From an uncultured Candidatus Saccharibacteria bacterium (GTDB lineage: Bacteria > Patescibacteriota > Minisyncoccia > Phycocordibacterales > UBA9973): a stretch of 46,430 nucleotides of DNA. This document shows positions 1-46,430 of this stretch, one piece after another; the first letter of the stretch is position 1, and the number at the start of each line of letters is the position of its first letter. A program made the translations under genes and the position numbers. The notes under the pieces were generated by a model. It did not search any database. It saw nothing but the letters and a program-made list of their open reading frames with translations, and was not told where the DNA came from. The stretch spans positions 1 through 46,430 of the forward strand of contig CAYTMO010000003.1 in assembly GCA_964439045.1 (NCBI GenBank). The letters are read 5' to 3'.

Positions 1-18
1 ATAAATTGGCATACCCCG

Positions 19-236
19 ATCCCGTTTGTGGTCTTTGTCCCAATCCCGGCCATGTTCAGCGACGGGATTAGGGATCGGGATTGGTCGGGATCGCATTGAA
101 ATTGCTCACAAAAGGTCGGGATTGATGAATGGGATTTATATCCATCGTTATACTACCAATCCCGACACCGCTATACTGTTTATGAACAGTAGCGGTCGGA
201 GGGATAAATGATTTTGAAGGTTCACGCTAGCCGGGA
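19..236. repeat. Iteron-like array: about 11 copies of CGGGAT / ATCCCG (some AGGGAT or TGGGAT) in both orientations
   Basis: Hand count of hexamers starting at 19, 43, 63, 70, 76, 86, 117, 130, 159, 200 and 231. The segment is non-coding and visibly AT-richer than the rest of the window. Confidence 0.7.
174..191. promoter_or_regulatory. Inverted repeat TACTGTT-TATG-AACAGTA (operator-like)
   Basis: Perfect 7-bp arms with a 4-bp spacer inside the terminal repeat region. Function unknown. Confidence 0.3.
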
Positions 237-247
237 TTGAGGGCGAT

Positions 248-263
248 GGTATCACGTGAAGCC
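248..263. promoter_or_regulatory. Copy of the 16-bp palindrome family (GGTATCACGTGAAGCC)
   Basis: TCACGTGA core with a GGTA flank, in non-coding DNA downstream of the leftmost gene. Confidence 0.5.
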
Positions 264-411
264 TTGCGGCGTCAGGATTGGTAGTGCAACGGAGTTTCGG
301 TCGCGGTGTAGTGAGCGGGGTTGAACTGGTGTCAGACTGCTAATGGCCGGGGATAGCTGGTGGCCGGGAGGGAGGGGCGCGAATGGAAACCCCCGCCCTC
401 CACGCCAACAG

Positions 412-651
412 TCAGGATCGTTTGGAAACGTCGGCAGTCCCGCGCAACTGCCGACGTTTCCAAAAGGGATCGAAAGCGAAGGGAACGTCGATCCACGCGT
501 GCCCATCGAGTTGGTTGATGAACCAGCGGTGTGTCGTGTTCTTGTGCCTGCGCAAGATTGCGTAGGCTTCTTTCGTCGCCCGAACGTATAGGTCGGATTC
601 GTGGCTGTCTGTCGGTATGCCAGCCTCGACCATGTCGCTATAAATGCTCAT
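412..651 (-). CDS. Hypothetical protein (79 aa)
   Basis: ATG at 651 preceded by AAAGGA 8 nt upstream. Last gene of the leftward block. The upstream extension to 693 lacks an RBS. Confidence 0.6.
   Translation of the reverse strand: MSIYSDMVEAGIPTDSHESDLYVRATKEAYAILRRHKNTTHRWFINQLDGHAWIDVPFAFDPFWKRRQLRGTADVSKRS
421..464. terminator. Perfect 17-bp inverted repeat hairpin (TTTGGAAACGTCGGCAG / CTGCCGACGTTTCCAAA), candidate end-of-operon terminator
   Basis: Arms at 421-437 and 448-464 with a 10-nt loop. It overlaps the last codons of the 412..651 CDS. The U-tract is weak in both directions. Confidence 0.35.
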
Positions 652-724
652 GTCATTTGTCCTTTCGCACCCAGCGCACCCACAGTGTTCCATCGGCGAG
701 ATAGATGACCACGCGGCGCATGGC

Positions 725-1327
725 CTAGCCCTTCCACTCGTCGCCGAAGATCACGAGGGAATGCTTGGCGATGCAAGCGTCGGCCTCCGCCTTCCATCGC
801 GGGCGTTGCGTCTCGATCCATTCCGCCAAGCGTGTCTTGGCGTCAGGGCACCCGGTACCCCAATACCGCGCCTGTTTGACGCTGGTGAACACGCCAGCGT
901 GGGCGGAGTACCCGTCGCCCATGAGCGGAAGCAGGACGGCGTCAACGTCGCGCTCATCAATGCGGAAGTGTTCGGCCAGCAATGCCCGGCGCTTCGTCCA
1001 ATCGGGTTTTGGCGAGTAGATTGCGCCCTGGTCATAGAAGCGGAAGAACCCGTTTTCCAAGGCGTACATCGGCTCGCCGTCGATGCTTGACAGATGCAAC
1101 GCGGCCAAGTCGTCGAAGCGGGTGCCGAAGTGCTTGCGGATTTCGTCGTGCGCGCATCCGCCCGAAGCGTTCCCGATGCGATGGTCGCGGAGCGTGCCAT
1201 AGCTACAGGTCAGGGAAAAGTAAGGCGACTTGTTCCCCCGGGGGTAGTGCAATCCGCCGTTGACGATGATTTGCTCGGCTTCGCCGTTGCGGGCGTAGTT
1301 TCGCGTCGCGAGTACAGGTCCCGACAT
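725..1327 (-). CDS. Hypothetical protein (200 aa)
   Basis: ATG at 1327 (MSGPVLATRNY...). The start is only 1 nt from the stop of the upstream gene (TGAcATG). The longer 272-aa ORF in the track is an upstream read-through. Confidence 0.65.
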   Translation of the reverse strand: MSGPVLATRNYARNGEAEQIIVNGGLHYPRGNKSPYFSLTCSYGTLRDHRIGNASGGCAHDEIRKHFGTRFDDLAALHLSSIDGEPMYALENGFFRFYDQGAIYSPKPDWTKRRALLAEHFRIDERDVDAVLLPLMGDGYSAHAGVFTSVKQARYWGTGCPDAKTRLAEWIETQRPRWKAEADACIAKHSLVIFGDEWKG

Positions 1328-1328
1328 G

Positions 1329-1538
1329 TCAACCCCCCTGGCGCGAGCGTTTGCATTCGGCGAAGCGTTTCTGCGCCGCGTCCAGCGTCCTGAAGCTATC
1401 CCAGGACAAGCGTCGCCGTTCGCTATCGAATGACCGCACGTGATAGACGCCGTGCTGTACGTACAGCATGACGCTACCGTTTTGGTTCGCGTCCTCTTGC
1501 ACGTAGCCACCGTGCAATGCGTAAGATGAAAGTTGCAT
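1329..1538 (-). CDS. Hypothetical protein (69 aa), bracketed by 25-bp direct repeats
   Basis: ATG at 1538 (MQLSSYALHGG...) and ends ...RSRQGG. The same junction sequence occurs at both ends. Confidence 0.6.
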   Translation of the reverse strand: MQLSSYALHGGYVQEDANQNGSVMLYVQHGVYHVRSFDSERRRLSWDSFRTLDAAQKRFAECKRSRQGG

Positions 1539-1539
1539 G

Positions 1540-1758
1540 TCAACCCCCCTGGCGCGAGCGCTGCAACGCGGCCCAGCGACGGCGAGCGGCGTCGCGTTGC
1601 GCCAGAGTGGCCAGCATTTCCTGGTGAAGAATGGCGCAGTCAAGGGGCGCGTCGTGAATGTCGCGCTCCGGGTCCGCGAAGCGTGCATCGACGGGAATGA
1701 GATAGTCGTCGACTGTGGCCAGGGTGCGACGTTCGGCGTAGCCAAGATGACGGGGCAT
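1540..1758 (-). CDS. Hypothetical protein (72 aa)
   Basis: ORF with ATG at 1758 and an AAAGGA RBS. Also ends ...RSRQGG. Confidence 0.6.
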   Translation of the reverse strand: MPRHLGYAERRTLATVDDYLIPVDARFADPERDIHDAPLDCAILHQEMLATLAQRDAARRRWAALQRSRQGG

Positions 1759-1771
1759 GGTTCGGGTCCTT

Positions 1772-2002
1772 TCAGGTTGCGAGCGAACGAAGGGCTTTGT
1801 ATGTCGGCTTGCCCTTCATGCCGATGCTACGCCACGCGGCGGTGACCGCGTCGCCGTCGTTGTTCCATTTGTTGACGGACGTGGTCAACGTCTTTTCAAC
1901 GGCGGACATGAAGCGACCGAGCTTGGCGCCGTCGCGCGCCCATTCGTAGCGCGCGAGCAATTCGCGTTGATAGGCGTCAAGGAAAGCTTGTTTCGTTGCC
2001 AT
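1772..2002 (-). CDS. Hypothetical protein (76 aa), bracketed by ~30-bp direct repeats
   Basis: ATG at 2002 preceded by AAAGGAACC. Ends ...SLAT, like the upstream gene, which ends ...APAT. Confidence 0.6.
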   Translation of the reverse strand: MATKQAFLDAYQRELLARYEWARDGAKLGRFMSAVEKTLTTSVNKWNNDGDAVTAAWRSIGMKGKPTYKALRSLAT

Positions 2003-2016
2003 GGTTCAGGTTCCTT

Positions 2017-2739
2017 TCAGGTTGCGGGGGCGAAATGCACGGCACCATGGCCATGCACAATGATCGAAACGTCGACGCGTGCTTTTGCCCGCGTTCCGCC
2101 GCACGCGCGGCACTCAGCGCATGTCGTCTTGTGGCCAGCCTCTGCCGAGGCAGGGCAAGCGATCTCGTAGGCTTCTAATGGGTCCGTCGCGCCCCTGACA
2201 CGGAACGTGCGGAAGCCTAGCAGCTTTGCGGCCGCGCGATCCGCTGACGTGTCAGCTGACGCCATGCAATACGGCGCCAGTTCGGGAAAGGCGCGCCATT
2301 GATGCGTGTAGCCACTGTGGGCCACGCTTCGTGCGGTCAGGCGTTCCCACACGTGCAAGGGTACTGCGGCAGGATCCCCATAGCTACCAATGCGCACGAC
2401 GCGGCCGGCGCCTACATCCTCGGGCGAAGCTTCGGTGTAGATGCCGCGATGGTAGGAACGCCAGACATTCTGGGGCGCCTGGAATACCAGCACGTAGCAA
2501 GAGCGGCCGCGCACCTTGACGCCGTCCGTCGTGCCGCGGTGCGGGCATTCGCCGCACACTGACGCATCGGCGCCGGAGTCGATCGCGTCGACTGGCGAGA
2601 TATCCTCGCGCAAGATCCAGGTCTGGACCATTGCACCCGTCTTGCCATTGGTGGAACGCTTGGCCAGCCCCGTTGCGATTGCGATAATTGGCGAGCCGTC
2701 CAGCATCGAGGGCCCACGGTATATGATTGCGCCGTTCAT
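2017..2739 (-). CDS. Cys-rich hypothetical protein (240 aa)
   Basis: ATG at 2739 (MNGAIIYRGPS...). Contains CGECPH and CAECRACGG motifs, suggesting metal binding. No family assigned. Confidence 0.65.
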   Translation of the reverse strand: MNGAIIYRGPSMLDGSPIIAIATGLAKRSTNGKTGAMVQTWILREDISPVDAIDSGADASVCGECPHRGTTDGVKVRGRSCYVLVFQAPQNVWRSYHRGIYTEASPEDVGAGRVVRIGSYGDPAAVPLHVWERLTARSVAHSGYTHQWRAFPELAPYCMASADTSADRAAAKLLGFRTFRVRGATDPLEAYEIACPASAEAGHKTTCAECRACGGTRAKARVDVSIIVHGHGAVHFAPAT

Positions 2740-2813
2740 GGCTTTATTCCCTTTTCTGAAGCTTCTGGCGCTTCGTGCTAGGCGCGAGACAAGCCCACGC
2801 CTAGCCCGCAACG

Positions 2814-3329
2814 TCAGGCGCGGAATGCATGCCTTAAAGCGGGAAACATGTAGTCGGGCAGCGAGCCGTAGTATTCGACGTCGCCTCCCATATCCTCCAA
2901 GACAAACTTGCGCTGATCGATCGGGAAAAAGCCGTTCTCTTCCTTGTACTCAAGCTGCCCGATCACTTCGGCTTCGATGATGCGCCGGAACAGAAGCGAC
3001 GACGCATCGCCATAGACGGTCGCGAGTTGCGTTTGCTGTAGCGCGCAAACCTTGCGCTCGCCAGCGTCGTCAAAGCCGGCATTGGCGAGGATGTGGCAAG
3101 CGTCGTGCCACGCGCGAGCGGCAAGGTTCATCTCGGGATCGCCGTATATGGTGCGATCGCAGTGGAGCGACGACACTGTGATGACGCCATCGCGCTTCGC
3201 TCGCGCCTTGAGTTGCGCCAGTGACGACGGCGCGTTGCGCGAGACATTCCATCCGCGCGGGTTGGTCAGGCGTGCGAGGCGAAGTGTGGCCACGTTGAAC
3301 GCGGGAAACATCGGCTTAAGCATGTTCAT
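2814..3329 (-). CDS. Hypothetical protein (171 aa)
   Basis: ATG at 3329 (MNMLKPMF...) preceded by AGGAGT. The upstream part of the 255-aa ORF is Arg/Pro-rich read-through. Confidence 0.65.
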   Translation of the reverse strand: MNMLKPMFPAFNVATLRLARLTNPRGWNVSRNAPSSLAQLKARAKRDGVITVSSLHCDRTIYGDPEMNLAARAWHDACHILANAGFDDAGERKVCALQQTQLATVYGDASSLLFRRIIEAEVIGQLEYKEENGFFPIDQRKFVLEDMGGDVEYYGSLPDYMFPALRHAFRA

Positions 3330-3417
3330 TACTCCTAGGGTTAGATTGTGGAGCGGACGTACAGGAAGACGATGTAAGTGGCGAGCGCAAGCGCCCCGAA
3401 CAGGCCGATCGGCACGG

Positions 3418-3651
3418 TCAAACACTCCCTTGCTTGGCGGGGATTGCACCTTCGGTCGCGCCATGCTCGATCGTGGCCACGAGCGTGTCCATGGCGTCTT
3501 GCGCGTCGTCTGTGTAGTAGGCGCGATCCTCGCACCACTGCGGGTCACGCGGCCGATACGGCGCCACGCGGTATTCGCCATCGCGCTTGCTGACGCTGTA
3601 TTCGTTAGCGCGAGCTACGGCTTTCAGGGTTTCGAGCTTGATACGCGCCAT
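3418..3651 (-). CDS. Hypothetical protein (77 aa), first gene of the left early block
   Basis: ATG at 3651 (MARIKLETLK...) preceded by GAAGGGA. Lies downstream of the repeat-rich control region. Confidence 0.6.
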   Translation of the reverse strand: MARIKLETLKAVARANEYSVSKRDGEYRVAPYRPRDPQWCEDRAYYTDDAQDAMDTLVATIEHGATEGAIPAKQGSV

Positions 3652-3740
3652 GTGGCGTTCCCTTCGTTGTTGATGATGTGAGATTGCGCCTGTACTCCGA
3701 GCATGACAAGCGCTTCGTGAGCGTGAACGCAAGAAAGCAA

Positions 3741-3835
3741 TGACGTTGCGCATCTTCGATGGATTGTTGCGCGTTAGCTGGTGAGCAGCGCATGATTGTT
3801 GCGGCGATCGTTTGCGTACGAATGATCGTTGCGCA
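3741..3835. repeat. Four spaced copies of TGAYNGTTGCG (operator or iteron-like)
   Basis: TGACGTTGCG at 3741, GATTGTTGCG at 3762, TGATTGTTGCG at 3793 and TGATCGTTGCG at 3823. Spacing is about 21, 31 and 30 bp. Non-coding, upstream of the leftward gene at 3651. Confidence 0.55.
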
Positions 3836-3960
3836 CCAGGGAAGCGGCGACGCGGGCATTGGCTAGCGTGAGCATATTACTAGTTGGCAATATAGCGATG
3901 CAGGCATGTGTAATGGGCGTTACACTTCGCGAGTGAATTGGATCATGGGTCGATGGTCAT

Positions 3961-3983
3961 CTGATATATCAGTTGCATATCAG
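3961..3983. promoter_or_regulatory. 12-bp palindrome CTGATATATCAG followed by a third ATATCAG half-site
   Basis: Perfect palindrome at 3961-3972 and an ATATCAG half-site at 3977-3983. Confidence 0.4.
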
Positions 3984-4104
3984 ACCGGGCGCACGACCCA
4001 CTCACACTCACTCTCGTCGTCACCAAAACGCGGAAGCTGAACACAAGCACTCGCCATCATGCGCCCTGGTTGCGATGGTTATCCGATGCTGACCTATGCG
4101 CGCA

Positions 4105-4116
4105 ACGTTATAACGT
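4105..4116. promoter_or_regulatory. 12-bp AT-rich palindrome ACGTTATAACGT (copy 1)
   Basis: Perfect palindrome. An identical copy lies at 4420-4431. Confidence 0.5.
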
Positions 4117-4173
4117 AACGCGGTCGATGGTCATACGTGCACGAACGATCGCCTCGGCTGGCGGCCGAGCGCC

Positions 4174-4217
4174 GGGGGCACTTTGGGGGCGGGGGTGGGG
4201 TCGCGGCGGCCGCGACC
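4174..4217 (+). other. G-quadruplex-type G-run cluster followed by a 19-bp GC palindrome
   Basis: G5 at 4174, G5 at 4185, G5 at 4191 and G4 at 4197. The palindrome GGTCGCGGC-G-GCCGCGACC spans 4199-4217. Confidence 0.4.
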
Positions 4218-4416
4218 TCCCAGATCGCCCCAGACCCCCACCGAAAAACGAGGCAACATCTTGTGTTGACCAGAAATAAACCCCAGAACCACCCCAGAAA
4301 AACGAAGCAAGATAAGATCTTACCTCGCCCCCTACCCCGGCAGCGCAAAAGCCGAACCCCAGCAAATTCCAGAAAAATCGAGAACCCCTGGCCAGACACC
4401 AGTCAACATAAGATCT
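4218..4416 (+). repeat. C/A-rich repeat field with CCAGA motifs, GAAAAAYGARG boxes and ATAAGATCT repeats
   Basis: At least 7 CCAGA motifs. GAAAAAYGARG boxes at 4243, 4297 and 4372. ATAAGATCT at 4312 and 4408. No credible ORF on either strand. Confidence 0.55.
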
Positions 4417-4419
4417 CGT

Positions 4420-4431
4420 ACGTTATAACGT
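4420..4431. promoter_or_regulatory. 12-bp palindrome ACGTTATAACGT (copy 2), abutting the late promoter
   Basis: Identical to the copy at 4105-4116. It lies 3 nt from the palindrome at 4435-4450. Confidence 0.5.
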
Positions 4432-4434
4432 ATC

Positions 4435-4450
4435 GGTATCACGGGATACC
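4435..4450. promoter_or_regulatory. Palindrome-family site GGTATCACGGGATACC, 4 nt upstream of a -35 box
   Basis: 7 of 8 positions are self-complementary. Same GGTATCAC arm as five other sites. Confidence 0.55.
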
Positions 4451-4454
4451 GCGC

Positions 4455-4483
4455 TTGACACTCGAAATGGGCTCATGTAGCTT
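4455..4483 (+). promoter_or_regulatory. Candidate sigma70-type late promoter (TTGACA, 17-nt spacer, TAGCTT)
   Basis: Consensus -35 box at 4455-4460 and a -10 box at 4478-4483 with T1, A2 and T6. It is the only strong promoter-like site ahead of the 28-kb rightward block. Confidence 0.5.
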
Positions 4484-4489
4484 GGCATG

Positions 4490-4574
4490 GTCGAGGCTGC
4501 CCTGGTCTCCCCGCCACGAAGGCTGGCCTCGACCGTGCGCTTGGAGGGGCCGCACGAAAAACGGTAGCCCCTCC
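4490..4574 (+). other. Structured leader with two 8-bp GC hairpins upstream of terS
   Basis: First hairpin: GTCGAGGC 4490-4497 pairs with GCCTCGAC 4526-4533. Second hairpin: GGAGGGGC 4543-4550 pairs with GCCCCTCC 4567-4574. No U-tract follows either. The AGGAGA RBS comes next. Confidence 0.45.
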
Positions 4575-4596
4575 ACACTGACCAGGAGACCAAGAC

Positions 4597-5205
4597 GTGG
4601 CCCGACCGAGAAAGAACCCAGCCGCACCGAGACCCAAGCACGTCCGCGGCAACTATGAAGTCCCGGCCGGCACGGGGACGCAGAAGATCAATGATCGCCA
4701 CGAACTCCTGGTGCTCAAGTATTTCGAGTACGACTTCAACCGCGAGAAGGCGGCCAAGGCGTGCGGCTACAAGAGTGCAGCCGTGTATACGTCCAGGCTC
4801 TTCCGTCATCCCAACGTGGTGGCCATGATCAAGAAGAAGCAGGCTGAGATGGCTCAGAAGCATGAGCTGAACGAGGACTGGGTCATCCGGCGTCTGATGA
4901 CGATCGCCGATGCGTCGTTGGGCGACGTGTTGATCGACATGGGACCGGATGCGGACCTGACGGCTTTGACGAAGGAGCAGCGATACGCACTGGCCGAGTA
5001 CAAGAGCGAGATCTACGTGGACGGGCGCGGCGACAATGCGCGCGACGTGAAGCGCGTGTCGGTCAAGCTGGCGGACAAGCTGGCGGCGCTGGAGAAGTTG
5101 GGCAAGCGCCTGGGCTTGTTCACCGACAAGGTGCAGTTGGATGCGTCGGACGAACTGGTCAAGGCTTTGCAGGCTGGGAGGGCGCGGGTGCATGACGGAG
5201 GATGA
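4597..5205 (+). CDS. terS: Terminase small subunit (202 aa)
   Basis: GTG start 8 nt after AGGAGA. The sequence (KYFEYDFNREKAAKACGY...) is recognised as a Terminase_2-type small subunit. It lies directly upstream of terL. Confidence 0.8.
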   Translation: MARPRKNPAAPRPKHVRGNYEVPAGTGTQKINDRHELLVLKYFEYDFNREKAAKACGYKSAAVYTSRLFRHPNVVAMIKKKQAEMAQKHELNEDWVIRRLMTIADASLGDVLIDMGPDADLTALTKEQRYALAEYKSEIYVDGRGDNARDVKRVSVKLADKLAALEKLGKRLGLFTDKVQLDASDELVKALQAGRARVHDGG

Positions 5206-5368
5206 AGACGCTAAGACATTGAAAATACTGGAAGATCTGATCCGGCGCGTGGTGCGTGAGGAGCTTGAGAAGCGGCCGGTGATCTACATCCAGCCGTCTC
5301 TACCGCAACCGTCACCGTACTGGCCGAGCCCGGTGTGGAGCGGAACGCCTCCGATCGTCGGCTTATGA
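5192..5368 (+). CDS. Small hypothetical protein (58 aa) between terS and terL
   Basis: ATG at 5192. Its stop overlaps the terL start (ATGA at 5365-5368). Below the 60-aa cutoff when counted from the ATG. Confidence 0.45.
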   Translation: MTEDEDAKTLKILEDLIRRVVREELEKRPVIYIQPSLPQPSPYWPSPVWSGTPPIVGL

Positions 5369-6963
5369 AGCCACGCGGGGAGTTCAACTACGACGTCGAA
5401 CTGGCCAAGATGCTGGCCAACTTCTATGGCGACCCGATGGGGTACGTCATGTTCTGCTTCCCGTGGGACAGCAACCCCGAGATCCAGCTCGTCGAGCTTC
5501 AGGAGCCCTGGCGCTCAAAGTACAAGAGCCGCTTCGGCCCCGACAAATGGGCGTGCGAGTTTCTGGAACAGTGGGGCGAGGAGATCCGCTCCCGACGTTT
5601 CGACGGCACCAGATCCGTGCCGGCGATCCAGTTCTCGACCGCTTCGGGCCACGGCATCGGCAAGTCGACGCTGACGGCGTGGATCATCAAGTTCATCATG
5701 GACACGAGGCCCTTCGCCAAGGGCACGGTCACGGCCGGCACGGACACGCAGCTTCGCACGAAGACGTGGTCGGAGCTGGGCAAGTGGCATTCGCTATCGC
5801 TGACGCGCAACTGGTTCCAGTGGAACACCGGGCGCGGGGCGATGAGCCTCACGCACAAGCAGTACCCGCGCTGGGCCTGCACGGCGCAGACCTGTCGCGA
5901 GGAGAACTCGGAAGCCTTCGCGGGTCAGCACGCAGCGAACTCGACCTCGTTCTACGTGTTCGACGAAGCCTCCCAGATCCCCGACAAGATCTACGAAGTC
6001 CGAGACGGCGGCACGCTGACCGGCGAGGCCATGACGTTCGACTTCGGCAACCCGACCCGCAACAGTGGCCGGTTCTTCGAGCAGTGCGTGGGCAAGCTCA
6101 AGCACCGCTACAACGTGCGCATGATCGACAGCCGTACGGTCTCGATCACCAACAAGGAGCGCATGGAGCAGTGGCGCCAGGACCACGGCGACGAGAGCGA
6201 CTACTTCAAGGTTCGCGTCCGCGGCATGTTCCCCTCGAAGGGCTCGGCGCAGTTCATTCCGACCGAAGACGTCCTGGCTGCGGCATCACGTGATGCCTTC
6301 ACCGATCGCACGGCGCCCCTCATCATCGGGGTGGACGTGGCCCGCTTCGGCGACGACAGCTCGGTGATTTACCCGCGCCTGGGCATGGACGCGCGCTCGT
6401 TCGCGCCTACGACCTCGAAGGGCATCTACAAGGGCCTGGACACGGTGCAGTTGGCCGGCAAGGTCAAGGAGACGATCGGCGAGTTCAGGTCCAGGGGCAA
6501 GAACTGTTCGGCCCTGTTCGTGGACGGCGGCGGCATCGGCGGCGGCGTCGTCGATCAGCTCAGGCACTCGGGATACGATCCGATCGAAGTGCAGTTCGGC
6601 GGCAAGCCCACGGACGTTGCGACCTACCGCTTCAAGATCGACGAGATGTACGGAGCGCTGCGTTCAGCCTTGGCCGGCAGGTTGGCCATCCCCGCCGAAG
6701 GGTCGGAGATCGGCAACATCCTGAAAGAGCAGTTGACGCAGCGCGAGTTCTCCTATACCCTTTTGGGGAACAAGATCAACCTGGAGAGCAAGAAGGACAT
6801 GAAGGAGAGGCTCGGGGGCGAATACTCCTCCCCTGATGAAGCCGATGGGCTAGCTCTCACCTTCGCCCAGGACATAGCAGTTGACGTCGGCCTGGGGATG
6901 GTCGATAACGCACCGCGGCAAGCCATTCACGACTACGACCCCTACTCTGACGACGAAGGATGA
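5365..6963 (+). CDS. terL: Terminase large subunit (532 aa)
   Basis: Walker-A-like SGHGIGKST motif, with size and position typical of terL. Start chosen at the ATGA overlap; the alternative start is 5335. Confidence 0.85.
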   Translation: MKPRGEFNYDVELAKMLANFYGDPMGYVMFCFPWDSNPEIQLVELQEPWRSKYKSRFGPDKWACEFLEQWGEEIRSRRFDGTRSVPAIQFSTASGHGIGKSTLTAWIIKFIMDTRPFAKGTVTAGTDTQLRTKTWSELGKWHSLSLTRNWFQWNTGRGAMSLTHKQYPRWACTAQTCREENSEAFAGQHAANSTSFYVFDEASQIPDKIYEVRDGGTLTGEAMTFDFGNPTRNSGRFFEQCVGKLKHRYNVRMIDSRTVSITNKERMEQWRQDHGDESDYFKVRVRGMFPSKGSAQFIPTEDVLAAASRDAFTDRTAPLIIGVDVARFGDDSSVIYPRLGMDARSFAPTTSKGIYKGLDTVQLAGKVKETIGEFRSRGKNCSALFVDGGGIGGGVVDQLRHSGYDPIEVQFGGKPTDVATYRFKIDEMYGALRSALAGRLAIPAEGSEIGNILKEQLTQREFSYTLLGNKINLESKKDMKERLGGEYSSPDEADGLALTFAQDIAVDVGLGMVDNAPRQAIHDYDPYSDDEG

Positions 6964-6966
6964 TCG

Positions 6967-7317
6967 ATGGCCAAGGTTGGAGCTTCTGACACCGATGTCG
7001 GTCTCCTCGACTCCGCCAGCATCACGGCGGACGGAGCGACGACCGGCTACACCGTCCCGGCCAAGCGCCTGCTCGAACTGGCGCTCAAGGTGCCTTCGGG
7101 CGTGACGGGGGTCATCGAGTGCGCCTACGATGGCGGCACCGACTACTTCACCCTGACGCCGACTTCGCTTTCCGTCGTCGACGGGACCTCGGCGGCGGTG
7201 GATGTCACGATGCAATACTACACCGAGGAGCAGGGGATCAAGCTCCGCGCCCGCGGCGCTGGTACGTGGGGCGGCGGCACGATGACGCTGCGGATCTCCG
7301 GGGCGCCGGGCCGCTGA
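6967..7317 (+). CDS. Hypothetical structural-region protein (116 aa)
   Basis: ATG 3 nt after the terL stop. Composition suggests a beta-rich protein. Confidence 0.6.
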   Translation: MAKVGASDTDVGLLDSASITADGATTGYTVPAKRLLELALKVPSGVTGVIECAYDGGTDYFTLTPTSLSVVDGTSAAVDVTMQYYTEEQGIKLRARGAGTWGGGTMTLRISGAPGR

Positions 7318-7318
7318 T

Positions 7319-10300
7319 ATGAGCTTGTTCGGAGCGCTCTACGGTGCACTCTCTCGTGGCAGTGGGAGCGACGGCGAAGAAGGCACTCCTCCCCCGACCG
7401 GGTCCCCCGAGATCGCGGTCTCGGGCAACGGCGTAAACATCGCGGACGGGGACGCGACGCCGAGCCTGACTGACCACACCGACTTCGGGGAGGCGACGCA
7501 CAGCGGGGCCGCCATCGAGCGCGTCTTCACTGTCGAGAATACGGGCACCGCGGACCTGACGACAGCCAGCCTCGCGGTCCCGACAGGCTTCTCGATCTCC
7601 GAAGGGCTGTCGTCGATGATCGCTGCCGGCACGTCGGACACCTTCACCGTGGCCCTCGATACGGGCTCGGTCGGTACGAAGTCGGGCGACATCTCGTTCG
7701 TGAACAACGACAGCAACGAAGGCATCTTCACGTTCGCCGTAACAGGCGTCGTCAGCTCCCCGCCTCCGCCGCCCCCGCCGCCTCCCCCGCCGGAGCCCAC
7801 CGTCAGCTTGACCGCGCCTACCGATGGCGGGACGAGCACGTCGGCTCCTGTGACGGTGACCGCGACAGCGACGGCGAACAGCCCGGCGACGAGCATCGCT
7901 AGCGTCCAGTTCCGCTCAGGCGGGGTTACGTTCGCGACGGACAGCAGCGGGCCGCCGTGGTCCGTCAGTTGGAGCCCCGACAACGGAACGTACTCGCTTG
8001 ATGCGGTCGCGACCGACAACCTCGGTGGCGTTGGCACGTCGGATGCGCTGACCCACACGGTCAGCGTGGCTCCGGCCGCCGGCAGCACGATCGCGGAGCT
8101 TGCGTACTTCAACGACACCGCGTCGTCGATCCCCGCCAATGCGGTGACGCGGATGTTCGGCCACCAGTATCGGGAAGCGGATGTCCCCGACACGCAATGG
8201 CCGACGTTTGAGCTGGAAGACGGCACGCCTGTCGCGTCGAATACCGACATGGCGGCGTATTGGCCGGACGACTCTCTGTGCAACGCTTCGCACACGCTGC
8301 GCGTCCCTACCGGCATCGCTGCCATCGCACGCACATTCACGATCTCGTCGACGACGATCACGCTTGCGAACCAGACCGGCCTGACGAACGGCGACGCAGT
8401 CGTGTTGAAGTCGAGTCAGGCAATGCGCCGGCCTTTCCGCGCGTGGAAGGTCTACTACGTTCGCCTCGGCACTTCGAACACCGCGACGATCCATCCGACA
8501 GCGGCTGACGCCGTTGCCGGAACCAACGCCATCCTGCCTTCGACGGTGGCTGCCGATGCCGGAAGCGGCACGTTCACGCTCTGCCCGGCGCTGAAGATCA
8601 AGATCAAGAACGGCGGCTCTGCTCCGTCGGCGAGTGGGTTCGACACGACGACGATTACGTCCAACTCCGATCTCAAGCTCGAGGCGGTCGGCGCGCTCGA
8701 ACTCAGCGGGACCTACACGTCGTCCGTGAATACCGGCATCAGCGACGGTGGGTTGAACGTCTTCGCGATCGGTGATGGGCCTGTCTCCCGGATCTATCGC
8801 ATCTACCAGGAGTTCAACAACGGTTCGGATCACGCGCAGTTTGGCGCGAACTTCTATTTGCAGGTCTTGAAGAACAGCAGTGGTGGGCTGTATGGCATCC
8901 GCTGCTGGCCGGATCTCCACAACGGCTGGGACGATGTCACGTCCCCGAAGGTGAAGGTCCTCGGCCTCGCTTCGATCGTTTGCAAGGACGGATCTACGAC
9001 AATCGCCACGCCTACCGTCTGGTGGAGCACGCGCACGTTCACGGCGTCTGGTGGGGTGCTGACCTCGGGCACCACGTTCGAAGATCCGGGCGAAGGCGAT
9101 ACGAGCTTCCCGAAGTACCCCCCGGTAAAGATCACGACGACTGGTACGCTCCCGACCGGGCTGACGCCGGACGCGTTCTATTGGATGCGCGCGAGCATCC
9201 TCGGAACGACCTTCTCGCTGCACACGACCTACCGCGACTGCGTGACGAACGCGAGCCCGGTTGCCGTCTCCGGCAGCGGCAGCGGCGTGCATTCGTTCAC
9301 TGTCGTTCCGTGGGTCGACAACTACGCGATTGGCCCCGGCATCGTCGGCACCGATGGAGAGTACAACTTCGTTCAGGGCGCGGCTGGGACAGGGTCGGAA
9401 GCGGCCGGACAGATCGTGCAAGACACCGAGTACCTCTGGTCAACGCGCGCTTGGGGTGCGTATCGCACGGATGCGTTCGTCAGCCCGATCGAGGACCGGC
9501 AATTCTGCATGCAGACGGCTCACGCGCTGCTAGCTTCCGGTACGACCGGCGCAGCGCCGATGATGGGGAACGTCGATAGCTGGACCGTGCGTTACATGAT
9601 CCACCGCAACTCGCGCCGCGGCTATCGAGCGATGGTCGCGGGGAACGATGCGATCAGGTTTGCGGTCAGGAAGAAGTCGACGCGCACCATTATCAACACC
9701 GCCAACGCTTCGTACACGGGGATGGATGCGTCGCGTCTCAATCACACTGTGTATTGGGGCTATAATGACGGCCAGTGGCGGGACGCCAACATCCCCGACA
9801 CATCGACGATGGTGCTGAAAGACTACGGATGGAGCCACGCGCCCGGCATCGCCCCCGGGGGGTTCCTAATCCACGGCGAGCCTCAGTACCTCGATAAGAT
9901 GCACGGGATCGGCGCTTCGGCGATCACGCATAGGTACGCGGACCCGATCTATAACACGTACAGAACACAGAACATCGGCGGAACCCTCTGGTACAACTGC
10001 TTGACGAACTCGCATGCCGAGCGCGAGGCGTCGTGGATCGTGAGGGACGTAGCATACCCGGCGCTTCTGTCCCCGGAGACGTGGCAAAGCGTCCCGATTA
10101 AGCAGTATTTCAAGGACATCGTGACGAACGACGCGGCCGCGACGCGCGCGAAGAAGGCGACGCAGACCGCGTTCGCGCAGTCAATCAAATGGCCGAAGTT
10201 TCACGTGCCATCTGGCGACCTTGGAATGTCCACATGGTCGACGATGTTCTTGACCGGCGCGCGCATCATCGCGTGGATGGCCACGCGCGACGCGAACATC

Positions 10301-11368
10301 AAGCTTGAGATCGAGGAACGGCTTCAGTTCTCCGACAATGTCCGAACGAACTTCGGCTGCCCGCATGTCGACGCCTTCATCTACTACATTGCCAACCCGG
10401 CGACGAGTTGGGACAACGTCGAAGCGGCAGACTCCTTCGGGGAACTCAACACCATACCAGACGACAACCGCATTAAGATCCTCTGCCACATTGGAGTATC
10501 GACCTATTCAGGCTTTGTTGCCGGCGACACGATAACGGGGGCAACGTCGGGGCACACGGCGGTAATCTACGATGTGAGACCGTCCGCATCATCGACGCCA
10601 CTAATCCGCATTTGGGCGCCGACAGGAACGTTCACGGTTGGCGAGACTGTGACCGGTGCATTGGGAGGGACCGCTACGGTCACGCATGCGGTCCTCACGT
10701 CTCTGAGCGGAGTGAAGCTCACTGAAACGCCGTACGGCGCCATCGCGAACGGATCTCCATTCATCACTGACGACGCCACGGAGCTTCCCGGGCCAACGGC
10801 GGACACGACCTACTACGTCCGCGATTGGGACTCGACCGCCAAGACCTTCAAGCTCGCGACGACCTCGGCGCTTTCGGATGTCGTCGAGATCCCGCTTCGT
10901 GTCGGGTTGAGTAGCAGCCATTCGGCGTTTACGGTCGGCGACACGGTTACGGGCGGGACCAGCGGCAAAACTGGAGTCATCCACTCGAAGGTCAACTACT
11001 ACGGCACCAATACGTTGTACCTCTCCGCGACCAGTGGGCTTTTCACGATTGGAGAGACACTCACCGGATCGCTCGGCGGCAGCAGCACAGTCACCGCGCA
11101 TTTTAGTTCTAACCAAAGAACAACTAATTCGGGCGGCTTGAGAGCAGGTGGGTCTTCCACCGAGTATTCCACGAGTGGGACTAGCCCGACCTCTACATTT
11201 TACGCTTTGGCCGGGTACACGAAGTGGGCGAAGGCGGCCGGGTTTACGATCCCGACCGGTTTGCTTGAGTCCTACGAAGCGTTCGAAACTGCTTCGGGGT
11301 ACCCAGGGGGCCCGACAGATTGGGCGACCAATACCGCCTACAATTTCAAGAGCACGTTTTCGTTCTGA
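7319..11368 (+). CDS. Giant tail fibre / receptor-binding protein (1349 aa)
   Basis: The N-terminal adhesin-like module is paralogous to the C-terminus of the 12196..13899 product. It has an 11-Pro tract (7760-7792), an Ig-like segment, and repeated GDT(I/V)TGxTSGxT and GETxTGxLGG motifs near the C-terminus. Confidence 0.75.
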   Translation: MSLFGALYGALSRGSGSDGEEGTPPPTGSPEIAVSGNGVNIADGDATPSLTDHTDFGEATHSGAAIERVFTVENTGTADLTTASLAVPTGFSISEGLSSMIAAGTSDTFTVALDTGSVGTKSGDISFVNNDSNEGIFTFAVTGVVSSPPPPPPPPPPPEPTVSLTAPTDGGTSTSAPVTVTATATANSPATSIASVQFRSGGVTFATDSSGPPWSVSWSPDNGTYSLDAVATDNLGGVGTSDALTHTVSVAPAAGSTIAELAYFNDTASSIPANAVTRMFGHQYREADVPDTQWPTFELEDGTPVASNTDMAAYWPDDSLCNASHTLRVPTGIAAIARTFTISSTTITLANQTGLTNGDAVVLKSSQAMRRPFRAWKVYYVRLGTSNTATIHPTAADAVAGTNAILPSTVAADAGSGTFTLCPALKIKIKNGGSAPSASGFDTTTITSNSDLKLEAVGALELSGTYTSSVNTGISDGGLNVFAIGDGPVSRIYRIYQEFNNGSDHAQFGANFYLQVLKNSSGGLYGIRCWPDLHNGWDDVTSPKVKVLGLASIVCKDGSTTIATPTVWWSTRTFTASGGVLTSGTTFEDPGEGDTSFPKYPPVKITTTGTLPTGLTPDAFYWMRASILGTTFSLHTTYRDCVTNASPVAVSGSGSGVHSFTVVPWVDNYAIGPGIVGTDGEYNFVQGAAGTGSEAAGQIVQDTEYLWSTRAWGAYRTDAFVSPIEDRQFCMQTAHALLASGTTGAAPMMGNVDSWTVRYMIHRNSRRGYRAMVAGNDAIRFAVRKKSTRTIINTANASYTGMDASRLNHTVYWGYNDGQWRDANIPDTSTMVLKDYGWSHAPGIAPGGFLIHGEPQYLDKMHGIGASAITHRYADPIYNTYRTQNIGGTLWYNCLTNSHAEREASWIVRDVAYPALLSPETWQSVPIKQYFKDIVTNDAAATRAKKATQTAFAQSIKWPKFHVPSGDLGMSTWSTMFLTGARIIAWMATRDANIKLEIEERLQFSDNVRTNFGCPHVDAFIYYIANPATSWDNVEAADSFGELNTIPDDNRIKILCHIGVSTYSGFVAGDTITGATSGHTAVIYDVRPSASSTPLIRIWAPTGTFTVGETVTGALGGTATVTHAVLTSLSGVKLTETPYGAIANGSPFITDDATELPGPTADTTYYVRDWDSTAKTFKLATTSALSDVVEIPLRVGLSSSHSAFTVGDTVTGGTSGKTGVIHSKVNYYGTNTLYLSATSGLFTIGETLTGSLGGSSTVTAHFSSNQRTTNSGGLRAGGSSTEYSTSGTSPTSTFYALAGYTKWAKAAGFTIPTGLLESYEAFETASGYPGGPTDWATNTAYNFKSTFSF

Positions 11369-11376
11369 GGGGCCGG

Positions 11377-11787
11377 ATGACGATCAACCTTTTCCAGACC
11401 CGCGGCGAGTTCAACATCGGGCCGCTGCACGTCTTCGCAGGGCAGCAGATTGCGCCGCAGGACATCGTTGCCGTGGGGCACAGCCATGAGCAACCACACC
11501 TGATGGTGCTGCTCAATCCGATCCGGCATGAGTGCCCGCACTGCAAGAGCGCGCTGCCGGTCCCGCGCTACAAGATCCGGGTTGAGAAGCCTGACGGCGC
11601 GGACATCGAACAGGAGATCGGCCCCTATGGCCTCGCCTACATCCGCGCAGGCTACCAGCACAGCATCGAGCAGCTTGAGCCGGGCGCGCTCGGCGGCTTC
11701 GCGTGCATCTTCCCGCGCTACGATGAAAACGGGAAATTGATGCTGGACCCGAAGCGTGAAGCCTCGCCGGGGGTGACCTATGGCTAA
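11377..11787 (+). CDS. Hypothetical protein (136 aa), possible cupin-like fold
   Basis: ATG at 11377 (MTINLFQTRGE...). The GHSHEQPH motif prompts the fold guess, which is weak. Confidence 0.55.
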   Translation: MTINLFQTRGEFNIGPLHVFAGQQIAPQDIVAVGHSHEQPHLMVLLNPIRHECPHCKSALPVPRYKIRVEKPDGADIEQEIGPYGLAYIRAGYQHSIEQLEPGALGGFACIFPRYDENGKLMLDPKREASPGVTYG

Positions 11788-12196
11788 GCTCGTCGTCTAC
11801 GCCATAGACCTGCCTGGAGACGAAGACCTCAAGCGTGGTCACGTCGTCGACATCCGCGAGGATGACGAAGAAGTCGGCGGCGAGATTGAGAACGGCGCGC
11901 TGATGCCGGATGGGTCGCGTGCGTTTCTATGGCGCGTGGTCAAGGTGCCCGGCACGAAAGCGGAGTACGAGGCGATGATCGCGAGAGACGCGAAGCTCGA
12001 CGACGAACTGAAGATAGTTCCCGCGCGTCGCCGCAAGATCGACCTCGATGCGCTCGAAACGGCAGCGCTGACGAAGGGCGGGAAGCTCGATTTCGTCGAT
12101 CCGATCATCGCCACGAAGGCGGAGGTTGACGCGCTCGTGTCGGTCGAACTGACGCGCGACGCTGGTGTGTTTATGCCGCCCGAGGAGCCGCGCTGA
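11780..12196 (+). CDS. Hypothetical protein (138 aa)
   Basis: ATG overlaps the upstream stop by 8 nt, and its stop overlaps the next start (TGATG). Confidence 0.6.
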   Translation: MAKLVVYAIDLPGDEDLKRGHVVDIREDDEEVGGEIENGALMPDGSRAFLWRVVKVPGTKAEYEAMIARDAKLDDELKIVPARRRKIDLDALETAALTKGGKLDFVDPIIATKAEVDALVSVELTRDAGVFMPPEEPR

Positions 12197-13899
12197 TGGC
12201 GACAAAGACGATCCAGGCATCGGGCGGCGACTACGCAACGCCCCATCTTTGGGTAAGCTACGTCGCGGCACTCGGCACGCTGTCCGCGCCCGAAATCGGC
12301 GAGATGGCCGCCGAAGAGTTCAATTCCGGCTCTCTCACACTTGGTGGTGGGTCCGTCGTCGCAAGCGCAACCAATCAGATCATCCTGCGATGCCAGACCG
12401 GCGCGGAGTACACCGGCAACCCGCTCAAATACGTCGACGGCGCGCGCATCTTGTTCGACGGAACGAACGAGCAAATGCAGGTGTCGTGGAACCATGTTGT
12501 GCTGCAAAGGTTCGCGATCAGTGGGACCGGTGCGAACTCGAACCTCGGCCGCCTCCGAGTCGATTACAATCTCACAGTAGCGACGCAAAATCTGATCATT
12601 GAGGAGTCTGGATCTTCCGCCACGTCACAGTTCGACGATCGTGGCGCGGCGGCATCGGTGCGGGAGAACTGCACTTTGATCCGTACAGCCGGGTCGGGCT
12701 CCGGGACATCGGCGCTACGGTCCGCCAACTTCAACAAGACCTACAAAAATTTCACACTCATAGCGCTTAACTCGCCGGCGAGCAGCTCGGGGACGGTCAC
12801 GGCTTACGGGACGCCGATCTACATCAACTGCGTCTCCTTCGGCTACGCGACCGACTACGGATCGACGTGGAACAGCGGATCATCGAAGAACTGCGCCACC
12901 GACAAGGCGAGCGGGTCGAGCAACATAGCGTCGATGACCGGCGCGCAGTTCTCTGTCGTGAGCGGAGACTTCGTCAGCGTCACGAGCGGGTCGCATGACA
13001 TCCGCGTCGCGAGCGGCTCCACGAAGTTGAAAGACCTCGGCGCGGCTAGCGGCGGGACAACGACGGACTGCCTAGGAAACTCGATCAGCGGCGGAACGCG
13101 CGACATTGGCGCGCATGAATACCAAGCGTCTGGCGCTCCTGAGGTTGCGGTCTCTGGCAACGGCGTAAACATCGCGGATGGCTCCTCTACAGCGAGTGCT
13201 ACGGATCACACTGATTTTGGCAGCGTTGCCCAAGGCGGTTCGGCGGTCTCTCGCACGTTCACCGTGACGAACTCGGGCACCGCGGATCTGACAACTTCAG
13301 GGCTCACGGTCCCTACTGGCTTCAGCGTCACCGAAGGCTTGAGCGCCACGATCGCGGCGAGTGCGTCGGACACCTTCACCGTCGAGCTGGCCACCGCGAC
13401 TGCTGGCCTGAAGTCTGGTGACGTTAGCTTCACGACGAACGACAGCGACGAAGGAACGTTTAACTTCGCGATCGCCGGGACAGTAACTACGCCGGCTAAC
13501 AACCCGCCGACCGGGTCCATCACCTCGCCGGCTGATGGCGCGACGATCACTGCCATTCCTGTAACTGTGACGGCGTCGTTGACGGACTCTGATGGGACGG
13601 TGATCCAGGCTCGACTGTTCGAGGACGGAGCGCCGATCGGGACTGACATAGCGTCGCCGTGGGAGTGGCTGTGGAGCCCGTCCAATGGCGTGAAGACTTT
13701 GTGGGTGGAGGTCACTGACGACGACCTGGACTCCGCGCTCACCGCCGAGGTAGTAGTAACGGTGGCTGTCCCGCCTCCGCCTCCGCCTCCCCCGCCTCCG
13801 CCGCCCCCGTCAGGCGGCCCTGGCGGCGGCGCCTTGTTCGGAGCGCTGAACGGCCTCCACCGTAATCCTCGTACTCGACTACTCCGAAAGGGCGTCTGA
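12196..13899 (+). CDS. Beta-helix-like tailspike/depolymerase candidate with a C-terminal adhesin module (567 aa)
   Basis: The N-terminal ~310 aa are Ser/Gly/Thr/Asn-rich with repetitive strands ending ...RDIGAHEYQ, as in parallel beta-helix proteins. The C-terminal module is paralogous to 7319..11368. A 13-Pro tract spans 13771-13809. Confidence 0.65.
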   Translation: MATKTIQASGGDYATPHLWVSYVAALGTLSAPEIGEMAAEEFNSGSLTLGGGSVVASATNQIILRCQTGAEYTGNPLKYVDGARILFDGTNEQMQVSWNHVVLQRFAISGTGANSNLGRLRVDYNLTVATQNLIIEESGSSATSQFDDRGAAASVRENCTLIRTAGSGSGTSALRSANFNKTYKNFTLIALNSPASSSGTVTAYGTPIYINCVSFGYATDYGSTWNSGSSKNCATDKASGSSNIASMTGAQFSVVSGDFVSVTSGSHDIRVASGSTKLKDLGAASGGTTTDCLGNSISGGTRDIGAHEYQASGAPEVAVSGNGVNIADGSSTASATDHTDFGSVAQGGSAVSRTFTVTNSGTADLTTSGLTVPTGFSVTEGLSATIAASASDTFTVELATATAGLKSGDVSFTTNDSDEGTFNFAIAGTVTTPANNPPTGSITSPADGATITAIPVTVTASLTDSDGTVIQARLFEDGAPIGTDIASPWEWLWSPSNGVKTLWVEVTDDDLDSALTAEVVVTVAVPPPPPPPPPPPPPSGGPGGGALFGALNGLHRNPRTRLLRKGV

Positions 13900-14115
13900 A
13901 TGTGCCTCTCATCCCCGAAAACGCCCGATCCGCCGCCGCTGCCTCCGCCGGCCGAGCCGCCGCCGACCGCGGTCGACCCGGCGGTGCAGCGTGCGCGCGT
14001 CGACAATCGCCAGCGCGCCGCTCTCGCCCTTGGTCGTGACCGGACGATCCTGACTTCAGCTCAGGGTCTTCTCGACACGCCCACGTCGGGCAAGAAGTCG
14101 TTGCTCGGCCAGTAA
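13900..14115 (+). CDS. Small conserved phage protein (71 aa) with a Pro-rich N-terminus and an RTILTS motif
   Basis: ATG immediately after the upstream TGA. I remember similar small proteins next to portals in other podoviruses. Confidence 0.5.
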   Translation: MCLSSPKTPDPPPLPPPAEPPPTAVDPAVQRARVDNRQRAALALGRDRTILTSAQGLLDTPTSGKKSLLGQ

Positions 14116-14131
14116 GGGATCACGTGATGCC
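14116..14131. promoter_or_regulatory. Palindrome-family site GGGATCACGTGATGCC containing the portal start codon
   Basis: 10-bp perfect core ATCACGTGAT. The ATG at 14127 is part of the right arm. Confidence 0.5.
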
Positions 14132-15818
14132 CGAGGTTCCCACCTACGACTACGTCTCGAAGCAGATCGAGGCGATGCGAACGGAGCGGTCGAGCTTCAT
14201 CGACCACTACCGCGATCTGTCGCGGTGGGTGCAGCCTCGTCGCGGTCGTTTCCTTCGGGCCGATCGCAACAAGGGCGAAGCTTCTCGCCACGAGCGCCAT
14301 AACCTCGTCAATTCCGCGGCGACGTTTGCCCTGCGCACGGCCCGCGCCGGCCTGCTGTCGGGCGTCATGTCGCCCGCGCGCCCCTGGTTCAAGCTGGGCG
14401 CCCCCGACCCTGACCTGAGCGAGTTCCTCGCGGTCAAGGAGTGGCTGGAGAAGGTCGAGCTGATCATCCGCCGCATCTTCAACGAGAGCAACCTCTACAA
14501 CATGGCGCCGTCGATGCTGGGGGAGCTTCTCCTATTCGGCACGGGCTCCATGAGCCACGTCGACAACTACGACGACGTCGCGCGCTTCTTCACGCACACC
14601 GTTGGCAGCTACATGCTGGCCCAAGACGAGAACTACAAAGTCTCGATCATGGGGCGCGAGTACGAGGAGACGGTGCTCCAGCTCGTTCGCAAGTTCGGGC
14701 TGGACAAGGTGTCCCGATCGGTCAGGGATCAGTACGACAAGGGCAACTACCACTCATGGTACCCGGTCTACCACCTCGTCGAACCGAACCCCGACTTCGA
14801 CCAGCGCAGCCCCATGGCCAAGCGCAAGAAGTTCCGTTCGACCTACATCGAGGTCGGCTGCAACGAGAAGCTCCTCCTGCGCGAGAGCGGCTTCGAGGAC
14901 TTCCCGGTCTACGCCCCGCGCTGGGAAGTGACGGGCGAGGACATCTACGCCACCGACTGCCCCGGCATGACGGCGCTGGGCGACACCAGGGCGCTCCAGG
15001 TCGAAGAGAAGCGCAAGGGGCAGGCCATCGAGAAGATGGTCAACCCGCCGCTGCATGGCCCGGCTTCGTTGAAGAACACGCCGGTCTCAAGCCTGCCGGG
15101 CGGGCTCACGGTCTACGACAGCTCGGGGGGGCAAGGCCAAAGCCTTGCTCCGATCTACATGGTCAACCCGAAGGTCCAAGAGCTGATGATGGACATCAAG
15201 GAGGTCGAAAAGCGCATCGATCGGGCCTTCTACGTCGATATGTTCCTGGCGATCTCGAACATGGACGGCATCCAGCCGCGCAACGAGTTCGAGCTGAGCC
15301 AACGCAACCAGGAGCGCCTGCTCCAGATCGGCCCGGTGCTTGAGCAGTTGCACGGCGAGTTCCTGAACCGCCTGATCGATCGCACGTTCAACCAAGCATG
15401 GAAGGCCGGCATCCTGCCGCCGCCACCCCCGGAGCTTCAGGGGCAGTCGCTCAAGGTCGAATACATCTCGACCCTGGCCATGGCGCAGAAGGCCGTCGCG
15501 ACCAACAACATCGATCGCCTGAGCGCGTTCATCGCCGGCCTCGCGGGCGCGGGCTACACGGGCGTACTCGACAAGTTCGACGCCGATCAGGCGGTGGACG
15601 AGTACGCGCAGGCCCTACTGGTGCCGGCCAAGCTCATCGTGCCCGACGACGTCGTGGCCCAACGCCGTGCCGAGCGCGAGCAGGCGCAGAAGGCTGCCCT
15701 GGCGATGGAGATGGCGAAGGGTGTCGCCGAGACCGCCAACGCTGCCGCGGGCGCCAAGACAGGCGAACCGAACGCTCTGACGCGCATGATCGGCCAGGAC
15801 GAGGCCGAAGATGAGTGA
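14127..15818 (+). CDS. Portal (head-to-tail connector) protein, T7/BPP-1 type (563 aa)
   Basis: The N-terminus MPEVPTYDYVSKQIEAMRTERSSFIDHYRDLSRWVQPRRGRF matches the podovirus Head-tail_con family. AAGGGA lies 7 nt upstream of the ATG. Confidence 0.85.
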   Translation: MPEVPTYDYVSKQIEAMRTERSSFIDHYRDLSRWVQPRRGRFLRADRNKGEASRHERHNLVNSAATFALRTARAGLLSGVMSPARPWFKLGAPDPDLSEFLAVKEWLEKVELIIRRIFNESNLYNMAPSMLGELLLFGTGSMSHVDNYDDVARFFTHTVGSYMLAQDENYKVSIMGREYEETVLQLVRKFGLDKVSRSVRDQYDKGNYHSWYPVYHLVEPNPDFDQRSPMAKRKKFRSTYIEVGCNEKLLLRESGFEDFPVYAPRWEVTGEDIYATDCPGMTALGDTRALQVEEKRKGQAIEKMVNPPLHGPASLKNTPVSSLPGGLTVYDSSGGQGQSLAPIYMVNPKVQELMMDIKEVEKRIDRAFYVDMFLAISNMDGIQPRNEFELSQRNQERLLQIGPVLEQLHGEFLNRLIDRTFNQAWKAGILPPPPPELQGQSLKVEYISTLAMAQKAVATNNIDRLSAFIAGLAGAGYTGVLDKFDADQAVDEYAQALLVPAKLIVPDDVVAQRRAEREQAQKAALAMEMAKGVAETANAAAGAKTGEPNALTRMIGQDEAEDE

Positions 15819-16137
15819 CGCTGGCGACGAGGAAGACGTCAAGAAGCGCAAGACACGCGCTCAACTGAGCCGCGAGCGTGAGATCGCCGAAGCGGCCAAG
15901 GTGCTCGACACTGCCTGGGGGCGCGCGTTCATCTGGCGCATCCTGGAGCGCGGCGGCTTCCACAAGCTGAGCTTCATGGGCGCCGACACCCACACGACCG
16001 CGTTCAACGAAGGCCGGCGGGATATTGCGAACTGGGTGCTGAGCGAGTGCTTGACCGCCCGTCCGCAATGTTATAACGTGATGAGGAATGAAGCCGAAGA
16101 ACGTGAGCAATCCTTAAGGGGAGATGTTGATGGCTGA
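15811..16137 (+). CDS. Bbp19-like small head-module protein (108 aa)
   Basis: Overlaps the portal stop. Its position between portal and scaffold matches the BPP-1-type head module. Confidence 0.6.
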   Translation: MSDAGDEEDVKKRKTRAQLSREREIAEAAKVLDTAWGRAFIWRILERGGFHKLSFMGADTHTTAFNEGRRDIANWVLSECLTARPQCYNVMRNEAEEREQSLRGDVDG

Positions 16138-16801
16138 GACAGTGTTGGGGGGCGCAGCCCCCGAGAACAAGCCGGCCGAGGGCGCCACGCAGGGCACCCC
16201 CGACCCGAACAAGCCGGCGGAGGGGAAGGCCGCCGAAGGAGATCCCGCGGGCGGAAAGAAGCCCGAGGGTGAAGGTGCAGCCGACAAGTCCAAGGACGCC
16301 GAGGGCGACAAGGAGAAGAAGGGAGCACCGGAGAAGTACGAGTTCAAGGTTCCTGACGGTGTCGCGCTAGACGAGACTTTGGTCGCCGAGTTCACCCCGG
16401 TGGCCAAGGAACTCGGGCTCGACAACGCAAGCGCCCAGAAGCTCGTGGATCTCTACACCAAGACGCGCGCAGCCGACACCCAGAAGCTGTACGATGCTTG
16501 GACCCAGACGCACGAGAAATGGGTCGGAGAAGCCAAGGCCGACAAGGAGTTCGGCGGAGTCAACTTCGACGCCAACGTCGCCATCGCCAAGAAGGCCATG
16601 ACTGCGGCCGTTCTCGGCGGCGGCGAAAAGCTCGTGGAAGCGCTGAACGTCACCGGGGCGGGCAACCACCCCGAGGTCATCCGCTTCTTCTACAAGGTGG
16701 GCAAGCTCATGTCCGACGACAAGTTCGACACCGGCAGAAGCCAGTCGAACTCGGCGGGGGACAAGGCCAAGGCCCTCTACCCCTCAATGCAAAACCCCTA
16801 A
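16130..16801 (+). CDS. Scaffolding protein (223 aa)
   Basis: Charged, low-complexity N-terminus rich in Ala, Glu, Lys and Gly, with a helical C-terminus, immediately upstream of the capsid gene. ATG at 16130 lies 6 nt after AAGGGGAG. Confidence 0.7.
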   Translation: MAETVLGGAAPENKPAEGATQGTPDPNKPAEGKAAEGDPAGGKKPEGEGAADKSKDAEGDKEKKGAPEKYEFKVPDGVALDETLVAEFTPVAKELGLDNASAQKLVDLYTKTRAADTQKLYDAWTQTHEKWVGEAKADKEFGGVNFDANVAIAKKAMTAAVLGGGEKLVEALNVTGAGNHPEVIRFFYKVGKLMSDDKFDTGRSQSNSAGDKAKALYPSMQNP

Positions 16802-16813
16802 GGAGTAAAAGCA

Positions 16814-17824
16814 ATGGCTGCTCTTTCGACGCAGTTCCCGACGCTCCTCGATCTCGCCAAGATTTCCGACCCGGATGGCAAGATCGCGACCGTCGTGGAG
16901 ATCTTGAACCAGGAGAACGCGATCCTGGAGGACATGGTGTGGTTGGAGGGCAACCTCCCGACCGGCCATCGCACGACCATCCGCACCGGCATCCCGGCCC
17001 CGACGTGGCGCAAGCTCTACTCGGGCGTCCAGCCGAACAAGTCGACCACCATCCAGGTGACCGACAACTGCGGCATGCTGGAGGCGTACGCCGAGGTCGA
17101 CAAGGCCCTCGCGGACCTCAACGGCAACTCCGCGCAGTGGCGTCTCTCCGAGGACCGTGCCCACATCGAGGGCATGTACCAGGAGCTGGCCTCGACCCTG
17201 ATCTTCGGCAACGACAGCGTCGACGAAGCGGAGTTCACCGGCCTCGCCGCGCGCTTCAACTCGACGACCGCGGCCAATGCCGAGAACATCATCGTCGGCG
17301 GCTCGGCCGGCGGTCAGACCGACAACAACTCGATCTGGCTGGTTGCCTGGGGTCCGAACACGGTCCACGGCATCATCCCGAAGGGCTCGAAGGCTGGCCT
17401 CCAGGTCACCGACAAGGGTCAGGTCACGATCGAGGACGCCTCGGGCGGCAGCAACACCGGCCGCATGGAAGCCTACCGGACGCACTACCGCTGGGACTGC
17501 GGTCTCTCGGTTCGCGACTGGCGCTACGTCGTGCGCATCCCGAACATCGACAAGTCGCTCCTGGCCACCAGTGTCGGATCCGGCGCCGACCTCCCGGATC
17601 TCATGTATCAGGCGATGCGTCGCCTGCCGAGCATGGGCCTGGGCAAGCCGGTGTTCTATATGTCGCGTGACATGCTGACCATGCTCCAGCGCCAGCTCTC
17701 CTACAAGACGAAGGACAGCTCGCTCATGGTCGAGAATGTCGGCGGTGTGCTCACGGACAAGTTCCACGGCATCCCGATCCGTCGCGTTGACGTCCTCGCC
17801 GCTGACGAAGCGCGCGTGGCCTGA
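16814..17824 (+). CDS. Major capsid protein (336 aa)
   Basis: AAGGAG RBS. The N-terminal LNQENAILEDMVWLEGNLPTGH motif is recognised from BPP-1-type capsid proteins. Position follows the scaffold gene. Confidence 0.85.
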   Translation: MAALSTQFPTLLDLAKISDPDGKIATVVEILNQENAILEDMVWLEGNLPTGHRTTIRTGIPAPTWRKLYSGVQPNKSTTIQVTDNCGMLEAYAEVDKALADLNGNSAQWRLSEDRAHIEGMYQELASTLIFGNDSVDEAEFTGLAARFNSTTAANAENIIVGGSAGGQTDNNSIWLVAWGPNTVHGIIPKGSKAGLQVTDKGQVTIEDASGGSNTGRMEAYRTHYRWDCGLSVRDWRYVVRIPNIDKSLLATSVGSGADLPDLMYQAMRRLPSMGLGKPVFYMSRDMLTMLQRQLSYKTKDSSLMVENVGGVLTDKFHGIPIRRVDVLAADEARVA

Positions 17825-17861
17825 TCGCTGACCCCCAACCAGTAGAAGAAGGAACCCCCAC

Positions 17862-18311
17862 ATGATCGTGGACAAGCTTGCCGAGTTCGGCGAGGACTTT
17901 TCGGTCGCTTCGACCGCCGGCACCCTGCTCTTTACCAACCAGATCGATCTCGGCGCCGCCGGCCGTGACATCGGCAATGGTCAGACGGTCTTCCTGGTGC
18001 TCTGCGTCACGGAGGCGGTCTCGACGGGCTCCAGCCCGACGATCAACTTCCGTCTGCGTTCGGATGACACCGCGTCGACCCACGCCACAACGTCGTCCGC
18101 GCACTTCGAGACCGGCGCCATCGCGGCGTCGGCGCTCACCGCGGGCACTCGTCTGGTGTTCGCTGTGCCGCAGGCCGGCGCGGTCGCTTACGAGCGCTAC
18201 TTGGGCCTTCAGGCGGTCGTAGCGACGGCGACCACGACGACGGGCAAGGTCTCGGCCTTCCTGTCGCGCGACCCGGCCAACTGGGCGGCCATCGCCGACG
18301 CTTCGAACTGA
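17862..18311 (+). CDS. Bbp16-like capsid cement/decoration protein (149 aa)
   Basis: MIVDKLAEFGEDFSV...NQIDLGAAGRDIGNG pattern typical of the Bbp16 family. Directly after the capsid gene. Confidence 0.75.
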   Translation: MIVDKLAEFGEDFSVASTAGTLLFTNQIDLGAAGRDIGNGQTVFLVLCVTEAVSTGSSPTINFRLRSDDTASTHATTSSAHFETGAIAASALTAGTRLVFAVPQAGAVAYERYLGLQAVVATATTTTGKVSAFLSRDPANWAAIADASN

Positions 18312-18320
18312 AGCTGACTA

Positions 18321-18357
18321 GGGGCCGGTGTCACGTGATGCCGGCCCCACTCTTTCA
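18321..18357 (+). terminator. Hairpin terminator/attenuator after the capsid-cement genes
   Basis: GGGGCCGG at 18321-18328 pairs with CCGGCCCC at 18341-18348, followed by ACTCTTTC. The loop and inner stem carry the TCACGTGA palindrome. Confidence 0.5.
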
Positions 18358-18369
18358 AGGAGAATGGGG

Positions 18370-18732
18370 ATGAAGGTTCGTCTCAAGGATTTGTGGTTCG
18401 GGCCGTCCGAGGTCGCGAACGAAGGCAAGCTCAATCAGGTCACCGGGCGGCGCTACCGCCCTGGCGTGCATTTCTTCCCTCCCGAGATGAAGGCGCTGCT
18501 GCCGAAGTCCGCCGTGATCCTCGAAGACGACACCCCGGTGCCGGAGCCCGTCAAGGGGGAGCCGGGATCGACGCTGCGCGACTTCGACGAAGCGCGGGCG
18601 GCGGCCGACAGGCAGGACAAGGTCGAGCAGGAAGCCGAGCAGGAGCGCCTGCGCTTGCGCGCCGAGCAGATGAAGCGCGAGCTGGAAGGCGAGGACGAGG
18701 CTCCGGTCAAGAAGGCCAAGAAGAAGGGCTGA
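18370..18732 (+). CDS. Hypothetical virion-module protein (120 aa) with a charged coiled C-terminus
   Basis: ATG at 18370 lies 7 nt after AAGGAG. The GTG at 18328 used in the ORF track sits inside the terminator hairpin. Confidence 0.6.
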   Translation: MKVRLKDLWFGPSEVANEGKLNQVTGRRYRPGVHFFPPEMKALLPKSAVILEDDTPVPEPVKGEPGSTLRDFDEARAAADRQDKVEQEAEQERLRLRAEQMKRELEGEDEAPVKKAKKKG

Positions 18733-18737
18733 CGTAA

Positions 18738-19343
18738 ATGCTCTCTGTCTCCGACACCTTCATTGCGAACGCGGCGCTCGAACAGATCGGCGCGAAGTCG
18801 GGGATACAGAACCTCAACGAAAACAGCGTCGAGGCGAAGGCGTGCAAGTTCTGGTACGACTTCTGCCGCGTGCATGTGCTGGAGGCGTACAACTGGGGCT
18901 TCGCGCGCAAGCGCCTCTCCCTGGCCTCCTCCTCCGACGACCCGCCCGAGGGCATCTGGGGTTACCGCTACCAGTACCCGGTAGACTGCGTGAAAGCGCG
19001 CGAGATCGAGAACCCCCTTGGCGATACCTACGACGCGATCCCGTTCGAGATCGAGCAAACCTCGGACGGTACGGCCAAGACGATCCTGACCGACGCCGAC
19101 GAAGCGATCCTGATCTACACGCGCGACGTGCAGCAGACCTCGCTGTTCCCGGCACACTTCATCGACACGTTGGCCGCCCAGCTCGCCTCGCGCATCGCGT
19201 TGAAGCTCACGGGCAAGCGTACGATCCGCGACGACATGCAGAAGCTCTACGCGAGCTTGCTGTCGGTTGCCCCGGCGCACGACGCCAACGAAGCCGTCAA
19301 GGACAAGCCGCGGGAAGCTGAGTGGAATAGGGCGAGGGGCTGA
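18738..19343 (+). CDS. Tail tubular protein A / adaptor (T7 gp11-like, 201 aa)
   Basis: Size, position before the nozzle gene, and the N-terminal ...ANAALEQIGAKSGIQNLNENS... pattern typical of gp11-like adaptors. Confidence 0.7.
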   Translation: MLSVSDTFIANAALEQIGAKSGIQNLNENSVEAKACKFWYDFCRVHVLEAYNWGFARKRLSLASSSDDPPEGIWGYRYQYPVDCVKAREIENPLGDTYDAIPFEIEQTSDGTAKTILTDADEAILIYTRDVQQTSLFPAHFIDTLAAQLASRIALKLTGKRTIRDDMQKLYASLLSVAPAHDANEAVKDKPREAEWNRARG

Positions 19344-19344
19344 G

Positions 19345-22158
19345 GTGGCCACATTCATCCAGCCATCGTTCAGCAAGGGTGAGCTGGCGCCGTCGCTGTA
19401 CGCGCGCGTAGACACCCAAGCCTATCAGGTCGGCGTACGCACCGCGCTCAACTGCTTCGTCCATGCGACAGGCGGCTTGAGCAACCGCGCCGGCACGACG
19501 TTCCTGGCCCCGGTCAAGGACCACAGCTACGCGCCGTCGTTCGTCGAGTTCCAGTTCAAGACGACCGACACGTACCTGCTGGAGTTCGGCGACGAGTACA
19601 TGCGCGTCTACCGCAACGACGTGCTTCTGACCGAGGCGGCCAAGAACATCACGGGCATCACGAAGGCGAACCCCGCGGTCGTGACTTCCAACAGCCACGG
19701 CTTCAGCAACGGAGACGACGTCTACATCGAAGGCGTCGTCGGCATGACCGAGGTCAACGGGCGCTGGTTCCGCGTCGCTGGCCAGACCACGAACACGTTC
19801 CAACTTACCGATCAGGTCGACGGCACGAACATCAACAGCTCCGCGTACACGACCTATTCGTCGGCTGGCACGGTGGCCAAGGTCTACGAGATTTCGACGC
19901 CATACGCGATCGCGGACGTTCCCACCATTAAGTACGTGCAGTCTGCGGATATCATGACGCTGACGCACAGTTCGTACCCCATCTACGAGCTTTCGCGAGC
20001 GGGGCACACGACCTGGACGCTGGCAGCAGCGACGTTCCAACCGTCCCAAACCTACCCAACCGCCATGTCTGTGTCGGTCGGCTCGGCTGGCGCTGCCACC
20101 TACAAATACAAGGTCACTGCGATCGCCGCAGAGACGGCGGAGGAGAGCCTCGCCGGGCTCAATAACACAACGCTGACGATCACCAACGCCACGCAGGCCA
20201 ACCCTGTTGTCGTGTCCGTCACGACCCATGGCCTGTCGACCGGCGACGAGATCTACATCGCGAGCGTCGGGGGTATGACCCAGCTCAACGGGCGCCGCTT
20301 CATCATCGACAACATCGGGGCTGGCAGTTTCTCCCTGCGCGGGATCGACGGCTCGGCATACTCCGCCTACACGTCAGGCGGCACTGCCCGGCGCACCTTC
20401 GTGGTGGCCGCTTCTTCGTCCACGACGACCAACAACACGATCTCGTGGACCGCGGCAACTGGGGCGCAGAAGTACGCGGTCTACAAGCAGTCCAACGGCC
20501 TGTACGGGCTCATCGGCGAGACGGAGGACGTTTCCTTTGTCGATAGCAACATCGCTGCGGACCTGGACCTCTCGCCTCCGTCGTCTCGTAACCCGTTCGA
20601 AGGCACCGGGAACTACCCCGGCACCGCCAGCTACTACGAGCAGCGCCGGATCTTCGGCGGCTCAGCTTCCGCCCCCGACACGAGCGAATACTCGCAAACG
20701 GGCCGCCAGAACAACTTCAGCGTATCGTCGCCATCTCAGGCGGATGACGCAATCACGGCCACTCTCGCCGCCCGCCAAGTAAACGAGATCCGCCATTACA
20801 TCCCCGGCAACGACCTCATCACGTTGACCAGCGGCAGCGAGTGGCGCGTCAACTCGGGCGCCGACAGCGCCTTCTCCGCCGCCACGCTCAAGCAGAAGCC
20901 GCAGTCCTCCTGGGGCTCGTCGCATCTGCGTCCGCTCGTCTTCGGCAATGTCGTCCTCTACGTGCCTGAGGACCGCTACCGCATCCGCAGCCTGGGCTAC
21001 TCGCTCCAGAGCGACGCCTACACCGGCTCGGATATGACCGTGCTGGCCAACCACATCTTCGAGAACTATGGCATCTCGGACTGGGCGGCGGCGCGGGCGC
21101 CCGAGCCGATCGTGTACGCGGTCAGGGAAGACGGCGCCCTGGCCTGCATGACGTTCCAGCCCGAGCAGGAAGTGAACGGCTTCACGCGCTGGACCACCAA
21201 GGGCAAGTTCGAGACGGTGGGCGTGCTACCGGCGAACTCCAACGAGGGCGATCGCGAGGACCGCGTCTACTTCGTGGTCAAGCGCCGCGCCAACGGCAAG
21301 ACCGTGCGCTACGTCGAGCGCCTGCATCGGCGCCGGTTCGAAGACGTGCGTGACGCCTACTTCGTCGACTGCGGGCTGTCGCTCGATGAGCCGAAGGCCA
21401 TCACAGGGATTACGTCCGCCAACCCGGTCGTCGTCACTTCGGCGGCGCACGGCTTCGAGAACGGCGACTACGTGGACTTCAGCGACATCATGTGGGAGCC
21501 GACCTACGATGAGTTCGACACCGAGAGCCAGCCGGACCAGTTGAACCTGAAGCGCTACGTCGTGCGCAACAAGGCCACCAATACGTTCGAGCTGGAAGAC
21601 CTCGATGGCTCCCCGGTCGACGGCTCGGCTTTTGCTGCGTACGTCGAGGGCGGCTACGCGCGCAAGGCGGTGCTGACGCTGACCGGGCTCAACCATCTCG
21701 AAGGCTGGGAAGTCGCCGTGCTGGCTGATGGCAGCGTCGTGAACGGTCTGACGGTCTCCGGCGGTTCGATCACTCTGCCGCGCCGCGCGAGCCGCGTGCA
21801 TGTCGGGCTCAAGTACACGAGCGATATCGAGACGCTGAACATCGAGAGCCCTGGCCAGGGCACGTTGCAGGGCAAGCTCAAGCGCGTCGTCGCCGTGACG
21901 GTGCGCTTGCTGAAGTCCCGCGGCCTGTGGCACGGCCCGAAGTTCGACAACCTGACCGAAGCCAAGCAGCGCGGGACAGAGGACTACGACGAGCCGACGC
22001 AGCTTCTCACCGGGGACCTCGAACTGGCCACGCCGTCCGAGTGGAACAAGAACGGGCGCATCTGCTTCCGCCAGCGTGACCCGCTGCCGATGACGCTCCT
22101 GGCTGTCATCCCCGACGTGCACCTCGGCGAAAGCGACAGTCGATCGGATGATCAGTGA
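19345..22158 (+). CDS. Tail tubular protein B / nozzle (T7 gp12-like, 937 aa) with three inserted repeat domains
   Basis: GTG at 19345 gives VATFIQPSFSKGELAPSLYARVD, a typical gp12-like N-terminus. The repeat (ITxANPxVVTSxxHGxxxGDxVyI...G...LNGRxF) occurs three times, starting near aa 101, 277 and 674. Confidence 0.8.
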   Translation: MATFIQPSFSKGELAPSLYARVDTQAYQVGVRTALNCFVHATGGLSNRAGTTFLAPVKDHSYAPSFVEFQFKTTDTYLLEFGDEYMRVYRNDVLLTEAAKNITGITKANPAVVTSNSHGFSNGDDVYIEGVVGMTEVNGRWFRVAGQTTNTFQLTDQVDGTNINSSAYTTYSSAGTVAKVYEISTPYAIADVPTIKYVQSADIMTLTHSSYPIYELSRAGHTTWTLAAATFQPSQTYPTAMSVSVGSAGAATYKYKVTAIAAETAEESLAGLNNTTLTITNATQANPVVVSVTTHGLSTGDEIYIASVGGMTQLNGRRFIIDNIGAGSFSLRGIDGSAYSAYTSGGTARRTFVVAASSSTTTNNTISWTAATGAQKYAVYKQSNGLYGLIGETEDVSFVDSNIAADLDLSPPSSRNPFEGTGNYPGTASYYEQRRIFGGSASAPDTSEYSQTGRQNNFSVSSPSQADDAITATLAARQVNEIRHYIPGNDLITLTSGSEWRVNSGADSAFSAATLKQKPQSSWGSSHLRPLVFGNVVLYVPEDRYRIRSLGYSLQSDAYTGSDMTVLANHIFENYGISDWAAARAPEPIVYAVREDGALACMTFQPEQEVNGFTRWTTKGKFETVGVLPANSNEGDREDRVYFVVKRRANGKTVRYVERLHRRRFEDVRDAYFVDCGLSLDEPKAITGITSANPVVVTSAAHGFENGDYVDFSDIMWEPTYDEFDTESQPDQLNLKRYVVRNKATNTFELEDLDGSPVDGSAFAAYVEGGYARKAVLTLTGLNHLEGWEVAVLADGSVVNGLTVSGGSITLPRRASRVHVGLKYTSDIETLNIESPGQGTLQGKLKRVVAVTVRLLKSRGLWHGPKFDNLTEAKQRGTEDYDEPTQLLTGDLELATPSEWNKNGRICFRQRDPLPMTLLAVIPDVHLGESDSRSDDQ

Positions 22159-22616
22159 TCTACGGCATGGACATAGCCTCCAGCCAGGATCTGGAGTTCA
22201 TCGCCGCGAACATGGACCCAGCAGACGTGGCCGAGGTATGGGCGATGGGGCGCAAGACGCCCCTCGAAGCCTTGGAGGCGTCGTCCAAGGTTTCACGTGA
22301 GACCTACGTCGGACTGGCCTACGGGGTGCCTATCTGCGCCTTCGGCATCGGACAGCGCACGCTGCTGGACAACGTCGGCATCCCTTGGCTGCTCGGCACG
22401 CCCGAAATCCGCAAGCACCCGAGGCCCTTCCTGCGCGTCTCCAAGAACTGGGTCGAGCGGGCGGCGCGGGGGTACACCAGACTTGAAAACTGGGTCGACG
22501 TCCGTCATACTAGGGCGGTGAAGTGGCTCAAGTGGTTGGGCTTCACGGTCGAAGCACCTACGCCTTTCGGGCCTGACCTGATGCCGTTCCACCGTTTCCA
22601 CATGGAGAGCCGATAA
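22155..22616 (+). CDS. Virion protein at the T7 gp13 position (153 aa)
   Basis: GTGA overlap with the nozzle gene stop; an alternative ATG is at 22167. First of four consecutive overlapping genes. Confidence 0.6.
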   Translation: MIYGMDIASSQDLEFIAANMDPADVAEVWAMGRKTPLEALEASSKVSRETYVGLAYGVPICAFGIGQRTLLDNVGIPWLLGTPEIRKHPRPFLRVSKNWVERAARGYTRLENWVDVRHTRAVKWLKWLGFTVEAPTPFGPDLMPFHRFHMESR

Positions 22617-23176
22617 TGGGCGCCGCGCTACCGATCCTCTCAATCGTAGGAAGCGTGATTGGCACCGCGTTCTCTGCGGTCGGCCAGATGCAACAGGGCA
22701 AGGCTGCGGCGGCGCAGGCGGAGTACCAAGCCGCGGTCGGGCGCAACAACGCAATCCTGGCCCAGCGCGCAGCCGACGATGCCCGCCTCCGCGGCGATGA
22801 AGCCGCCCGGCGCGAGGCCAGCAAGAACAAGCAGCTCATGGGCCGCCAGCGAGCAGTCCTGGCCGCCAACGGCGTCCTCGTTGACCAGGGCAGTGCGCTT
22901 GATATCACAGGCGACACGGCCGAAATCGGCAAGCTCGACGAGCTTACCATCCGGTCCAACGCCGAGCGCGAGGCGCTGGGATACGAGGCCCAGGGCATGA
23001 ATTTCAACGCTTCTTCGCAGCTCAACCAAATGCGCGCCGACAACGCGACGTCCTCAGGGATGGGGTCCGCCTTCGGCACTGTGCTGACGGGCGCCGGAAC
23101 GGTGGCCAGCAAGTGGTACCAGTTCAAGAAGGAGGGTGTTGACCTCGGTAGTGCCTCCAGCTTCGGGCTTGGCTGA
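22616..23176 (+). CDS. Internal virion/ejection protein, small (gp14 position, 186 aa)
   Basis: TAATG overlap. Hydrophobic N-terminus (ALPILSIVGSVIGTAF) followed by a coiled region. Confidence 0.65.
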   Translation: MGAALPILSIVGSVIGTAFSAVGQMQQGKAAAAQAEYQAAVGRNNAILAQRAADDARLRGDEAARREASKNKQLMGRQRAVLAANGVLVDQGSALDITGDTAEIGKLDELTIRSNAEREALGYEAQGMNFNASSQLNQMRADNATSSGMGSAFGTVLTGAGTVASKWYQFKKEGVDLGSASSFGLG

Positions 23177-25128
23177 TGCCGACAGTCCCGCAAGCCGCCC
23201 CGAGCGTCCAGTCCCGCCCGCTAGACCCCGGCTACCAGAACGCCAGCTCCGCCTCGCTTGACGCCTTCGGGGCATTGCAGGGCGCAGGGCTAGCCCAGAC
23301 CGGCGCTCGCCTCCAGGGCGTCTCTGACGAGTTCGGGCGCCTCGCGCTGAAGGCGCAGATGGAGGACAACGAACGCGAGGCGAAGAAGCTCGACATCGAG
23401 CTTTCGTCGACTCTGCGATCGATCAACTACGGGGACGGCACGGCTCAGAACCCAGGGTACTTCGGCCTCAAGGGCGAAGCTGCGCTCCAGGGCTACGGCA
23501 ACGCCCAGAAGGCGGTGCAGGAGGCCCAGAAGAAGCTGCTGGAAAGCGGGAAGAACGACCGCGTCAAGCAGATGTTCGGCGAGGTCGCAGCCCGGCGCGT
23601 CGAGAGCGAGCTGAACACCATGGCCCGCTTCGTTGGCCAGGAGCGCGTTCGCGCCGCCGACACCGTCTCCGAGGCTCGGCTGTCCGAAGCGGCCAACGAT
23701 GCGGCCAAGGCGTGGAACAACCCCACGATAATCCAGCGGTCGGTCGGACTGGCGGTCAACGAGATCAAGGACATGGCTCAGCGCAATGGCTGGGGGCCTG
23801 AGGTCGAGGCGGCGAAGGTCCGCGAGGCCACGTCTGTGATCGCTACGGGCGCTGCCAAGGCCGCCCTGGCGGTCGAGGCTACCGGAGCTGCCCAGCGCAT
23901 TTTCAAGCAGTACGAAGGCAGCTTCAGCCCTGAGGCGCGGGCGTCGATCTCGAAGCAGATCCGCGACGGCTCCGTGCAGCATTCGGCGCAGGCGCTACGC
24001 GATCAGGCCATCGCTCTGCATCCTGGGGATCTGGAGAAGCAGGCCGAGTTCATCCGCCAGCGGGCGAGCGGCAAGGTCGAAGACGCTGCGCTGAGCAGCA
24101 TCTCCACTTGGCATTCGATCCAGCGCGCTTCTGAAGCCGATCGTCAGCGCACGCAAGACAAGGCGCTGCGCGGCGAGGCGCAAAGAGCCGCGGACTCGAT
24201 CCTGAAAGCTGACCCGCTCGACATGGACGCGCGTATTGCTGCTGCGCGGGCGATCGAGAACCCTGAGCTGCGTGACGCCGTGGAAGCTCGCCTTCGGGCG
24301 GAAGACAACTACCGCCGCCAGGAACTTCAGGACTTCACCCAGGTGGGCGCGGAAGCCGAGCGCAAGGCGCGCATGGCCGAAGCTCAGCGTCTCGTGGCGG
24401 AGAAGGAGCAGAACAAGCTCGCCTACAAGACCGCGGATGAGCTGATCACCCAGGGCGGCAGCTTGGACGCGCTGTCTTCGGAGCTTCGGTCGATCCTGAC
24501 GCCCGAGCAGCGCAAGGCGCTTGAGACCTATGAGGAACGCCGGGCCAAGGGCATGGAGTTCCCCAAGGCTTCGGACGGCGTGAAGCTCAACGAGTATTTG
24601 CAGATGCCACCGGACGAGCTTGGCGCGGTGTCGCAGTCCGAGCTGAAGACGCACCTGTCGCGCGAAGACTACACGGTGGTCGAGCGCCTGCGTCAGCAGA
24701 GCCTCCAGGGCAAGCGCGACCCGTCGAACCCATACTCGATCCAGTCGCGCGTTCGGCAGAAGACCATGGACCTGCTCGGGCCGGCGGACACGGACGCGAA
24801 GAAGTCCAGGCACGCGCGCATCCAGGCCATTGTCGAGGAAGAACTCGAACGCGAGCGTCGAACGACGAAGAAGCCCGTGACGGTGGCCCGCGAGAAAGAG
24901 ATCATCGACGGTGCTTTCGACAAGGTTCTCATGCCTGGGTTCGGGTTCTCGGTTACCGGGCGTCAAGTCGAGACGCCGGTCTACGACGCGGTCAAGGATA
25001 TCCCGGAAGCCGATCGCAAGCAGATCGTGTCGGCGTTCAAGGCGAGGTTCGGAAGCCCGCCGACGATGATGCAGATGCTCCAATTCTACCGTGAGAAGCT
25101 GGCGCGTGACAAAGAGCAGAAGCGCTGA
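23176..25128 (+). CDS. Internal virion/ejection protein (gp15 position, 650 aa)
   Basis: TGATG overlap. Highly helical composition rich in Ala, Glu, Arg and Lys. Confidence 0.65.
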   Translation: MPTVPQAAPSVQSRPLDPGYQNASSASLDAFGALQGAGLAQTGARLQGVSDEFGRLALKAQMEDNEREAKKLDIELSSTLRSINYGDGTAQNPGYFGLKGEAALQGYGNAQKAVQEAQKKLLESGKNDRVKQMFGEVAARRVESELNTMARFVGQERVRAADTVSEARLSEAANDAAKAWNNPTIIQRSVGLAVNEIKDMAQRNGWGPEVEAAKVREATSVIATGAAKAALAVEATGAAQRIFKQYEGSFSPEARASISKQIRDGSVQHSAQALRDQAIALHPGDLEKQAEFIRQRASGKVEDAALSSISTWHSIQRASEADRQRTQDKALRGEAQRAADSILKADPLDMDARIAAARAIENPELRDAVEARLRAEDNYRRQELQDFTQVGAEAERKARMAEAQRLVAEKEQNKLAYKTADELITQGGSLDALSSELRSILTPEQRKALETYEERRAKGMEFPKASDGVKLNEYLQMPPDELGAVSQSELKTHLSREDYTVVERLRQQSLQGKRDPSNPYSIQSRVRQKTMDLLGPADTDAKKSRHARIQAIVEEELERERRTTKKPVTVAREKEIIDGAFDKVLMPGFGFSVTGRQVETPVYDAVKDIPEADRKQIVSAFKARFGSPPTMMQMLQFYREKLARDKEQKR

Positions 25129-28100
25129 TGGCGAGCGATAACCCTTACGAGGTCTTGATCGGCAGAGTAGGCGCGGCCAAGCCACCGGTCGCCCCGGAGC
25201 CGGTCGCAGCGCCCGTGGAGCCGCCGAAGCCGGAAGTCCAGCCGCCGCCCCAGGCTGAAGCCGCGAACCCGTACGCAAGCCTGATCGACGACACGGTCTC
25301 GCCCCCTCCGACTAAGCTGCTCCTCGACAGCGCTGGCCGCGGAGACGCCGACAAGTTCGGACGCGCTCGCAAGCTCGGGCAGGAGCTTGGTGTTCCGGCC
25401 GAGGTAGCCGAGCGCAACCTCGAAGAACTGGAGGCGCGCAAGAAGGTCATCGACGGCGACGCGGAGCTGAACCGCGCCCCGGCGACGCGTGACTGGCTCG
25501 GGCGCGACCCCGAGAATGCGAAGCTCAGCCACGACCAGATCAGCACCATGGCCGGCTTCGAAGGCGTCGTCGACCAGCTCGCCTCGCCCGGCAGCGACGA
25601 GAAGACCGTGTCGGCGCTCGATGTTGCGCGCTCGGTTCCTGCCGGCGCAGTCAAGGGCATCGGCTCGATGGCCGGCGTCGCCAAGGGCAAGACGGCGTTG
25701 GCGGGGCTCCGCGATAGGGCGCTCGCTGGCGTCGCTCGCGCGGCCGGGCTTGAGACGCTTGCCAAGATGTTCGAAGACCCGACGCTGCGAGCCATGCGCG
25801 AGCAGGAAAGCAAGTCGGTAGAGAAGGTCGGCGCGGCGATCAAGGAAGTCGGCGAAGCGATCGGGCCGACCAACAAGAACTTCGTGACGGACGTTGGCGA
25901 GGGCCTCGGCCAAGTCGCCTCCCAGGTCACGGCGCTGCTGCTGACGGGCGGCGTCGGCGGCACCATGCTGATGTTCGGCCAGGGCGCAGATCAGGCAGCC
26001 GAAGACGTGAAGAAGGCGGGGGCGGAAGGGACCGCCGGGGGCGACGCAGCCACGGTGGTCGGCGGCGCCATCACGGCCCTGACCGAGAAGTACGGCCTCG
26101 ACATCCTGATGAAGAAGCTGCCGGCCAACGTCCGGTCGCGCATCTTCAGGACCCTGGCCGGCTTCGGAGCGGAAGCGTCGCAGGAAATCATCGAGGACGC
26201 CGCCAACAACGTCGCCGCCATGGCGCTGTACGATCACGATCGCGTGCTGTTCGGCGAAGACACGCTCTACCAGGGCGGCGTCGGCGGCACGGTTGGCGCG
26301 ATCGTCTCCGCAGCCATGCCTGGGCGCCGCGCGATCCGGCGCCGCGACCATCTGACCAAGGTGATCGAGGATGTCCAGGGCTCGGCGCTCAACCAGCGCG
26401 CGCCCGACAAGGCCGCGGAGCACGCCGGAGCGGTGCTCGACAGCAAGGGCATCGAGATCCACATCAGCGGCCAGCGCCTCGTTGACGAGGTCGGGCCGGA
26501 GAAGCTGGCCGAGCTTGGGTTCGGTGACGAAGTTCAGACGGCCATCGAGCGTGGTGGCGAGGTTCGCCTGTCCGGTGAACAGTTCGCGCGGCTGGCGCAG
26601 GAAGGTGCGGCCGCCAATCTGGTCGACGACGTCCGCGTAGGCGACGGCGAACTCACGGCGCGCGAGGCAAAGGACATTCCGGCAGAGATGGCGGAAGCTC
26701 GCCTGCGCGAGCAGGAGGCCATGGCCGCGGCGGAGCGCGAGGGGGCAGCCAAGGAAGCTGCGCCAGCTACGGAAGGGGAATGGAAGGCCAACCAGTGGCA
26801 GCGGCGTCAGCTCATCGCCGCGGGCTTCGGCAAGGAAGAGATCGAGGGCATGTCCCAGCAGGACGTGCTCGACCTCGTTGGCGAGAAGCCTCCCAGCCCT
26901 GACAGATGGCACTCGGAAGCCCATGCGCCCGTGGCCCTGGCGGAAGACCAGCTCGGCCTCAAGGCGATGTTCGAGACCGCTGCCGAAGCCGGCATGACGG
27001 AGCAGCAGTACGCAAGCTATCTCGCGGCGATCGAAGAGGCCGGAGACGCGCCGCGACTGCGAGCGACAGAGCGGGCGATCAAGCGCCAGCAGAAGACACT
27101 CACGGCCGAATGGCAGGCTGAGCGCGAAGTCGTTCGCCAGCAGGTCGAAGAGAGCGTCAGGCAGACCCCCGTCTATGGAGCGCTCGATGCGCTCGGCGTG
27201 GATCGCCTCGACGGTGCCGCCATCGTCGAGATCATGGGCCAGGAGAGCATCCTGGAGATGCTCCCGAAGTCGAACGGGCGCCAGATATATCAGAGCCGCG
27301 GCGGCATCCACCCCGACGTCCTGGCCGAACTCTACGGCTTCGATGACGGGCGCCATCTCATCGACTCGATCATGACTGCGGTTCCGATCAAGGAGAAGAT
27401 CGAAGCCGAGACCGACCGCGTCATGTCCGAAAAACATGGCGCCATCCTGGACAAGCAGCGCGACCTCGAAGCAGCGATCGAAGATCTGCACCAGGACCGC
27501 GGCTACCTGAAGATGCTCACCACAGAACTGGGGGCACTGCGCGGGCAGGAGAAGAAGGGCAAGGCGCTCGACCCTCGGCTGTTCAAGGCGACGGCAGAGG
27601 CGGGGCTGGCCAGGGAGCAGATCCGCGACATCAACCCGAAGCGCTTCCTCAACGAAGAGGCTCGCAAGGGCAAGCTCGCCGGCAAGCTGATCCGCGGGCG
27701 CGGCAAGATCGACGGCGAGAAGCTGGAAGGTCCGAACCGCTCGGCCGCAGCCAAGATGAAGTTCGAGCAGATCCTGAACTACGAGTACGCGCGTCAGGCG
27801 TTCGAGGCCCGCAGGGAAGTCGAGGCTCGTCGCGCGCATCTCCAGGCGCTGGCCGACCCGAGCAAGGCGATCCCCGGCATCGACGCAGGCCACCGCGACC
27901 GCCTTCTCAATCTGCTGGCCGACTACGATTTCACCAAGAGCACGCGCAACGATCCTGCCGGGCTGTTGCAGTCGACGCACTACGCCAACATGAGCCTGGG
28001 CGCGTTCAACTCCCTGTACGAACAGGCCCAGGTGATCGAGGAAGAAGGGCGCAAGTGGCGCTCGCTCGTCGTCGGCGGCCAGCTCCAGGACTTCAACGAG

Positions 28101-30161
28101 ACCCGCGACCAGCTCATCGAGCGCATCTCCACGCTGCCGAAGCTGCCGCGCATGAAGCGCGAAGCCAGCGGCGACGACACGCTATTCGATCGCGCCCGCA
28201 GCATCCTCGCCTCGGCGCAGGCCGTGGTGTCGAAGATCGAGCTGCTCGTGCAGAAGCTCGACGGCGGCGAACTCGGCGGCCCCTGGCACAAGGCGGTTTT
28301 CCAGCCGCTCGCCGACGCGCAGTCGCAGAAGCTCGACCTTCTCCAGAAAGCGCTCAAGCCGATCATCGAAGGGGCCAAGGGTCTGCCGGCTGCGATCGGC
28401 AAGAAGCTCGACTACAAGGTCCCCAACGTGACCCTGGGCGGGCGCAAGGTGACCTACGCCGAACTACTGATGGTGGCCGTCAACTCCGGCAACGCCTCGA
28501 ACTTCGACAAAATGATCGAGGGCTCGCAGTTCGTCGATGGCCACACCAAGTGGACGCCCGAGGAAGTCACCGCGGCGCTCGAACAGCTTCCGCCTGAAGC
28601 CGCTGCCTGGGTGCAGCAGGTGTGGGATCAGTTCGAGAAGATCCGCCCGATGGTCGAGAACGTCTACCGCAACGTGCATGGCGTCTCGCCCTCCCGCGTC
28701 GAGTCGCGGCCGGTTTCGATCGGCGGCGTCGAGGTCAAGGGCGGCTATTTCCCGATGATGTACGACCAGCGCATCGCGGCGCCCCTGAAGGATAGCAGCA
28801 GCGAAGCGTTCAACATGATGCTGCACCCGGCCGATCGTGCCGGCGTGTTCTCTGGCATGACAAAGGCGCGCACGGAAGGCTACTCGGCCCCGGTCGACCT
28901 CCGGTTCTCGAACCTCGCGCACGCCCTGGAGCGCCACCTCCACTTCGTCTCGCACTTCGACGCCTTCAACAACACGCGCAAGCTTCTCGAAGACCGCAAA
29001 CTCAGCGCCGAGCTGACCTCGCGCGTGGGGCCTGAGTATCGCGACGAACTCCACCGCTGGCTCGAAGCCGTCGCGACCAACGGTGCCGACTTCAAGACCT
29101 CGCAGGGCGCCAACGCGCTGACGCAGATCATCCGTTCCCACATCACGATCGGCGTCCTCGGACTGAGCTACACGACCATGGCTTCTCAGGTGCTTGGGCT
29201 GACGACCTCCGTGGCCATCCTCGGCACCAAGCCTGACGGGAAGTTCTCGGCGGCCCAGGGGGCGAAGTGGATGGCGGTCGGGCTCGATCGCTACGTCGCC
29301 GACATGCGCGGCAGCATCGAGATGGCGAAGGAGCTGTCCGGTGAGATGCGGCACCGCCTCGGCAACGCAGACCGCGAGCAGGCCGAGGCTCTGAGGCAGA
29401 CCGCAGAAGGCTCGAACATCTATACCCTGGCCCAGCGTGCGTCACTGAAGGCGATCGGCGGATTGCAGTTCTACACCGTCGACATGCCGACGTGGATCGG
29501 CGCGTTCAATCAGGGCCTGTCGCAAGGCAAGACCGAGCGCGAGGCGTCCGACTACGCTGACGCGGCGATACGGACTTCCCAGGGCTCTGGCCACCTCAAG
29601 GATCAGGCAGCGTTGCAGAGGCAGAAGGGCCTGACGCAGTGGCTCACCATGTTCTCGACCTACGCGACCCTGCTCTACGGTCAGGTCAGCAGCACTATTG
29701 GCAGCGTCAAGGCGAACCCCAAGCGCCTGCCCGATGCCATCAGCAAGGCCGTGTTCTTGCTGGTCCTGGCAGGGTTGGGCGAAGCGGTGATCCGGCAGGA
29801 CTTCCCCGACGATGACGACGAAGCCGAGCTGGCCAAGTGGGGCCTGAAGATGCTCGTCTACGGGGTCAAGTCCACGCCCGCGGTCGGCTCGCTGATCAGC
29901 GCTGAGATCGAAGGGCGCAAGGGAGGCGGCGATCTGTCCCCCGTCGAGGGCCTCTCGCAGAAGGTGTCGGGCGCCGTCAAGGCCGCGGTCGAGATGGTCT
30001 CGGAGCAAGAGATCGAGCTGAAGAACGCCAGGAAAGTCCTGGACGGCGTCGGGCTGGCCATCGGGCTGCCGGGCACCACGCAGTTCGTCCGCATCCTCAA
30101 AGCGATCGAGGAAGAGACCGACAACCCCTACGACTATCTCGTGACACCGAAGAAGAAATGA
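25128..30161 (+). CDS. Large internal virion/ejection protein (gp16 position, 1677 aa)
   Basis: TGATG overlap. Largest gene, placed before the tail fibre as in T7-like virion modules. I recognised no transglycosylase motif. Confidence 0.7.
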   Translation: MASDNPYEVLIGRVGAAKPPVAPEPVAAPVEPPKPEVQPPPQAEAANPYASLIDDTVSPPPTKLLLDSAGRGDADKFGRARKLGQELGVPAEVAERNLEELEARKKVIDGDAELNRAPATRDWLGRDPENAKLSHDQISTMAGFEGVVDQLASPGSDEKTVSALDVARSVPAGAVKGIGSMAGVAKGKTALAGLRDRALAGVARAAGLETLAKMFEDPTLRAMREQESKSVEKVGAAIKEVGEAIGPTNKNFVTDVGEGLGQVASQVTALLLTGGVGGTMLMFGQGADQAAEDVKKAGAEGTAGGDAATVVGGAITALTEKYGLDILMKKLPANVRSRIFRTLAGFGAEASQEIIEDAANNVAAMALYDHDRVLFGEDTLYQGGVGGTVGAIVSAAMPGRRAIRRRDHLTKVIEDVQGSALNQRAPDKAAEHAGAVLDSKGIEIHISGQRLVDEVGPEKLAELGFGDEVQTAIERGGEVRLSGEQFARLAQEGAAANLVDDVRVGDGELTAREAKDIPAEMAEARLREQEAMAAAEREGAAKEAAPATEGEWKANQWQRRQLIAAGFGKEEIEGMSQQDVLDLVGEKPPSPDRWHSEAHAPVALAEDQLGLKAMFETAAEAGMTEQQYASYLAAIEEAGDAPRLRATERAIKRQQKTLTAEWQAEREVVRQQVEESVRQTPVYGALDALGVDRLDGAAIVEIMGQESILEMLPKSNGRQIYQSRGGIHPDVLAELYGFDDGRHLIDSIMTAVPIKEKIEAETDRVMSEKHGAILDKQRDLEAAIEDLHQDRGYLKMLTTELGALRGQEKKGKALDPRLFKATAEAGLAREQIRDINPKRFLNEEARKGKLAGKLIRGRGKIDGEKLEGPNRSAAAKMKFEQILNYEYARQAFEARREVEARRAHLQALADPSKAIPGIDAGHRDRLLNLLADYDFTKSTRNDPAGLLQSTHYANMSLGAFNSLYEQAQVIEEEGRKWRSLVVGGQLQDFNETRDQLIERISTLPKLPRMKREASGDDTLFDRARSILASAQAVVSKIELLVQKLDGGELGGPWHKAVFQPLADAQSQKLDLLQKALKPIIEGAKGLPAAIGKKLDYKVPNVTLGGRKVTYAELLMVAVNSGNASNFDKMIEGSQFVDGHTKWTPEEVTAALEQLPPEAAAWVQQVWDQFEKIRPMVENVYRNVHGVSPSRVESRPVSIGGVEVKGGYFPMMYDQRIAAPLKDSSSEAFNMMLHPADRAGVFSGMTKARTEGYSAPVDLRFSNLAHALERHLHFVSHFDAFNNTRKLLEDRKLSAELTSRVGPEYRDELHRWLEAVATNGADFKTSQGANALTQIIRSHITIGVLGLSYTTMASQVLGLTTSVAILGTKPDGKFSAAQGAKWMAVGLDRYVADMRGSIEMAKELSGEMRHRLGNADREQAEALRQTAEGSNIYTLAQRASLKAIGGLQFYTVDMPTWIGAFNQGLSQGKTEREASDYADAAIRTSQGSGHLKDQAALQRQKGLTQWLTMFSTYATLLYGQVSSTIGSVKANPKRLPDAISKAVFLLVLAGLGEAVIRQDFPDDDDEAELAKWGLKMLVYGVKSTPAVGSLISAEIEGRKGGGDLSPVEGLSQKVSGAVKAAVEMVSEQEIELKNARKVLDGVGLAIGLPGTTQFVRILKAIEEETDNPYDYLVTPKKK

Positions 30162-30178
30162 GGTATCACATGATACCT
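30161..30178. promoter_or_regulatory. 18-bp near-perfect palindrome AGGTATCACATGATACCT upstream of the tail fibre gene
   Basis: 8 of 9 positions are self-complementary, in the 31-nt gap between 30161 and 30193. A 2-nt centre is too short for an RNA hairpin loop, which favours a protein-binding site. Confidence 0.55.
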
Positions 30179-30192
30179 GGAATGGAGCGTAG

Positions 30193-31488
30193 ATGACAGT
30201 CGAGACCACCGTCAGCAAGGTGATTGCGCCCGGCAACGGCTCCGCGACCACCTTCTCTTTCAGTCCGGTCGTCCTGCCGGAAGACGCAGACGATCTTGTC
30301 GTCTATTTGCGCGACGTGTCGACAGGCGTCGAGACGCTGCTGAGCCGCGGCACCAGTTCGACGACCTACAGCGTCACCGTCTCCAGCTACCCAGGCACCG
30401 GCTCGATCACCTACCCGGCGAGCGGCGGCACCCCGATCACGTCCGCGTACGAGCTTGTCATGCTGCGCGTGCTGACGATCGAGCAGCAGACCGACCTACC
30501 GAACCAAGCGACCTACTACCCCGAGGTGCTCGAAGCGGCACTCGATCGCGCGACGATGGTCGACCTCCAGCAGCAGGAGAAGCTCGACCGCACGCCGAAG
30601 TTCCTGCCCGGCGTCGACCTGAGCGAGATCGACTTCGACGTCGAGACGATCCCGACGCCCGTCGCCGACCAAGTCCTGGCCATCAACGCGACGGCGACCG
30701 GCTTCACCCTGGTGGACGTGCCCAGCGCCTCGCTCGTTACCGCGGCTGAAGCTGCCGTCACCAATGCCGAGATCGCGCAAGCCGCGGCTGAAGCTGCTGC
30801 CGACGGCGCCATCGCTGCCGCCGCGCTGCTCCCGACGCCAGCCAACCCCGGCGACGACAACAAGTTCCTGCGCGCCAATGGTGGCGTCTACACGCTGGTC
30901 ACCTCGTCGGTGACGGGCGACGTCGTCGGCCCGGCGTCGGCCGGCTCCAACTCCATCGTCCTCTACGACGGCACCACCGGCAAGCTGGTCAAGGCCGGCG
31001 TAGCCCTGGGCACATCTGGACACCCGCTGGTCAGCGCTGGCGCCGGCAGCCCGCCCGCGTTCGGGCAGGTTCCGACCGCCGGCATCACGGATCTGGCGGT
31101 GACCGAGGGTAAGCTCGCCGCGAATGCCGTAGGCGTGGCCAAGCTCAAGCGCGAAGGCACCGCGGGGCAGATGCTCTACTCGGGCGGTGCCGGCGCCGAT
31201 CCATCGTGGGGCGCTCCTCCGGTATCGTCGGGCGAGACCAACACCGCGAGCAACGTCGGCTCGGGCTCGGGCGTCTGGAAGGACAAGAACGGGGTCGACC
31301 TGCGCTTCAAGTCCATCATCCTGGCCCACGCAGTCTACATGGACGGCGCGCTCAACAACACGACTGGGGCTTCCCCTGGCGCTTCGGCGATCTTCAAGCG
31401 CGCGTTCACCACCCTGACGGCGAACACCAACGACCTGACGTTCACGTGCTACCAATACTTTGAAACCGATAGCGGTGGGGGCGGCTGA
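30193..31488 (+). CDS. Tail fibre/spike protein (431 aa)
   Basis: The N-terminus MTVETTVSKVIAPGNGSATTFSFSPVVL...YLRD resembles conserved podovirus fibre N-terminal anchor domains. The C-terminus is Ala- and Gly-rich. Confidence 0.7.
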   Translation: MTVETTVSKVIAPGNGSATTFSFSPVVLPEDADDLVVYLRDVSTGVETLLSRGTSSTTYSVTVSSYPGTGSITYPASGGTPITSAYELVMLRVLTIEQQTDLPNQATYYPEVLEAALDRATMVDLQQQEKLDRTPKFLPGVDLSEIDFDVETIPTPVADQVLAINATATGFTLVDVPSASLVTAAEAAVTNAEIAQAAAEAAADGAIAAAALLPTPANPGDDNKFLRANGGVYTLVTSSVTGDVVGPASAGSNSIVLYDGTTGKLVKAGVALGTSGHPLVSAGAGSPPAFGQVPTAGITDLAVTEGKLAANAVGVAKLKREGTAGQMLYSGGAGADPSWGAPPVSSGETNTASNVGSGSGVWKDKNGVDLRFKSIILAHAVYMDGALNNTTGASPGASAIFKRAFTTLTANTNDLTFTCYQYFETDSGGGG

Positions 31489-31748
31489 TGACTGAGACGA
31501 TCCTGAAGCGCGAGGAGCTACAGACGCTCCTCGAACACGCCGCAGAGCTTGGCGCGAAGAGGGCGCTTGAAAGCGTCGGCCTCCACGACTCGGAGGCCAG
31601 CAACGACATCCGCGACATGCGCGGGCTACTGGAGAGCTACAGGACGGTGAAGACCTCGCTGCTGGCCACGATCGGCAAGGCGGTTGCCGTAGCCATCTTG
31701 GCGCTCCTGGCGTTCAATACGGGCATCAACTGGGAAGGAGGCAAGTGA
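31488..31748 (+). CDS. Membrane-anchored small protein (86 aa), lysis-cassette associated
   Basis: Single C-terminal transmembrane segment (LLATIGKAVAVAILALLAF). TGATG overlap with the neighbouring gene. Confidence 0.55.
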   Translation: MTETILKREELQTLLEHAAELGAKRALESVGLHDSEASNDIRDMRGLLESYRTVKTSLLATIGKAVAVAILALLAFNTGINWEGGK

Positions 31749-31915
31749 TGGAGCCCTCGACACTCCTCAAGTATGGCGCCGCCGCGGGCCTGCTCGCGTC
31801 GGTCTACGCGCTGGTGTACCTCAAGCTGATCGAGCCGGCGCAGTATTACAACCTCGTGCTCATGGCGCTCGGCGCTCTCGGGGTCAACTCGCTCAACGGG
31901 GGCAGCAAGCCATGA
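31748..31915 (+). CDS. Holin-like protein with two hydrophobic segments (55 aa; not in the ORF track)
   Basis: ATG at 31748 overlaps the upstream TGA, and its stop overlaps the next ATG (ATGA). Translation is MEPSTLLKYGAAAGLLASVYALVYLKLIEPAQYYNLVLMALGALGVNSLNGGSKP. Confidence 0.5.
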   Translation: MEPSTLLKYGAAAGLLASVYALVYLKLIEPAQYYNLVLMALGALGVNSLNGGSKP

Positions 31916-32292
31916 AGGTGGCAGCCATCCTACTCGCCCTGGCCTTGAGCGCGTGCGCTGGGCCGGCAGTCGTTCAGGACGGAGACCCGAGCGGGGAGCT
32001 GAAGGCCCTGGCGTCCCTGGCGGTCGACGATCTCAAGAACGCCAAGGCCCTCGCGGAAGCGGCTGACGATCCGATCGCCGTCATGTGCTGGGGCGCGCTC
32101 CTGAAGCACGCCGAGCGGGCTCAGGCGCTAGCCGAGCGGGGCCATGTCGGCGTTGCGGAGAAGTGGCAGATCGCGCGCAACCTCCGCCGGGGGGAGGATG
32201 AGCGCGACGCCTGTTCGGTTCTGGTGGACGACGCAAGGCAGAGCGTGCTTAGGATCGTCACCCGGCTGGGAGCGGTCGCCGCGAAGCTGTAG
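31912..32292 (+). CDS. Lipoprotein (126 aa), spanin-like candidate
   Basis: Signal peptide with the lipobox LALALSAC. Last gene of the late block. Confidence 0.6.
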   Translation: MKVAAILLALALSACAGPAVVQDGDPSGELKALASLAVDDLKNAKALAEAADDPIAVMCWGALLKHAERAQALAERGHVGVAEKWQIARNLRRGEDERDACSVLVDDARQSVLRIVTRLGAVAAKL

Positions 32293-32478
32293 CTATCCCT
32301 GCGACCCGGTCAGGTTCTTGATCGACTGCTTGACGTGCTCCCGCTGGCCGATCACGGCGCAGGTGTAGCAGCAGAACGCCGGGCTATTTCTTGCGGATCG
32401 CGGGCGGAGCTTCTTCTCGCAATGCCCGCACGGCACGGGCCTTGGCACCTCGGGGAACTTGAGTACCATCGCTTCCAT
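32293..32478 (-). CDS. Zinc-ribbon protein (61 aa)
   Basis: CGHC...CCYTC motifs. Overlaps the 3' end of the upstream RHH ORF by 95 nt in another frame. Confidence 0.45.
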   Translation of the reverse strand: MEAMVLKFPEVPRPVPCGHCEKKLRPRSARNSPAFCCYTCAVIGQREHVKQSIKNLTGSQG

Positions 32479-32710
32479 CTTTCAACATCTCCGATACTGC
32501 GTGGCGGATCAGCGTAGCTACGCTACAGCCCTTGCTTGCTGCGAGCTTGCGTAGCTGCTCCTCGTGTTCGTTCGGCACCCATAGGGTGAAAGACTTCGAC
32601 GGCGGGATCGAGGGCCAGCCGCCGGACTTCGGGCGCTTGTGACGCGGGTCGTCAGCTTGGCGCCGGCCCCCGCTCTTGACGTCGGGCGGGAGGATTGCCT
32701 TGCCGGTCAT
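32384..32710 (-). CDS. Ribbon-helix-helix (CopG/Arc-like) DNA-binding protein (108 aa)
   Basis: KSFTLWVPNEHEEQLRKLAASKGCSVATLIRHAVSEML fits a strand-helix-helix pattern. ATGA overlap with the upstream gene. Confidence 0.6.
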   Translation of the reverse strand: MTGKAILPPDVKSGGRRQADDPRHKRPKSGGWPSIPPSKSFTLWVPNEHEEQLRKLAASKGCSVATLIRHAVSEMLKDGSDGTQVPRGAKARAVRALREEAPPAIRKK

Positions 32711-33039
32711 GACAGCCCCCGGCGCTCGCGCTCCTCGATCACCATGCGCGCCGTGCGCCCGTAGCCGGCGATGTCGTCCCAGCTATCGAGGTGCCCCGGC
32801 GTGTGGCAGAGCCGCGCCAGCTTGACGCAGATCATCTCCGCGGCGTGGCGTAGCTCCGGGTCCTTGATGTCGGCCACGACCGCCTTGAGCTTGGCAGCGC
32901 GCCCGAAGTCGTCGAGCGGATGGCCGTAGACCGAGCCGCGCTCGGTCGTCAGCTCCGCCGTTGTCAGCGGCTTGAAGACGTCGTGGCCGGTTTTCGGCGG
33001 GGCGTCTTGCGTCTCGTCGACTGTCATCTTCAGGACCAT
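32707..33039 (-). CDS. N4 gp49 / Sf6 gp66-family protein (110 aa)
   Basis: RGSVYGHP...FGRAAKL...MICVKLARL...HLDSWDDIAGY pattern recognised as this family. AGGAGGG RBS. Confidence 0.6.
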   Translation of the reverse strand: MVLKMTVDETQDAPPKTGHDVFKPLTTAELTTERGSVYGHPLDDFGRAAKLKAVVADIKDPELRHAAEMICVKLARLCHTPGHLDSWDDIAGYGRTARMVIEERERRGLS

Positions 33040-33048
33040 CTCACCCTC

Positions 33049-33543
33049 CTAGAATGCTTTGCGATCGAAGCCGTGGAAGCGACAGACCTTGTCGGCCGCC
33101 GCCTGGAAGTCGCGCCCGTGCTCGCCGCGCACGCCTCGGCGATCGCAGTGGGCGTGGATCATCTCGTGCGCCATGACACGCATGAGCATGTCGGTCGTGC
33201 CGATGTTGGTGGTCGAGCACCGGATCACATGCTTGGTGCCGAGCATCGTGTGGTCGCCGAGGATCTCTTTGTGCTTGGTCACATGGAACTCGACCTCGTC
33301 AGCGTCGGGCAGACGCCAAGCGCTGAAGGGCCGGGACACGCGCAGGTACTCGTAGGCGGCGGCCATGAGATCCGGCGTCAGGTGGAACAGGGTCGACACG
33401 GCAGCCTCCTGAGTGTGCTCGGTGAGCACTTGGTACTGGTTGTGGTGCATCACGTGATCCCGCCTCTGGGCCAGGGTCTGATGCGGGCCGAGGGGCTCGC
33501 CAAGCTGAACCCACTCGACGACCTTAACCTCTCCGATCCGCAT
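33049..33543 (-). CDS. SprT-like zinc metalloprotease domain protein (164 aa)
   Basis: HEMIH motif in an SprT-like context. ATG at 33543 follows GGGGAGG by 6 nt, and third-position GC bias continues upstream of the alternative start at 33450. Confidence 0.6.
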   Translation of the reverse strand: MRIGEVKVVEWVQLGEPLGPHQTLAQRRDHVMHHNQYQVLTEHTQEAAVSTLFHLTPDLMAAAYEYLRVSRPFSAWRLPDADEVEFHVTKHKEILGDHTMLGTKHVIRCSTTNIGTTDMLMRVMAHEMIHAHCDRRGVRGEHGRDFQAAADKVCRFHGFDRKAF

Positions 33544-33697
33544 CGGTCGCCTCCCCATCTACGACTGGGATGTCGCGCCACACCAACTCGTGGCCAACGA
33601 TCCAGCAGCGTTGCATGAAGTCGCGGTCGCCCGCAACCACGCGCCGATAGTTGTCGGTCGGCTTGGCGATCTCCGGCTTGGTAACGATCTCGCTCAT
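33524..33697 (-). CDS. Small hypothetical protein (57 aa; not in the ORF track)
   Basis: ATG at 33697 overlaps the stop of the metallophosphoesterase gene (ATGA). Translation begins MSEIVTKPEIAKPTDNYRRVVAG. Confidence 0.4.
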   Translation of the reverse strand: MSEIVTKPEIAKPTDNYRRVVAGDRDFMQRCWIVGHELVWRDIPVVDGEATDADRRG

Positions 33698-35823
33698 GTC
33701 GTGCTCCTGTGAGGCATGATCGGCATGGAGCCATGGCTCCAGCGATGGTTATAGAAGCCGCGGTTGAAGAAGCGCATGATCTCGGGCGCAAACCGGGTTA
33801 TCGCTCCCGTTTTGGGGTCCTGCGTCAGCTTGACCAGGGCGCCGCCGACGTGCGCCTCTAGCTTCTTCTTGCGCATGAACGGCGTTTGGTCTTCTGTGCA
33901 GTTGTGAACGGCCACGTTCCCGGCGATGTAGGAGTTGTCTCCCTCGACCTCGAAGTTGTAGACCCTGGCCGGGCGCGATGGCTTAGCCCGCTTGACGCCA
34001 ACCACGGCGACCTTGCACATGGTGGTCTCTTGGTCGTACTCGTACCACGAGCGGGGCTGGATCAGACGCTCGGTCAAAGGCACCCAGCGCACTTCGTCGA
34101 CCTTGGCCCCCAGGGCAGAGCCGTCGTACTTCGCTTTCTTGTGCTCTAGGAGGCGGCCCCTGCTGCGCTCGATCTCGAAGGCGACAACCTTGCCGTCCTT
34201 GATTCCGATGGCATCAGGGATTTGCGAAGCCCCGACAGGGATCATCCGCCAGCCCTCGGCTTCCATCTTGGCGCAGAAGGGCAGGATGTCGCGCTGGAGG
34301 TGAACATCTCCGTCGCTGCCGCCGCGCTTCCAGACCTTCGACCCCTTGGTCGCCGAAAGCCTATCCCGAGTTTCGGCTAAGTCCATCGGGTTAGCGTTGC
34401 GCGACATCTTCATCCAGTAGGGGATAGGCTCCCCGGTCACCGAGCATGGGTGAGACTTGACGAACACTACGTCGCCAACCCGGATCTCAGAAATCGCCTT
34501 CCACTCCTTGCGCCCATCTGCGGTCTCGGTGAGGACGGGATGCTCGGGGGTGGCCGTGAGCGTCTGGTCGAAGCGCCCGATGCGCCCGTAGTTCAAGGAC
34601 ACCATGTCCCCGTAGTGGAGGCGCTCGTAGAGCCTTGTGACCTTCCGCAGTCTGCCCAGATGGGTCACCACTTCGTCGCCCAGCTTCACGTTCTTGATGC
34701 TGATGCGCCCCGCCGCAGTCTCGACCCTGGTGTTGGCCGTGAAGCAGCCGGTCTGAAGGCACCAGACGTTTCGGATGTTGCCTGCCCAGAGCTTGTGATA
34801 GTGGCCGTAGAGACCGACCGCCGGCTTCTCGCCGCCGTCCAGGCTCTCGATGATCTTCTGGATGGAGTAGCTCAGCGCGTAGGCCGAGCCGCCGCCAGGA
34901 TGCACCACGGCCAGCATCGAATAGGCGCCCGTGTTGGCGTTCACCAGCTTGACGTGGGCCTCCATGTAGCCGAGGTTGACCCAGTCGCTGCGCCCCGCCT
35001 GCTGCATCACGTGCTCGGCGTACTTGCCGATGTCGACGCCCTCGCGCTGGCCGTACCAACCTTCGTGGTCGTCGCCGGCCACGGCGTAGGTCACCAGCCC
35101 CTTGCGCTTTGGATACTCCGCGGCAAGGTAGGCAAGCTGGTTGTCCATGCCGTGCGTGTGCAGGTCGAACTTGTTGAAGCGCGCCTCACCGTCGATCCAG
35201 TTGCCGGCGTTGAACACGCGATCGGCGCCCTCCTCGACGAAGGTGTCGTAGAGGCTGTTCAAAGTGTCTAAACGCTCATACTTTGAACCGAGGTGGTTGT
35301 CCGACGTGGCGCCGAAGAGGAACGTGTTGTCGGGGCGGGACACGTACTCGAACACGGGGCCGCCGATGAACGCCGGCTGCACGTCCTTCTCCAGCGTCAG
35401 CACGCCCGCGCGCTCATGGACGTTGTGGCCCTGGCGCCGGAGCATCTCGATCTCGTCGTGCGTGAAGCCCTGGCCCACCGCCCCCTTCTTCAGCCGCTCC
35501 AATAGCGTGGGCTCGGGCGGGGGCGGGACTTCGATCGGCGCGGGCTCGACGACGCGCTGCGGCTGACCCAGTGGGACAAGGCGCGGCGGCTCAGGCAGTT
35601 TGTAGCGCCCCCAGTCCGGTTCGAGCCCATACACCGCCTTGATTATCTCGAAAACGCGCATGGTGGTAGAGTTGCGGTTGAGGCCGAGGTCGATCGCGGC
35701 CTGGGTCAACGCGCCCGGCCCCTTGCCAGGGAACCCAGGCGGGCGGAAGCCACGACTCAAGCAGTCATTGACCGCGCCGACGCGGCGCGCAGCCTCTTGG
35801 AAACTGATGTGTGGGGACGCCAT
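33694..35823 (-). CDS. Calcineurin-like metallophosphoesterase precursor (709 aa) interrupted by an intein
   Basis: GATSDNHLG, AGNWIDG, GDDHEGW and GHYHK motifs indicate a metallophosphatase fold. N-terminal ~130 aa extension. AAGGAG RBS. Confidence 0.75.
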   Translation of the reverse strand: MASPHISFQEAARRVGAVNDCLSRGFRPPGFPGKGPGALTQAAIDLGLNRNSTTMRVFEIIKAVYGLEPDWGRYKLPEPPRLVPLGQPQRVVEPAPIEVPPPPEPTLLERLKKGAVGQGFTHDEIEMLRRQGHNVHERAGVLTLEKDVQPAFIGGPVFEYVSRPDNTFLFGATSDNHLGSKYERLDTLNSLYDTFVEEGADRVFNAGNWIDGEARFNKFDLHTHGMDNQLAYLAAEYPKRKGLVTYAVAGDDHEGWYGQREGVDIGKYAEHVMQQAGRSDWVNLGYMEAHVKLVNANTGAYSMLAVVHPGGGSAYALSYSIQKIIESLDGGEKPAVGLYGHYHKLWAGNIRNVWCLQTGCFTANTRVETAAGRISIKNVKLGDEVVTHLGRLRKVTRLYERLHYGDMVSLNYGRIGRFDQTLTATPEHPVLTETADGRKEWKAISEIRVGDVVFVKSHPCSVTGEPIPYWMKMSRNANPMDLAETRDRLSATKGSKVWKRGGSDGDVHLQRDILPFCAKMEAEGWRMIPVGASQIPDAIGIKDGKVVAFEIERSRGRLLEHKKAKYDGSALGAKVDEVRWVPLTERLIQPRSWYEYDQETTMCKVAVVGVKRAKPSRPARVYNFEVEGDNSYIAGNVAVHNCTEDQTPFMRKKKLEAHVGGALVKLTQDPKTGAITRFAPEIMRFFNRGFYNHRWSHGSMPIMPHRSTT
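33901..34746 (-). mobile_element. Intein (282 aa) within the metallophosphoesterase
   Basis: Starts CFTANTRVETAAGRISIKNVKLGDEVV, has TPEHPV (block B-like), and ends YIAGNVAVHN followed by Cys. Boundaries were verified codon by codon. Confidence 0.75.
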
Positions 35824-35826
35824 GAG

Positions 35827-36135
35827 TTACTCCTTTTCACTGGTGCGTTGAAAGCCTTGGCACTCCGCGAGTACCTCAGGCTGGTTGCACTCAAGCCCCC
35901 ACCACCGATGGCCCCTCTCCGCCAGCTCGATGAACTTCAGCCCGACACGCTCCCCCATCGCCTCGACCGCGAACGTCCTCGACTCCGTCTGAGCGTAGCG
36001 CAGCACAGAAGCGCGCTTGAGTACGTAGAGCACATCGCCGCAAGGCTCTGGTCCAGTCGGGCCTGGGACGCGGCCGATCAGAATTGGCGGCCCCTCGCCC
36101 TGAGTCTTGTACACCGGCCACATCCAGCTTGCCAT
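35827..36135 (-). CDS. Hypothetical protein (102 aa)
   Basis: AAGGAG lies 6 nt upstream of the ATG. Tightly packed between neighbouring genes. Confidence 0.6.
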   Translation of the reverse strand: MASWMWPVYKTQGEGPPILIGRVPGPTGPEPCGDVLYVLKRASVLRYAQTESRTFAVEAMGERVGLKFIELAERGHRWWGLECNQPEVLAECQGFQRTSEKE

Positions 36136-36138
36136 GGG

Positions 36139-36477
36139 TTACTCCTTCGGGGCTGAGTAGACGTAATGGGCCATGAGCTTCAGGAAAGCCTCGGCGTCCA
36201 TGGCGACGACCCAGGGCTTGTTGTTGCGGCGATGGAAGACGAGGCTGTCCTCCCCCACCTTCTTGTCCTTGTCGGCCTGCGCCAGCGCATCGTAGAGGGC
36301 GAAGGTTTCCGCGCGCTTCACCTCGATGTGGAAGCCGTCCATGCTGTGGACGACGTCGGGGCTGTCGCCCCCGCCCGCGAACTGCTGGCCCCGCCGCGCC
36401 GTGAAACCGTGCTTCTTCAGCAAGGCAGCGACCTCGCGCTCCCCGACCTTGCCCTTCGTCCTGCTCATCGCGCCCAT
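36139..36477 (-). CDS. PD-(D/E)XK Holliday-junction-resolvase-like endonuclease (112 aa)
   Basis: GEREVAALLKKHGF...SPDVV...FHIEVK motif arrangement (E, D, ExK). Confidence 0.65.
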   Translation of the reverse strand: MGAMSRTKGKVGEREVAALLKKHGFTARRGQQFAGGGDSPDVVHSMDGFHIEVKRAETFALYDALAQADKDKKVGEDSLVFHRRNNKPWVVAMDAEAFLKLMAHYVYSAPKE

Positions 36478-36484
36478 GTCGTCC

Positions 36485-38467
36485 TCACTTCTTGTAACGG
36501 TTGCCTTCCCAGCCGTCGACCCGGATCGGCCAATCCTTGGCGAACGCGGGCAGCGCAGCGAGAGCGGTTTGCTCGAACTCCTTCAGCGACCCGAAGCCGT
36601 CCCTGGCCTCGGCCACGATCTCGTCGTAGACTGTCAGTACGACCGGGTAGCCGGCGGCCTCGACCGCTGAGGCCGCGGGCCACAGGATCTGTCGCGCCGT
36701 GGCCTGGATCGCGTTCTCCGTCAGCTTGCCCCCGTAGGTGTGGGTGCGGAAGAACGAGCCGCCTTTCTTCGTCATGTAGGTCAGCGCGGGCTGCGGCTTG
36801 CAGCGACAGGTCCCCTCGGCGCAGTCCTCGTTCAACTCCGGGTCATGCCAGCGCGGCATCTTGGTGCGAAGCTCGGGCTTCCAGTACCAGATGCACTTGC
36901 CATCGGGCAGGACCATCGCCAGCCAGTCGTCGATCATCTCGAACCCGAAGCAGCGATAGCTCGTCTCGCGCTTGTGGAGCACGCACTCGATGGCCGCGTC
37001 CTCCATGCCGTACCACATGGCGACGATCGCCGGGTGCTCGCGACGCCACGCCTTGCAGATCTCGATGATGCGCTCGTCGCTATGGCGCCCGCTGTCGTCA
37101 AACTTCAGCCAAGCATTGAGCGCTCCTTGGTACTGAAAAGCGAGTTCTCCTACCTTCCCGTCTGCTCTCTCCAGCGGGTGCGTCTCCTTCGTGACCGTGC
37201 CGACGGGCAGGCCGTAGATCTTGTCGGCCATCGCCTCGTAGATCTTGACGCCGTCGCGGAAAGCCTTGACCTTCCAGTCTTCCCCCGCGGCGCATGCGCA
37301 AACGACCGCCTCGATCGACACGTAGTCGAGCGCCAGGATGCGGTGCCCCTTCTCGGGCTGGATGAAGTAGCGCAGCGCACGACTGACCGCTTCGCTGGGG
37401 CTGCCGTAGAGGCAGCGCAGCCACGCAGGATCGCGGTGCATGATGTCGCGCACGAGCTGATCCGGGTCCATCTTCTCCCACGAGCGCACGAGGTTCAGCG
37501 GCTGGAAGCCGGCGCCCGTGTTGCGACCCGTGTTGGTGCCATGGTAGCGGGTCTGGAACCGAGCCCGGCCATCGCTGCCGAGTTGCGCCGCCATCTTGTC
37601 GAGCTTCTTGGTCGACGCCTTGTTCAGTTCCAGGCGCAAGACCATGGCCCGCCGCGCCTTCCCTTGCGGGATGCGCCCGTCCTCGGACAGTGCGTCTTCC
37701 AGCGTGTCGGCCGTCATGTCGGGCAGATCGATGCCCTGCTCCAGCAGCCACGCCTTGACCTTGGGAAGCTGCGTCGGGTTCAGCCCGGTCAGCTCCCTGA
37801 ACTCCTCGGTGAACTCGGTCGCCACCTCGTCGATGATGTGCGCCGCCGCGGCGATGCCCGCCTTGTCCAGCTTCAGCCCGCGGGCGTTGGCCTTGAGGTC
37901 GAGCTTGAAGATGGGCAGTTCACGATCCGGCAGATCGCCGAGGAAATCGGAGACGGACTGCTCGATCGCCACGTCTTTGCGGCAGTAGTTGACGAACTTC
38001 TGGAAGTCGTCGGGCGGGATGATCTTCTTGGCGGTCTTGAGGTAGAGCTTCGAGTATTTGGTGATCAAACGACCACCTTCCGGGTCCTTGCCCTCGTAGC
38101 CCAGCACCTTGGCCAGCTTGTCGAGGTCGGCAGGCAGGGCGTAGTAGCTGGCAACGGCCATGGTGTCGCGCCACTGGTGGTCGAGGATCGCGACCCAGCC
38201 GAAGCGCTTGACCATGATGTTCGCCCAGATCGAATACTCGAACGAGACGTTGTGGGCTTCGACTTCGTGGCCGGTCATAAGCGCGACGTAGAGATCCTGG
38301 GGGCAACGATCGCTGTCGTTCTTGCCTGGCCACCAGTCCTGGATCGGCCGACTGTCGATACCGTAGCACATGCAGATCACTTCGGTCGTCGGGTCCTCGG
38401 AGTAGCTCCAAGGCCCGACCGCCCGCAGATCCGCGTAGCTCTTGGTTTCGAAGTCGATGGAGATCAT
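36485..38467 (-). CDS. Family A DNA polymerase with 3'-5' exonuclease domain (660 aa)
   Basis: ISIDFETKS (Exo I), LDYVSIEAV (motif A-like), RADGKVGELAFQYQG (motif B-like) and LTVYDEIV (motif C-like). ATG at 38467 overlaps the upstream stop. Confidence 0.85.
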   Translation of the reverse strand: MISIDFETKSYADLRAVGPWSYSEDPTTEVICMCYGIDSRPIQDWWPGKNDSDRCPQDLYVALMTGHEVEAHNVSFEYSIWANIMVKRFGWVAILDHQWRDTMAVASYYALPADLDKLAKVLGYEGKDPEGGRLITKYSKLYLKTAKKIIPPDDFQKFVNYCRKDVAIEQSVSDFLGDLPDRELPIFKLDLKANARGLKLDKAGIAAAAHIIDEVATEFTEEFRELTGLNPTQLPKVKAWLLEQGIDLPDMTADTLEDALSEDGRIPQGKARRAMVLRLELNKASTKKLDKMAAQLGSDGRARFQTRYHGTNTGRNTGAGFQPLNLVRSWEKMDPDQLVRDIMHRDPAWLRCLYGSPSEAVSRALRYFIQPEKGHRILALDYVSIEAVVCACAAGEDWKVKAFRDGVKIYEAMADKIYGLPVGTVTKETHPLERADGKVGELAFQYQGALNAWLKFDDSGRHSDERIIEICKAWRREHPAIVAMWYGMEDAAIECVLHKRETSYRCFGFEMIDDWLAMVLPDGKCIWYWKPELRTKMPRWHDPELNEDCAEGTCRCKPQPALTYMTKKGGSFFRTHTYGGKLTENAIQATARQILWPAASAVEAAGYPVVLTVYDEIVAEARDGFGSLKEFEQTALAALPAFAKDWPIRVDGWEGNRYKK

Positions 38468-38679
38468 TTGCCGTACACCTTCGCCTGCTTGGCCTTGACG
38501 ATCGCATCGACTTCTGCGCAGTCCAACGCGCCTTCGACGTAGAGGCGGATCAGGCTGGAGCGCGACGTGCCCAGATGCGCCGCCCACTTGCCCAAGCGAT
38601 CGTGCAGGTCGTTCGGCAGGTAGACGTTGAACGTGCGGTGCTTGGTCGGGAAAGTCGGTCGGCCACGTTTCTTGGTCAT
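38464..38679 (-). CDS. Ribbon-helix-helix protein (71 aa)
   Basis: RTFNVYLPNDLHDRLGKWAAHLGTSRSSLIRLYVEGAL fits the RHH pattern. GGGGAGG RBS. The 161-aa ORF in the track is upstream read-through. Confidence 0.65.
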   Translation of the reverse strand: MTKKRGRPTFPTKHRTFNVYLPNDLHDRLGKWAAHLGTSRSSLIRLYVEGALDCAEVDAIVKAKQAKVYGK

Positions 38680-38686
38680 CTCGATC

Positions 38687-38725
38687 CTCCCCGTGAAAAG
38701 GTGCCGGTCTCTCCCGACTGCCACG
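38687..38725 (-). promoter_or_regulatory. Conserved upstream element, copy 1 (reads CGTGGCAGTCGGGAGAGACCGGCACCTTTTCACGGGGAG on the minus strand)
   Basis: Near-identical to the copies at 40857-40898 and 45337-45381. Its core ends 23 nt before the start codon. Confidence 0.6.
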
Positions 38726-38869
38726 ACTGGTTCAGAGGTCAGATAGGGCAACTCAAAGCCCGTCAATCTCTCGCCGTCGTTCGCGCCTTGTACCAAGGAG
38801 ACCGGGCCGCACTTCAACCCGGCGCCGGGCGTGCGACCATCGCGGTCACCCTTGGCTTCGCAAGGGGCG

Positions 38870-39544
38870 TTAGCCCCGGCGACTGCGGCGGCCCTCGCTG
38901 GCCGCCCCCTCGGTGCGCCCGACCGGCTTGAACAGCTTCGAGGTATCACGTGAGGACGCCAGCTTCTCGCCGTCGCGCGTCTTCTGGAAGGCGACGAACC
39001 AGAACTTCACGTGCTTGTCGTCCGAGCCCACGTCGCGCCCGGCCGAGATCGTCACGGCGAGGATGCCGTAGCAGCCGGGGTAGACGAGGCCGGAATTGCC
39101 CTCGACGATGCCGATCGGATTGGTCTGCTCGTCGTAGACCGACACGCCGCCGGGGCCGTCGGTGCCGTCCTTGTTGAACTTGGTCGACGCGCGCACGATA
39201 AGCTTGCCCTTGTAGGCGTCGCCGGGCTTGCCCTTCTCCTCGCGCTTGGCCGCATACTTCGTGCCGTCGATGAACGGCAGCCGGATGTCGCCATTGAGGA
39301 ACTCGTCCTCGACCTTCTTCGTGTCGCCCCACTCGTCGAGCGCCGCCTGGAGCAGCGCGTCCTCGATCGTGCCCTCGCCCTCGACCTGCTTCGGGTCGTA
39401 GACCATCTCGATCTTGTAGAGCGGGTCGCCCTTCTTCCCACGCGGGTCCTCGTAGACGTCGCGCTCGAACAAGGCGTGGTTGATCAGCCGCCCCTCGGGC
39501 AGCATGAACACGGGCTTCTCTTTCTTCTTCGCGTCGGTTGCCAT
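38870..39544 (-). CDS. DUF2815-like phage single-stranded DNA-binding protein (224 aa)
   Basis: ATG at 39544 (MATDAKKKEKPVFMLPEGRLINHALFERD...). Family recognised by sequence and by its position next to the DUF2800-like nuclease and PolA. Confidence 0.7.
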   Translation of the reverse strand: MATDAKKKEKPVFMLPEGRLINHALFERDVYEDPRGKKGDPLYKIEMVYDPKQVEGEGTIEDALLQAALDEWGDTKKVEDEFLNGDIRLPFIDGTKYAAKREEKGKPGDAYKGKLIVRASTKFNKDGTDGPGGVSVYDEQTNPIGIVEGNSGLVYPGCYGILAVTISAGRDVGSDDKHVKFWFVAFQKTRDGEKLASSRDTSKLFKPVGRTEGAASEGRRSRRG

Positions 39545-39546
39545 AG

Positions 39547-39681
39547 TCAGTTCTCCTCGTTGGTTGAAGTTTCGCGGAGCGCGTAAAGCTGCATCTCCAG
39601 CTCGCTGATGATGTCGTCGGCGTCGTCGTCTGCGTACTCGGCCAACAACTCGGACAATGCGTCTGCGAAAGTCTTCTTCAC
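39547..39681 (-). CDS. Small acidic protein (44 aa; not in the ORF track)
   Basis: GTG at 39681 overlaps the upstream stop (GTGA). Translation is MKKTFADALSELLAEYADDDADDIISELEMQLYALRETSTNEEN. Fills the gap exactly. Confidence 0.4.
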   Translation of the reverse strand: MKKTFADALSELLAEYADDDADDIISELEMQLYALRETSTNEEN

Positions 39682-40850
39682 TTCTTGCTCCCCTTCTTGA
39701 CCGGCTGGAACAGGGACTTCGTGTCGCGGTTGACGGCCGGTCGCGCGTCATCCATTGGCACCAGTGTCAGCCCGGCCTCGGGCTTGAAGGCGTAGCGGGC
39801 GGCCATGGCCTTGCCCTCGGGCAGCTTCTCGACGGAAGCCGGGGACAGGAGCTTCGGCTCCTCGTAGGCGCCCTTGCCATACTTGGCGACGAGGGCGTCC
39901 TTGGCGTCTTCCTTCCACTCGCGGTTGACCTTGGCCGACCCGAGCTTCCACTTCTCGAACGTGGCGCCGTGCTGGAGGCGGTTGAACGCCGTCTTCTTCA
40001 CCGCGGCGGAGACGATCTTCATGACCCCCTCCAGTTCCAGGTAGCGTTCGACCTGGGCGTTGGTCAGTTCCTCGGCGCCCTTCTCGCTCGCCTTGATCTG
40101 GTTGGCCATGGTCGTGAACTCCTCGAAATCCTTCAAAAGCTGCGGGCAGGCGCGGAAGCGAGCCGGGCAGAAGCGGCAGTGCTCCCCGCTCTCGGTATCA
40201 CGTGAGACCATCGCCCGATCCATGGCCGGCAGCAGCTTCTCGACGAGCCAGATGTCGAGATCCTGGACCGAGATCGTCCACTCGCGCACCGGGCCGGAGC
40301 TGTGCCAGCCGCGGGGCTGAGCGATGACGATGCGGATCGTGTCGATGTCCTTCCAGAGATCGAGCGTCTCCATGATGCCGCCCGCGTAGTAGAGGCACTG
40401 CGGGTTCCAGGGCACCTCGACGACGACGCCCATGCCGTGCTTGTAGTCGACGATCAGAAGCTCACGCTTGGCGCTGAAGTGGTAAGCGAAATCGATACCG
40501 CCGTAGTAGAGCGGGTGCAGCGTCGGAGCATGGAACTTGTGTTCGATCAGCCCGTACCTGACGTCAGAAACCTCCTTCCTGATCCAGTCGACGTAGACCT
40601 GGACCGCGTCGGCCATGTCCTTGTCGACCTTGAAGCCCTTGATCTCGTCGCCGATGAACGTCCAGGCGTCGCGCACCGTGAGCAGGCAAAGCTCGCCCAG
40701 GTGGTGGGCCGCCGTCCCGCGCGCCGCGTGCTCGCTCTCGTCGTCCTCGACCCCTTCGCTCAGTGAAACCGAGCCAGGGCACTTCATGAACCGATGCGTG
40801 GCCGAGCCGCCGAGGGGGCTGTGGCCGACCGGTGCGTCATCGAGTGGCAT
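39678..40850 (-). CDS. DUF2800-like PD-(D/E)XK nuclease with a Cas4-type Cys cluster (390 aa)
   Basis: IVDYKHG nuclease core and the C-terminal CRFCPARFRACPQL motif. Confidence 0.75.
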   Translation of the reverse strand: MPLDDAPVGHSPLGGSATHRFMKCPGSVSLSEGVEDDESEHAARGTAAHHLGELCLLTVRDAWTFIGDEIKGFKVDKDMADAVQVYVDWIRKEVSDVRYGLIEHKFHAPTLHPLYYGGIDFAYHFSAKRELLIVDYKHGMGVVVEVPWNPQCLYYAGGIMETLDLWKDIDTIRIVIAQPRGWHSSGPVREWTISVQDLDIWLVEKLLPAMDRAMVSRDTESGEHCRFCPARFRACPQLLKDFEEFTTMANQIKASEKGAEELTNAQVERYLELEGVMKIVSAAVKKTAFNRLQHGATFEKWKLGSAKVNREWKEDAKDALVAKYGKGAYEEPKLLSPASVEKLPEGKAMAARYAFKPEAGLTLVPMDDARPAVNRDTKSLFQPVKKGSKK

Positions 40851-40856
40851 TGGAAA

Positions 40857-40898
40857 CTCCCCGTGCAGTAAAGGTGCCGGTCTCTCCCGACTGTCACG
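40857..40898 (-). promoter_or_regulatory. Conserved upstream element, copy 2
   Basis: Minus strand reads GGCGTGACAGTCGGGAGAGACCGGCACCTTTACTGCACGGGGAG. Core ends 25 nt before the start codon. Confidence 0.6.
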
Positions 40899-40957
40899 CC
40901 CCTAGCCTGACGTTTGCACCGAGGCTGCTCCTCGGCTAGCTTAGTCCTCCTCGGGCG

Positions 40958-41491
40958 TCAGCCTTCCATCTCGAACTTGAGCGTGTCGAGGAAGGCGCGG
41001 CGCTTGTCCTGCGGGATGTCGTTGACCGTCTCGACCCCGTAGTCTTCCTTCAGGATCTGCATCACGACCTTCGGGCTGATGACCTCGCCGGCCTGCGACG
41101 CCGCCTTGGTCAGATCCGCGTCACTGATGCGATCGTCCTTGGGGGCTTCCTCAGTGCGCCGACGCCGACGCGGCTCCTCGGCTGCCGGAGCGGGTGCCGG
41201 CTCAGCCGAGTGACGCGCTCGCCGGCCACCGCTGGCGCCAGCATCCGATGCAGGCTCCGTCGTGGACGAGGCGGCATCCGCACCGGCACGGCGACGACGG
41301 GTCGTCTGAGGGACCTCGGGCTCCGCGGGCGCCTCCACCGGTTCGGCCGAGCGCCGGCTGCGGCGTCCGGTGCTTTCGGCTGCCGCCGGCTCTTCGCCAG
41401 AGACGACCTTCATCGAGCTGAAGATGCGCTGGAAGGCGGCGAACAGATCGGCATCCTCGTCGTCGAGAGTGACTTCGAACTTCTTGGACAT
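40958..41491 (-). CDS. Arg/Ala/Pro-rich, probably disordered protein (177 aa) with a folded C-terminal ~50 aa
   Basis: ATG at 41491 follows AAAGGGGA. Contains the internal repeats GRRSRRSAEP and GRRARHSAEP. Confidence 0.6.
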   Translation of the reverse strand: MSKKFEVTLDDEDADLFAAFQRIFSSMKVVSGEEPAAAESTGRRSRRSAEPVEAPAEPEVPQTTRRRRAGADAASSTTEPASDAGASGGRRARHSAEPAPAPAAEEPRRRRRTEEAPKDDRISDADLTKAASQAGEVISPKVVMQILKEDYGVETVNDIPQDKRRAFLDTLKFEMEG

Positions 41492-41528
41492 TTGGTCCCC
41501 TTTCGTTTGTGAGAGTGTCTTCAAGCTA

Positions 41529-43850
41529 TCAGATCGAGTGCTTGTGGTCAAGCGCTTGATAGATGGCGACGTCTTTTCTGATCGCCGTCGACATCACACG
41601 CTCGTCCAACGTGCCCGGCACGACCGGGATGTGGCCGATGACGCGGTCGCCCGTCTGCCCCTTGCGGTGGATGCGATCGAGGGCTTGATCGTTGCGTCCT
41701 GGCACCCAGTCAGGCTCGGCCAGTACTACGTCCTGCGCCTGCGTCAGCGTCCAGCCTTCGCCGATCACCGCGGTCTGGCCGAGGATGATCCTGGTCTTCT
41801 CCTGCGATTGGAACTGGTCGACCGCCAACTGCTTCTTCGCCGCCGAGGTCGAGCCGTCCATGTAGACGAGGCCGTACTTGGAGAGCTTGTCGCGTAGGTA
41901 GTGCAGGACCGACGTGTGCCACGCCGTCACCACGAGCTTGTCGACGCCGCTCTCCAGCAGATCCTCGACGTACGCAGCGACGCTCGGCATCTTCGCTTCG
42001 CCCAGCATCTTGCGCGCCGTCGAGATGGCGCCGTCGACCGGGATGCCGTCGTTGAATGCGTCCGCGTCCATCTCGTAGAGCTTCGAAGCGATGGCCCAGC
42101 CTGGGTGCTTTAGCGCGCGCCGCATCTCGCTCGTCACCTCCATCGGGAAGGTGTGCCACTGCTTCGGCGGCAGTTCGTGCAGCACTTGCTCCTTCAGGCG
42201 CCGCACCATGATGTGCTTGCGCAAGCGGCGCTGCAACTCGTCGAGGTTCCGCGGCACGTTGCGCACTTTCTCGGACCAGTGCAACTTGTTCGACCACGCC
42301 TGCGTCGCAGGATCGTAGACCGGGCCACGCACCATGCCGCCGCCGAGGTCGTAGTAGTGCTCCCTGAACGCCTCCAGGCTCATGCGGTCGATCGCGTCCC
42401 AGTTAAGCAGGCGCACGGCGTTGTAACAGTTATGGACGACGAGCGGCCCGGCGTTTGACAGGATGGTAAACCTTTGCCGAGGCCCCGCATTCACAAGATC
42501 GTAGACGGGCCTCAAGCTCAAGGACTCTCTCCTGCAATTCCCTGATTGATCTTCTATTCCGCGCGTTCTCAAGCTGAGTGACGCACCGCAAATTCCCAGG
42601 TTCGTACCCTCGGTTGACGTCGATCCGGTCCAGTTCGAGGGACCTATCGTCCCATCCTGGGAGCCCCATGAGGTAAGCGAGGAACTTTCGTCTGCCTTCT
42701 CTCCCTTCTCTCCACTCGCCGAAAACTGATATCCCTCGCCCGCCGTAGCTAGCCCAAGATTGATGTTTGGGGTTGTGGCATCTCTGGATGCATTGATGAA
42801 TGCGCTGCAAGCTCCATCGACGGAGTGCTTTGTCAGGGCATAGTCTGCTGTACGCTGTGTCTCGCTCCCTATTGGACTTCCTGATGTGGCACCTGCGGCA
42901 CCGAGCACGCGGTCTCGTGCGGAGCTTGTCCGCGTGCACTCGGTAGGGGTCGGAGCCGCAAGAGCACCGCACCCAAGTTGCCGCCAAACCGCCCCTAGGT
43001 CCTCGGTCGAGGCTAACGACAGTAAGCTCGCCAAACCTGTCTCCAACGCGCGGCTCATCGTATACTCGCACGCGGCCAGGGCGTGCGCCGGGGACCAAGC
43101 ACCCCCCACTAACGTTTCGTGGTCGGGGGTCATCTCCACCCCGCAGATCTTCATAGTTTCGCGTCCCCCCCGGTACACTAAGCCGCTGTGCCGCACCCAT
43201 TCTACACCGTCCCACAGTAGATCGTTGTCTGAGACGTCGATGATGGCCCTCCACCCCCCATTCGTCAAGACTAAAGTGTCTGGGCCTAAACATTCGATCG
43301 GTTGATTCGGCAGGATCGTGCCGCTCGCCAGCGTGATGCGCCCGGCCACGGAAGGGATGCAATCGGGTGCACAAATGGCGCGGGTGCGGGTGTTGCCCTT
43401 CGGGTCCTTGATCGCGTGCGCTTCGTCCAGGATCACGTGATCCCACATCACATCGAGGATCGCGTCGAGGATCGACTTGTTGGCCAGCAGTGCGTAGGAG
43501 ATGATCACGTAGTTGGCGTCGAGGCTGACGCCGTCCGAGGACTTGAGCACGGGGTAGGTGCTCACGTTCGGGATCGTCGACCACGCCCAGATCTCGCGCT
43601 CCCAGTTCAGCCTAAGACTAGCTGGGCACACAACGAGAGTATGTTTAGCGCCAATAGCATTCCCCAGTAGGATGCATTCGGCAGTCTTTCCCAGACCAGG
43701 AGCATCACCAAACAGATGGTGATTACGAGCGAGACCATACTCAACACCAGCATGTTGGTACTCCATGGGTTTCATGCCCGGCGGTGCCGGGGCACGGTAG
43801 AACTGGGGCGCCACCGCTCGGCTGCGCTCGACTTGGTAGTCTGTCGTCAC
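41529..43850 (-). CDS. SNF2/DEAH-family helicase precursor (773 aa) interrupted by an intein
   Basis: GLGKT (motif I), ILDEAH (motif II) and SGTILPNQPIE (motif III, split by the intein), with C-terminal helicase motifs. GTG start overlaps the upstream stop. Confidence 0.8.
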   Translation of the reverse strand: MTTDYQVERSRAVAPQFYRAPAPPGMKPMEYQHAGVEYGLARNHHLFGDAPGLGKTAECILLGNAIGAKHTLVVCPASLRLNWEREIWAWSTIPNVSTYPVLKSSDGVSLDANYVIISYALLANKSILDAILDVMWDHVILDEAHAIKDPKGNTRTRAICAPDCIPSVAGRITLASGTILPNQPIECLGPDTLVLTNGGWRAIIDVSDNDLLWDGVEWVRHSGLVYRGGRETMKICGVEMTPDHETLVGGAWSPAHALAACEYTMSRALETGLASLLSLASTEDLGAVWRQLGCGALAAPTPTECTRTSSARDRVLGAAGATSGSPIGSETQRTADYALTKHSVDGACSAFINASRDATTPNINLGLATAGEGYQFSASGEKGEKADESSSLTSWGSQDGTIGPSNWTGSTSTEGTNLGICGASLSLRTRGIEDQSGNCRRESLSLRPVYDLVNAGPRQRFTILSNAGPLVVHNCYNAVRLLNWDAIDRMSLEAFREHYYDLGGGMVRGPVYDPATQAWSNKLHWSEKVRNVPRNLDELQRRLRKHIMVRRLKEQVLHELPPKQWHTFPMEVTSEMRRALKHPGWAIASKLYEMDADAFNDGIPVDGAISTARKMLGEAKMPSVAAYVEDLLESGVDKLVVTAWHTSVLHYLRDKLSKYGLVYMDGSTSAAKKQLAVDQFQSQEKTRIILGQTAVIGEGWTLTQAQDVVLAEPDWVPGRNDQALDRIHRKGQTGDRVIGHIPVVPGTLDERVMSTAIRKDVAIYQALDHKHSI
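42429..43292 (-). mobile_element. Intein (288 aa) within the SNF2 helicase
   Basis: Starts CLGPDTLVLTNGGW, has TPDHETLV (block B-like), and ends NAGPLVVHN followed by Cys. The interior is less GC-rich than the flanks. Confidence 0.75.
42430..43071 (-). CDS. HNH homing-endonuclease-like ORF (about 213 aa) nested in the helicase intein, in a different frame
   Basis: RFGELTVVSL, CSCG...CRRC, CHNPKHQSWASYGGRGI and LDRIDVNRGYEPGNLRCVTQLENARN motifs. TAA stop at 42430-42432. The start is uncertain: GTG at 43071 has no clear RBS. Confidence 0.55.
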   Translation of the reverse strand: MRVYDEPRVGDRFGELTVVSLDRGPRGGLAATWVRCSCGSDPYRVHADKLRTRPRARCRRCHIRKSNRERDTAYSRLCPDKALRRWSLQRIHQCIQRCHNPKHQSWASYGGRGISVFGEWREGREGRRKFLAYLMGLPGWDDRSLELDRIDVNRGYEPGNLRCVTQLENARNRRSIRELQERVLELEARLRSCECGASAKVYHPVKRRAARRP

Positions 43851-44077
43851 GGTACTTCCCTGCCGAGCAAAACTTCAGCCTCTCGGCGCGCCCCATCCTT
43901 GCAGCCCAGGAGGTGGGAGAGCGCGTTCTCAAGGTCGCGAATGCGCTTCGTGTGCCGCTCGCTCCTCACCTTGTGCTGGTCTTCGAACATCTGTGCCATC
44001 CGCTGCTCGCTTCTGGCAGAACTCGGGAGATTGAAAAACTCCTCGGCGACCCGTCGCCACGTCATCTCTCGCATCAT
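43847..44077 (-). CDS. Hypothetical protein (76 aa)
   Basis: ATG at 44077 (MMREMTWRRV...) follows GGGGAGAG. Its stop overlaps the helicase GTG. Confidence 0.55.
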   Translation of the reverse strand: MMREMTWRRVAEEFFNLPSSARSEQRMAQMFEDQHKVRSERHTKRIRDLENALSHLLGCKDGARREAEVLLGREVP

Positions 44078-44078
44078 C

Positions 44079-44234
44079 TCAATCTCTCCCCGGTTTGTGA
44101 TACTCGCGACGCACGCTGTAGCCCAGCTCGCGCCACATGTCCGACCACGCCTTGCATCCGTCGCTGTCAAGCCCGGTCAAGCTCAGGCCGGCCACGAGCA
44201 CGCCCGCCTTGAAGACCGCCAGCGTGCAGGTCAC
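44079..44234 (-). CDS. Small membrane protein candidate (51 aa; not in the ORF track)
   Basis: GTG overlaps the upstream stop (GTGA). Strong third-position GC bias. Translation begins MTCTLAVFKAGVLVAGLSLTG. Confidence 0.4.
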   Translation of the reverse strand: MTCTLAVFKAGVLVAGLSLTGLDSDGCKAWSDMWRELGYSVRREYHKPGRD

Positions 44235-44407
44235 CAGTACCCCTGCTCGACTATGCCGACGACAGAGACAGGGTAGTGCTTCAGCAGATCGCGCGCTTTC
44301 AAGCGCAGCTCACGGGGCACCCGCGGCGTCTGCTTGGGGTCCATCAACGCCAGGAGGAACTTGCGCGTCTTAAGGACCGCGCGTGTCCTTTCATGCGGGA
44401 GCGTCAT
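44231..44407 (-). CDS. Hypothetical protein (58 aa)
   Basis: ATG at 44407 (MTLPHERTRAVLKTRKFLLAL...) lies 5 nt after GGGGA. Confidence 0.55.
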   Translation of the reverse strand: MTLPHERTRAVLKTRKFLLALMDPKQTPRVPRELRLKARDLLKHYPVSVVGIVEQGYW

Positions 44408-44502
44408 GTCGATCCCCAACAGTGCGAGAGAAAGGTGCCGGCTTCGAGGCCACTGGCCGGCGCAGTGTGCGTGCCCCGAGCGCGGGGTACCTCAGTCTCG
44501 TG

Positions 44503-45330
44503 TCAGGTCTTGCGCGTGCGGCGCAGGCCGGGCGGGATCGCGAGCGGATCGTCGTCCGCCGCGGTGGTCTGCGGCTCGCCGTCGCCGAGCGCGGAGACGA
44601 ACTTGCCGCCGACCTCGGCCGCCGCGAAGCGCACGAAATCCATCTTGTCGCGGGCGGTCAGGGCCATGAAGGACGCCTTGAGCGCATCCAGGCCCTCGGC
44701 CTTCTTCATCTCGACGCCCTTGGCCTGCTGCTTGAGCGCGGAGACATCCGTCTTGCTGAGCACTTCGAGGCCGGCGTCCGCGGCGAACGCGCGCACCGCC
44801 TTCATGGCCTCCTCCGGCTTGACGCTCAACAGTACCTCGGCCGGGCCGAAGACCTTGCGCTCGATCTCCTTGACCTTCTTCTTCGCGCGGTGCGCCTTGT
44901 TCGCCGCCGCGTTCTTTTTCCTCATGTCCTCCAGAGCGATCTGCGGGTTCGGGCTGCCGCCGACGACGGCCAGCTTCCGCACGGTCTCCCAGCTCTGATC
45001 CTTGACATTGTCCTCGACCCACTTGCGGAAGCCGATGCCCTGCGCGCCGCAGAGCTTCTTCGCTTCTTCGAGGCGCAGCGCGGCGGCGAGGCGATGGTCG
45101 TCGGCCTGCCCGTCGAGCTTGGCGATTTTCTCGAAGCGCACGTTGATCTCGTTGGCGATCGGCGCGAGCTTCTTGTCGAACTGCTCGACCGTCAGCTTCT
45201 TCGGCACCTCGACGACGGCGACGTTGGTCTTGGGCTTCTTCGCGGGCTTGGCCTTCGCCTTGCCCTCTTCCTTGAACTTGCGCGCGACGGCTTCCGCACG
45301 CTCGGCGCGCTCCGACTTCTCTTCGAACAT
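44503..45330 (-). CDS. Lys/Ala-rich hypothetical protein (275 aa), possible DNA-binding protein
   Basis: ATG at 45330 follows GGGGAGA. First large gene downstream of conserved element copy 3. Confidence 0.65.
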   Translation of the reverse strand: MFEEKSERAERAEAVARKFKEEGKAKAKPAKKPKTNVAVVEVPKKLTVEQFDKKLAPIANEINVRFEKIAKLDGQADDHRLAAALRLEEAKKLCGAQGIGFRKWVEDNVKDQSWETVRKLAVVGGSPNPQIALEDMRKKNAAANKAHRAKKKVKEIERKVFGPAEVLLSVKPEEAMKAVRAFAADAGLEVLSKTDVSALKQQAKGVEMKKAEGLDALKASFMALTARDKMDFVRFAAAEVGGKFVSALGDGEPQTTAADDDPLAIPPGLRRTRKT

Positions 45331-45336
45331 GGGTAT

Positions 45337-45381
45337 CTCCCCGAGGGTTTAAATCGCTGCCGGTCTCTCCCGGCTGTCACG
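45337..45381 (-). promoter_or_regulatory. Conserved upstream element, copy 3
   Basis: Minus strand reads CGTGACAGCCGGGAGAGACCGGCAGCGATTTAAACCCTCGGGGAG. A U-to-C change keeps the 5-bp stem paired. Confidence 0.6.
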
Positions 45382-45442
45382 CCTACTTCATGTGTCTCGG
45401 GCGTTCGAAGTCTTCATAAGCTACGCGAGAGCTTGTCTCGTG

Positions 45443-45787
45443 TCAAGCGCCTCGAACGCGGTAAGCGATCGGCGCAGCGCCAACGGGCATGCGAAGGTGG
45501 CCGGCGCGGCAGCCGTCGAAGTAGAAGGCGACGAGGAAGTGGAGGCCATCGGGCAGCAGCCAGAGAGTTACGTGCGAGACCTGGGCGACGACTTCGTCCG
45601 GTGCGCCCGCGCGCTGAGCGAACTTCTGCGCCTCCATACCGACGAGACGGAATGCGGTGGGCTGGTTGTGCTGCTCAAGGATCGACCGCGCGTCGGCGTC
45701 GGGGGTCGAGCACTCCTGCGCTTTGATGCCCGACGAAGAAGATACCCCCAGGGCCAGAGCCGCGGCGAACGCGATCGATCGGAGCAT
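45443..45787 (-). CDS. Secreted/periplasmic small protein (114 aa)
   Basis: ATG at 45787 follows AGGAGG. N-terminal signal peptide MLRSIAFAAALALGVSSSSG. Confidence 0.6.
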   Translation of the reverse strand: MLRSIAFAAALALGVSSSSGIKAQECSTPDADARSILEQHNQPTAFRLVGMEAQKFAQRAGAPDEVVAQVSHVTLWLLPDGLHFLVAFYFDGCRAGHLRMPVGAAPIAYRVRGA

Positions 45788-45813
45788 GGGAGCCTCCTGT
45801 GATGAAGACCTCC

Positions 45814-45842
45814 AAGGTATCACGCGATCCCACGAAAGTCAA
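45814..45842 (-). promoter_or_regulatory. Candidate leftward early promoter (TTGACT, 17-nt spacer, TACCTT) overlapped by palindrome-family site 45816-45831
   Basis: -35 box at 45837-45842 and -10 box at 45814-45819 on the minus strand. GGTATCACGCGATCCC covers the -10 box and the spacer. Confidence 0.5.
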
Positions 45843-45866
45843 ACTCTTGCCTCGGCGGCCTCTCCC

Positions 45867-45895
45867 TTGACCTAAGCAGGAAAACAGGCCATACT
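45867..45895 (+). promoter_or_regulatory. Candidate rightward promoter for the HNH gene (TTGACC, 17-nt spacer, CATACT)
   Basis: Divergent from the leftward promoter. A GAGGAG RBS precedes the GTG at 45927. Confidence 0.4.
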
Positions 45896-45926
45896 TGTGG
45901 GGTAAGCTTCAGTCGAGGAGACTACA

Positions 45927-46427
45927 GTGCCCGCAAAAACTCGCGCTCAAGCCCGAGAGTACGAACGTCGGTACAGGACAAGCGAAAAGGGGCGCAAGAC
46001 GAGGTCCGAATACGACCGCCGCAGGAGAAAGGAAGACCCAGAGTACGCTGCGCGTAAGAACGCCGCAACTCGAAAGTGGGCCGCCGAGAACCGCAGCTAC
46101 GCGGCGGAATGGAAGAGAAAGAACGCGGGCTTGATGCTCTTGTACGGCGCTCGGCAACGAGCCGCTAAGTCCGGCCTCGGCTTCGATCTCGAACTGTCGG
46201 ACATCGTAGTGCCTCGCAAATGCCCCTGGCTTGGCATAGAGATACGCCCTGGCGGCGGTAAGAAACCCTCCTCTCCGTCTCTGGACCGCGTGGACAACGC
46301 AAAAGGATACGTGAAGGGGAACGTTGAAGTGGTGAGCTGGAGGGCTAACAATCTGAAAGCAACCGCCACCTTGGACGAGATGATAGCGATGGGGCGCAGG
46401 GCGCTTAAGCTCAAAAGGGGACAGTAA
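45927..46427 (+). CDS. Free-standing HNH homing endonuclease (166 aa)
   Basis: SLDRVDNAKGYVKGNVEVVSWRANNLK motif. Lower GC than its surroundings. GTG start. Confidence 0.75.
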   Translation: MPAKTRAQAREYERRYRTSEKGRKTRSEYDRRRRKEDPEYAARKNAATRKWAAENRSYAAEWKRKNAGLMLLYGARQRAAKSGLGFDLELSDIVVPRKCPWLGIEIRPGGGKKPSSPSLDRVDNAKGYVKGNVEVVSWRANNLKATATLDEMIAMGRRALKLKRGQ

Positions 46428-46430
46428 TGG

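Follow-up and report, generated by a model that had tools for sequence, protein, structure and literature searches.

The window analysed here is the whole stretch of 46,430 nucleotides. It carries a short palindrome at promoters, at gene junctions and inside genes, which raises the question whether these copies exceed chance and what role they may have. The window represents a podovirus. Its structural genes are BPP-1-like, its replication module is of the PolA/SNF2/DUF2800 type, and no close relative was found among sequenced isolates.

Palindromic sites in the window

A sequence-only reading had listed 12 copies of the palindrome by eye, and all of them lie where it had placed them, with the sequences it had given (Table 1). 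When the window was compared with 100 dinucleotide-preserving shuffles of itself, copies of GGTATCACGTGATACC with up to 3 mismatches numbered 12, against a mean of 0.03 and a maximum of 1 in the shuffles. The flanked motif TCACGTGA occurred 9 times with 1.0 expected and was enriched, as no shuffle reached 9. The bare core CACGTG was neither enriched nor avoided (15 copies against 16.7 expected), and 13 of these 15 cores had a T directly at their 5' side. The 8-mer GGTATCAC was present six times on the plus strand and not at all on the minus strand, with about 0.5 expected for each. The sequence-only reading had given the same figures for the cores, their flanks and the plus-strand 8-mer, and had already judged the bare core not obviously above chance.

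A symmetrised weight matrix made from the 12 window sites gave two-peaked scores. All 12 sites reached at least 20.3 bits, and the window was empty between 10 and 20 bits. The 12 palindromes are genuine and stand far above chance. Six of them lie within genes and are read in the two codon phases that had been noticed by eye, four as xSRD/E and two as DHV. The motif looks like an element under selection in its own right, at the level of the DNA. As small corrections to the two copies described as perfect, no copy but that at 6282 is a perfect 16-mer palindrome, and that at 43430 is a perfect 14-mer inside AGGATCACGTGATCCC, which starts at 43429. The earlier descriptions of the surroundings (late promoter, portal start, post-capsid terminator, tail fibre, early promoter) were broadly right.

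Table 1. Motif copies and neighbouring elements in the window, with their counterparts in the close relative contig or the family
Feature	Position	Strand	Context	Counterpart
Motif GGTATCACGTGAAGCC	248..263	.	~1-kb non-coding stretch joining the window ends, beside the CGGGATTG iteron cluster	
Palindrome ACGTTATAACGT	4420-4431		Directly precedes the motif copy 4435..4450	
Motif GGTATCACGGGATACC	4435..4450	.	Upstream of small terminase gene; ends 4 nt before TTGACA (4455-4460)	
Sigma-70-like promoter, TTGACA (4455-4460), 17 nt, TAGCTT (4478-4483)	4455..4483	+	Heads rightward (packaging/structural) arm; read from the sequence, absent from the output of a strict consensus promoter scan	
Motif GGCATCACGTGATGCC	6282..6297	.	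Within large terminase gene, codon 316, reads A-S-R-D-A	
Motif GGGATCACGTGATGCC	14116..14131	.	Directly 3' of the stop of ORF 13900-14115; overlaps portal start (GTG 14124 / ATG 14127)	16/16 identity in close relative
Motif GGTGTCACGTGATGCC	18327..18342	.	After Bbp16-like gene; tip of longer GC-rich inverted repeat 18321-18348 (GGGGCC...GGCCCC)	16/16 identity in close relative despite diverged flanks
Motif GGTTTCACGTGAGACC	22289..22304	.	Within ORF 22155-22616, codon 45	Retained in close relative with 3 changes
Motif GGTATCACATGATACC	30162..30177	.	Directly 3' of the stop of a 1677-aa gene; 15 nt before ATG (30193) of tail-fibre-like gene	Position common to ~9 distant family members
Motif TGCATCACGTGATCCC	33446..33461	.	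Within SprT-like gene (- strand), codon 33	
Motif GGTATCACGTGAGGAC	38942..38957	.	3' end of Enc34-type SSB gene (- strand), codon 265	Better copy in close relative, GGCATCACGCGATGCC; just past the SSB stop in other family members
Motif GGTATCACGTGAGACC	40194..40209	.	Within DUF2800 nuclease gene (- strand)	Not kept in close relative
Motif AGGATCACGTGATCCC	43429..43444	.	Within SNF2 helicase gene (- strand); codes W-D-H-V-I-L just before the DEAH box	Identical in close relative
Motif GGTATCACGCGATCCC	45816..45831	.	Head of leftward (early/replication) arm; - strand order TTGACT (45842-45837), 5 nt, motif, 28 nt, ATG (45787, first gene of the arm)	
-35-like hexamer TTGACT	45837..45842	-	At a distance from the motif that is fixed in a subset of family promoters	

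The motif in related phages

An exact scan of IMG/VR for GGNATCACGTGATNCC gave many multi-copy contigs among the matches listed, from at least dozens of uncultured relatives. When the core was altered to GGNATTACGTAATNCC as a control, the scan yielded 71 matches, all single-copy. Homologues of window genes (terminase, portal, capsid, PolA, SNF2, DUF2800 and g44503) were found in 75 of 120 loci among the matches listed, and the proteins of the motif-bearing relatives were 35-74% identical to those of the window. At least 233 non-redundant family sites were collected from loci of 43-66.5% GC, and at least 72 of them had the perfect consensus. Sites recurred at equivalent places across the family, namely ahead of the portal and tail-fibre genes, behind the decoration gene and at the early promoter. 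The motif marks a whole family of uncultured short-tailed phages and not the window genome alone, which lay beyond the view of the sequence-only reading.

The family consensus spans 16 bp, or 18 bp with the flanking T...A, and reads T-GG(T/G/C)ATCAC and GTGAT(A/C/G)CC-A to the left and right of its centre. The dyad symmetry runs through this centre and reaches T(-1)/A(+17), and the ACGT core is invariant. Some lineages differ in the bases around it. The variant TTACGTAA characterises locus L134, where five of seven copies pair G3 with A14, one has C3 with A14 and one, a reverse complement, has T3 with C14; TGACGTAA was found in L140 and TAACGTGA in L104. In alignments of the window with the close relative, a raw within-site substitution of about 17% was counted, and the surrounding blocks diverge by 17-30%. 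Substitution within the sites is not below that of the surroundings, a point against the operator-like reading given below; only the kind of change is constrained.

By independent gene calls, 25 of 39 sites were intergenic in DNA that is 79-88% coding (binomial p 2e-11). Between about one third and one half of the family sites lie in coding sequence. Starts 0-3 nt past a stop codon were 7-fold enriched, and the motif position peaked 12-21 nt before the next ATG. In a subset of sites a TTGAC -35 box stands exactly 6 nt upstream. TTGAC starting 12 nt upstream of the motif was counted 7 times with 0.5 expected, and this geometry recurs in at least 4 unrelated promoter contexts, the window site 45816 included. 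Ahead of the homologous gene, the relatives L136 and L142, which lack the motif, have ordinary promoters of the TTGACA-N16/17-TATACT type. Recognisable sigma-70 promoters adjoin only a minority of sites and the site-to-gene geometry is otherwise variable, so that a function outside transcription would fit as well.

The spacing of the sites is more even than chance, since the coefficient of variation (CV) of the gaps was below the random mean in 23 of 24 contig segments (Fisher p ~1e-13). It was 0.21 in the close relative and 0.57 in the window taken as a circle (p 0.035). Depending on the phage, a site is met every 0.8-4 kb, about one copy per gene block, with gaps of about 0.8 kb among small early genes and of 2.6-4 kb among large late genes.

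Possible functions of the sites

The best explanation, which we hold tentatively, is that a dimeric sequence-specific dsDNA-binding protein, possibly host-encoded, recognises the motif copies, which would serve as dispersed operators or as roadblock-like sites. We infer that a protein binds the sites, that it binds as a dimer and that its binding affects transcription. At early promoters the site would fill the spacer and the -10 region, so that a bound protein would shut these promoters. Additional points of binding or blockage would be supplied by the copies squeezed between the stop of one gene and the ribosome-binding site of the next, and by those within long genes. A single protein might then control or silence both transcription arms together, in a mode that may be likened to dispersed operators, 'stoperators' or KorB operator (OB) sites. 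The sequence-only reading had proposed sites for a dimeric phage regulator. The DNA-level element, probably a dimer site, is the best-supported part of that proposal, whereas the binders it had named found no support (see below). Of the two outcomes that would have refuted that reading, no excess over shuffles and absence from equivalent positions in related phages, neither was observed.

Two observations are not predicted by a pure dsDNA model. Where positions were imperfect, G.U-compatible combinations prevailed on the sense strand (33 against 10 in all; counted by gene cluster, 17 against 6, p 0.035), with the same trend within genes, and about 4% of the sites, the window copy 18327 included, lie in extended stems whose flanks differ yet are complementary, at about 10 times the control rate. 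Both speak for a hairpin at the RNA (or single-strand) level between cistrons, with a stem of 6-7 bp and an ACGU loop, which could be an mRNA 3' stabiliser, an attenuator/terminator or a processing/protein-binding hairpin. Its canonical form was predicted at -7.8 to -10 kcal/mol, and the sites hug the upstream stop codon and sit just 5' of the Shine-Dalgarno sequence. However, the sequence itself and not the pairing alone is conserved over phages of 43-66% GC, and the loop is itself palindromic, its ACGT being invariant across the motif classes. Every L134 copy is mismatched at the third pair, and for this class virtually no hairpin is predicted (-0.7 kcal/mol; the consensus has -7.8), and in the L140 and L104 classes pair 6:11 is consistently mismatched. 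More than a third of the sites are inside coding sequence and some are in promoter spacers or upstream of -35 boxes; no Rfam family matched, and the U tract is missing at most sites. We consider the hairpin unlikely, although an RNA-level component may contribute.

Slightly less probable again are evenly spaced loading or recognition sites for DNA metabolism instead of gene regulation, for instance for a ParB/KorB-like sliding clamp (possibly host ParB), a condensing/segregation factor or a replication/packaging factor. The markedly even spacing, with copies within long genes filling would-be gaps, and the variable geometry relative to genes are in line with this. Iteron clusters have a site on either side in the window (45816 and 248 around CGGGATTG), in L104 and in L141. 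The likeness to chromosomal parS is a lead only. Loading sites that act at a distance have a precedent (PMC11790492). Against such sites, no ParB/ParA, primase or other candidate for such a role is encoded in the window, which lacks the Prim-Pol gene of most relatives, and no ParB-family protein was seen in the relatives' gene tables. Moreover, the site density tracks gene density, so a role per gene fits better than a role per length, and a universally conserved host parS would not account for core variants such as TTACGTAA.

It is improbable that the sites are operators of the window's own RHH repressors, bound by dimers or tetramers like Mnt, Arc and omega, as the sequence-only reading had considered. 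The window does encode two RHH-domain proteins (38464-38679 and 32384-32710), site 38942 is some 260 nt upstream of one RHH gene, and the RHH operators of P22 Mnt (GGTCCACGGTGGACC) and the omega heptads (WATCACW) resemble the motif. However, homologues were present only in the one close relative, and none turned up in the 7565 ORFs of some 80 family loci that bear the identical motif. Relatives without the RHH gene still have the site downstream of the SSB gene, and the motif-rich relatives with gene calls, L135, L139 and L141, showed no RHH/HTH Pfam domain in their early/replication regions. Since outside the window they occur only in the closest relative, the RHH proteins are not the family-wide binder. 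Least probable of all is a restriction-modification or methylation target, also suggested earlier, or a short conserved linker promoting modular phage recombination: CACGTG is a known type II recognition sequence, and sites stand at gene boundaries and flank accessory genes, e.g. on both sides of the L139 integrase gene, but no methyltransferase or restriction endonuclease domain was found in any window ORF scanned, CACGTG occurs at chance frequency, and homology breakpoints between family genomes showed no enrichment at sites (10 against 9.2 expected within 10 nt, 39 against 29.8 +- 5.4 within 50 nt).

For the favoured dispersed operators, a binder was also sought among the other phage proteins. 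Clustering of ORFs gave no conserved small regulator in the family. The only conserved non-enzymatic early protein, g44503, had no match to a DNA-binding fold, did not co-vary with the motif class and is present also in motif-less genomes. Because the window RHH proteins do not qualify and the family has no such small regulator, the putative binder would be either a host protein or a conserved phage protein of no assigned function.

Comparison with known systems

In number and distribution the sites are similar to the T7-type promoters and RNase III sites, of which 10-17 conserved elements occur per 40-kb podovirus genome, ahead of scaffold, capsid and tail-fibre genes, sometimes in upstream genes, and beside the replication origin. 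T7 promoters, however, are 23-mers without symmetry that a phage RNA polymerase reads, and no RNA polymerase was detected here; RNase III sites form long hairpins of irregular shape rather than 16-bp palindromes. The start-associated sequence (SAS) of Cluster K mycobacteriophages is a conserved short motif with about 10-20 copies per genome immediately upstream of translation starts, and is not known to have a function. It is asymmetric and includes the ribosome-binding site, whereas the palindrome lies 5' of that site, is linked more often to the stop codon before it and occurs also in genes and promoters.

The parS consensus, TGTTTCACGTGAAACA, is a perfect 16-bp palindrome with the same central TCACGTGA and shares 12 of its 16 positions with the motif; the differences fall at positions 1 and 4 of both half-sites. 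Whereas parS sites are clustered near the origin, the motif sites are evenly dispersed, and a universal parS does not account for the family variants TTACGTAA or TGACGTAA. Plasmid RK2 carries 12 OB sites. These palindromic operators are dispersed over a replicon of about 60 kb, near and far from promoters, and load KorB, a ParB-family CTP clamp, which silences genes at a distance (PMC11790492). The motif shares with OB the dispersal of one palindromic sequence over a replicon. The OB sequence, TTTAGC(G/C)GCTAAA, is different, and KorB and KorA are plasmid-encoded, whereas neither the window nor the relatives' gene tables showed a ParB-family protein.

The stoperators of Cluster A mycobacteriophages are present in more than 20 copies genome-wide, at promoters and in short intergenic spaces of both arms, and their L5 gp71-type immunity repressor is proposed to block initiation and elongation (PMC9283540). 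They are asymmetric 13-mers, bound by a monomer and active in only one orientation, whereas the motif is a palindrome of 16-18 bp with about a third to a half of its sites inside genes. The L5 repressor is known and phage-encoded, whereas no cognate protein was found for the motif. Stoperator phages are temperate; the window has no integrase, whereas the family member L139 has one. What the two systems have in common is many copies of one short site over a whole phage genome, at promoters and between genes.

The palindrome in the window and across the phage family

The motif is real, and the finding reaches considerably further than was visible to the sequence-only reading. The twelve places listed in that reading are exactly all matches to GGTATCACGTGATACC with up to 3 mismatches in the window, where dinucleotide-preserving shuffles gave a mean of 0.03. 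The twelve sites were turned into a symmetrised weight matrix, under which all 12 reached at least 20.3 bits, and the range of 10-20 bits was empty elsewhere in the window. The other counts made by eye were reproduced: the bare CACGTG occurred at chance level (15 observed vs 16.7 expected), the flanked core TCACGTGA was enriched (9 vs 1.0), T preceded 13 of the 15 cores, and the six intragenic copies used two reading phases. The perfect half-site GGTATCAC was found six times on the + strand and zero times on the - strand, irrespective of gene direction. This strand asymmetry is absent from the close relative, a 35-kb IMG/VR contig with 70-83% DNA identity to window 13957-45850.

In this relative, sites 14116, 18327 and 43429 are 16/16 identical, 18327 lying within diverged intergenic flanks, and sites 22289, 30162, 38942 and 45816 are changed yet still recognisable. 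Site 40194 is missing and 33446 falls in a non-aligning stretch. Additional copies are present within the 7.9-kb (22289 to 30162) and 5.5-kb (33446 to 38942) gaps of the window.

An exact scan of IMG/VR for GGNATCACGTGATNCC matched at least 120 stretches. Among the matches listed, many contigs carried 3-12 copies each, and 75 of 120 loci encoded homologues of terminase, portal, capsid, PolA, SNF2, DUF2800, SSB and g44503 (the conserved early 275-aa protein of the window) with 35-74% identity to the window; loci outside those 75 were nearly all single matches. The control scan with GGNATTACGTAATNCC returned 71 stretches, all single matches, which sets the chance level. The family loci among the matches listed hold 233 non-redundant sites, 97 of them perfect palindromes and 72 the perfect consensus, in DNA of 43-66.5% GC. 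Position 3 is T more often than G and G more often than C, and never A. The dyad symmetry reaches one base further out (T...A, 18-mer form TGGTATCACGTGATACCA), and no conserved flank was found in the family sites beyond T(-1)/A(+17). Family members have the class TCACGTGA, TTACGTAA, TGACGTAA or TAACGTGA, or none. A substitute palindrome in the motif-less relatives was not supported, as L136 contains CCTGGCGCCAGG just three times and L142 contains none. In the full-text library searched, TCACGTGA combined with phage, as well as ATCACGTGAT, TATCACGTGATA and GATCACGTGATC, led only to primers and to papers on eukaryotic E-box/CLEAR-box elements, and none placed the sequence in a phage.

Judged from these sequences, the motif is a hallmark of the phage family. 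It is also a practical family marker, since one exact-pattern scan found dozens of relatives that were missed by single-query protein searches; single-protein scans of metagenomes and genomes had added just one near-identical contig and one unrelated MAG.

The window had no megablast match among GenBank phages, and tblastn with capsid, PolA, TerL and SNF2 reached distant isolates only; neither search found a cultured close relative there. The best identities were 61% for the capsid (Burkholderia KL4/BcepC6B), 44% for TerL and 37% for PolA. Scans of the window detected no tRNA genes and no Rfam families. The scanned ORFs of the window showed no integrase domain. The family member L139 does encode an integrase, which lies between two motif copies, and at least one member of the family may therefore be temperate.

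The genome has two arms (table). The distance between TerL and portal, filled in the window by the Ig-domain proteins, is just ~1 kb in relatives such as L077 and L115. The Prim-Pol/AAA_25 gene occurs in 23 family loci including the closest relative and is not found in the window, where a leftward block stands in its place. The close relative has neither window intein and carries its own insert in PolA instead. Its independent assemblies from different samples (L001, L002 and L010) all start 146-184 nt upstream of the portal gene, pointing to either a physical end of the genome or a hypervariable break there. The early and replication regions of family members contain genes of the anti-defence type, namely an S-AdoMet lyase (L134, L141), a Tad2-like protein (L135, L142) and an Acb2/Tad1-hairpin protein (L139).

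Features of the window and of relative loci or contigs (L-numbers)
Sequence	Position	Strand	Feature
Window	about 4597-32292	+	Rightward arm: small terminase (PF03592), large terminase, two large Ig-domain proteins, T7-type portal (PF12236), Bbp19-like protein, scaffold, GP7-type major capsid protein, Bbp16-like protein, T7 gp14-like protein, 1677-aa protein, tail-fibre-like protein
Window	45823-32293	-	Leftward arm: signal-peptide protein, conserved 275-aa g44503, SNF2 helicase, DUF2800 nuclease, Enc34-type SSB, RHH protein, family A DNA polymerase, small PD-(D/E)XK protein, intein-containing protein, SprT-like protein, DUF6378, second RHH protein
Window	1-240		Cluster of short iterons, CGGGATTG/CAATCCCG in either orientation, within non-coding DNA that links the two window ends, between motif copies 45816 and 248
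L104	10100-10340		Iterons CTTACCAAC, between two motif copies
L141	300-400		Iterons AATGCGAATGA, between two motif copies
Window	1-3860	-	Block in place of Prim-Pol: lower GC (~60%), unknown-function ORFs phrog_2554, phrog_7806, phrog_17696
L007	2242-4260		Prim-Pol/AAA_25 primase-helicase gene
Window	4105-4116, 4420-4431		Perfect 12-bp palindrome ACGTTATAACGT, in the 737-bp non-coding region between the arms
L141	about 107-126		GTTATAATGTAAC, similar to ACGTTATAACGT, in the equivalent region of this distant relative
Window	4160-4400		Low-complexity, repeat-like non-coding DNA upstream of the late promoter, units e.g. CCCCAGAAAAACGAAGCAAGATAAGATCT, CCAGAAAAATCGAGAAC
Window	7319-13899		Ig-domain proteins (1349 and 567 aa) between large terminase and portal; DUF1573, Big_7 and PcRGLX-like matches
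Window	33694-35823	-	ORF with Hint/intein domains
Window	42426-43300	-	875-bp in-frame intein insert in SNF2 gene; CLGPDT start, VVHNC end
Close relative	22555-23412		Insert in PolA
Window	45443-45787	-	First gene after the early promoter: 114-aa protein, N-terminal signal peptide
L041	4113-4466		Another signal-peptide protein family, without a window member, recurring in early regions of other members
L138 (DATGXU010000147)	10001-11047		g44503 homologue in a Magnetospirillum MAG, alone on the chromosome with pgk and metH as neighbours

Placement and spacing of the sites

In five relatives with independent gene calls, 25 of 39 sites were intergenic or straddled a gene boundary, in DNA that is 79-88% coding (p ~2e-11). 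Across the family, motif starts 0-3 nt downstream of long-ORF stop codons were 7-fold enriched, and about 60 sites show the order stop codon, motif, Shine-Dalgarno and ATG, in which 12-21 nt separate the motif end from the ATG. Distant members reuse the same junctions (ahead of the portal, Bbp19-like, g18738-homologue and tail-fibre genes, and behind the Bbp16-like gene). The early regions of L104 and L141 are packed with small genes and have a copy ahead of nearly every gene.

A subset of the sites is embedded in promoters. TTGAC started exactly 12 nt upstream of the motif in 7 cases vs 0.5 expected, with further cases at -11 and -13, and TTGAC downstream of the motif was at chance level. This layout occurs in at least four unrelated promoter contexts, window site 45816 included, and there the motif occupies the spacer and the -10 region. 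Two motif-less genomes of the family have ordinary promoters of the TTGACA-N16/17-TATACT type before the homologous gene. A fixed promoter architecture was rejected, as the flank is unconserved outside the 18-mer and the excess of -10-like hexamers is modest. Consensus promoter and terminator scans of the window stayed at chance level and were uninformative.

The sites are evenly spaced. The coefficient of variation (CV) of the gaps was below the random-placement mean in 23 of 24 contig segments (combined Fisher p ~1e-13); it was 0.21 in the close relative, with gaps of 2.0-4.4 kb, and 0.57 in the window taken as a circle (p 0.035). The mean gap tracks gene size, from ~0.8 kb among small early genes to 2.6-4 kb among large structural genes. 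Pairs of motif copies flank iteron clusters in the window, L104 and L141, the iterons themselves differing between these genomes, and the cluster may be a replication origin. The second ACGTTATAACGT copy directly adjoins motif 4435.

Duplex site or hairpin, and the search for the binder

We tentatively favour, at somewhat under even confidence, the reading that the sites are dispersed, operator- or roadblock-like positions for one putative dimeric DNA-binding protein, which would act from them on both transcription arms. The main rival, a role as RNA or as a single-strand hairpin, appears unlikely. Several points favour recognition of the duplex by a dimer. Conservation concerns the sequence and not pairing alone, across very different base compositions, and the dyad passes through the exact centre, where ACGT is invariant. 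Individual lineages carry altered classes of their own, TGACGTAA in L140, TAACGTGA in L104 and TTACGTAA in L134. In L134, G3 faces A14 in five of the seven copies and C3 faces A14 in one, the seventh being the reverse complement; with this fixed mismatch the predicted hairpin has only -0.7 kcal/mol vs -7.8 for the consensus. Extended stems were seen at just ~4% of the sites, window 18327 included, and over one third of the sites lie inside genes. A test for a stable stem-loop with compensatory changes, and with a U tract for terminators, was negative, terminator-like matches were at chance level and an Rfam match was not found. Three features are nevertheless not predicted by a pure duplex model, and an RNA or single-strand component is therefore kept as the main rival: the sites lie close behind the upstream stop codon, the variant classes with asymmetric sites (L104, L140 and L134) mostly run in the direction of the genes, and G.U-compatible combinations on the sense strand are favoured at imperfect positions. 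This bias amounts to 33 vs 10 overall, 17 vs 6 when counted by downstream-gene cluster (p 0.035) and a non-significant 12 vs 5 inside genes, and it leaves a partial role as structured RNA open. Candidates for a hidden RNA polymerase were set aside, the 1677-aa, 650-aa and 709-aa proteins having no PDB sequence similarity except to inteins.

A distributed DNA function other than transcription is slightly more doubtful again. As a separate idea, the sites were considered as recombination linkers; against this, breakpoints of homology between family genomes show no excess at them. The suggestion of the sequence-only reading that the motif is a restriction-modification or methylation target was not supported, since CACGTG stands at chance and the window encodes no such enzyme domain that we could find. 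Primase recognition sites were rejected for the window, which has no Prim-Pol homologue.

The binder was sought among the encoded proteins. The two RHH proteins of the window (ORFs 38464-38679, 71 aa, and 32384-32710, 108 aa) had been proposed, but homologues of both were found solely in the close relative (phmmer against 7565 family ORFs), and the site after the SSB gene is kept in relatives that lack the RHH gene. The only conserved early protein without an enzyme domain is g44503, whose gene often comes right after a promoter that bears the motif. A confident AlphaFold model of it (pLDDT 84) is all-helical and gave no significant PDB fold match, and its sequence had no match in Pfam or the PDB. 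It is unsupported as the binder. Its best-conserved helix is unchanged between canonical, variant and motif-less genomes, and the protein shows no co-variation with the motif. Further homologues of g44503 were seen in L138 and in L137, an unrelated temperate phage with RecT and integrase, so the domain is wider than the phage family of the window. Clustering of all family ORFs yielded no conserved small regulator, only structural proteins, a PD-(D/E)XK protein and a secreted protein. Pfam hits for ParB and ParA were zero in the window ORFs scanned and in the precomputed tables of L134-L142, and methyltransferase, RNA polymerase and primase were not found in the window. With these candidates absent or unsupported, the binder is either encoded by the host or a conserved phage product without a recognisable DNA-binding domain.

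Sites of the CRP/FNR family (e.g. NtcA, GTA-N8-TAC) are 5+6+5 palindromes centred near -41.5 of the activated promoters. Formally the motif would fit the GTA-N8-TAC layout; its centre, however, is invariant, and at visible promoters it is located at about -15 or between -47 and -60. As leads, it may also be compared with parS, which it would match at 12 of 16 positions, and with F sopC, the P22 Mnt operator and the omega heptads.

We regard it as improbable that the palindrome is a previously undescribed genome-punctuation system, in which a conserved DNA-binding protein of the host is brought in by evenly spaced docking sites over the full length of the genome. One candidate would be a clamp of the ParB kind, with the parS-like TCACGTGA core as its loading point, and the recruited protein would time, silence or protect the genome. 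Docking of a host protein would explain why a phage-encoded binder was not found, and why phages share one 16-mer despite wide differences in GC. In a second variant, the sites would instead act as hairpin-type signals at which an as yet unrecognised transcription enzyme of the phage starts.

Should one protein dock at all these sites, an uncultured podovirus family would have a simple genome-wide control layer, readable from sequence as a 16-mer at gene blocks and early promoters. If that protein belonged to the host, the family would exemplify phages that tie their whole genome to a host regulator. The motif is a defined bait for the binder and, through it, possibly for the hosts, and a test case for the upkeep of evenly spaced sites inside coding sequence.

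Comparison with known operator systems

Under the favoured reading, the nearest counterparts are Cluster A mycobacteriophage stoperators (PMC9283540) and RK2 KorB operators (PMC11790492). Stoperators of the L5 type are likewise dispersed in many copies over promoters and short intergenic spaces; the window has 12 copies, and the family sites include a promoter-embedded subset. However, L5-type stoperators are asymmetric and oriented with transcription, whereas the consensus here is a perfect palindrome; they co-occur with a phage-encoded repressor, which was not found here, and their phages are temperate, whereas the window ORFs scanned showed no integrase and one family member, L139, has one. 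The ParB-parS and KorB-OB systems share a palindromic site of similar length (13-16 bp, here 16-18 bp), but have a ParB-family CTPase, usually with ParA, on the same replicon, and neither was found in the window or in the tables of L134-L142. The motif is unlike both stoperators and KorB operators, having no identifiable cognate protein and being a palindrome whose evenly spaced copies lie partly inside genes.

Follow-up and report, generated by a model that had tools for sequence, protein, structure and literature searches.

Three copies of a structured RNA element in a phage replication module, very probably members of a large phage-associated family

In the window, the whole 46,430-nt stretch of contig CAYTMO010000003.1 (uncultured Candidatus Saccharibacteria bacterium) that we analysed, three minus-strand copies of one element (E1 to E3) precede the genes listed in Table 1, with 22-27 nt between the end of the core and the ATG in all three. 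The first-pass annotation had placed three copies at these positions, and both a pattern search and a covariance model recover them, with none expected by chance. The search with CGTGRCAGYCGGGAGAGACCGGCA (up to 3 mismatches) matched only 38702-38725, 40875-40898 and 45358-45381, and 0 of 100 shuffles of the sequence gave a match; the model, run on the window, scored these sites at 40.8-56.1 bits and nothing else above 9.3 bits. The element had been described as about 40 nt long. Its core stands, but its extent has to be redrawn, since an ACNNN box further 5' pairs with NNNGU just before GACAG, and the shared CGGGGAG close to the ATG, being the Shine-Dalgarno sequence, lies outside the conserved element. 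No near-identical phage match was found for the replication block, and in the closest relative found the element is absent from the 10.8 kb examined.

Table 1. Coordinates of the three elements, their parts and neighbouring features (window positions)
Feature	Position	Strand	Remarks
E1 (copy 1)	38700..38780	-	between Enc34-type SSB gene and RHH/PolA genes
E1 H1	5' strand ACGAC 38780-38776, or ACGGC 38777-38773; 3' strand GUCGU 38727-38723	-	loop ~45 nt (ACNNN box ~45 nt upstream)
E1 junction	GGCA 38722-38719	-	
E1 H2	GUCGG 38718-38714; loop GAGAGA 38713-38708; CCGGC 38707-38703	-	
E1 tail	ACC 38702-38700	-	then UUUU
E1 model match	38700-38783	-	40.8 bits, E 5.6e-10
Shine-Dalgarno (GGGGAGG) and ATG of 71-aa RHH gene	38677..38692	-	3' of E1; RHH_5 domain
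E2 (copy 2)	40873..40935	-	between 197-aa gene and DUF2800 nuclease gene
E2 upstream hairpin CCGAGG/CCUCGG	40935-40919	-	
E2 H1	ACGUC 40913-40909 with GGCGU 40900-40896	-	
E2 junction	GACA 40895-40892	-	
E2 H2	GUCGG 40891-40887; loop 40886-40881; CCGGC 40880-40876	-	
E2 tail	ACC 40875-40873	-	
E2 model match	40873-40919	-	55.2 bits
Shine-Dalgarno (CGGGGAG) and ATG of DUF2800 gene	40848..40863	-	3' of E2; DUF2800, E 1.2e-58
Type-b leader ACACUGCGCCGGCCAGUGGCCUCGAAGCCGGCACCUUU	44431..44468	-	before 58-aa gene; 38 nt
E3 (copy 3)	45356..45409	-	before 275-aa gene
E3 flanking helix	UUCG 45409-45406 with CGAG 45399-45396	-	encloses H1 5' strand, giving pseudoknot topology
E3 H1	ACGCC 45404-45400 with GGCGU 45383-45379	-	
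E3 junction	GACA 45378-45375	-	
E3 H2	GCCGG 45374-45370; loop 45369-45364; CCGGC 45363-45359	-	A at 45358
E3 model match	45356-45410	-	56.1 bits
Shine-Dalgarno (CGGGGAG) and ATG of 275-aa gene	45328..45344	-	3' of E3
Candidate sigma-70-like promoter TTGACA-N17-TAGCTT	45418..45446	-	~10 nt 5' of E3; by eye, unlisted in stricter scan

A partial fourth copy had also been reported, before the 58-aa gene. The 11-nt identity behind it, CCGGCACCTTT (44431-44441), is real (3 matches where 0.81 are expected), but it belongs to a separate leader (type b) and not to the motif family. This leader has only GCCGGCACCUUU in common with E1 and E2, is without the GACA junction, the GARAGA loop and helix H1, and gives no match to the covariance model. 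The identical 38-mer precedes the DUF2800 gene of a related phage (L226), and within IMG/VR its 26-nt core, GCCGGCCAGTGGCCTCGAAGCCGGCA, is found in the L226 contig only. The type-b leader is a different, lineage-restricted leader.

Compared across loci, the element consists of a 5-bp helix H1 (AACNNN ... NNNGU) with a variable loop of 5-90 nt, a junction, GACA, that we call invariant (E1 reads GGCA), a 5-bp hairpin H2 (N4-G, loop GARAGA, C-N4'), and a tail of ACC followed by a G-poor, U/A-rich stretch; at +3 to +7 after the core T reaches twice the background and G is scarce. Covariation analysis, which the first-pass annotation had proposed, shows that both helices covary. H1 pairs in 103 of 198 loci, compared with 43.8 +/- 4.3 when partners are permuted. 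Where sampling left the stem free, H2 has 4/4 pairs in 69 of 83 sites, with 34 stem variants, about a third containing G-U pairs; a formal count gives 98.7% of cells paired against 76.6% after shuffling, with 118 two-sided changes. The stem-loop GYCGG/GAGAGA/CCGGC of the window is real. A flanking helix of at least 4 bp, which would create a pseudoknot topology, is found in about 31% of loci (null, 18.7 +/- 3.4%); it is present in E3 but not in E2 or the L055 type, and many copies are plain two-hairpin forms. Pairing of the 5' flank with the 3' tail, as a third helix, gave no signal (2.25 observed, 2.22 in the null). Because both helices covary, often with G-U pairs, the element acts as a sense-strand RNA and not as a promoter; these pairs are strand-specific and would become A-C mismatches on the opposite strand, which supports the RNA-level reading. 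Of the three roles that the first-pass annotation had offered, namely a promoter, an RNA processing site and a binding site for a translational regulator, the promoter is thus the one without support.

The element is neither particular to this phage nor confined to this genome, two possibilities that had been raised for it. The exact 23-mer is present in more than 120 IMG/VR contigs and in 101 GTDB genome contigs from about 12 phyla, with hosts that include Bacteroidota, cyanobacteria, Chloroflexota, Planctomycetota and Pseudomonadota. The carrier phages are diverse (Mu-like, lambdoid, T1-like, cyanophages) and some are in culture, namely the E. coli phage mEp390 and the Cronobacter phages CS01 and ESP2949-1. 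Among E. coli genomes, 9 of 5426 contain the element, none of them a model strain.

The start codon most often lies 20-30 nt after the core, a closeness that could reflect mere genome compaction. The downstream genes are unrelated to one another, among them those for a head-tail adaptor, a sliding clamp, an exonuclease, a methylase and RusA, and we saw no adjacent gene common to the carrier phages. Some copies precede tRNAs, often an initiator-like tRNA-Met, which start 2-7 nt after the core. Elements are often tandem, for example 90-260 nt apart with nothing between, and one copy starts 5 nt past the upstream stop codon. Crude six-frame gene calling, tried as a guide to operon position, proved unreliable in this GC-rich DNA. 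Across loci we saw no enrichment of sigma-70 promoters upstream, nor of terminators downstream in strict or relaxed scans, and a place just after an early promoter and ahead of terminators is seen in single cases only, such as mEp390 and possibly E3. In mEp390 the two copies of the leftward early leader are followed by a 10-bp hairpin and CCUUUUC before the first gene. H2 was considered as an intrinsic terminator and rejected, as it has only 5 bp and ACC intervenes before a partial U/A-rich run; the terminator scan listed none at E1-E3. RNA-labelled runs came from wastewater alone, as assembled contigs that may contain DNA, and joints at the element in them may be assembly effects of the repeat.

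As far as our searches reach, the view that this is not a known motif holds. Rfam 15 gave 0 matches over the whole window at the gathering score and tRNAs alone at 17 other loci. With the limit relaxed to E 10, a scan of 7.3 kb returned nothing but unrelated noise, and one of 151 nt surrounding E2 returned BLV_package alone, on the opposite strand (E 1.1). The hammerhead, twister, twister-sister, pistol, hatchet, hairpin and HDV-like ribozymes had no Rfam match, even with E up to 10. The core was not found in a literature search, nor was the element described in the literature on put-like or antiterminator RNAs and phage RNA motifs. Resemblances to the hairpin-ribozyme substrate (UGACA/GUC), to the 23S sarcin-ricin loop (GAGAGGACCGG) and to the 16S 530 loop are presumably coincidental. 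E1-E3 very probably belong to a large family of cis-acting structured RNAs that is associated with phages and uncatalogued in Rfam 15. Very few RNA elements are known to retain some 20 identical nucleotides across the phages of such distant hosts, and the known examples act as ribozymes, as riboswitch aptamers or as ligands of core machinery.

Our preferred reading, with a probability of about 0.35, is that the element punctuates polycistronic RNA by defining RNA ends, through processing or stability and possibly through self-cleavage. It would be transcribed inside the leftward replication-module mRNA, directly before the next cistron, and its compact fold could cleave itself, most plausibly in the GUGACA linker. 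Alternatively, the fold might direct or withstand a universal RNase; candidates are RNase P at the copies before tRNAs, RNase E acting in the U/A-rich tail, and 3' exonucleases. The downstream cistron or tRNA would be left with a short, standard leader, and the upstream RNA would end in a protected hairpin. The partner would be the RNA itself or host machinery conserved in all bacteria, which would account for some 20 identical nucleotides across about 12 phyla. We infer this from the wide spread and covariation of the element, the unrelated downstream genes, the usual spacing of 20-30 nt to the start codon, the adjacency to tRNAs, the copy just past a stop codon, the T-rich stretch after the core and the lack of promoter or terminator enrichment, together with a pattern that appears to be shared with phage self-cleaving ribozymes.

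In phages and metagenomes, small self-cleaving ribozymes (pistol, hammerhead, twister, hatchet, HDV-like theta) occur sporadically between genes and in the same orientation as these, sometimes in several copies per genome and near tRNAs. The element resembles them in each of these respects, and like them it sets about 20 near-invariant nucleotides among covarying stems. In pistol, a hairpin loop pairs downstream and is followed by a short conserved linker and a hairpin, as in the element. Theta ribozymes lie downstream of tRNAs, whereas the element lies upstream. The repeated, structured intercistronic RNase III sites of T7, just 5' of ribosome-binding sites, shape mRNA ends and are a further parallel; they are, however, irregular duplexes of about 20 bp conserved only within the T7 group, and the element's 5-bp helices are too short for RNase III. 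Against the definition of RNA ends stand the lack of similarity to any known ribozyme model, the tandem copies, for which a use in processing is not obvious, and E3 and the mEp390 copies, which may lie where a transcript starts and so have nothing upstream to separate.

The main rival, possible though less favoured, is suggested by analogy with HK022, whose put RNA (putL/putR) is a cis-acting antiterminator bound by the zinc-binding domain of the RNA polymerase beta-prime subunit (PMC9378689). A nascent element would likewise bind a conserved host polymerase surface and suppress pausing and termination while the enzyme crosses the operon or tRNA array that follows. Both are phage cis-RNAs of about 60-70 nt, put needs no phage protein, which we list as common to the two, and in put a hairpin loop that starts with AACG pairs with a CG(U/G) segment further on, immediately ahead of a second hairpin, as may happen in the element: the putL/putR loop AACGGCS pairs with CGUCG/GGUCG, and the element's AACGYC...GRCGU is similar, including the A9-G35 position. 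The flanking helix, where present, would give the same pseudoknot topology, and mEp390, a lambdoid phage of HK022's subfamily, carries two copies at the putL-equivalent position. Polymerase surfaces are conserved across phyla, efficiency would rise with tandem copies, and untranslated tRNA arrays need protection from Rho. By eye, however, the likeness to putL/putR goes no further than the AACG loop with its CG partner, and our model (R1) gave no match to putL or putR on the HK022 immunity region. The 37-nt put stem II has no counterpart, its place being taken by the GACA junction and a 16-nt hairpin whose loop is GARAGA; not every element has the pseudoknot; elements are found mid-operon, in tandem and before tRNAs; and put is limited to enteric lambdoid phages, as opposed to about 12 phyla. 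The missing enrichment after promoters and before terminators counts against this rival, as do a terminator upstream of the elements at one locus (L152) and the redundancy of three copies in 7 kb of one co-directional block for a persistent modification of polymerase. The lambda-type nut site (boxA and boxB) offers a looser likeness: it too lies in early leaders and has a 5-bp hairpin, its loop rich in purines, after a short single-stranded box that is conserved. The element has no boxA consensus, however, and nut sites differ between phage lineages instead of being conserved across phyla. We rejected a reading with an N-like protein on boxB, there being no arginine-rich candidate near the elements in the window. 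Taking the cleaving and the polymerase-binding versions together, we suggest tentatively that the motif is a new, bacteria-wide class of autonomous phage RNA, either a self-cleaving ribozyme or an anti-termination RNA, that works with no phage protein.

It is unlikely that the element is the operator of a host or phage RNA-binding protein controlling translation or stability of the next gene. Its fixed place just 5' of the ribosome-binding site, its conserved apical loop and junction, which are typical protein contacts, and tandem sites suited to cooperative binding would fit such a role, as would the RHH gene after E1 and the precedent of Aca1 and Aca2, which bind 5'-UTR hairpins (PMC13551039). 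The carriers, however, are very different phages in which we saw no common adjacent gene, a phage-encoded partner would co-evolve so that the site would not remain identical across phyla, and translation control leaves the copies before tRNAs unexplained.

Small riboswitch classes are like the element in size, in tending to form pseudoknots, in having a strongly conserved core and in occurring in tandem, and many copies of the element sit 20-30 nt before start codons. An aptamer for a universal metabolite or ion is nevertheless highly improbable, as there is no expression platform (the Shine-Dalgarno lies outside the conserved fold, with no coupled terminator) and the element precedes tRNAs and functionally unrelated genes. 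Least probable of all is a DNA-level signal, either the promoter proposed in the first-pass annotation from a -35 likeness or a single-stranded-DNA hairpin site for a polymerase or primase: GTGACA is similar to TTGACA, and the sharp 3' edge before an A/T-rich stretch and the nearby tRNA 5' ends would suit it, but the G-U pairs are strand-specific, a scan for sigma-70-type promoters listed none at E1-E3 (17 nt after GTGRCA the three copies read CCTTTT, CCTTTA and GCGATT), a single 23-mer spans about 12 phyla whose promoters and sigma specificities differ, the copy just past a stop codon leaves no room for a promoter, and the 5-kb stretches inspected of mEp390 and CS01 have no RNA polymerase gene.

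The element is directly testable, as it is only about 55 nt long, its two helices covary, natural variants number in the hundreds and some carriers are in culture. If it is a ribozyme, it represents a new class and could serve synthetic operons as a natural insulator; if it acts on RNA polymerase, the put paradigm would reach beyond a few coliphages to bacteria generally. Either outcome would improve the annotation of phage genomes such as mEp390, in which the annotated coding sequence of 'gp36' overlaps the element leader.

The first-pass annotation had placed three copies of a conserved element on the minus strand, and all three (named here E1, E2 and E3) lie exactly at the positions it had claimed, within the leftward replication block. 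Searched with at most three mismatches, a 24-nt pattern matches the window only at these sites and matched 0 of 100 shuffles, and a repeat search of the window returns the copies as a single 29-nt family (D4). The window is a phage-like genome of ~63% G+C in which scanning for tRNAs and Rfam families found none. A search of deposited phages gave no near relative, and the run matches of the window came from wastewater, bioreactor and activated-sludge metagenomes. By covariance-model match, each copy conforms to a plan consisting of an upstream 5-bp helix (H1), a GACA junction and a downstream 5-bp hairpin (H2). E1 has an H1 loop of ~45 nt and GGCA instead of GACA at the junction, E2 has an additional hairpin upstream, and the flank of E3 is of pseudoknot type. 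A sigma-70-like TTGACA-N17-TAGCTT is also found next to E3, and its -35 box is overlapped by the 11-mer TGACACGAGAC, whose two copies in the window, against 1.25 expected, are not significant alone. The best sub-threshold match of the model in the window (9.3 bits, E 0.48, reading TGACAGTCG...CGGCA) is probably due to chance.

Coordinates of the element copies and other features, in the window unless another contig is named
Feature	Position	Strand	Setting
E1	38700-38780 (24-nt pattern 38702-38725)	-	between Enc34-type SSB gene and RHH gene (then PolA)
E2	40873-40935 (24-nt pattern 40875-40898)	-	between 197-aa gene and DUF2800 nuclease gene (then Enc34-type SSB gene)
E3	45356-45409 (24-nt pattern 45358-45381)	-	upstream of 275-aa gene
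Type-b leader ACACTGCGCCGGCCAGTGGCCTCGAAGCCGGCACCTTT	44431-44468 (shared 11-mer 44431-44441)	-	precedes 58-aa gene
Type-b leader in related phage contig L226	2443-2480		precedes DUF2800 gene
Sigma-70-like sequence	45418-45446	-	directly upstream of E3
TGACACGAGAC, first copy	45435-45445	-	overlaps -35 box upstream of E3
TGACACGAGAC, second copy	44495-44505	-	precedes type-b leader
Sub-threshold model match	30176-30237	+	junction of 1677-aa ORF and 431-aa ORF
709-aa ORF	33694-35823	-	
Repeat family D9	1325-1382; 1536-1593	+	neighbouring stretches
CCGCCTCCGCC-type repeats (D2, D11)	7739-7792; 13756-13809	+	within 1349-aa ORF and 567-aa ORF (12196-13899)
Anaerolineae leader, L152	3746-4611		
Anaerolineae leader, L180	2860-3290	-	
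gp36 of coliphage mEp390 (L222)	2229-2471		overlaps early leader and first hairpin unit

The core of the element, the 23-mer GTGRCAGYCGGGAGAGACCGGCA, is present in many phages and phyla. The similarity is therefore no recent duplication restricted to a single genome, which the earlier annotation had named as a refuting condition. Exact matches occur in more than 120 IMG/VR contigs among the matches listed and in 101 contigs of a one-genome-per-species collection, where fewer than one match is estimated by chance. According to record titles, these cover Pseudomonadota (alpha, beta and gamma), Cyanobacteriota, Planctomycetota, Chloroflexota, Acidobacteriota, Bacteroidota, Bacillota, Desulfobacterota, Myxococcota, Verrucomicrobiota, Spirochaetota and Actinomycetota. 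Among the cultured phages that carry it are the lambdoid coliphage mEp390, the T1-like Cronobacter phages CS01 and ESP2949-1, Pseudomonas phage Medea1, Stenotrophomonas phage Pokken and several cyanophages. No family of Rfam 15, including all its ribozyme and phage motifs, matches the element; a literature search for the core sequence found no paper, and searches for antiterminator RNAs and for RNA motifs of phages yielded no description of it. E1-E3 belong to a large family of conserved, structured RNAs of phages that is apparently uncatalogued.

Alignment of ~200 non-redundant loci on the core showed that the element extends upstream of it. In H1, an (A)AC-NNN box pairs with NNN-GU directly 5' of GACAG, and there is covariation at the three variable pairs (ACGUC/GACGU, ACGCC/GGCGU, ACACC/GGUGU, ACCUC/GAGGU, ACGGC/GUCGU and others). 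The partner lies at most 26 nt away in 103 of 198 loci, whereas permuting the trinucleotides between loci gives 43.8 ± 4.3. H1 loop length ranges from 5 to ~90 nt. In about one third of the loci a helix between the 5' flank and the first part of the loop surrounds the AACGYC box, generating an H-type pseudoknot (flanking helix of at least 4 bp in 31% of loci versus 18.7 ± 3.4% in the null); other loci are simple consecutive hairpins.

For H2, covariation was tested free of circularity, by scanning IMG/VR with GTGACA-N4-GGAGAGAC-N4-A and leaving the stem unconstrained. The stem covaries: among 83 new distinct sites all four pairs form in 69 and three in another 10, full pairing by chance being estimated at a few percent, and there are 34 different stem combinations, with a G-U pair in about a third. 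From these loci, 78 distinct sequences were also aligned by fitting to the model; this alignment, biased toward the model whereas the count of 69/83 is independent of it, has 98.7% of cells paired (76.6% when shuffled) and 118 two-sided changes, with slid controls dropping to 25-45%. The invariant positions comprise, in H1, the A-U and C-G pairs nearest the junction, then the GACA itself, and in H2 the inner G-C pair and the GARAGA loop. H2 is followed by A, then C (57%) and C (56%), and over the next five positions T is at twice and G at half the background; a helix joining the 5' flank to this 3' tail was sought and none was found. Comparison of sequences indicates that the element acts as a sense-strand RNA: its G-U pairs lie on that strand, and it is strictly oriented like the gene that follows.

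The first gene downstream varies by locus (head-tail adaptor, sliding clamp, exonucleases, methyltransferase, RusA, replication initiator and many unknowns), its start, with a Shine-Dalgarno sequence, being most often 20-30 nt past the core. In at least 12 loci a tRNA starts 2-7 nt past the core, some being arranged element-tRNA-element-tRNA. The tRNA directly 3' is repeatedly tRNA-Met(CAT) (loci L167, L197, L218, L285, L204, L137 and L152), and several of these genes begin CGCGGGG and are initiator-like. On the upstream side, at loci L055, L040 and L102 the element begins 5 nt past the stop codon of the preceding gene. In 26 loci the element is present two or three times, the copies being mostly 90-260 nt apart and separated only by the 5' domain of the following unit. 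In Anaerolineae genomes (L152, L180, L198 and L137) a consensus promoter is followed by a ~750-nt non-coding leader, adjoining genes for tRNA-Lys and an excisionase-like protein, that contains a terminator, a tRNA-like acceptor/T-arm minihelix (a weak match to the mascRNA model) and two element copies, and then tRNA-Met. The first hairpin unit in mEp390 reads GUGACA-CCUCG-GAAGAGA-CGAGG, and the annotated CDS gp36 that overlaps it may be a mis-annotated non-coding leader RNA.

The partial fourth copy proposed earlier does share an 11-mer with the element, but it belongs to a different, type-b leader. In the closest IMG/VR relative, whose DUF2800 protein is 76% identical to that of the window, no element copy was found within the 10.8 kb fetched, and the leader preceding the DUF2800 gene is a different one, which over a 38-nt core matches the type-b leader of the window exactly. 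Among IMG/VR contigs, the 26-nt type-b core is found only in this one. In phage-variant contigs of 90-99% similarity the shared 11-mer is where the RHH leader (E1) is fused to the type-b leader, and in others the 5' domain of E2 is replaced; these may be genuine mosaic joints or artefacts of assembly across a repeat. Judged from these comparisons, the element is dispensable and exchangeable, and leaders appear to be swapped as modules.

Family identity has strong comparative evidence, and the mechanism is directly testable. Identity over ~20 nt across phyla and across Mu-like, lambdoid and T1-like phages speaks against a phage protein that co-evolves with it as partner, and for the RNA itself or universally conserved host machinery in that role. 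The target of its action seems to be the next feature, be it an ORF or a tRNA, which points to transcription or RNA processing, not translation. We tentatively favour, with a probability of roughly 0.35, that it serves as punctuation, with a fold that would define RNA ends between cistrons; either the RNA would cleave itself, or it would guide universal RNases or resist them. We favour this because of the mid-operon position, the sharp 3' boundary, the closeness to tRNA 5' ends, the G-poor, U/A-rich tail and the phage-ribozyme-like distribution, although tandem copies without obvious use and the presence of some copies in leaders speak against it.

The main rival, possible though doubtful, is an action on RNA polymerase like that of put, the cis-acting antiterminator RNA of HK022. 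Both putL and putR share the pairing of an AACG loop with a downstream CG segment, described by cryo-EM (PMC9378689), and mEp390 carries two element copies in its leftward early leader, with a strong terminator-like hairpin downstream of them. However, the covariance model of the element does not detect put, and there is no general association with promoters or terminators, as neither sigma-70-like promoters upstream of the loci nor terminator-like hairpins downstream are enriched. The element itself was rejected as a sigma-70 promoter, since the scan lists none at E1-E3 and the same sequence occurs across phyla, and as an intrinsic terminator, none being listed there. An operator for a protein is unlikely. 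A typical riboswitch was rejected because the element has no expression platform and precedes unrelated genes as well as tRNAs; a riboswitch is very improbable, and a DNA-level signal is the least probable reading of all.

Other features of the window were also observed. The 709-aa ORF contains Hint/intein-type domains (Hint_2, 3.5e-07; Intein_splicing, 1.2e-05), which suggests an intein within a replication-block protein. The D9 stretches have CATGTCAACCCCCCTGGCGCGAGCG in common and both encode the N-terminus MSTPLARA, a pair that looks like a small tandem gene duplication. Finally, the similar CCGCCTCCGCC-type repeats may encode proline-rich linkers shared by the two ORFs in which they fall.

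Follow-up and report, generated by a model that had tools for sequence, protein, structure and literature searches.

The SNF2-family helicase gene in the window, the 46,430-nucleotide stretch of DNA that was analyzed, very probably carries a two-part selfish element, an intein combined with an overprinted, separately translated HNH-like endonuclease, that spreads by homing. Both reading frames of the element are intact, selection switches frame along its length, the start signal of the endonuclease frame is under selection, the element is inserted precisely, and some alleles have no intein. In the mechanism that we propose, the intein would excise itself after translation and restore motif III of the helicase, using an N-terminal region with Cys1 and TPDH, a C-terminal region with VYD and His-Asn, and the +1 Cys of the host protein. 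A 256-aa HNH/AP2-like endonuclease would be translated from an internal start codon, ATG 43200 or GTG 43215, and its first ~50 residues, which overlap the splicing domain, would form a disordered leader. The endonuclease would cut intein-less alleles at co-infection, and repair would copy in the whole element.

The helicase gene and its intein

The helicase precursor is encoded at 41529..43850 on the minus strand, as are all features described below, and its 773 aa comprise 186 aa of N-extein, 288 aa of intein and 299 aa of C-extein. An earlier note on this DNA had described a SNF2 helicase ORF interrupted by 288 codons after SGTILPNQPIE, and the ORF coordinates and Pfam matches (SNF2-rel_dom, 1.9e-18; Helicase_C, 1.4e-11) agree with that description. 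The N-extein (43293..43850) ends in SNF2 motif III, ASGTILPNQPIE, a boundary based on alignment with intein-free helicases. The intein (42429..43292) runs from Cys1 (43292..43290) to His-Asn (42434..42429); it begins with CLGPDTLVLT directly 3' of SGTILPNQPIE, immediately past motif III, and ends with GPLVVHN before a Cys. This +1 Cys (42428..42426) is the first residue of the C-extein (41529..42428), which begins CYNAVRLLNW. The intein-free helicases of Thermus phage MN1 (LTGTPIVNRPVE before and LW after the point) and Ralstonia phage RpY1 fixed the insertion point; alignment of this kind was a check that the note had proposed, and it places the insertion at motif III as claimed. The predicted spliced helicase (485 aa) aligned over its full length with helicases of 484-490 aa that have no intein (92-93% identity), and it also aligned with 180 phage helicases; with the intein removed, the conserved host protein is contiguous again. 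A megablast search of 50,697 phage records with the region returned zero matches. The segment had also been called visibly less GC-rich than its flanks; a dip is present but modest, with 59.1% GC in the intein, 60.0% in the N-extein, 64.0% in the C-extein and 63.7% in the whole window.

The intein itself consists of an N-terminal splicing region (~residues 1-76, 43065..43292) with block A (CLGPDT), LWDGVEWV, block B (TPDH) and block N4 (W..A..L), an in-frame linker (residues 77-255, 42528..43064) that is open, unconserved and predicted to be disordered, and a C-terminal splicing region (residues 256-288, 42429..42527) with block F (PVYDLVNAGPRQRF) and block G (PLVVHN). Across 39 aligned family members, the Cys1 nucleophile was invariant, as were T55 and H58 of the block B T-x-x-H motif, TPDH in the window; Cys is the first residue in every listed intein of the family. 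At the C-terminus, VVHN before Cys in the window, the terminal Asn was invariant and the His at least 90% conserved in the family, and the +1 residue was Cys or Ser at all family loci. A profile of the 39 family mini-inteins matched solved inteins in the PDB, namely the NEQ068 split intein (2.2e-5) and the Spl DnaX mini-intein (3.1e-3), with E ~0.07 for PI-MtuI. Blocks A, B and F of the intein family aligned with Npu DnaE in hhalign (E=0.011). The canonical intein layout recognized in the earlier note is supported by these conserved residues and by the profile matches.

Curated intein and Hint models from Pfam and NCBIfam gave no match to the window's intein at E<=1, and family relatives matched such models weakly (Vint in 8/39, Hint_2 in 3/39). 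This miss is a failure of sensitivity and does not contradict the intein assignment. The intein-frame translation returned only 4 proteins from a large protein database, the search being swamped by low-complexity words, and an AF2 model of this frame, made from an alignment of 5 sequences, was unusable for fold comparison (pLDDT 38.5, ~25-30 in the linker). We conclude that the insert in the helicase frame is a class-1 intein, predicted to splice.

The overprinted HNH-like frame

The second ORF (42430..43200) encodes 256 aa plus a TAA stop in a frame that is -1 (+2) to that of the helicase and is open over 42430..43584. Its conserved domain (~42505..43053, frame +2) begins right past block N4 and finishes before block F. 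The ORF had previously been delimited as 213 aa from GTG 43071 to TAA 42430. It is intact, and the 213-aa translation matched PHROG 374, "HNH endonuclease" (E=3.3e-30), but its start is likely ATG 43200, ~43 codons farther upstream. Overall, PHROGs 374, 3377 and 2081, each named "HNH endonuclease," were matched at E=3e-30 to 5e-15, and a large protein database yielded 595 homologues (best E=7e-70). The proposal that a free-standing type of HNH ORF is overprinted here is borne out by PHROG 374 and by free-standing relatives in Pseudomonas fluorescens (P0081) and at 2315-3101 of locus L070; mini-inteins that have no HNH were also found (P0122 and P0123).

No HNH family was assigned to the ORF by Pfam or NCBIfam, and PDB searches gave nothing meaningful with the single sequence and only chance zinc-ribbon matches with the HNH profile. 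An AF2 model of the ORF had a core pLDDT >90 and a predicted beta-beta-alpha unit (strands 197-200 and 212-215, helix 217-222) over LDRID...GNLR...LENARN. Foldseek with this model returned annotated HNH/AP2/I-HmuI-like viral proteins from BFVD (1e-9 to 1e-11) and nothing significant from the PDB, where the best HNH match was 4h9d (E=1.3). The PHROG names and the BFVD neighbors of the model are the basis on which we regard the product as a putative HNH protein.

Each Cys of the CxC...CxxC zinc knuckle, a feature already pointed out in the note, was 100% conserved (C79, C81, C101 and C104), and conservation of Asn was 100% at N203, 98% at N212 and 95% at N215. In D191-R192 (LDRID, ORF numbering) the Arg was invariant in the HNH-like family. 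R192 stands at what we take, by comparison with the HNH_3 motif, to be the position of the canonical first HNH His, the general base. The family had no invariant His, and the only His conserved at 90% or more (position 126) is Leu in the window. An Arg in place of the catalytic His would imply either an undescribed active-site variant or mobility promoted in some way other than by cleavage by the protein itself. The window copy deviates at positions that are at least 90% conserved by H126L, R129W, L130S, F206C, N92K and K112E; its substitutions are shared in kind with L001, the other helicase-site copy, and this likeness may reflect retargeting to the helicase site.

Inteins of 281-299 aa were present at ~85 loci, all open in the host frame. 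A set of 67 non-redundant relatives from independent metagenomes (mean nucleotide identity 57%, GC 39-65%) was used to compare both frames, another check that had been suggested, and all 67 had the HNH ORF in the same relative frame (+2) and a host frame without a stop. Host-frame stops in the linker numbered 0 in 67/67 relatives versus 3.8 expected, while the third frame held 16 stops in the window and a mean of 16 across the 67 loci. When the HNH ORF was shuffled synonymously, the helicase frame stayed open in 0.2% of trials for the window, and the host frame stayed open with a mean P=0.017 across the 67 loci. The openness of both frames, remarked on earlier, is thus far beyond chance.

Column identity in the N-terminal splicing region was 0.5 for the intein frame versus 0.26 for the HNH frame. 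In the linker it was 0.18-0.34 for the intein frame and 0.42-0.68 for the HNH frame, and in the C-terminal splicing region it was 0.49-0.88 for the intein frame. The low linker values, together with the predicted disorder, accord with the earlier impression of a featureless in-frame center. The most variable base was intein codon position 3 in the N-terminal region and intein codon position 2 in the linker, and the wobble phase along the element passed from intein position 3 to HNH position 3 and back to intein position 3. Between the window and L001, both of the helicase-site clade, identity was 58% in the HNH frame and 32% in the central intein frame; HNH codon positions 1, 2 and 3 had 72, 58 and 107 differences, respectively. 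Purifying selection switches frame along the element, from intein to HNH and back to intein. The linker sequence is dictated by the HNH frame, and absence of stops is the sole requirement on its ~180 codons. The overlapping layout is real and under selection, and is neither a sequencing error nor a decaying gene. Two genes thus share ~770 nt, a clear and statistically strong natural case of overlap in which constraint differs by segment and one frame is, over a stretch, selected only against stop codons.

Translation, mobility and alternative explanations

The most likely start of the HNH-like ORF, judged from comparison of the relatives, is ATG 43200 (43198..43200), with GTG 43215 (43213..43215) as an in-frame alternative, rather than GTG 43071. 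The ATG is read as gaA-TGg across Glu-Trp of LWDGVEWV and the GTG lies at Leu-Trp. NTG occupied the start position in 68/70 relatives, ATG in 48 of them. Third-base A at synonymous sites was enriched at the start (GAA, p=1e-4; Leu/Val NNA, p=1e-20; Ser/Ala/Thr NNA, p=7e-8), and the HNH frame had a stop 0-7 codons upstream of the proposed start in 37/67 loci. The start codon is built into the conserved Trp codons of LWDGxEW by selected synonymous codon choice. A canonical Shine-Dalgarno core was absent upstream of the start in 59/67 loci, and an invariant TGGGAYGG (the W-D-G codons) was the only element upstream in these loci. The ORF is probably translated separately.

The TAA stop (42430..42432) lies within the terminal CAT-AAC (His-Asn) of the intein, its last base one base ahead of the last base of the intein. 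The shared 3' boundary described in the earlier note is therefore present, but it is not a conserved design feature, and we rejected it as such; the stop lies inside the His-Asn codons in 20/70 relatives (~29%), and the remainder end 7-20 codons (22-61 nt) earlier. The stop falls at the splice junction because His-Asn is encoded by CAT-AAY.

Most of the 120 closest helicases were 480-500 aa in length, intein-less and up to 93% identical, and few had inserts. An empty helicase allele (L095; ILPNQPLE and VYN on either side of the point, with Val, GTT, as the +1 codon) aligned precisely with the occupied allele. Occupancy was reciprocal in this close relative (L026/L095), in which DNA polymerase A is occupied and the helicase is empty. 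The intein family also occurs at two further helicase sites and sits mostly in phage DNA polymerase A genes, including those of Salmonella Jerseyvirus, with a scale of 517 IMG/VR contigs and >140 cultured Salmonella phage genomes. The sporadic distribution, multiple sites and precise empty alleles are indirect evidence for homing, which would account for the patchy occurrence of the element and for its presence at several places in the helicase and in DNA polymerase A. The element likely arose when a free-standing HNH gene invaded the usual endonuclease insertion point of a mini-intein, after which selection would have held the host frame open. A DEAH-box intein with a +1-frame DUF559/Vsr-like ORF was also observed in this gene neighborhood.

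These results leave more than one scenario to be weighed. Assembly or sequencing errors in the form of two compensating indels could make a canonical HNH-type intein, with the HNH truly in frame, appear as two frames; in-frame HNH inteins are known in phages from the literature, and one contig by itself cannot exclude indels. However, the same offset was found in 67/67 non-redundant loci and in >140 cultured Salmonella phage genomes, conserved splicing blocks flank the region on both sides in the host frame, and the wobble phase shifts where the frames hand over, and we give this explanation practically no weight. Dozens of independent assemblies have the layout in conserved form, so the region need not be resequenced. 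It is also highly improbable that the insert does not splice, being instead a tolerated helicase loop (as for the ShiLan out-of-frame HNH insertion in mycobacteriophage methylases) or removed at the RNA level. Although curated Pfam and NCBIfam models miss the insert, and the ShiLan element has the identical frame offset and likewise ends in TAAC, the Cys1, TxxH, terminal HN and +1 Cys/Ser are present and invariant or nearly so, the family profile matches solved inteins, and purifying selection acts on the host frame at the ends of the insert. Helicase motif III is unlikely to accommodate a loop of 288 aa, RNA splicing would not need the open host frame that is present, and relatives in Jerseyvirus are already annotated as inteins.

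Accepting an intein with a second frame, that frame could be reached by programmed -1 ribosomal frameshifting inside the intein, giving an N-extein-intein(N)-HNH fusion and requiring no internal initiation. The HNH frame is exactly -1 to the host frame, is open in the window far upstream (to 43584), and has no strong Shine-Dalgarno core before the proposed start. Canonical slippery heptamers, however, occurred in only 10/67 loci, at scattered, non-homologous positions, and frameshifting was rejected as the main model for this reason. The stops just before the proposed start in over half of the loci, and the ATG/GTG codons kept at two fixed positions by synonymous selection, which frameshifting would not need, also make it very unlikely. 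Alternatively, the HNH frame could be a decaying relic of an ancestral endonuclease, in-frame or free-standing, that was inactivated; the window copy would then be an intact-looking pseudogene that no longer drives homing, in an intein that persists by splicing alone. The Arg in place of the canonical catalytic His across the whole family, the differences of the window copy at several 90-98% conserved positions, and degenerate copies (L069, L070 and L040, with stops or truncations) in which the intein frame is still open would be consistent with this. Yet the ORF is intact in 67/70 lineages at ~57% nucleotide identity, with third-position variability in the HNH frame, and the two helicase-site copies (the window and L001) show the same pattern. 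Synonymous selection maintains the start codon, the family has colonized new sites in recent times, alleles that are 93% identical have no element, and the window-specific substitutions that L001 shares in kind may be retargeting. We consider a relic unlikely, and an intein with a functional, internally initiated endonuclease gene remains our preferred explanation.

Significance and comparison with known systems

The element supports the "splicing first, endonuclease later" model, in which a free-standing endonuclease gene colonizes a mini-intein and leaves the host gene unbroken, and it represents an intermediate state of intein evolution that persists over long divergence. In hundreds of phage genomes, including >140 of cultured Salmonella Jerseyvirus as well as APSE phages, the endonuclease gene is unannotated or misannotated inside a "DNA polymerase" or "helicase" CDS, and surveys that seek only in-frame endonuclease domains would file such inteins as endonuclease-less. 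The HNH-type arrangement seems far commoner than "rare." Tentatively, overprinted, separately translated endonuclease genes could even be the normal architecture of a large group of mobile inteins in phage replication genes, a generalization that we hold as possible rather than probable. It draws on the occurrence of at least three forms (-1-frame HNH, +1-frame HNH of the APSE-1 type and +1-frame DUF559/Vsr-like), on the HNH initiation codon being hard-wired in conserved Trp codons, which would make endonuclease expression depend on the mRNA of the host gene, and on the Arg that replaces the catalytic His in this HNH-like family. Both this His-to-Arg change and the embedded start codon are open to direct testing.

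One of the closest known phage systems is the DNA polymerase A intein of Jerseyvirus, which belongs to the same intein family and, beneath the polymerase CDS, has an ORF homologous to the HNH ORF of the window; it differs in host gene and site. The vB_SenS-Ent3 gp37 feature reads "intein, encoding splicing domains," and f18SE, SE2 and SETP3 carry the same intein. In Hamiltonella phage APSE-1, the P45 polymerase gene contains P46, which is annotated "HNH endonuclease"; inteins of this type occupy a second polymerase site and have the PHROG 374 HNH in the +1 frame, whereas that of the window is in the -1 frame. The Jerseyvirus and APSE-1 records annotate the intein or the nested ORF, never both, and we found no publication in which intein and nested ORF are connected. 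The ShiLan element likewise has a third-frame HNH ORF in an insertion through which the host frame stays open, and poses the same question of how the hidden ORF is translated. However, no splicing domain is detectable in ShiLan, which is not deemed an intein; the window's element was not classed with it because it has conserved splicing blocks (A, B, F and G) and conserved catalytic residues.

Fractured genes, in which split inteins flank a free-standing endonuclease gene (Dassa et al. 2009, PMC2677866), resemble the window in having such a gene at the endonuclease insertion point of the intein, with short coding overlaps. Their host gene is physically split into two ORFs, and trans-splicing reunites the parts, whereas the window has one continuous ORF of 773 codons, continuous because the overlapped frame is kept stop-free. 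Host ORFs were continuous in 67/67 relatives, with no split into separate intein halves.

The earlier note had called the organization unusual; it is, but it is not unprecedented. Inteins with the endonuclease in a separate frame or strand have been described in actinobacteriophages (Gosselin, Arsenault & Gogarten, bioRxiv 10.1101/2025.01.02.630785), where the endonuclease is encoded either on the same strand, in "frame 3," or on the antisense strand. As in the window, these are genuine inteins whose in-frame center has no recognizable fold, they are sporadic and mobile, and invasion of an intein by a free-standing endonuclease gene is the proposed origin. In contrast, the same-strand actinophage case is endonuclease VII-like and the HNH inteins there are in frame, while the window's ORF is HNH/AP2-like (PHROG 374); the hosts there are DNA polymerase, minor capsid, terminase and thymidylate synthase genes, and here SNF2 helicase and DNA polymerase A. 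The embedding of the start codon and the scale of the window's family (517 IMG/VR contigs) are not described in that report. A link to the actinophage inteins is unsupported, as tblastn with the mini-intein matched no actinophage, the matched phages being mostly those of Proteobacteria. In the cyanobacterial DnaX intein (Gorbalenya 1998, PMC147447, as cited elsewhere; Phillips, DeSimone & Gogarten, bioRxiv 10.64898/2026.09.14.751524), an out-of-frame LAGLIDADG endonuclease is likewise encoded by a +2-frame ORF, with the endonuclease frame under purifying selection and the overlapped intein frame relaxed. That intein resides in a cellular host gene, whereas the HNH-like element of the window belongs to phage replication genes and has switched insertion sites many times. 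Out-of-frame intein endonucleases have therefore been described already, in 1998 according to later citation and again in 2025 and 2026, and the HNH-type version reported here is new.

The helicase and its intein

The SNF2-family helicase ORF of the window (41529..43850, minus strand, 773 aa; Pfam SNF2-rel_dom 1.9e-18, Helicase_C 1.4e-11) reads ...ASGTILPNQPIE immediately before an insert of 288 codons (43292..42429, minus strand) that begins CLGPDTLVLT, has TPDH, and ends PLVVHN, followed by Cys. The earlier note had taken this insert for an intein at helicase motif III. No match to it was found in curated Pfam or NCBIfam models, or in single-sequence PDB searches. A profile was built from the splicing parts of 39 relatives (N-terminal ~80 aa and C-terminal 34 aa), and among solved inteins it matched the NEQ068 split intein (2.2e-5), the Spl DnaX mini-intein (3.1e-3), and the RecA intein (~0.07). 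The intein family shows no variation at C1, T55, H58, or the terminal Asn, and the +1 residue, the first extein residue after the intein, is Cys or Ser without exception. Judging from sequence, the window intein would undergo protein splicing.

Removal of the 288 codons leaves 485 aa that align without gaps to 180 phage helicases and are 92-93% identical to metagenomic helicases of 484-490 aa. In intein-free homologues (LTGTPxxNxxxE/L in Thermus phage MN1 and Ralstonia phage RpY1; slashes mark junctions throughout), the insertion point falls immediately 3' of the conserved Glu of motif III. The empty helicase allele L095 reads ...CCTAATCAGCCACTGGAG before the junction and GTTTATAACGCTGCC... 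after it. Window and L095 DNA align base for base over the junction, where the sole change is the +1 codon, TGT (Cys) in the window vs. GTT (Val) in L095; the 45 nt on each side exceed the gene average in synonymous differences. The profile matches and gapless remainder bear out the intein, and the intein-free alleles confirm its position.

Two conserved reading frames in one element

On the same strand, the frame -1 (equivalent to +2) relative to the helicase is open across 42430..43584. The earlier note had seen an HNH endonuclease in part of this frame, and that part matched PHROG 374 "HNH endonuclease" at E=3.3e-30. The protein of this frame had 595 homologues in a large protein collection (best E=7e-70), nearly all predicted as proteins in their own right, 210-265 aa long, which upholds the reading. 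The first three genomic contexts of these homologues each had a long host ORF that continued through an intein while the HNH homologue occupied a different frame; the hosts were a homologous helicase (locus L001) and DNA polymerases (loci L002 and L003). In IMG/VR, 517 contigs were found to encode a relative, and 80 of these were fetched. Many contigs with HNH homologues are just 0.9-1.1 kb, about the size of the element; these could reflect assembly breaks at intein borders, caused by coexisting intein-plus and intein-minus alleles or by several copies.

Inteins of 281-299 aa were delimited in approximately 85 loci; the host frame was open in all of them and the HNH ORF lay in the +2 frame in every case. 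Removal of near-duplicates left 70 representatives (nucleotide identity <=90%, mean 57%; GC 39-65%). The HNH ORF was intact in 67, and none of those 67 had a host-frame stop. When the codons of each HNH ORF were shuffled synonymously, host-frame stops averaged 3.8, and the mean probability of an open host frame was 0.017 (0.002 for the window). The third frame of the element had 16 stops on average. Sequencing error, for which the earlier note had proposed resequencing, and chance are both excluded as explanations of the two-frame layout.

Conservation switches frame along the element. Column identity at intein residues 1-60 was ~0.5 in the intein frame vs. ~0.26 in the HNH frame, at residues 76-255 it was 0.18-0.34 vs. 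0.42-0.68, and at residues 256-288 it was 0.49-0.88 in the intein frame and lower in the HNH frame. Likewise, the most variable base was intein codon position 3 in the N-terminal (0.61) and C-terminal (0.54) parts, and in the centre it was intein position 2 (0.62), corresponding to position 3 of HNH codons. The window and L001, both helicase-site copies, are 58% identical in the HNH frame and 32% in the central intein frame, and differ at 72 first, 58 second, and 107 third positions of HNH codons. AF2 modeled the centre of the intein frame with pLDDT ~25-30 (shallow alignment). The HNH frame was modeled with pLDDT >90 from approximately residue 55 to 240; the ~50 residues at its N-terminus, in the overlap with the splicing domain, were disordered. 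Two coding frames and selection on both are thus properties of this element; the finding is real, and the earlier interpretation was essentially right.

The HNH-like protein and its start and stop

PHROG profiles titled "HNH endonuclease" matched the -1-frame protein strongly. Its AF2 model has a zinc-knuckle beta-sheet (CxC...CxxC, four invariant Cys), a helical region, and a beta-beta-alpha unit spanning LDRID...GNLR...LENARN. Foldseek against viral models found annotated HNH, AP2, and I-HmuI-like homing endonucleases (1e-9 to 1e-11) and an ORF of Salmonella phage LPSE1 (247 aa, annotated separately; 8e-19). Pfam had no match, and sequence and fold searches of the PDB gave nothing significant. 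Residues 191-192 of the family are an invariant Asp-Arg, which we take to align with the Asp-His (first HNH His) of HNH_3-type enzymes, and His is invariant nowhere. The window copy deviates at six positions conserved at >=90%, including position 126, the sole His conserved to that degree, which is Leu in the window (H126L). Several of these deviations are shared in kind with L001, and may mean that the protein was retargeted to the helicase site or that constraint has relaxed. Given the missing Pfam and PDB matches, the Arg in place of His, and the window's deviations, we infer, rather than assert, nuclease activity from sequence and model.

The earlier note had placed the HNH start at GTG 43071, which directly precedes the conserved GDRFGELTV motif. 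This coordinate needs revision; relatives are ~250 aa long, and the start likely lies within the conserved intein motif LWDGxEW. Each TGG (Trp) codon of this motif is preceded by a base that, in the -1 frame, completes an NTG codon. The codon at the E-W junction was ATG in 48 of the 70 representatives, GTG in 17, TTG in 3, and CTG in 2; ATG was also present in 44/67 at the L-W junction, which lies in the same frame five codons further upstream. At these two sites, Glu was encoded as GAA in 30/42 (42% background, p=1e-4), Leu or Val codons had a final A in 44/67 (15% background, p=1e-20), and four-fold Ser, Ala, or Thr codons had a final A in 11/13 (15.5% background, p=7e-8). Only 20% of other in-frame Trp codons were preceded by A. 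The NTG codons at these Trp codons reflect synonymous codon choice.

Translation of the HNH ORF could occur by frameshifting or by internal initiation. Canonical -1 slippery heptamers were present in only 10/67 loci, at scattered positions, and in 37/67 the E-W start was preceded, at a distance of 0-7 codons, by an HNH-frame stop. Together with the bias toward A-ending codons, these observations make internal initiation the best model for what appears to be a separately translated ORF. Under this model, the window start would be ATG 43200..43198 (minus strand, 256 aa) or GTG 43215. Most loci had no canonical Shine-Dalgarno core upstream of the HNH start; the sequence TGGGAYGG, encoding W-D-G, was invariant 7-14 nt upstream.

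The HNH stop, TAA at 42432..42430 (minus strand), does lie within the CAT-AAC that encodes the terminal His-Asn of the intein, as the earlier note had observed. This arrangement was found in just 20/70 representatives, the others ending 22-61 nt earlier, and thus the shared 3' boundary is not a conserved design. It is a by-product of the His-Asn codons, which supply a stop of last resort; the terminal His codon was CAT in 39 representatives and CAC in 30.

Distribution, mobility, and comparison with known systems

The majority of family members occupy one DNA polymerase A site (...GKVxELA/C...HN/CGYxGGxGAF). Cultured phages with the family include ~145 Salmonella Jerseyvirus genomes, where the match lies beneath a 1032-aa "DNA polymerase" CDS; some of these CDSs are labelled "intein-containing" or bear a feature "intein, encoding splicing domains". 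DNA polymerase A also carries the family in Pseudomonas phage MR14, Shewanella phage SFCi1, Sodalis phage SO-1, and others. The helicase motif-III site was occupied in the window, L001, P0121, P0128, and P0207, and the 120 closest helicase homologues were mostly intein-less. Two other sites in homologous helicases, TLVV/C.../CPASLRLN (L092, ~753-1643) and RRLKEQ/C.../CLAQLPPK (L093, ~1272-2129), were occupied by inteins of this family that contained a full-length -1-frame HNH ORF, which indicates that the family has repeatedly changed insertion site. At 36485..38587 (minus strand), the window has a DNA polymerase A of its own, empty at ERADGKV/GELAFQYQGALN, the site that this intein family fills in most related phages. 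The reverse was seen in a phage with a helicase 93% identical to that of the window (contig Ga0074429_1000254, JGI 3300005680), in which polymerase A was occupied (L026, 3427-4275) and the helicase empty (L095, 1501-2955, ...PLE/VYN...). In helicase and polymerase A alike, the +1 codon was Cys when the site was occupied and Val or Gly when it was empty.

A free-standing HNH relative (P0081) lies beside an IS110 element in Pseudomonas fluorescens. DNA polymerase A mini-inteins of ~135 aa from the same family (P0122 and P0123) lacked the HNH, and degenerating HNH copies were found in still-open inteins at three loci (L069, L070, and L040). The mini-inteins keep LLWDGxEWV and have no space for an HNH ORF; P0122 has two. 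At L070, a free-standing HNH gene copy without an overlapping open frame (2315-3101) lies just upstream of a polymerase fragment, and the HNH within that fragment's intein (3427-4269) is shortened to 85 codons. Free-standing HNHs, HNH-less mini-inteins, decaying copies, and empty and occupied sites fit a homing cycle, with DNA cleavage and homing putatively carried out by the HNH-like protein. An origin in which a free-standing endonuclease gene invaded a mini-intein also fits.

Other inteins were also found. A second, unrelated intein of the window (33901..34749 within ORF 33694..35823, minus strand; C/FTANTRVET...NVAVHN/CTED) lies in a metallophosphoesterase-like gene, matches Pfam Hint_2 (2.8e-8) and Intein_splicing (1e-6), and has an apparently in-frame central insert (...DAIGIKDGKVVAFEIE...). 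The ORF list had no long same-strand alternative-frame ORF spanning it; a 190-aa alternative-frame ORF overlaps its N-terminal part only. Residues 144-503 of the helicase at locus L094 are a different, 360-aa intein at the DEAH box (ILDE/C...VSN/CHAIKD) that holds a 323-aa +1-frame ORF with a DUF559/Vsr-like nuclease domain (Pfam 2.2e-13), a putative out-of-frame endonuclease of another kind within this helicase family. A second site in DNA polymerase A (TYGGKL/C...HN/CEN) is occupied by inteins that carry the PHROG 374 HNH (E=1e-55) in the +1 frame, their +2 frame being full of stops (L090 2201-3118, which is APSE-1 P45/P46; L063 4765-5682; L028 4666-5586; L030 4672-5592; L022 4178-4960). The APSE-1 polymerase intein has long been known, and ORF P46, which is nested within P45, bears the annotation HNH. 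Helicase gp34 of Salmonella phage vB_SenS-Ent3 (L091) is annotated with an "extein" mature peptide, implying a further intein in a Jerseyvirus DNA helicase.

The earlier note had called an out-of-frame HNH in an intein unusual. Our literature search found no description of a true intein with an out-of-frame HNH, nor of this intein/HNH family, its helicase sites, or its embedded start codons; the novelty was nevertheless overstated, as out-of-frame endonucleases are known. Papers citing Gorbalenya 1998 credit it with inteins whose endonuclease is out of frame. An actinophage survey described antisense LAGLIDADG and VSR-like endonucleases in inteins and an endonuclease VII-like enzyme in "frame 3" of an intein (bioRxiv 10.1101/2025.01.02.630785), and a cyanobacterial DnaX intein has a LAGLIDADG ORF in the +2 frame (bioRxiv 10.64898/2026.09.14.751524). 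The ShiLan insertion has an out-of-frame HNH ending in TAAC (PMC11855218), much as the window HNH stops within CAT-AAC; however, it has no splicing domain, whereas the window element matches solved inteins by profile. Because the literature search found no out-of-frame HNH intein, what is new here is the HNH version of the recently characterised inteins with out-of-frame endonucleases. These data suggest that such inteins are much commoner than the papers describing them imply.
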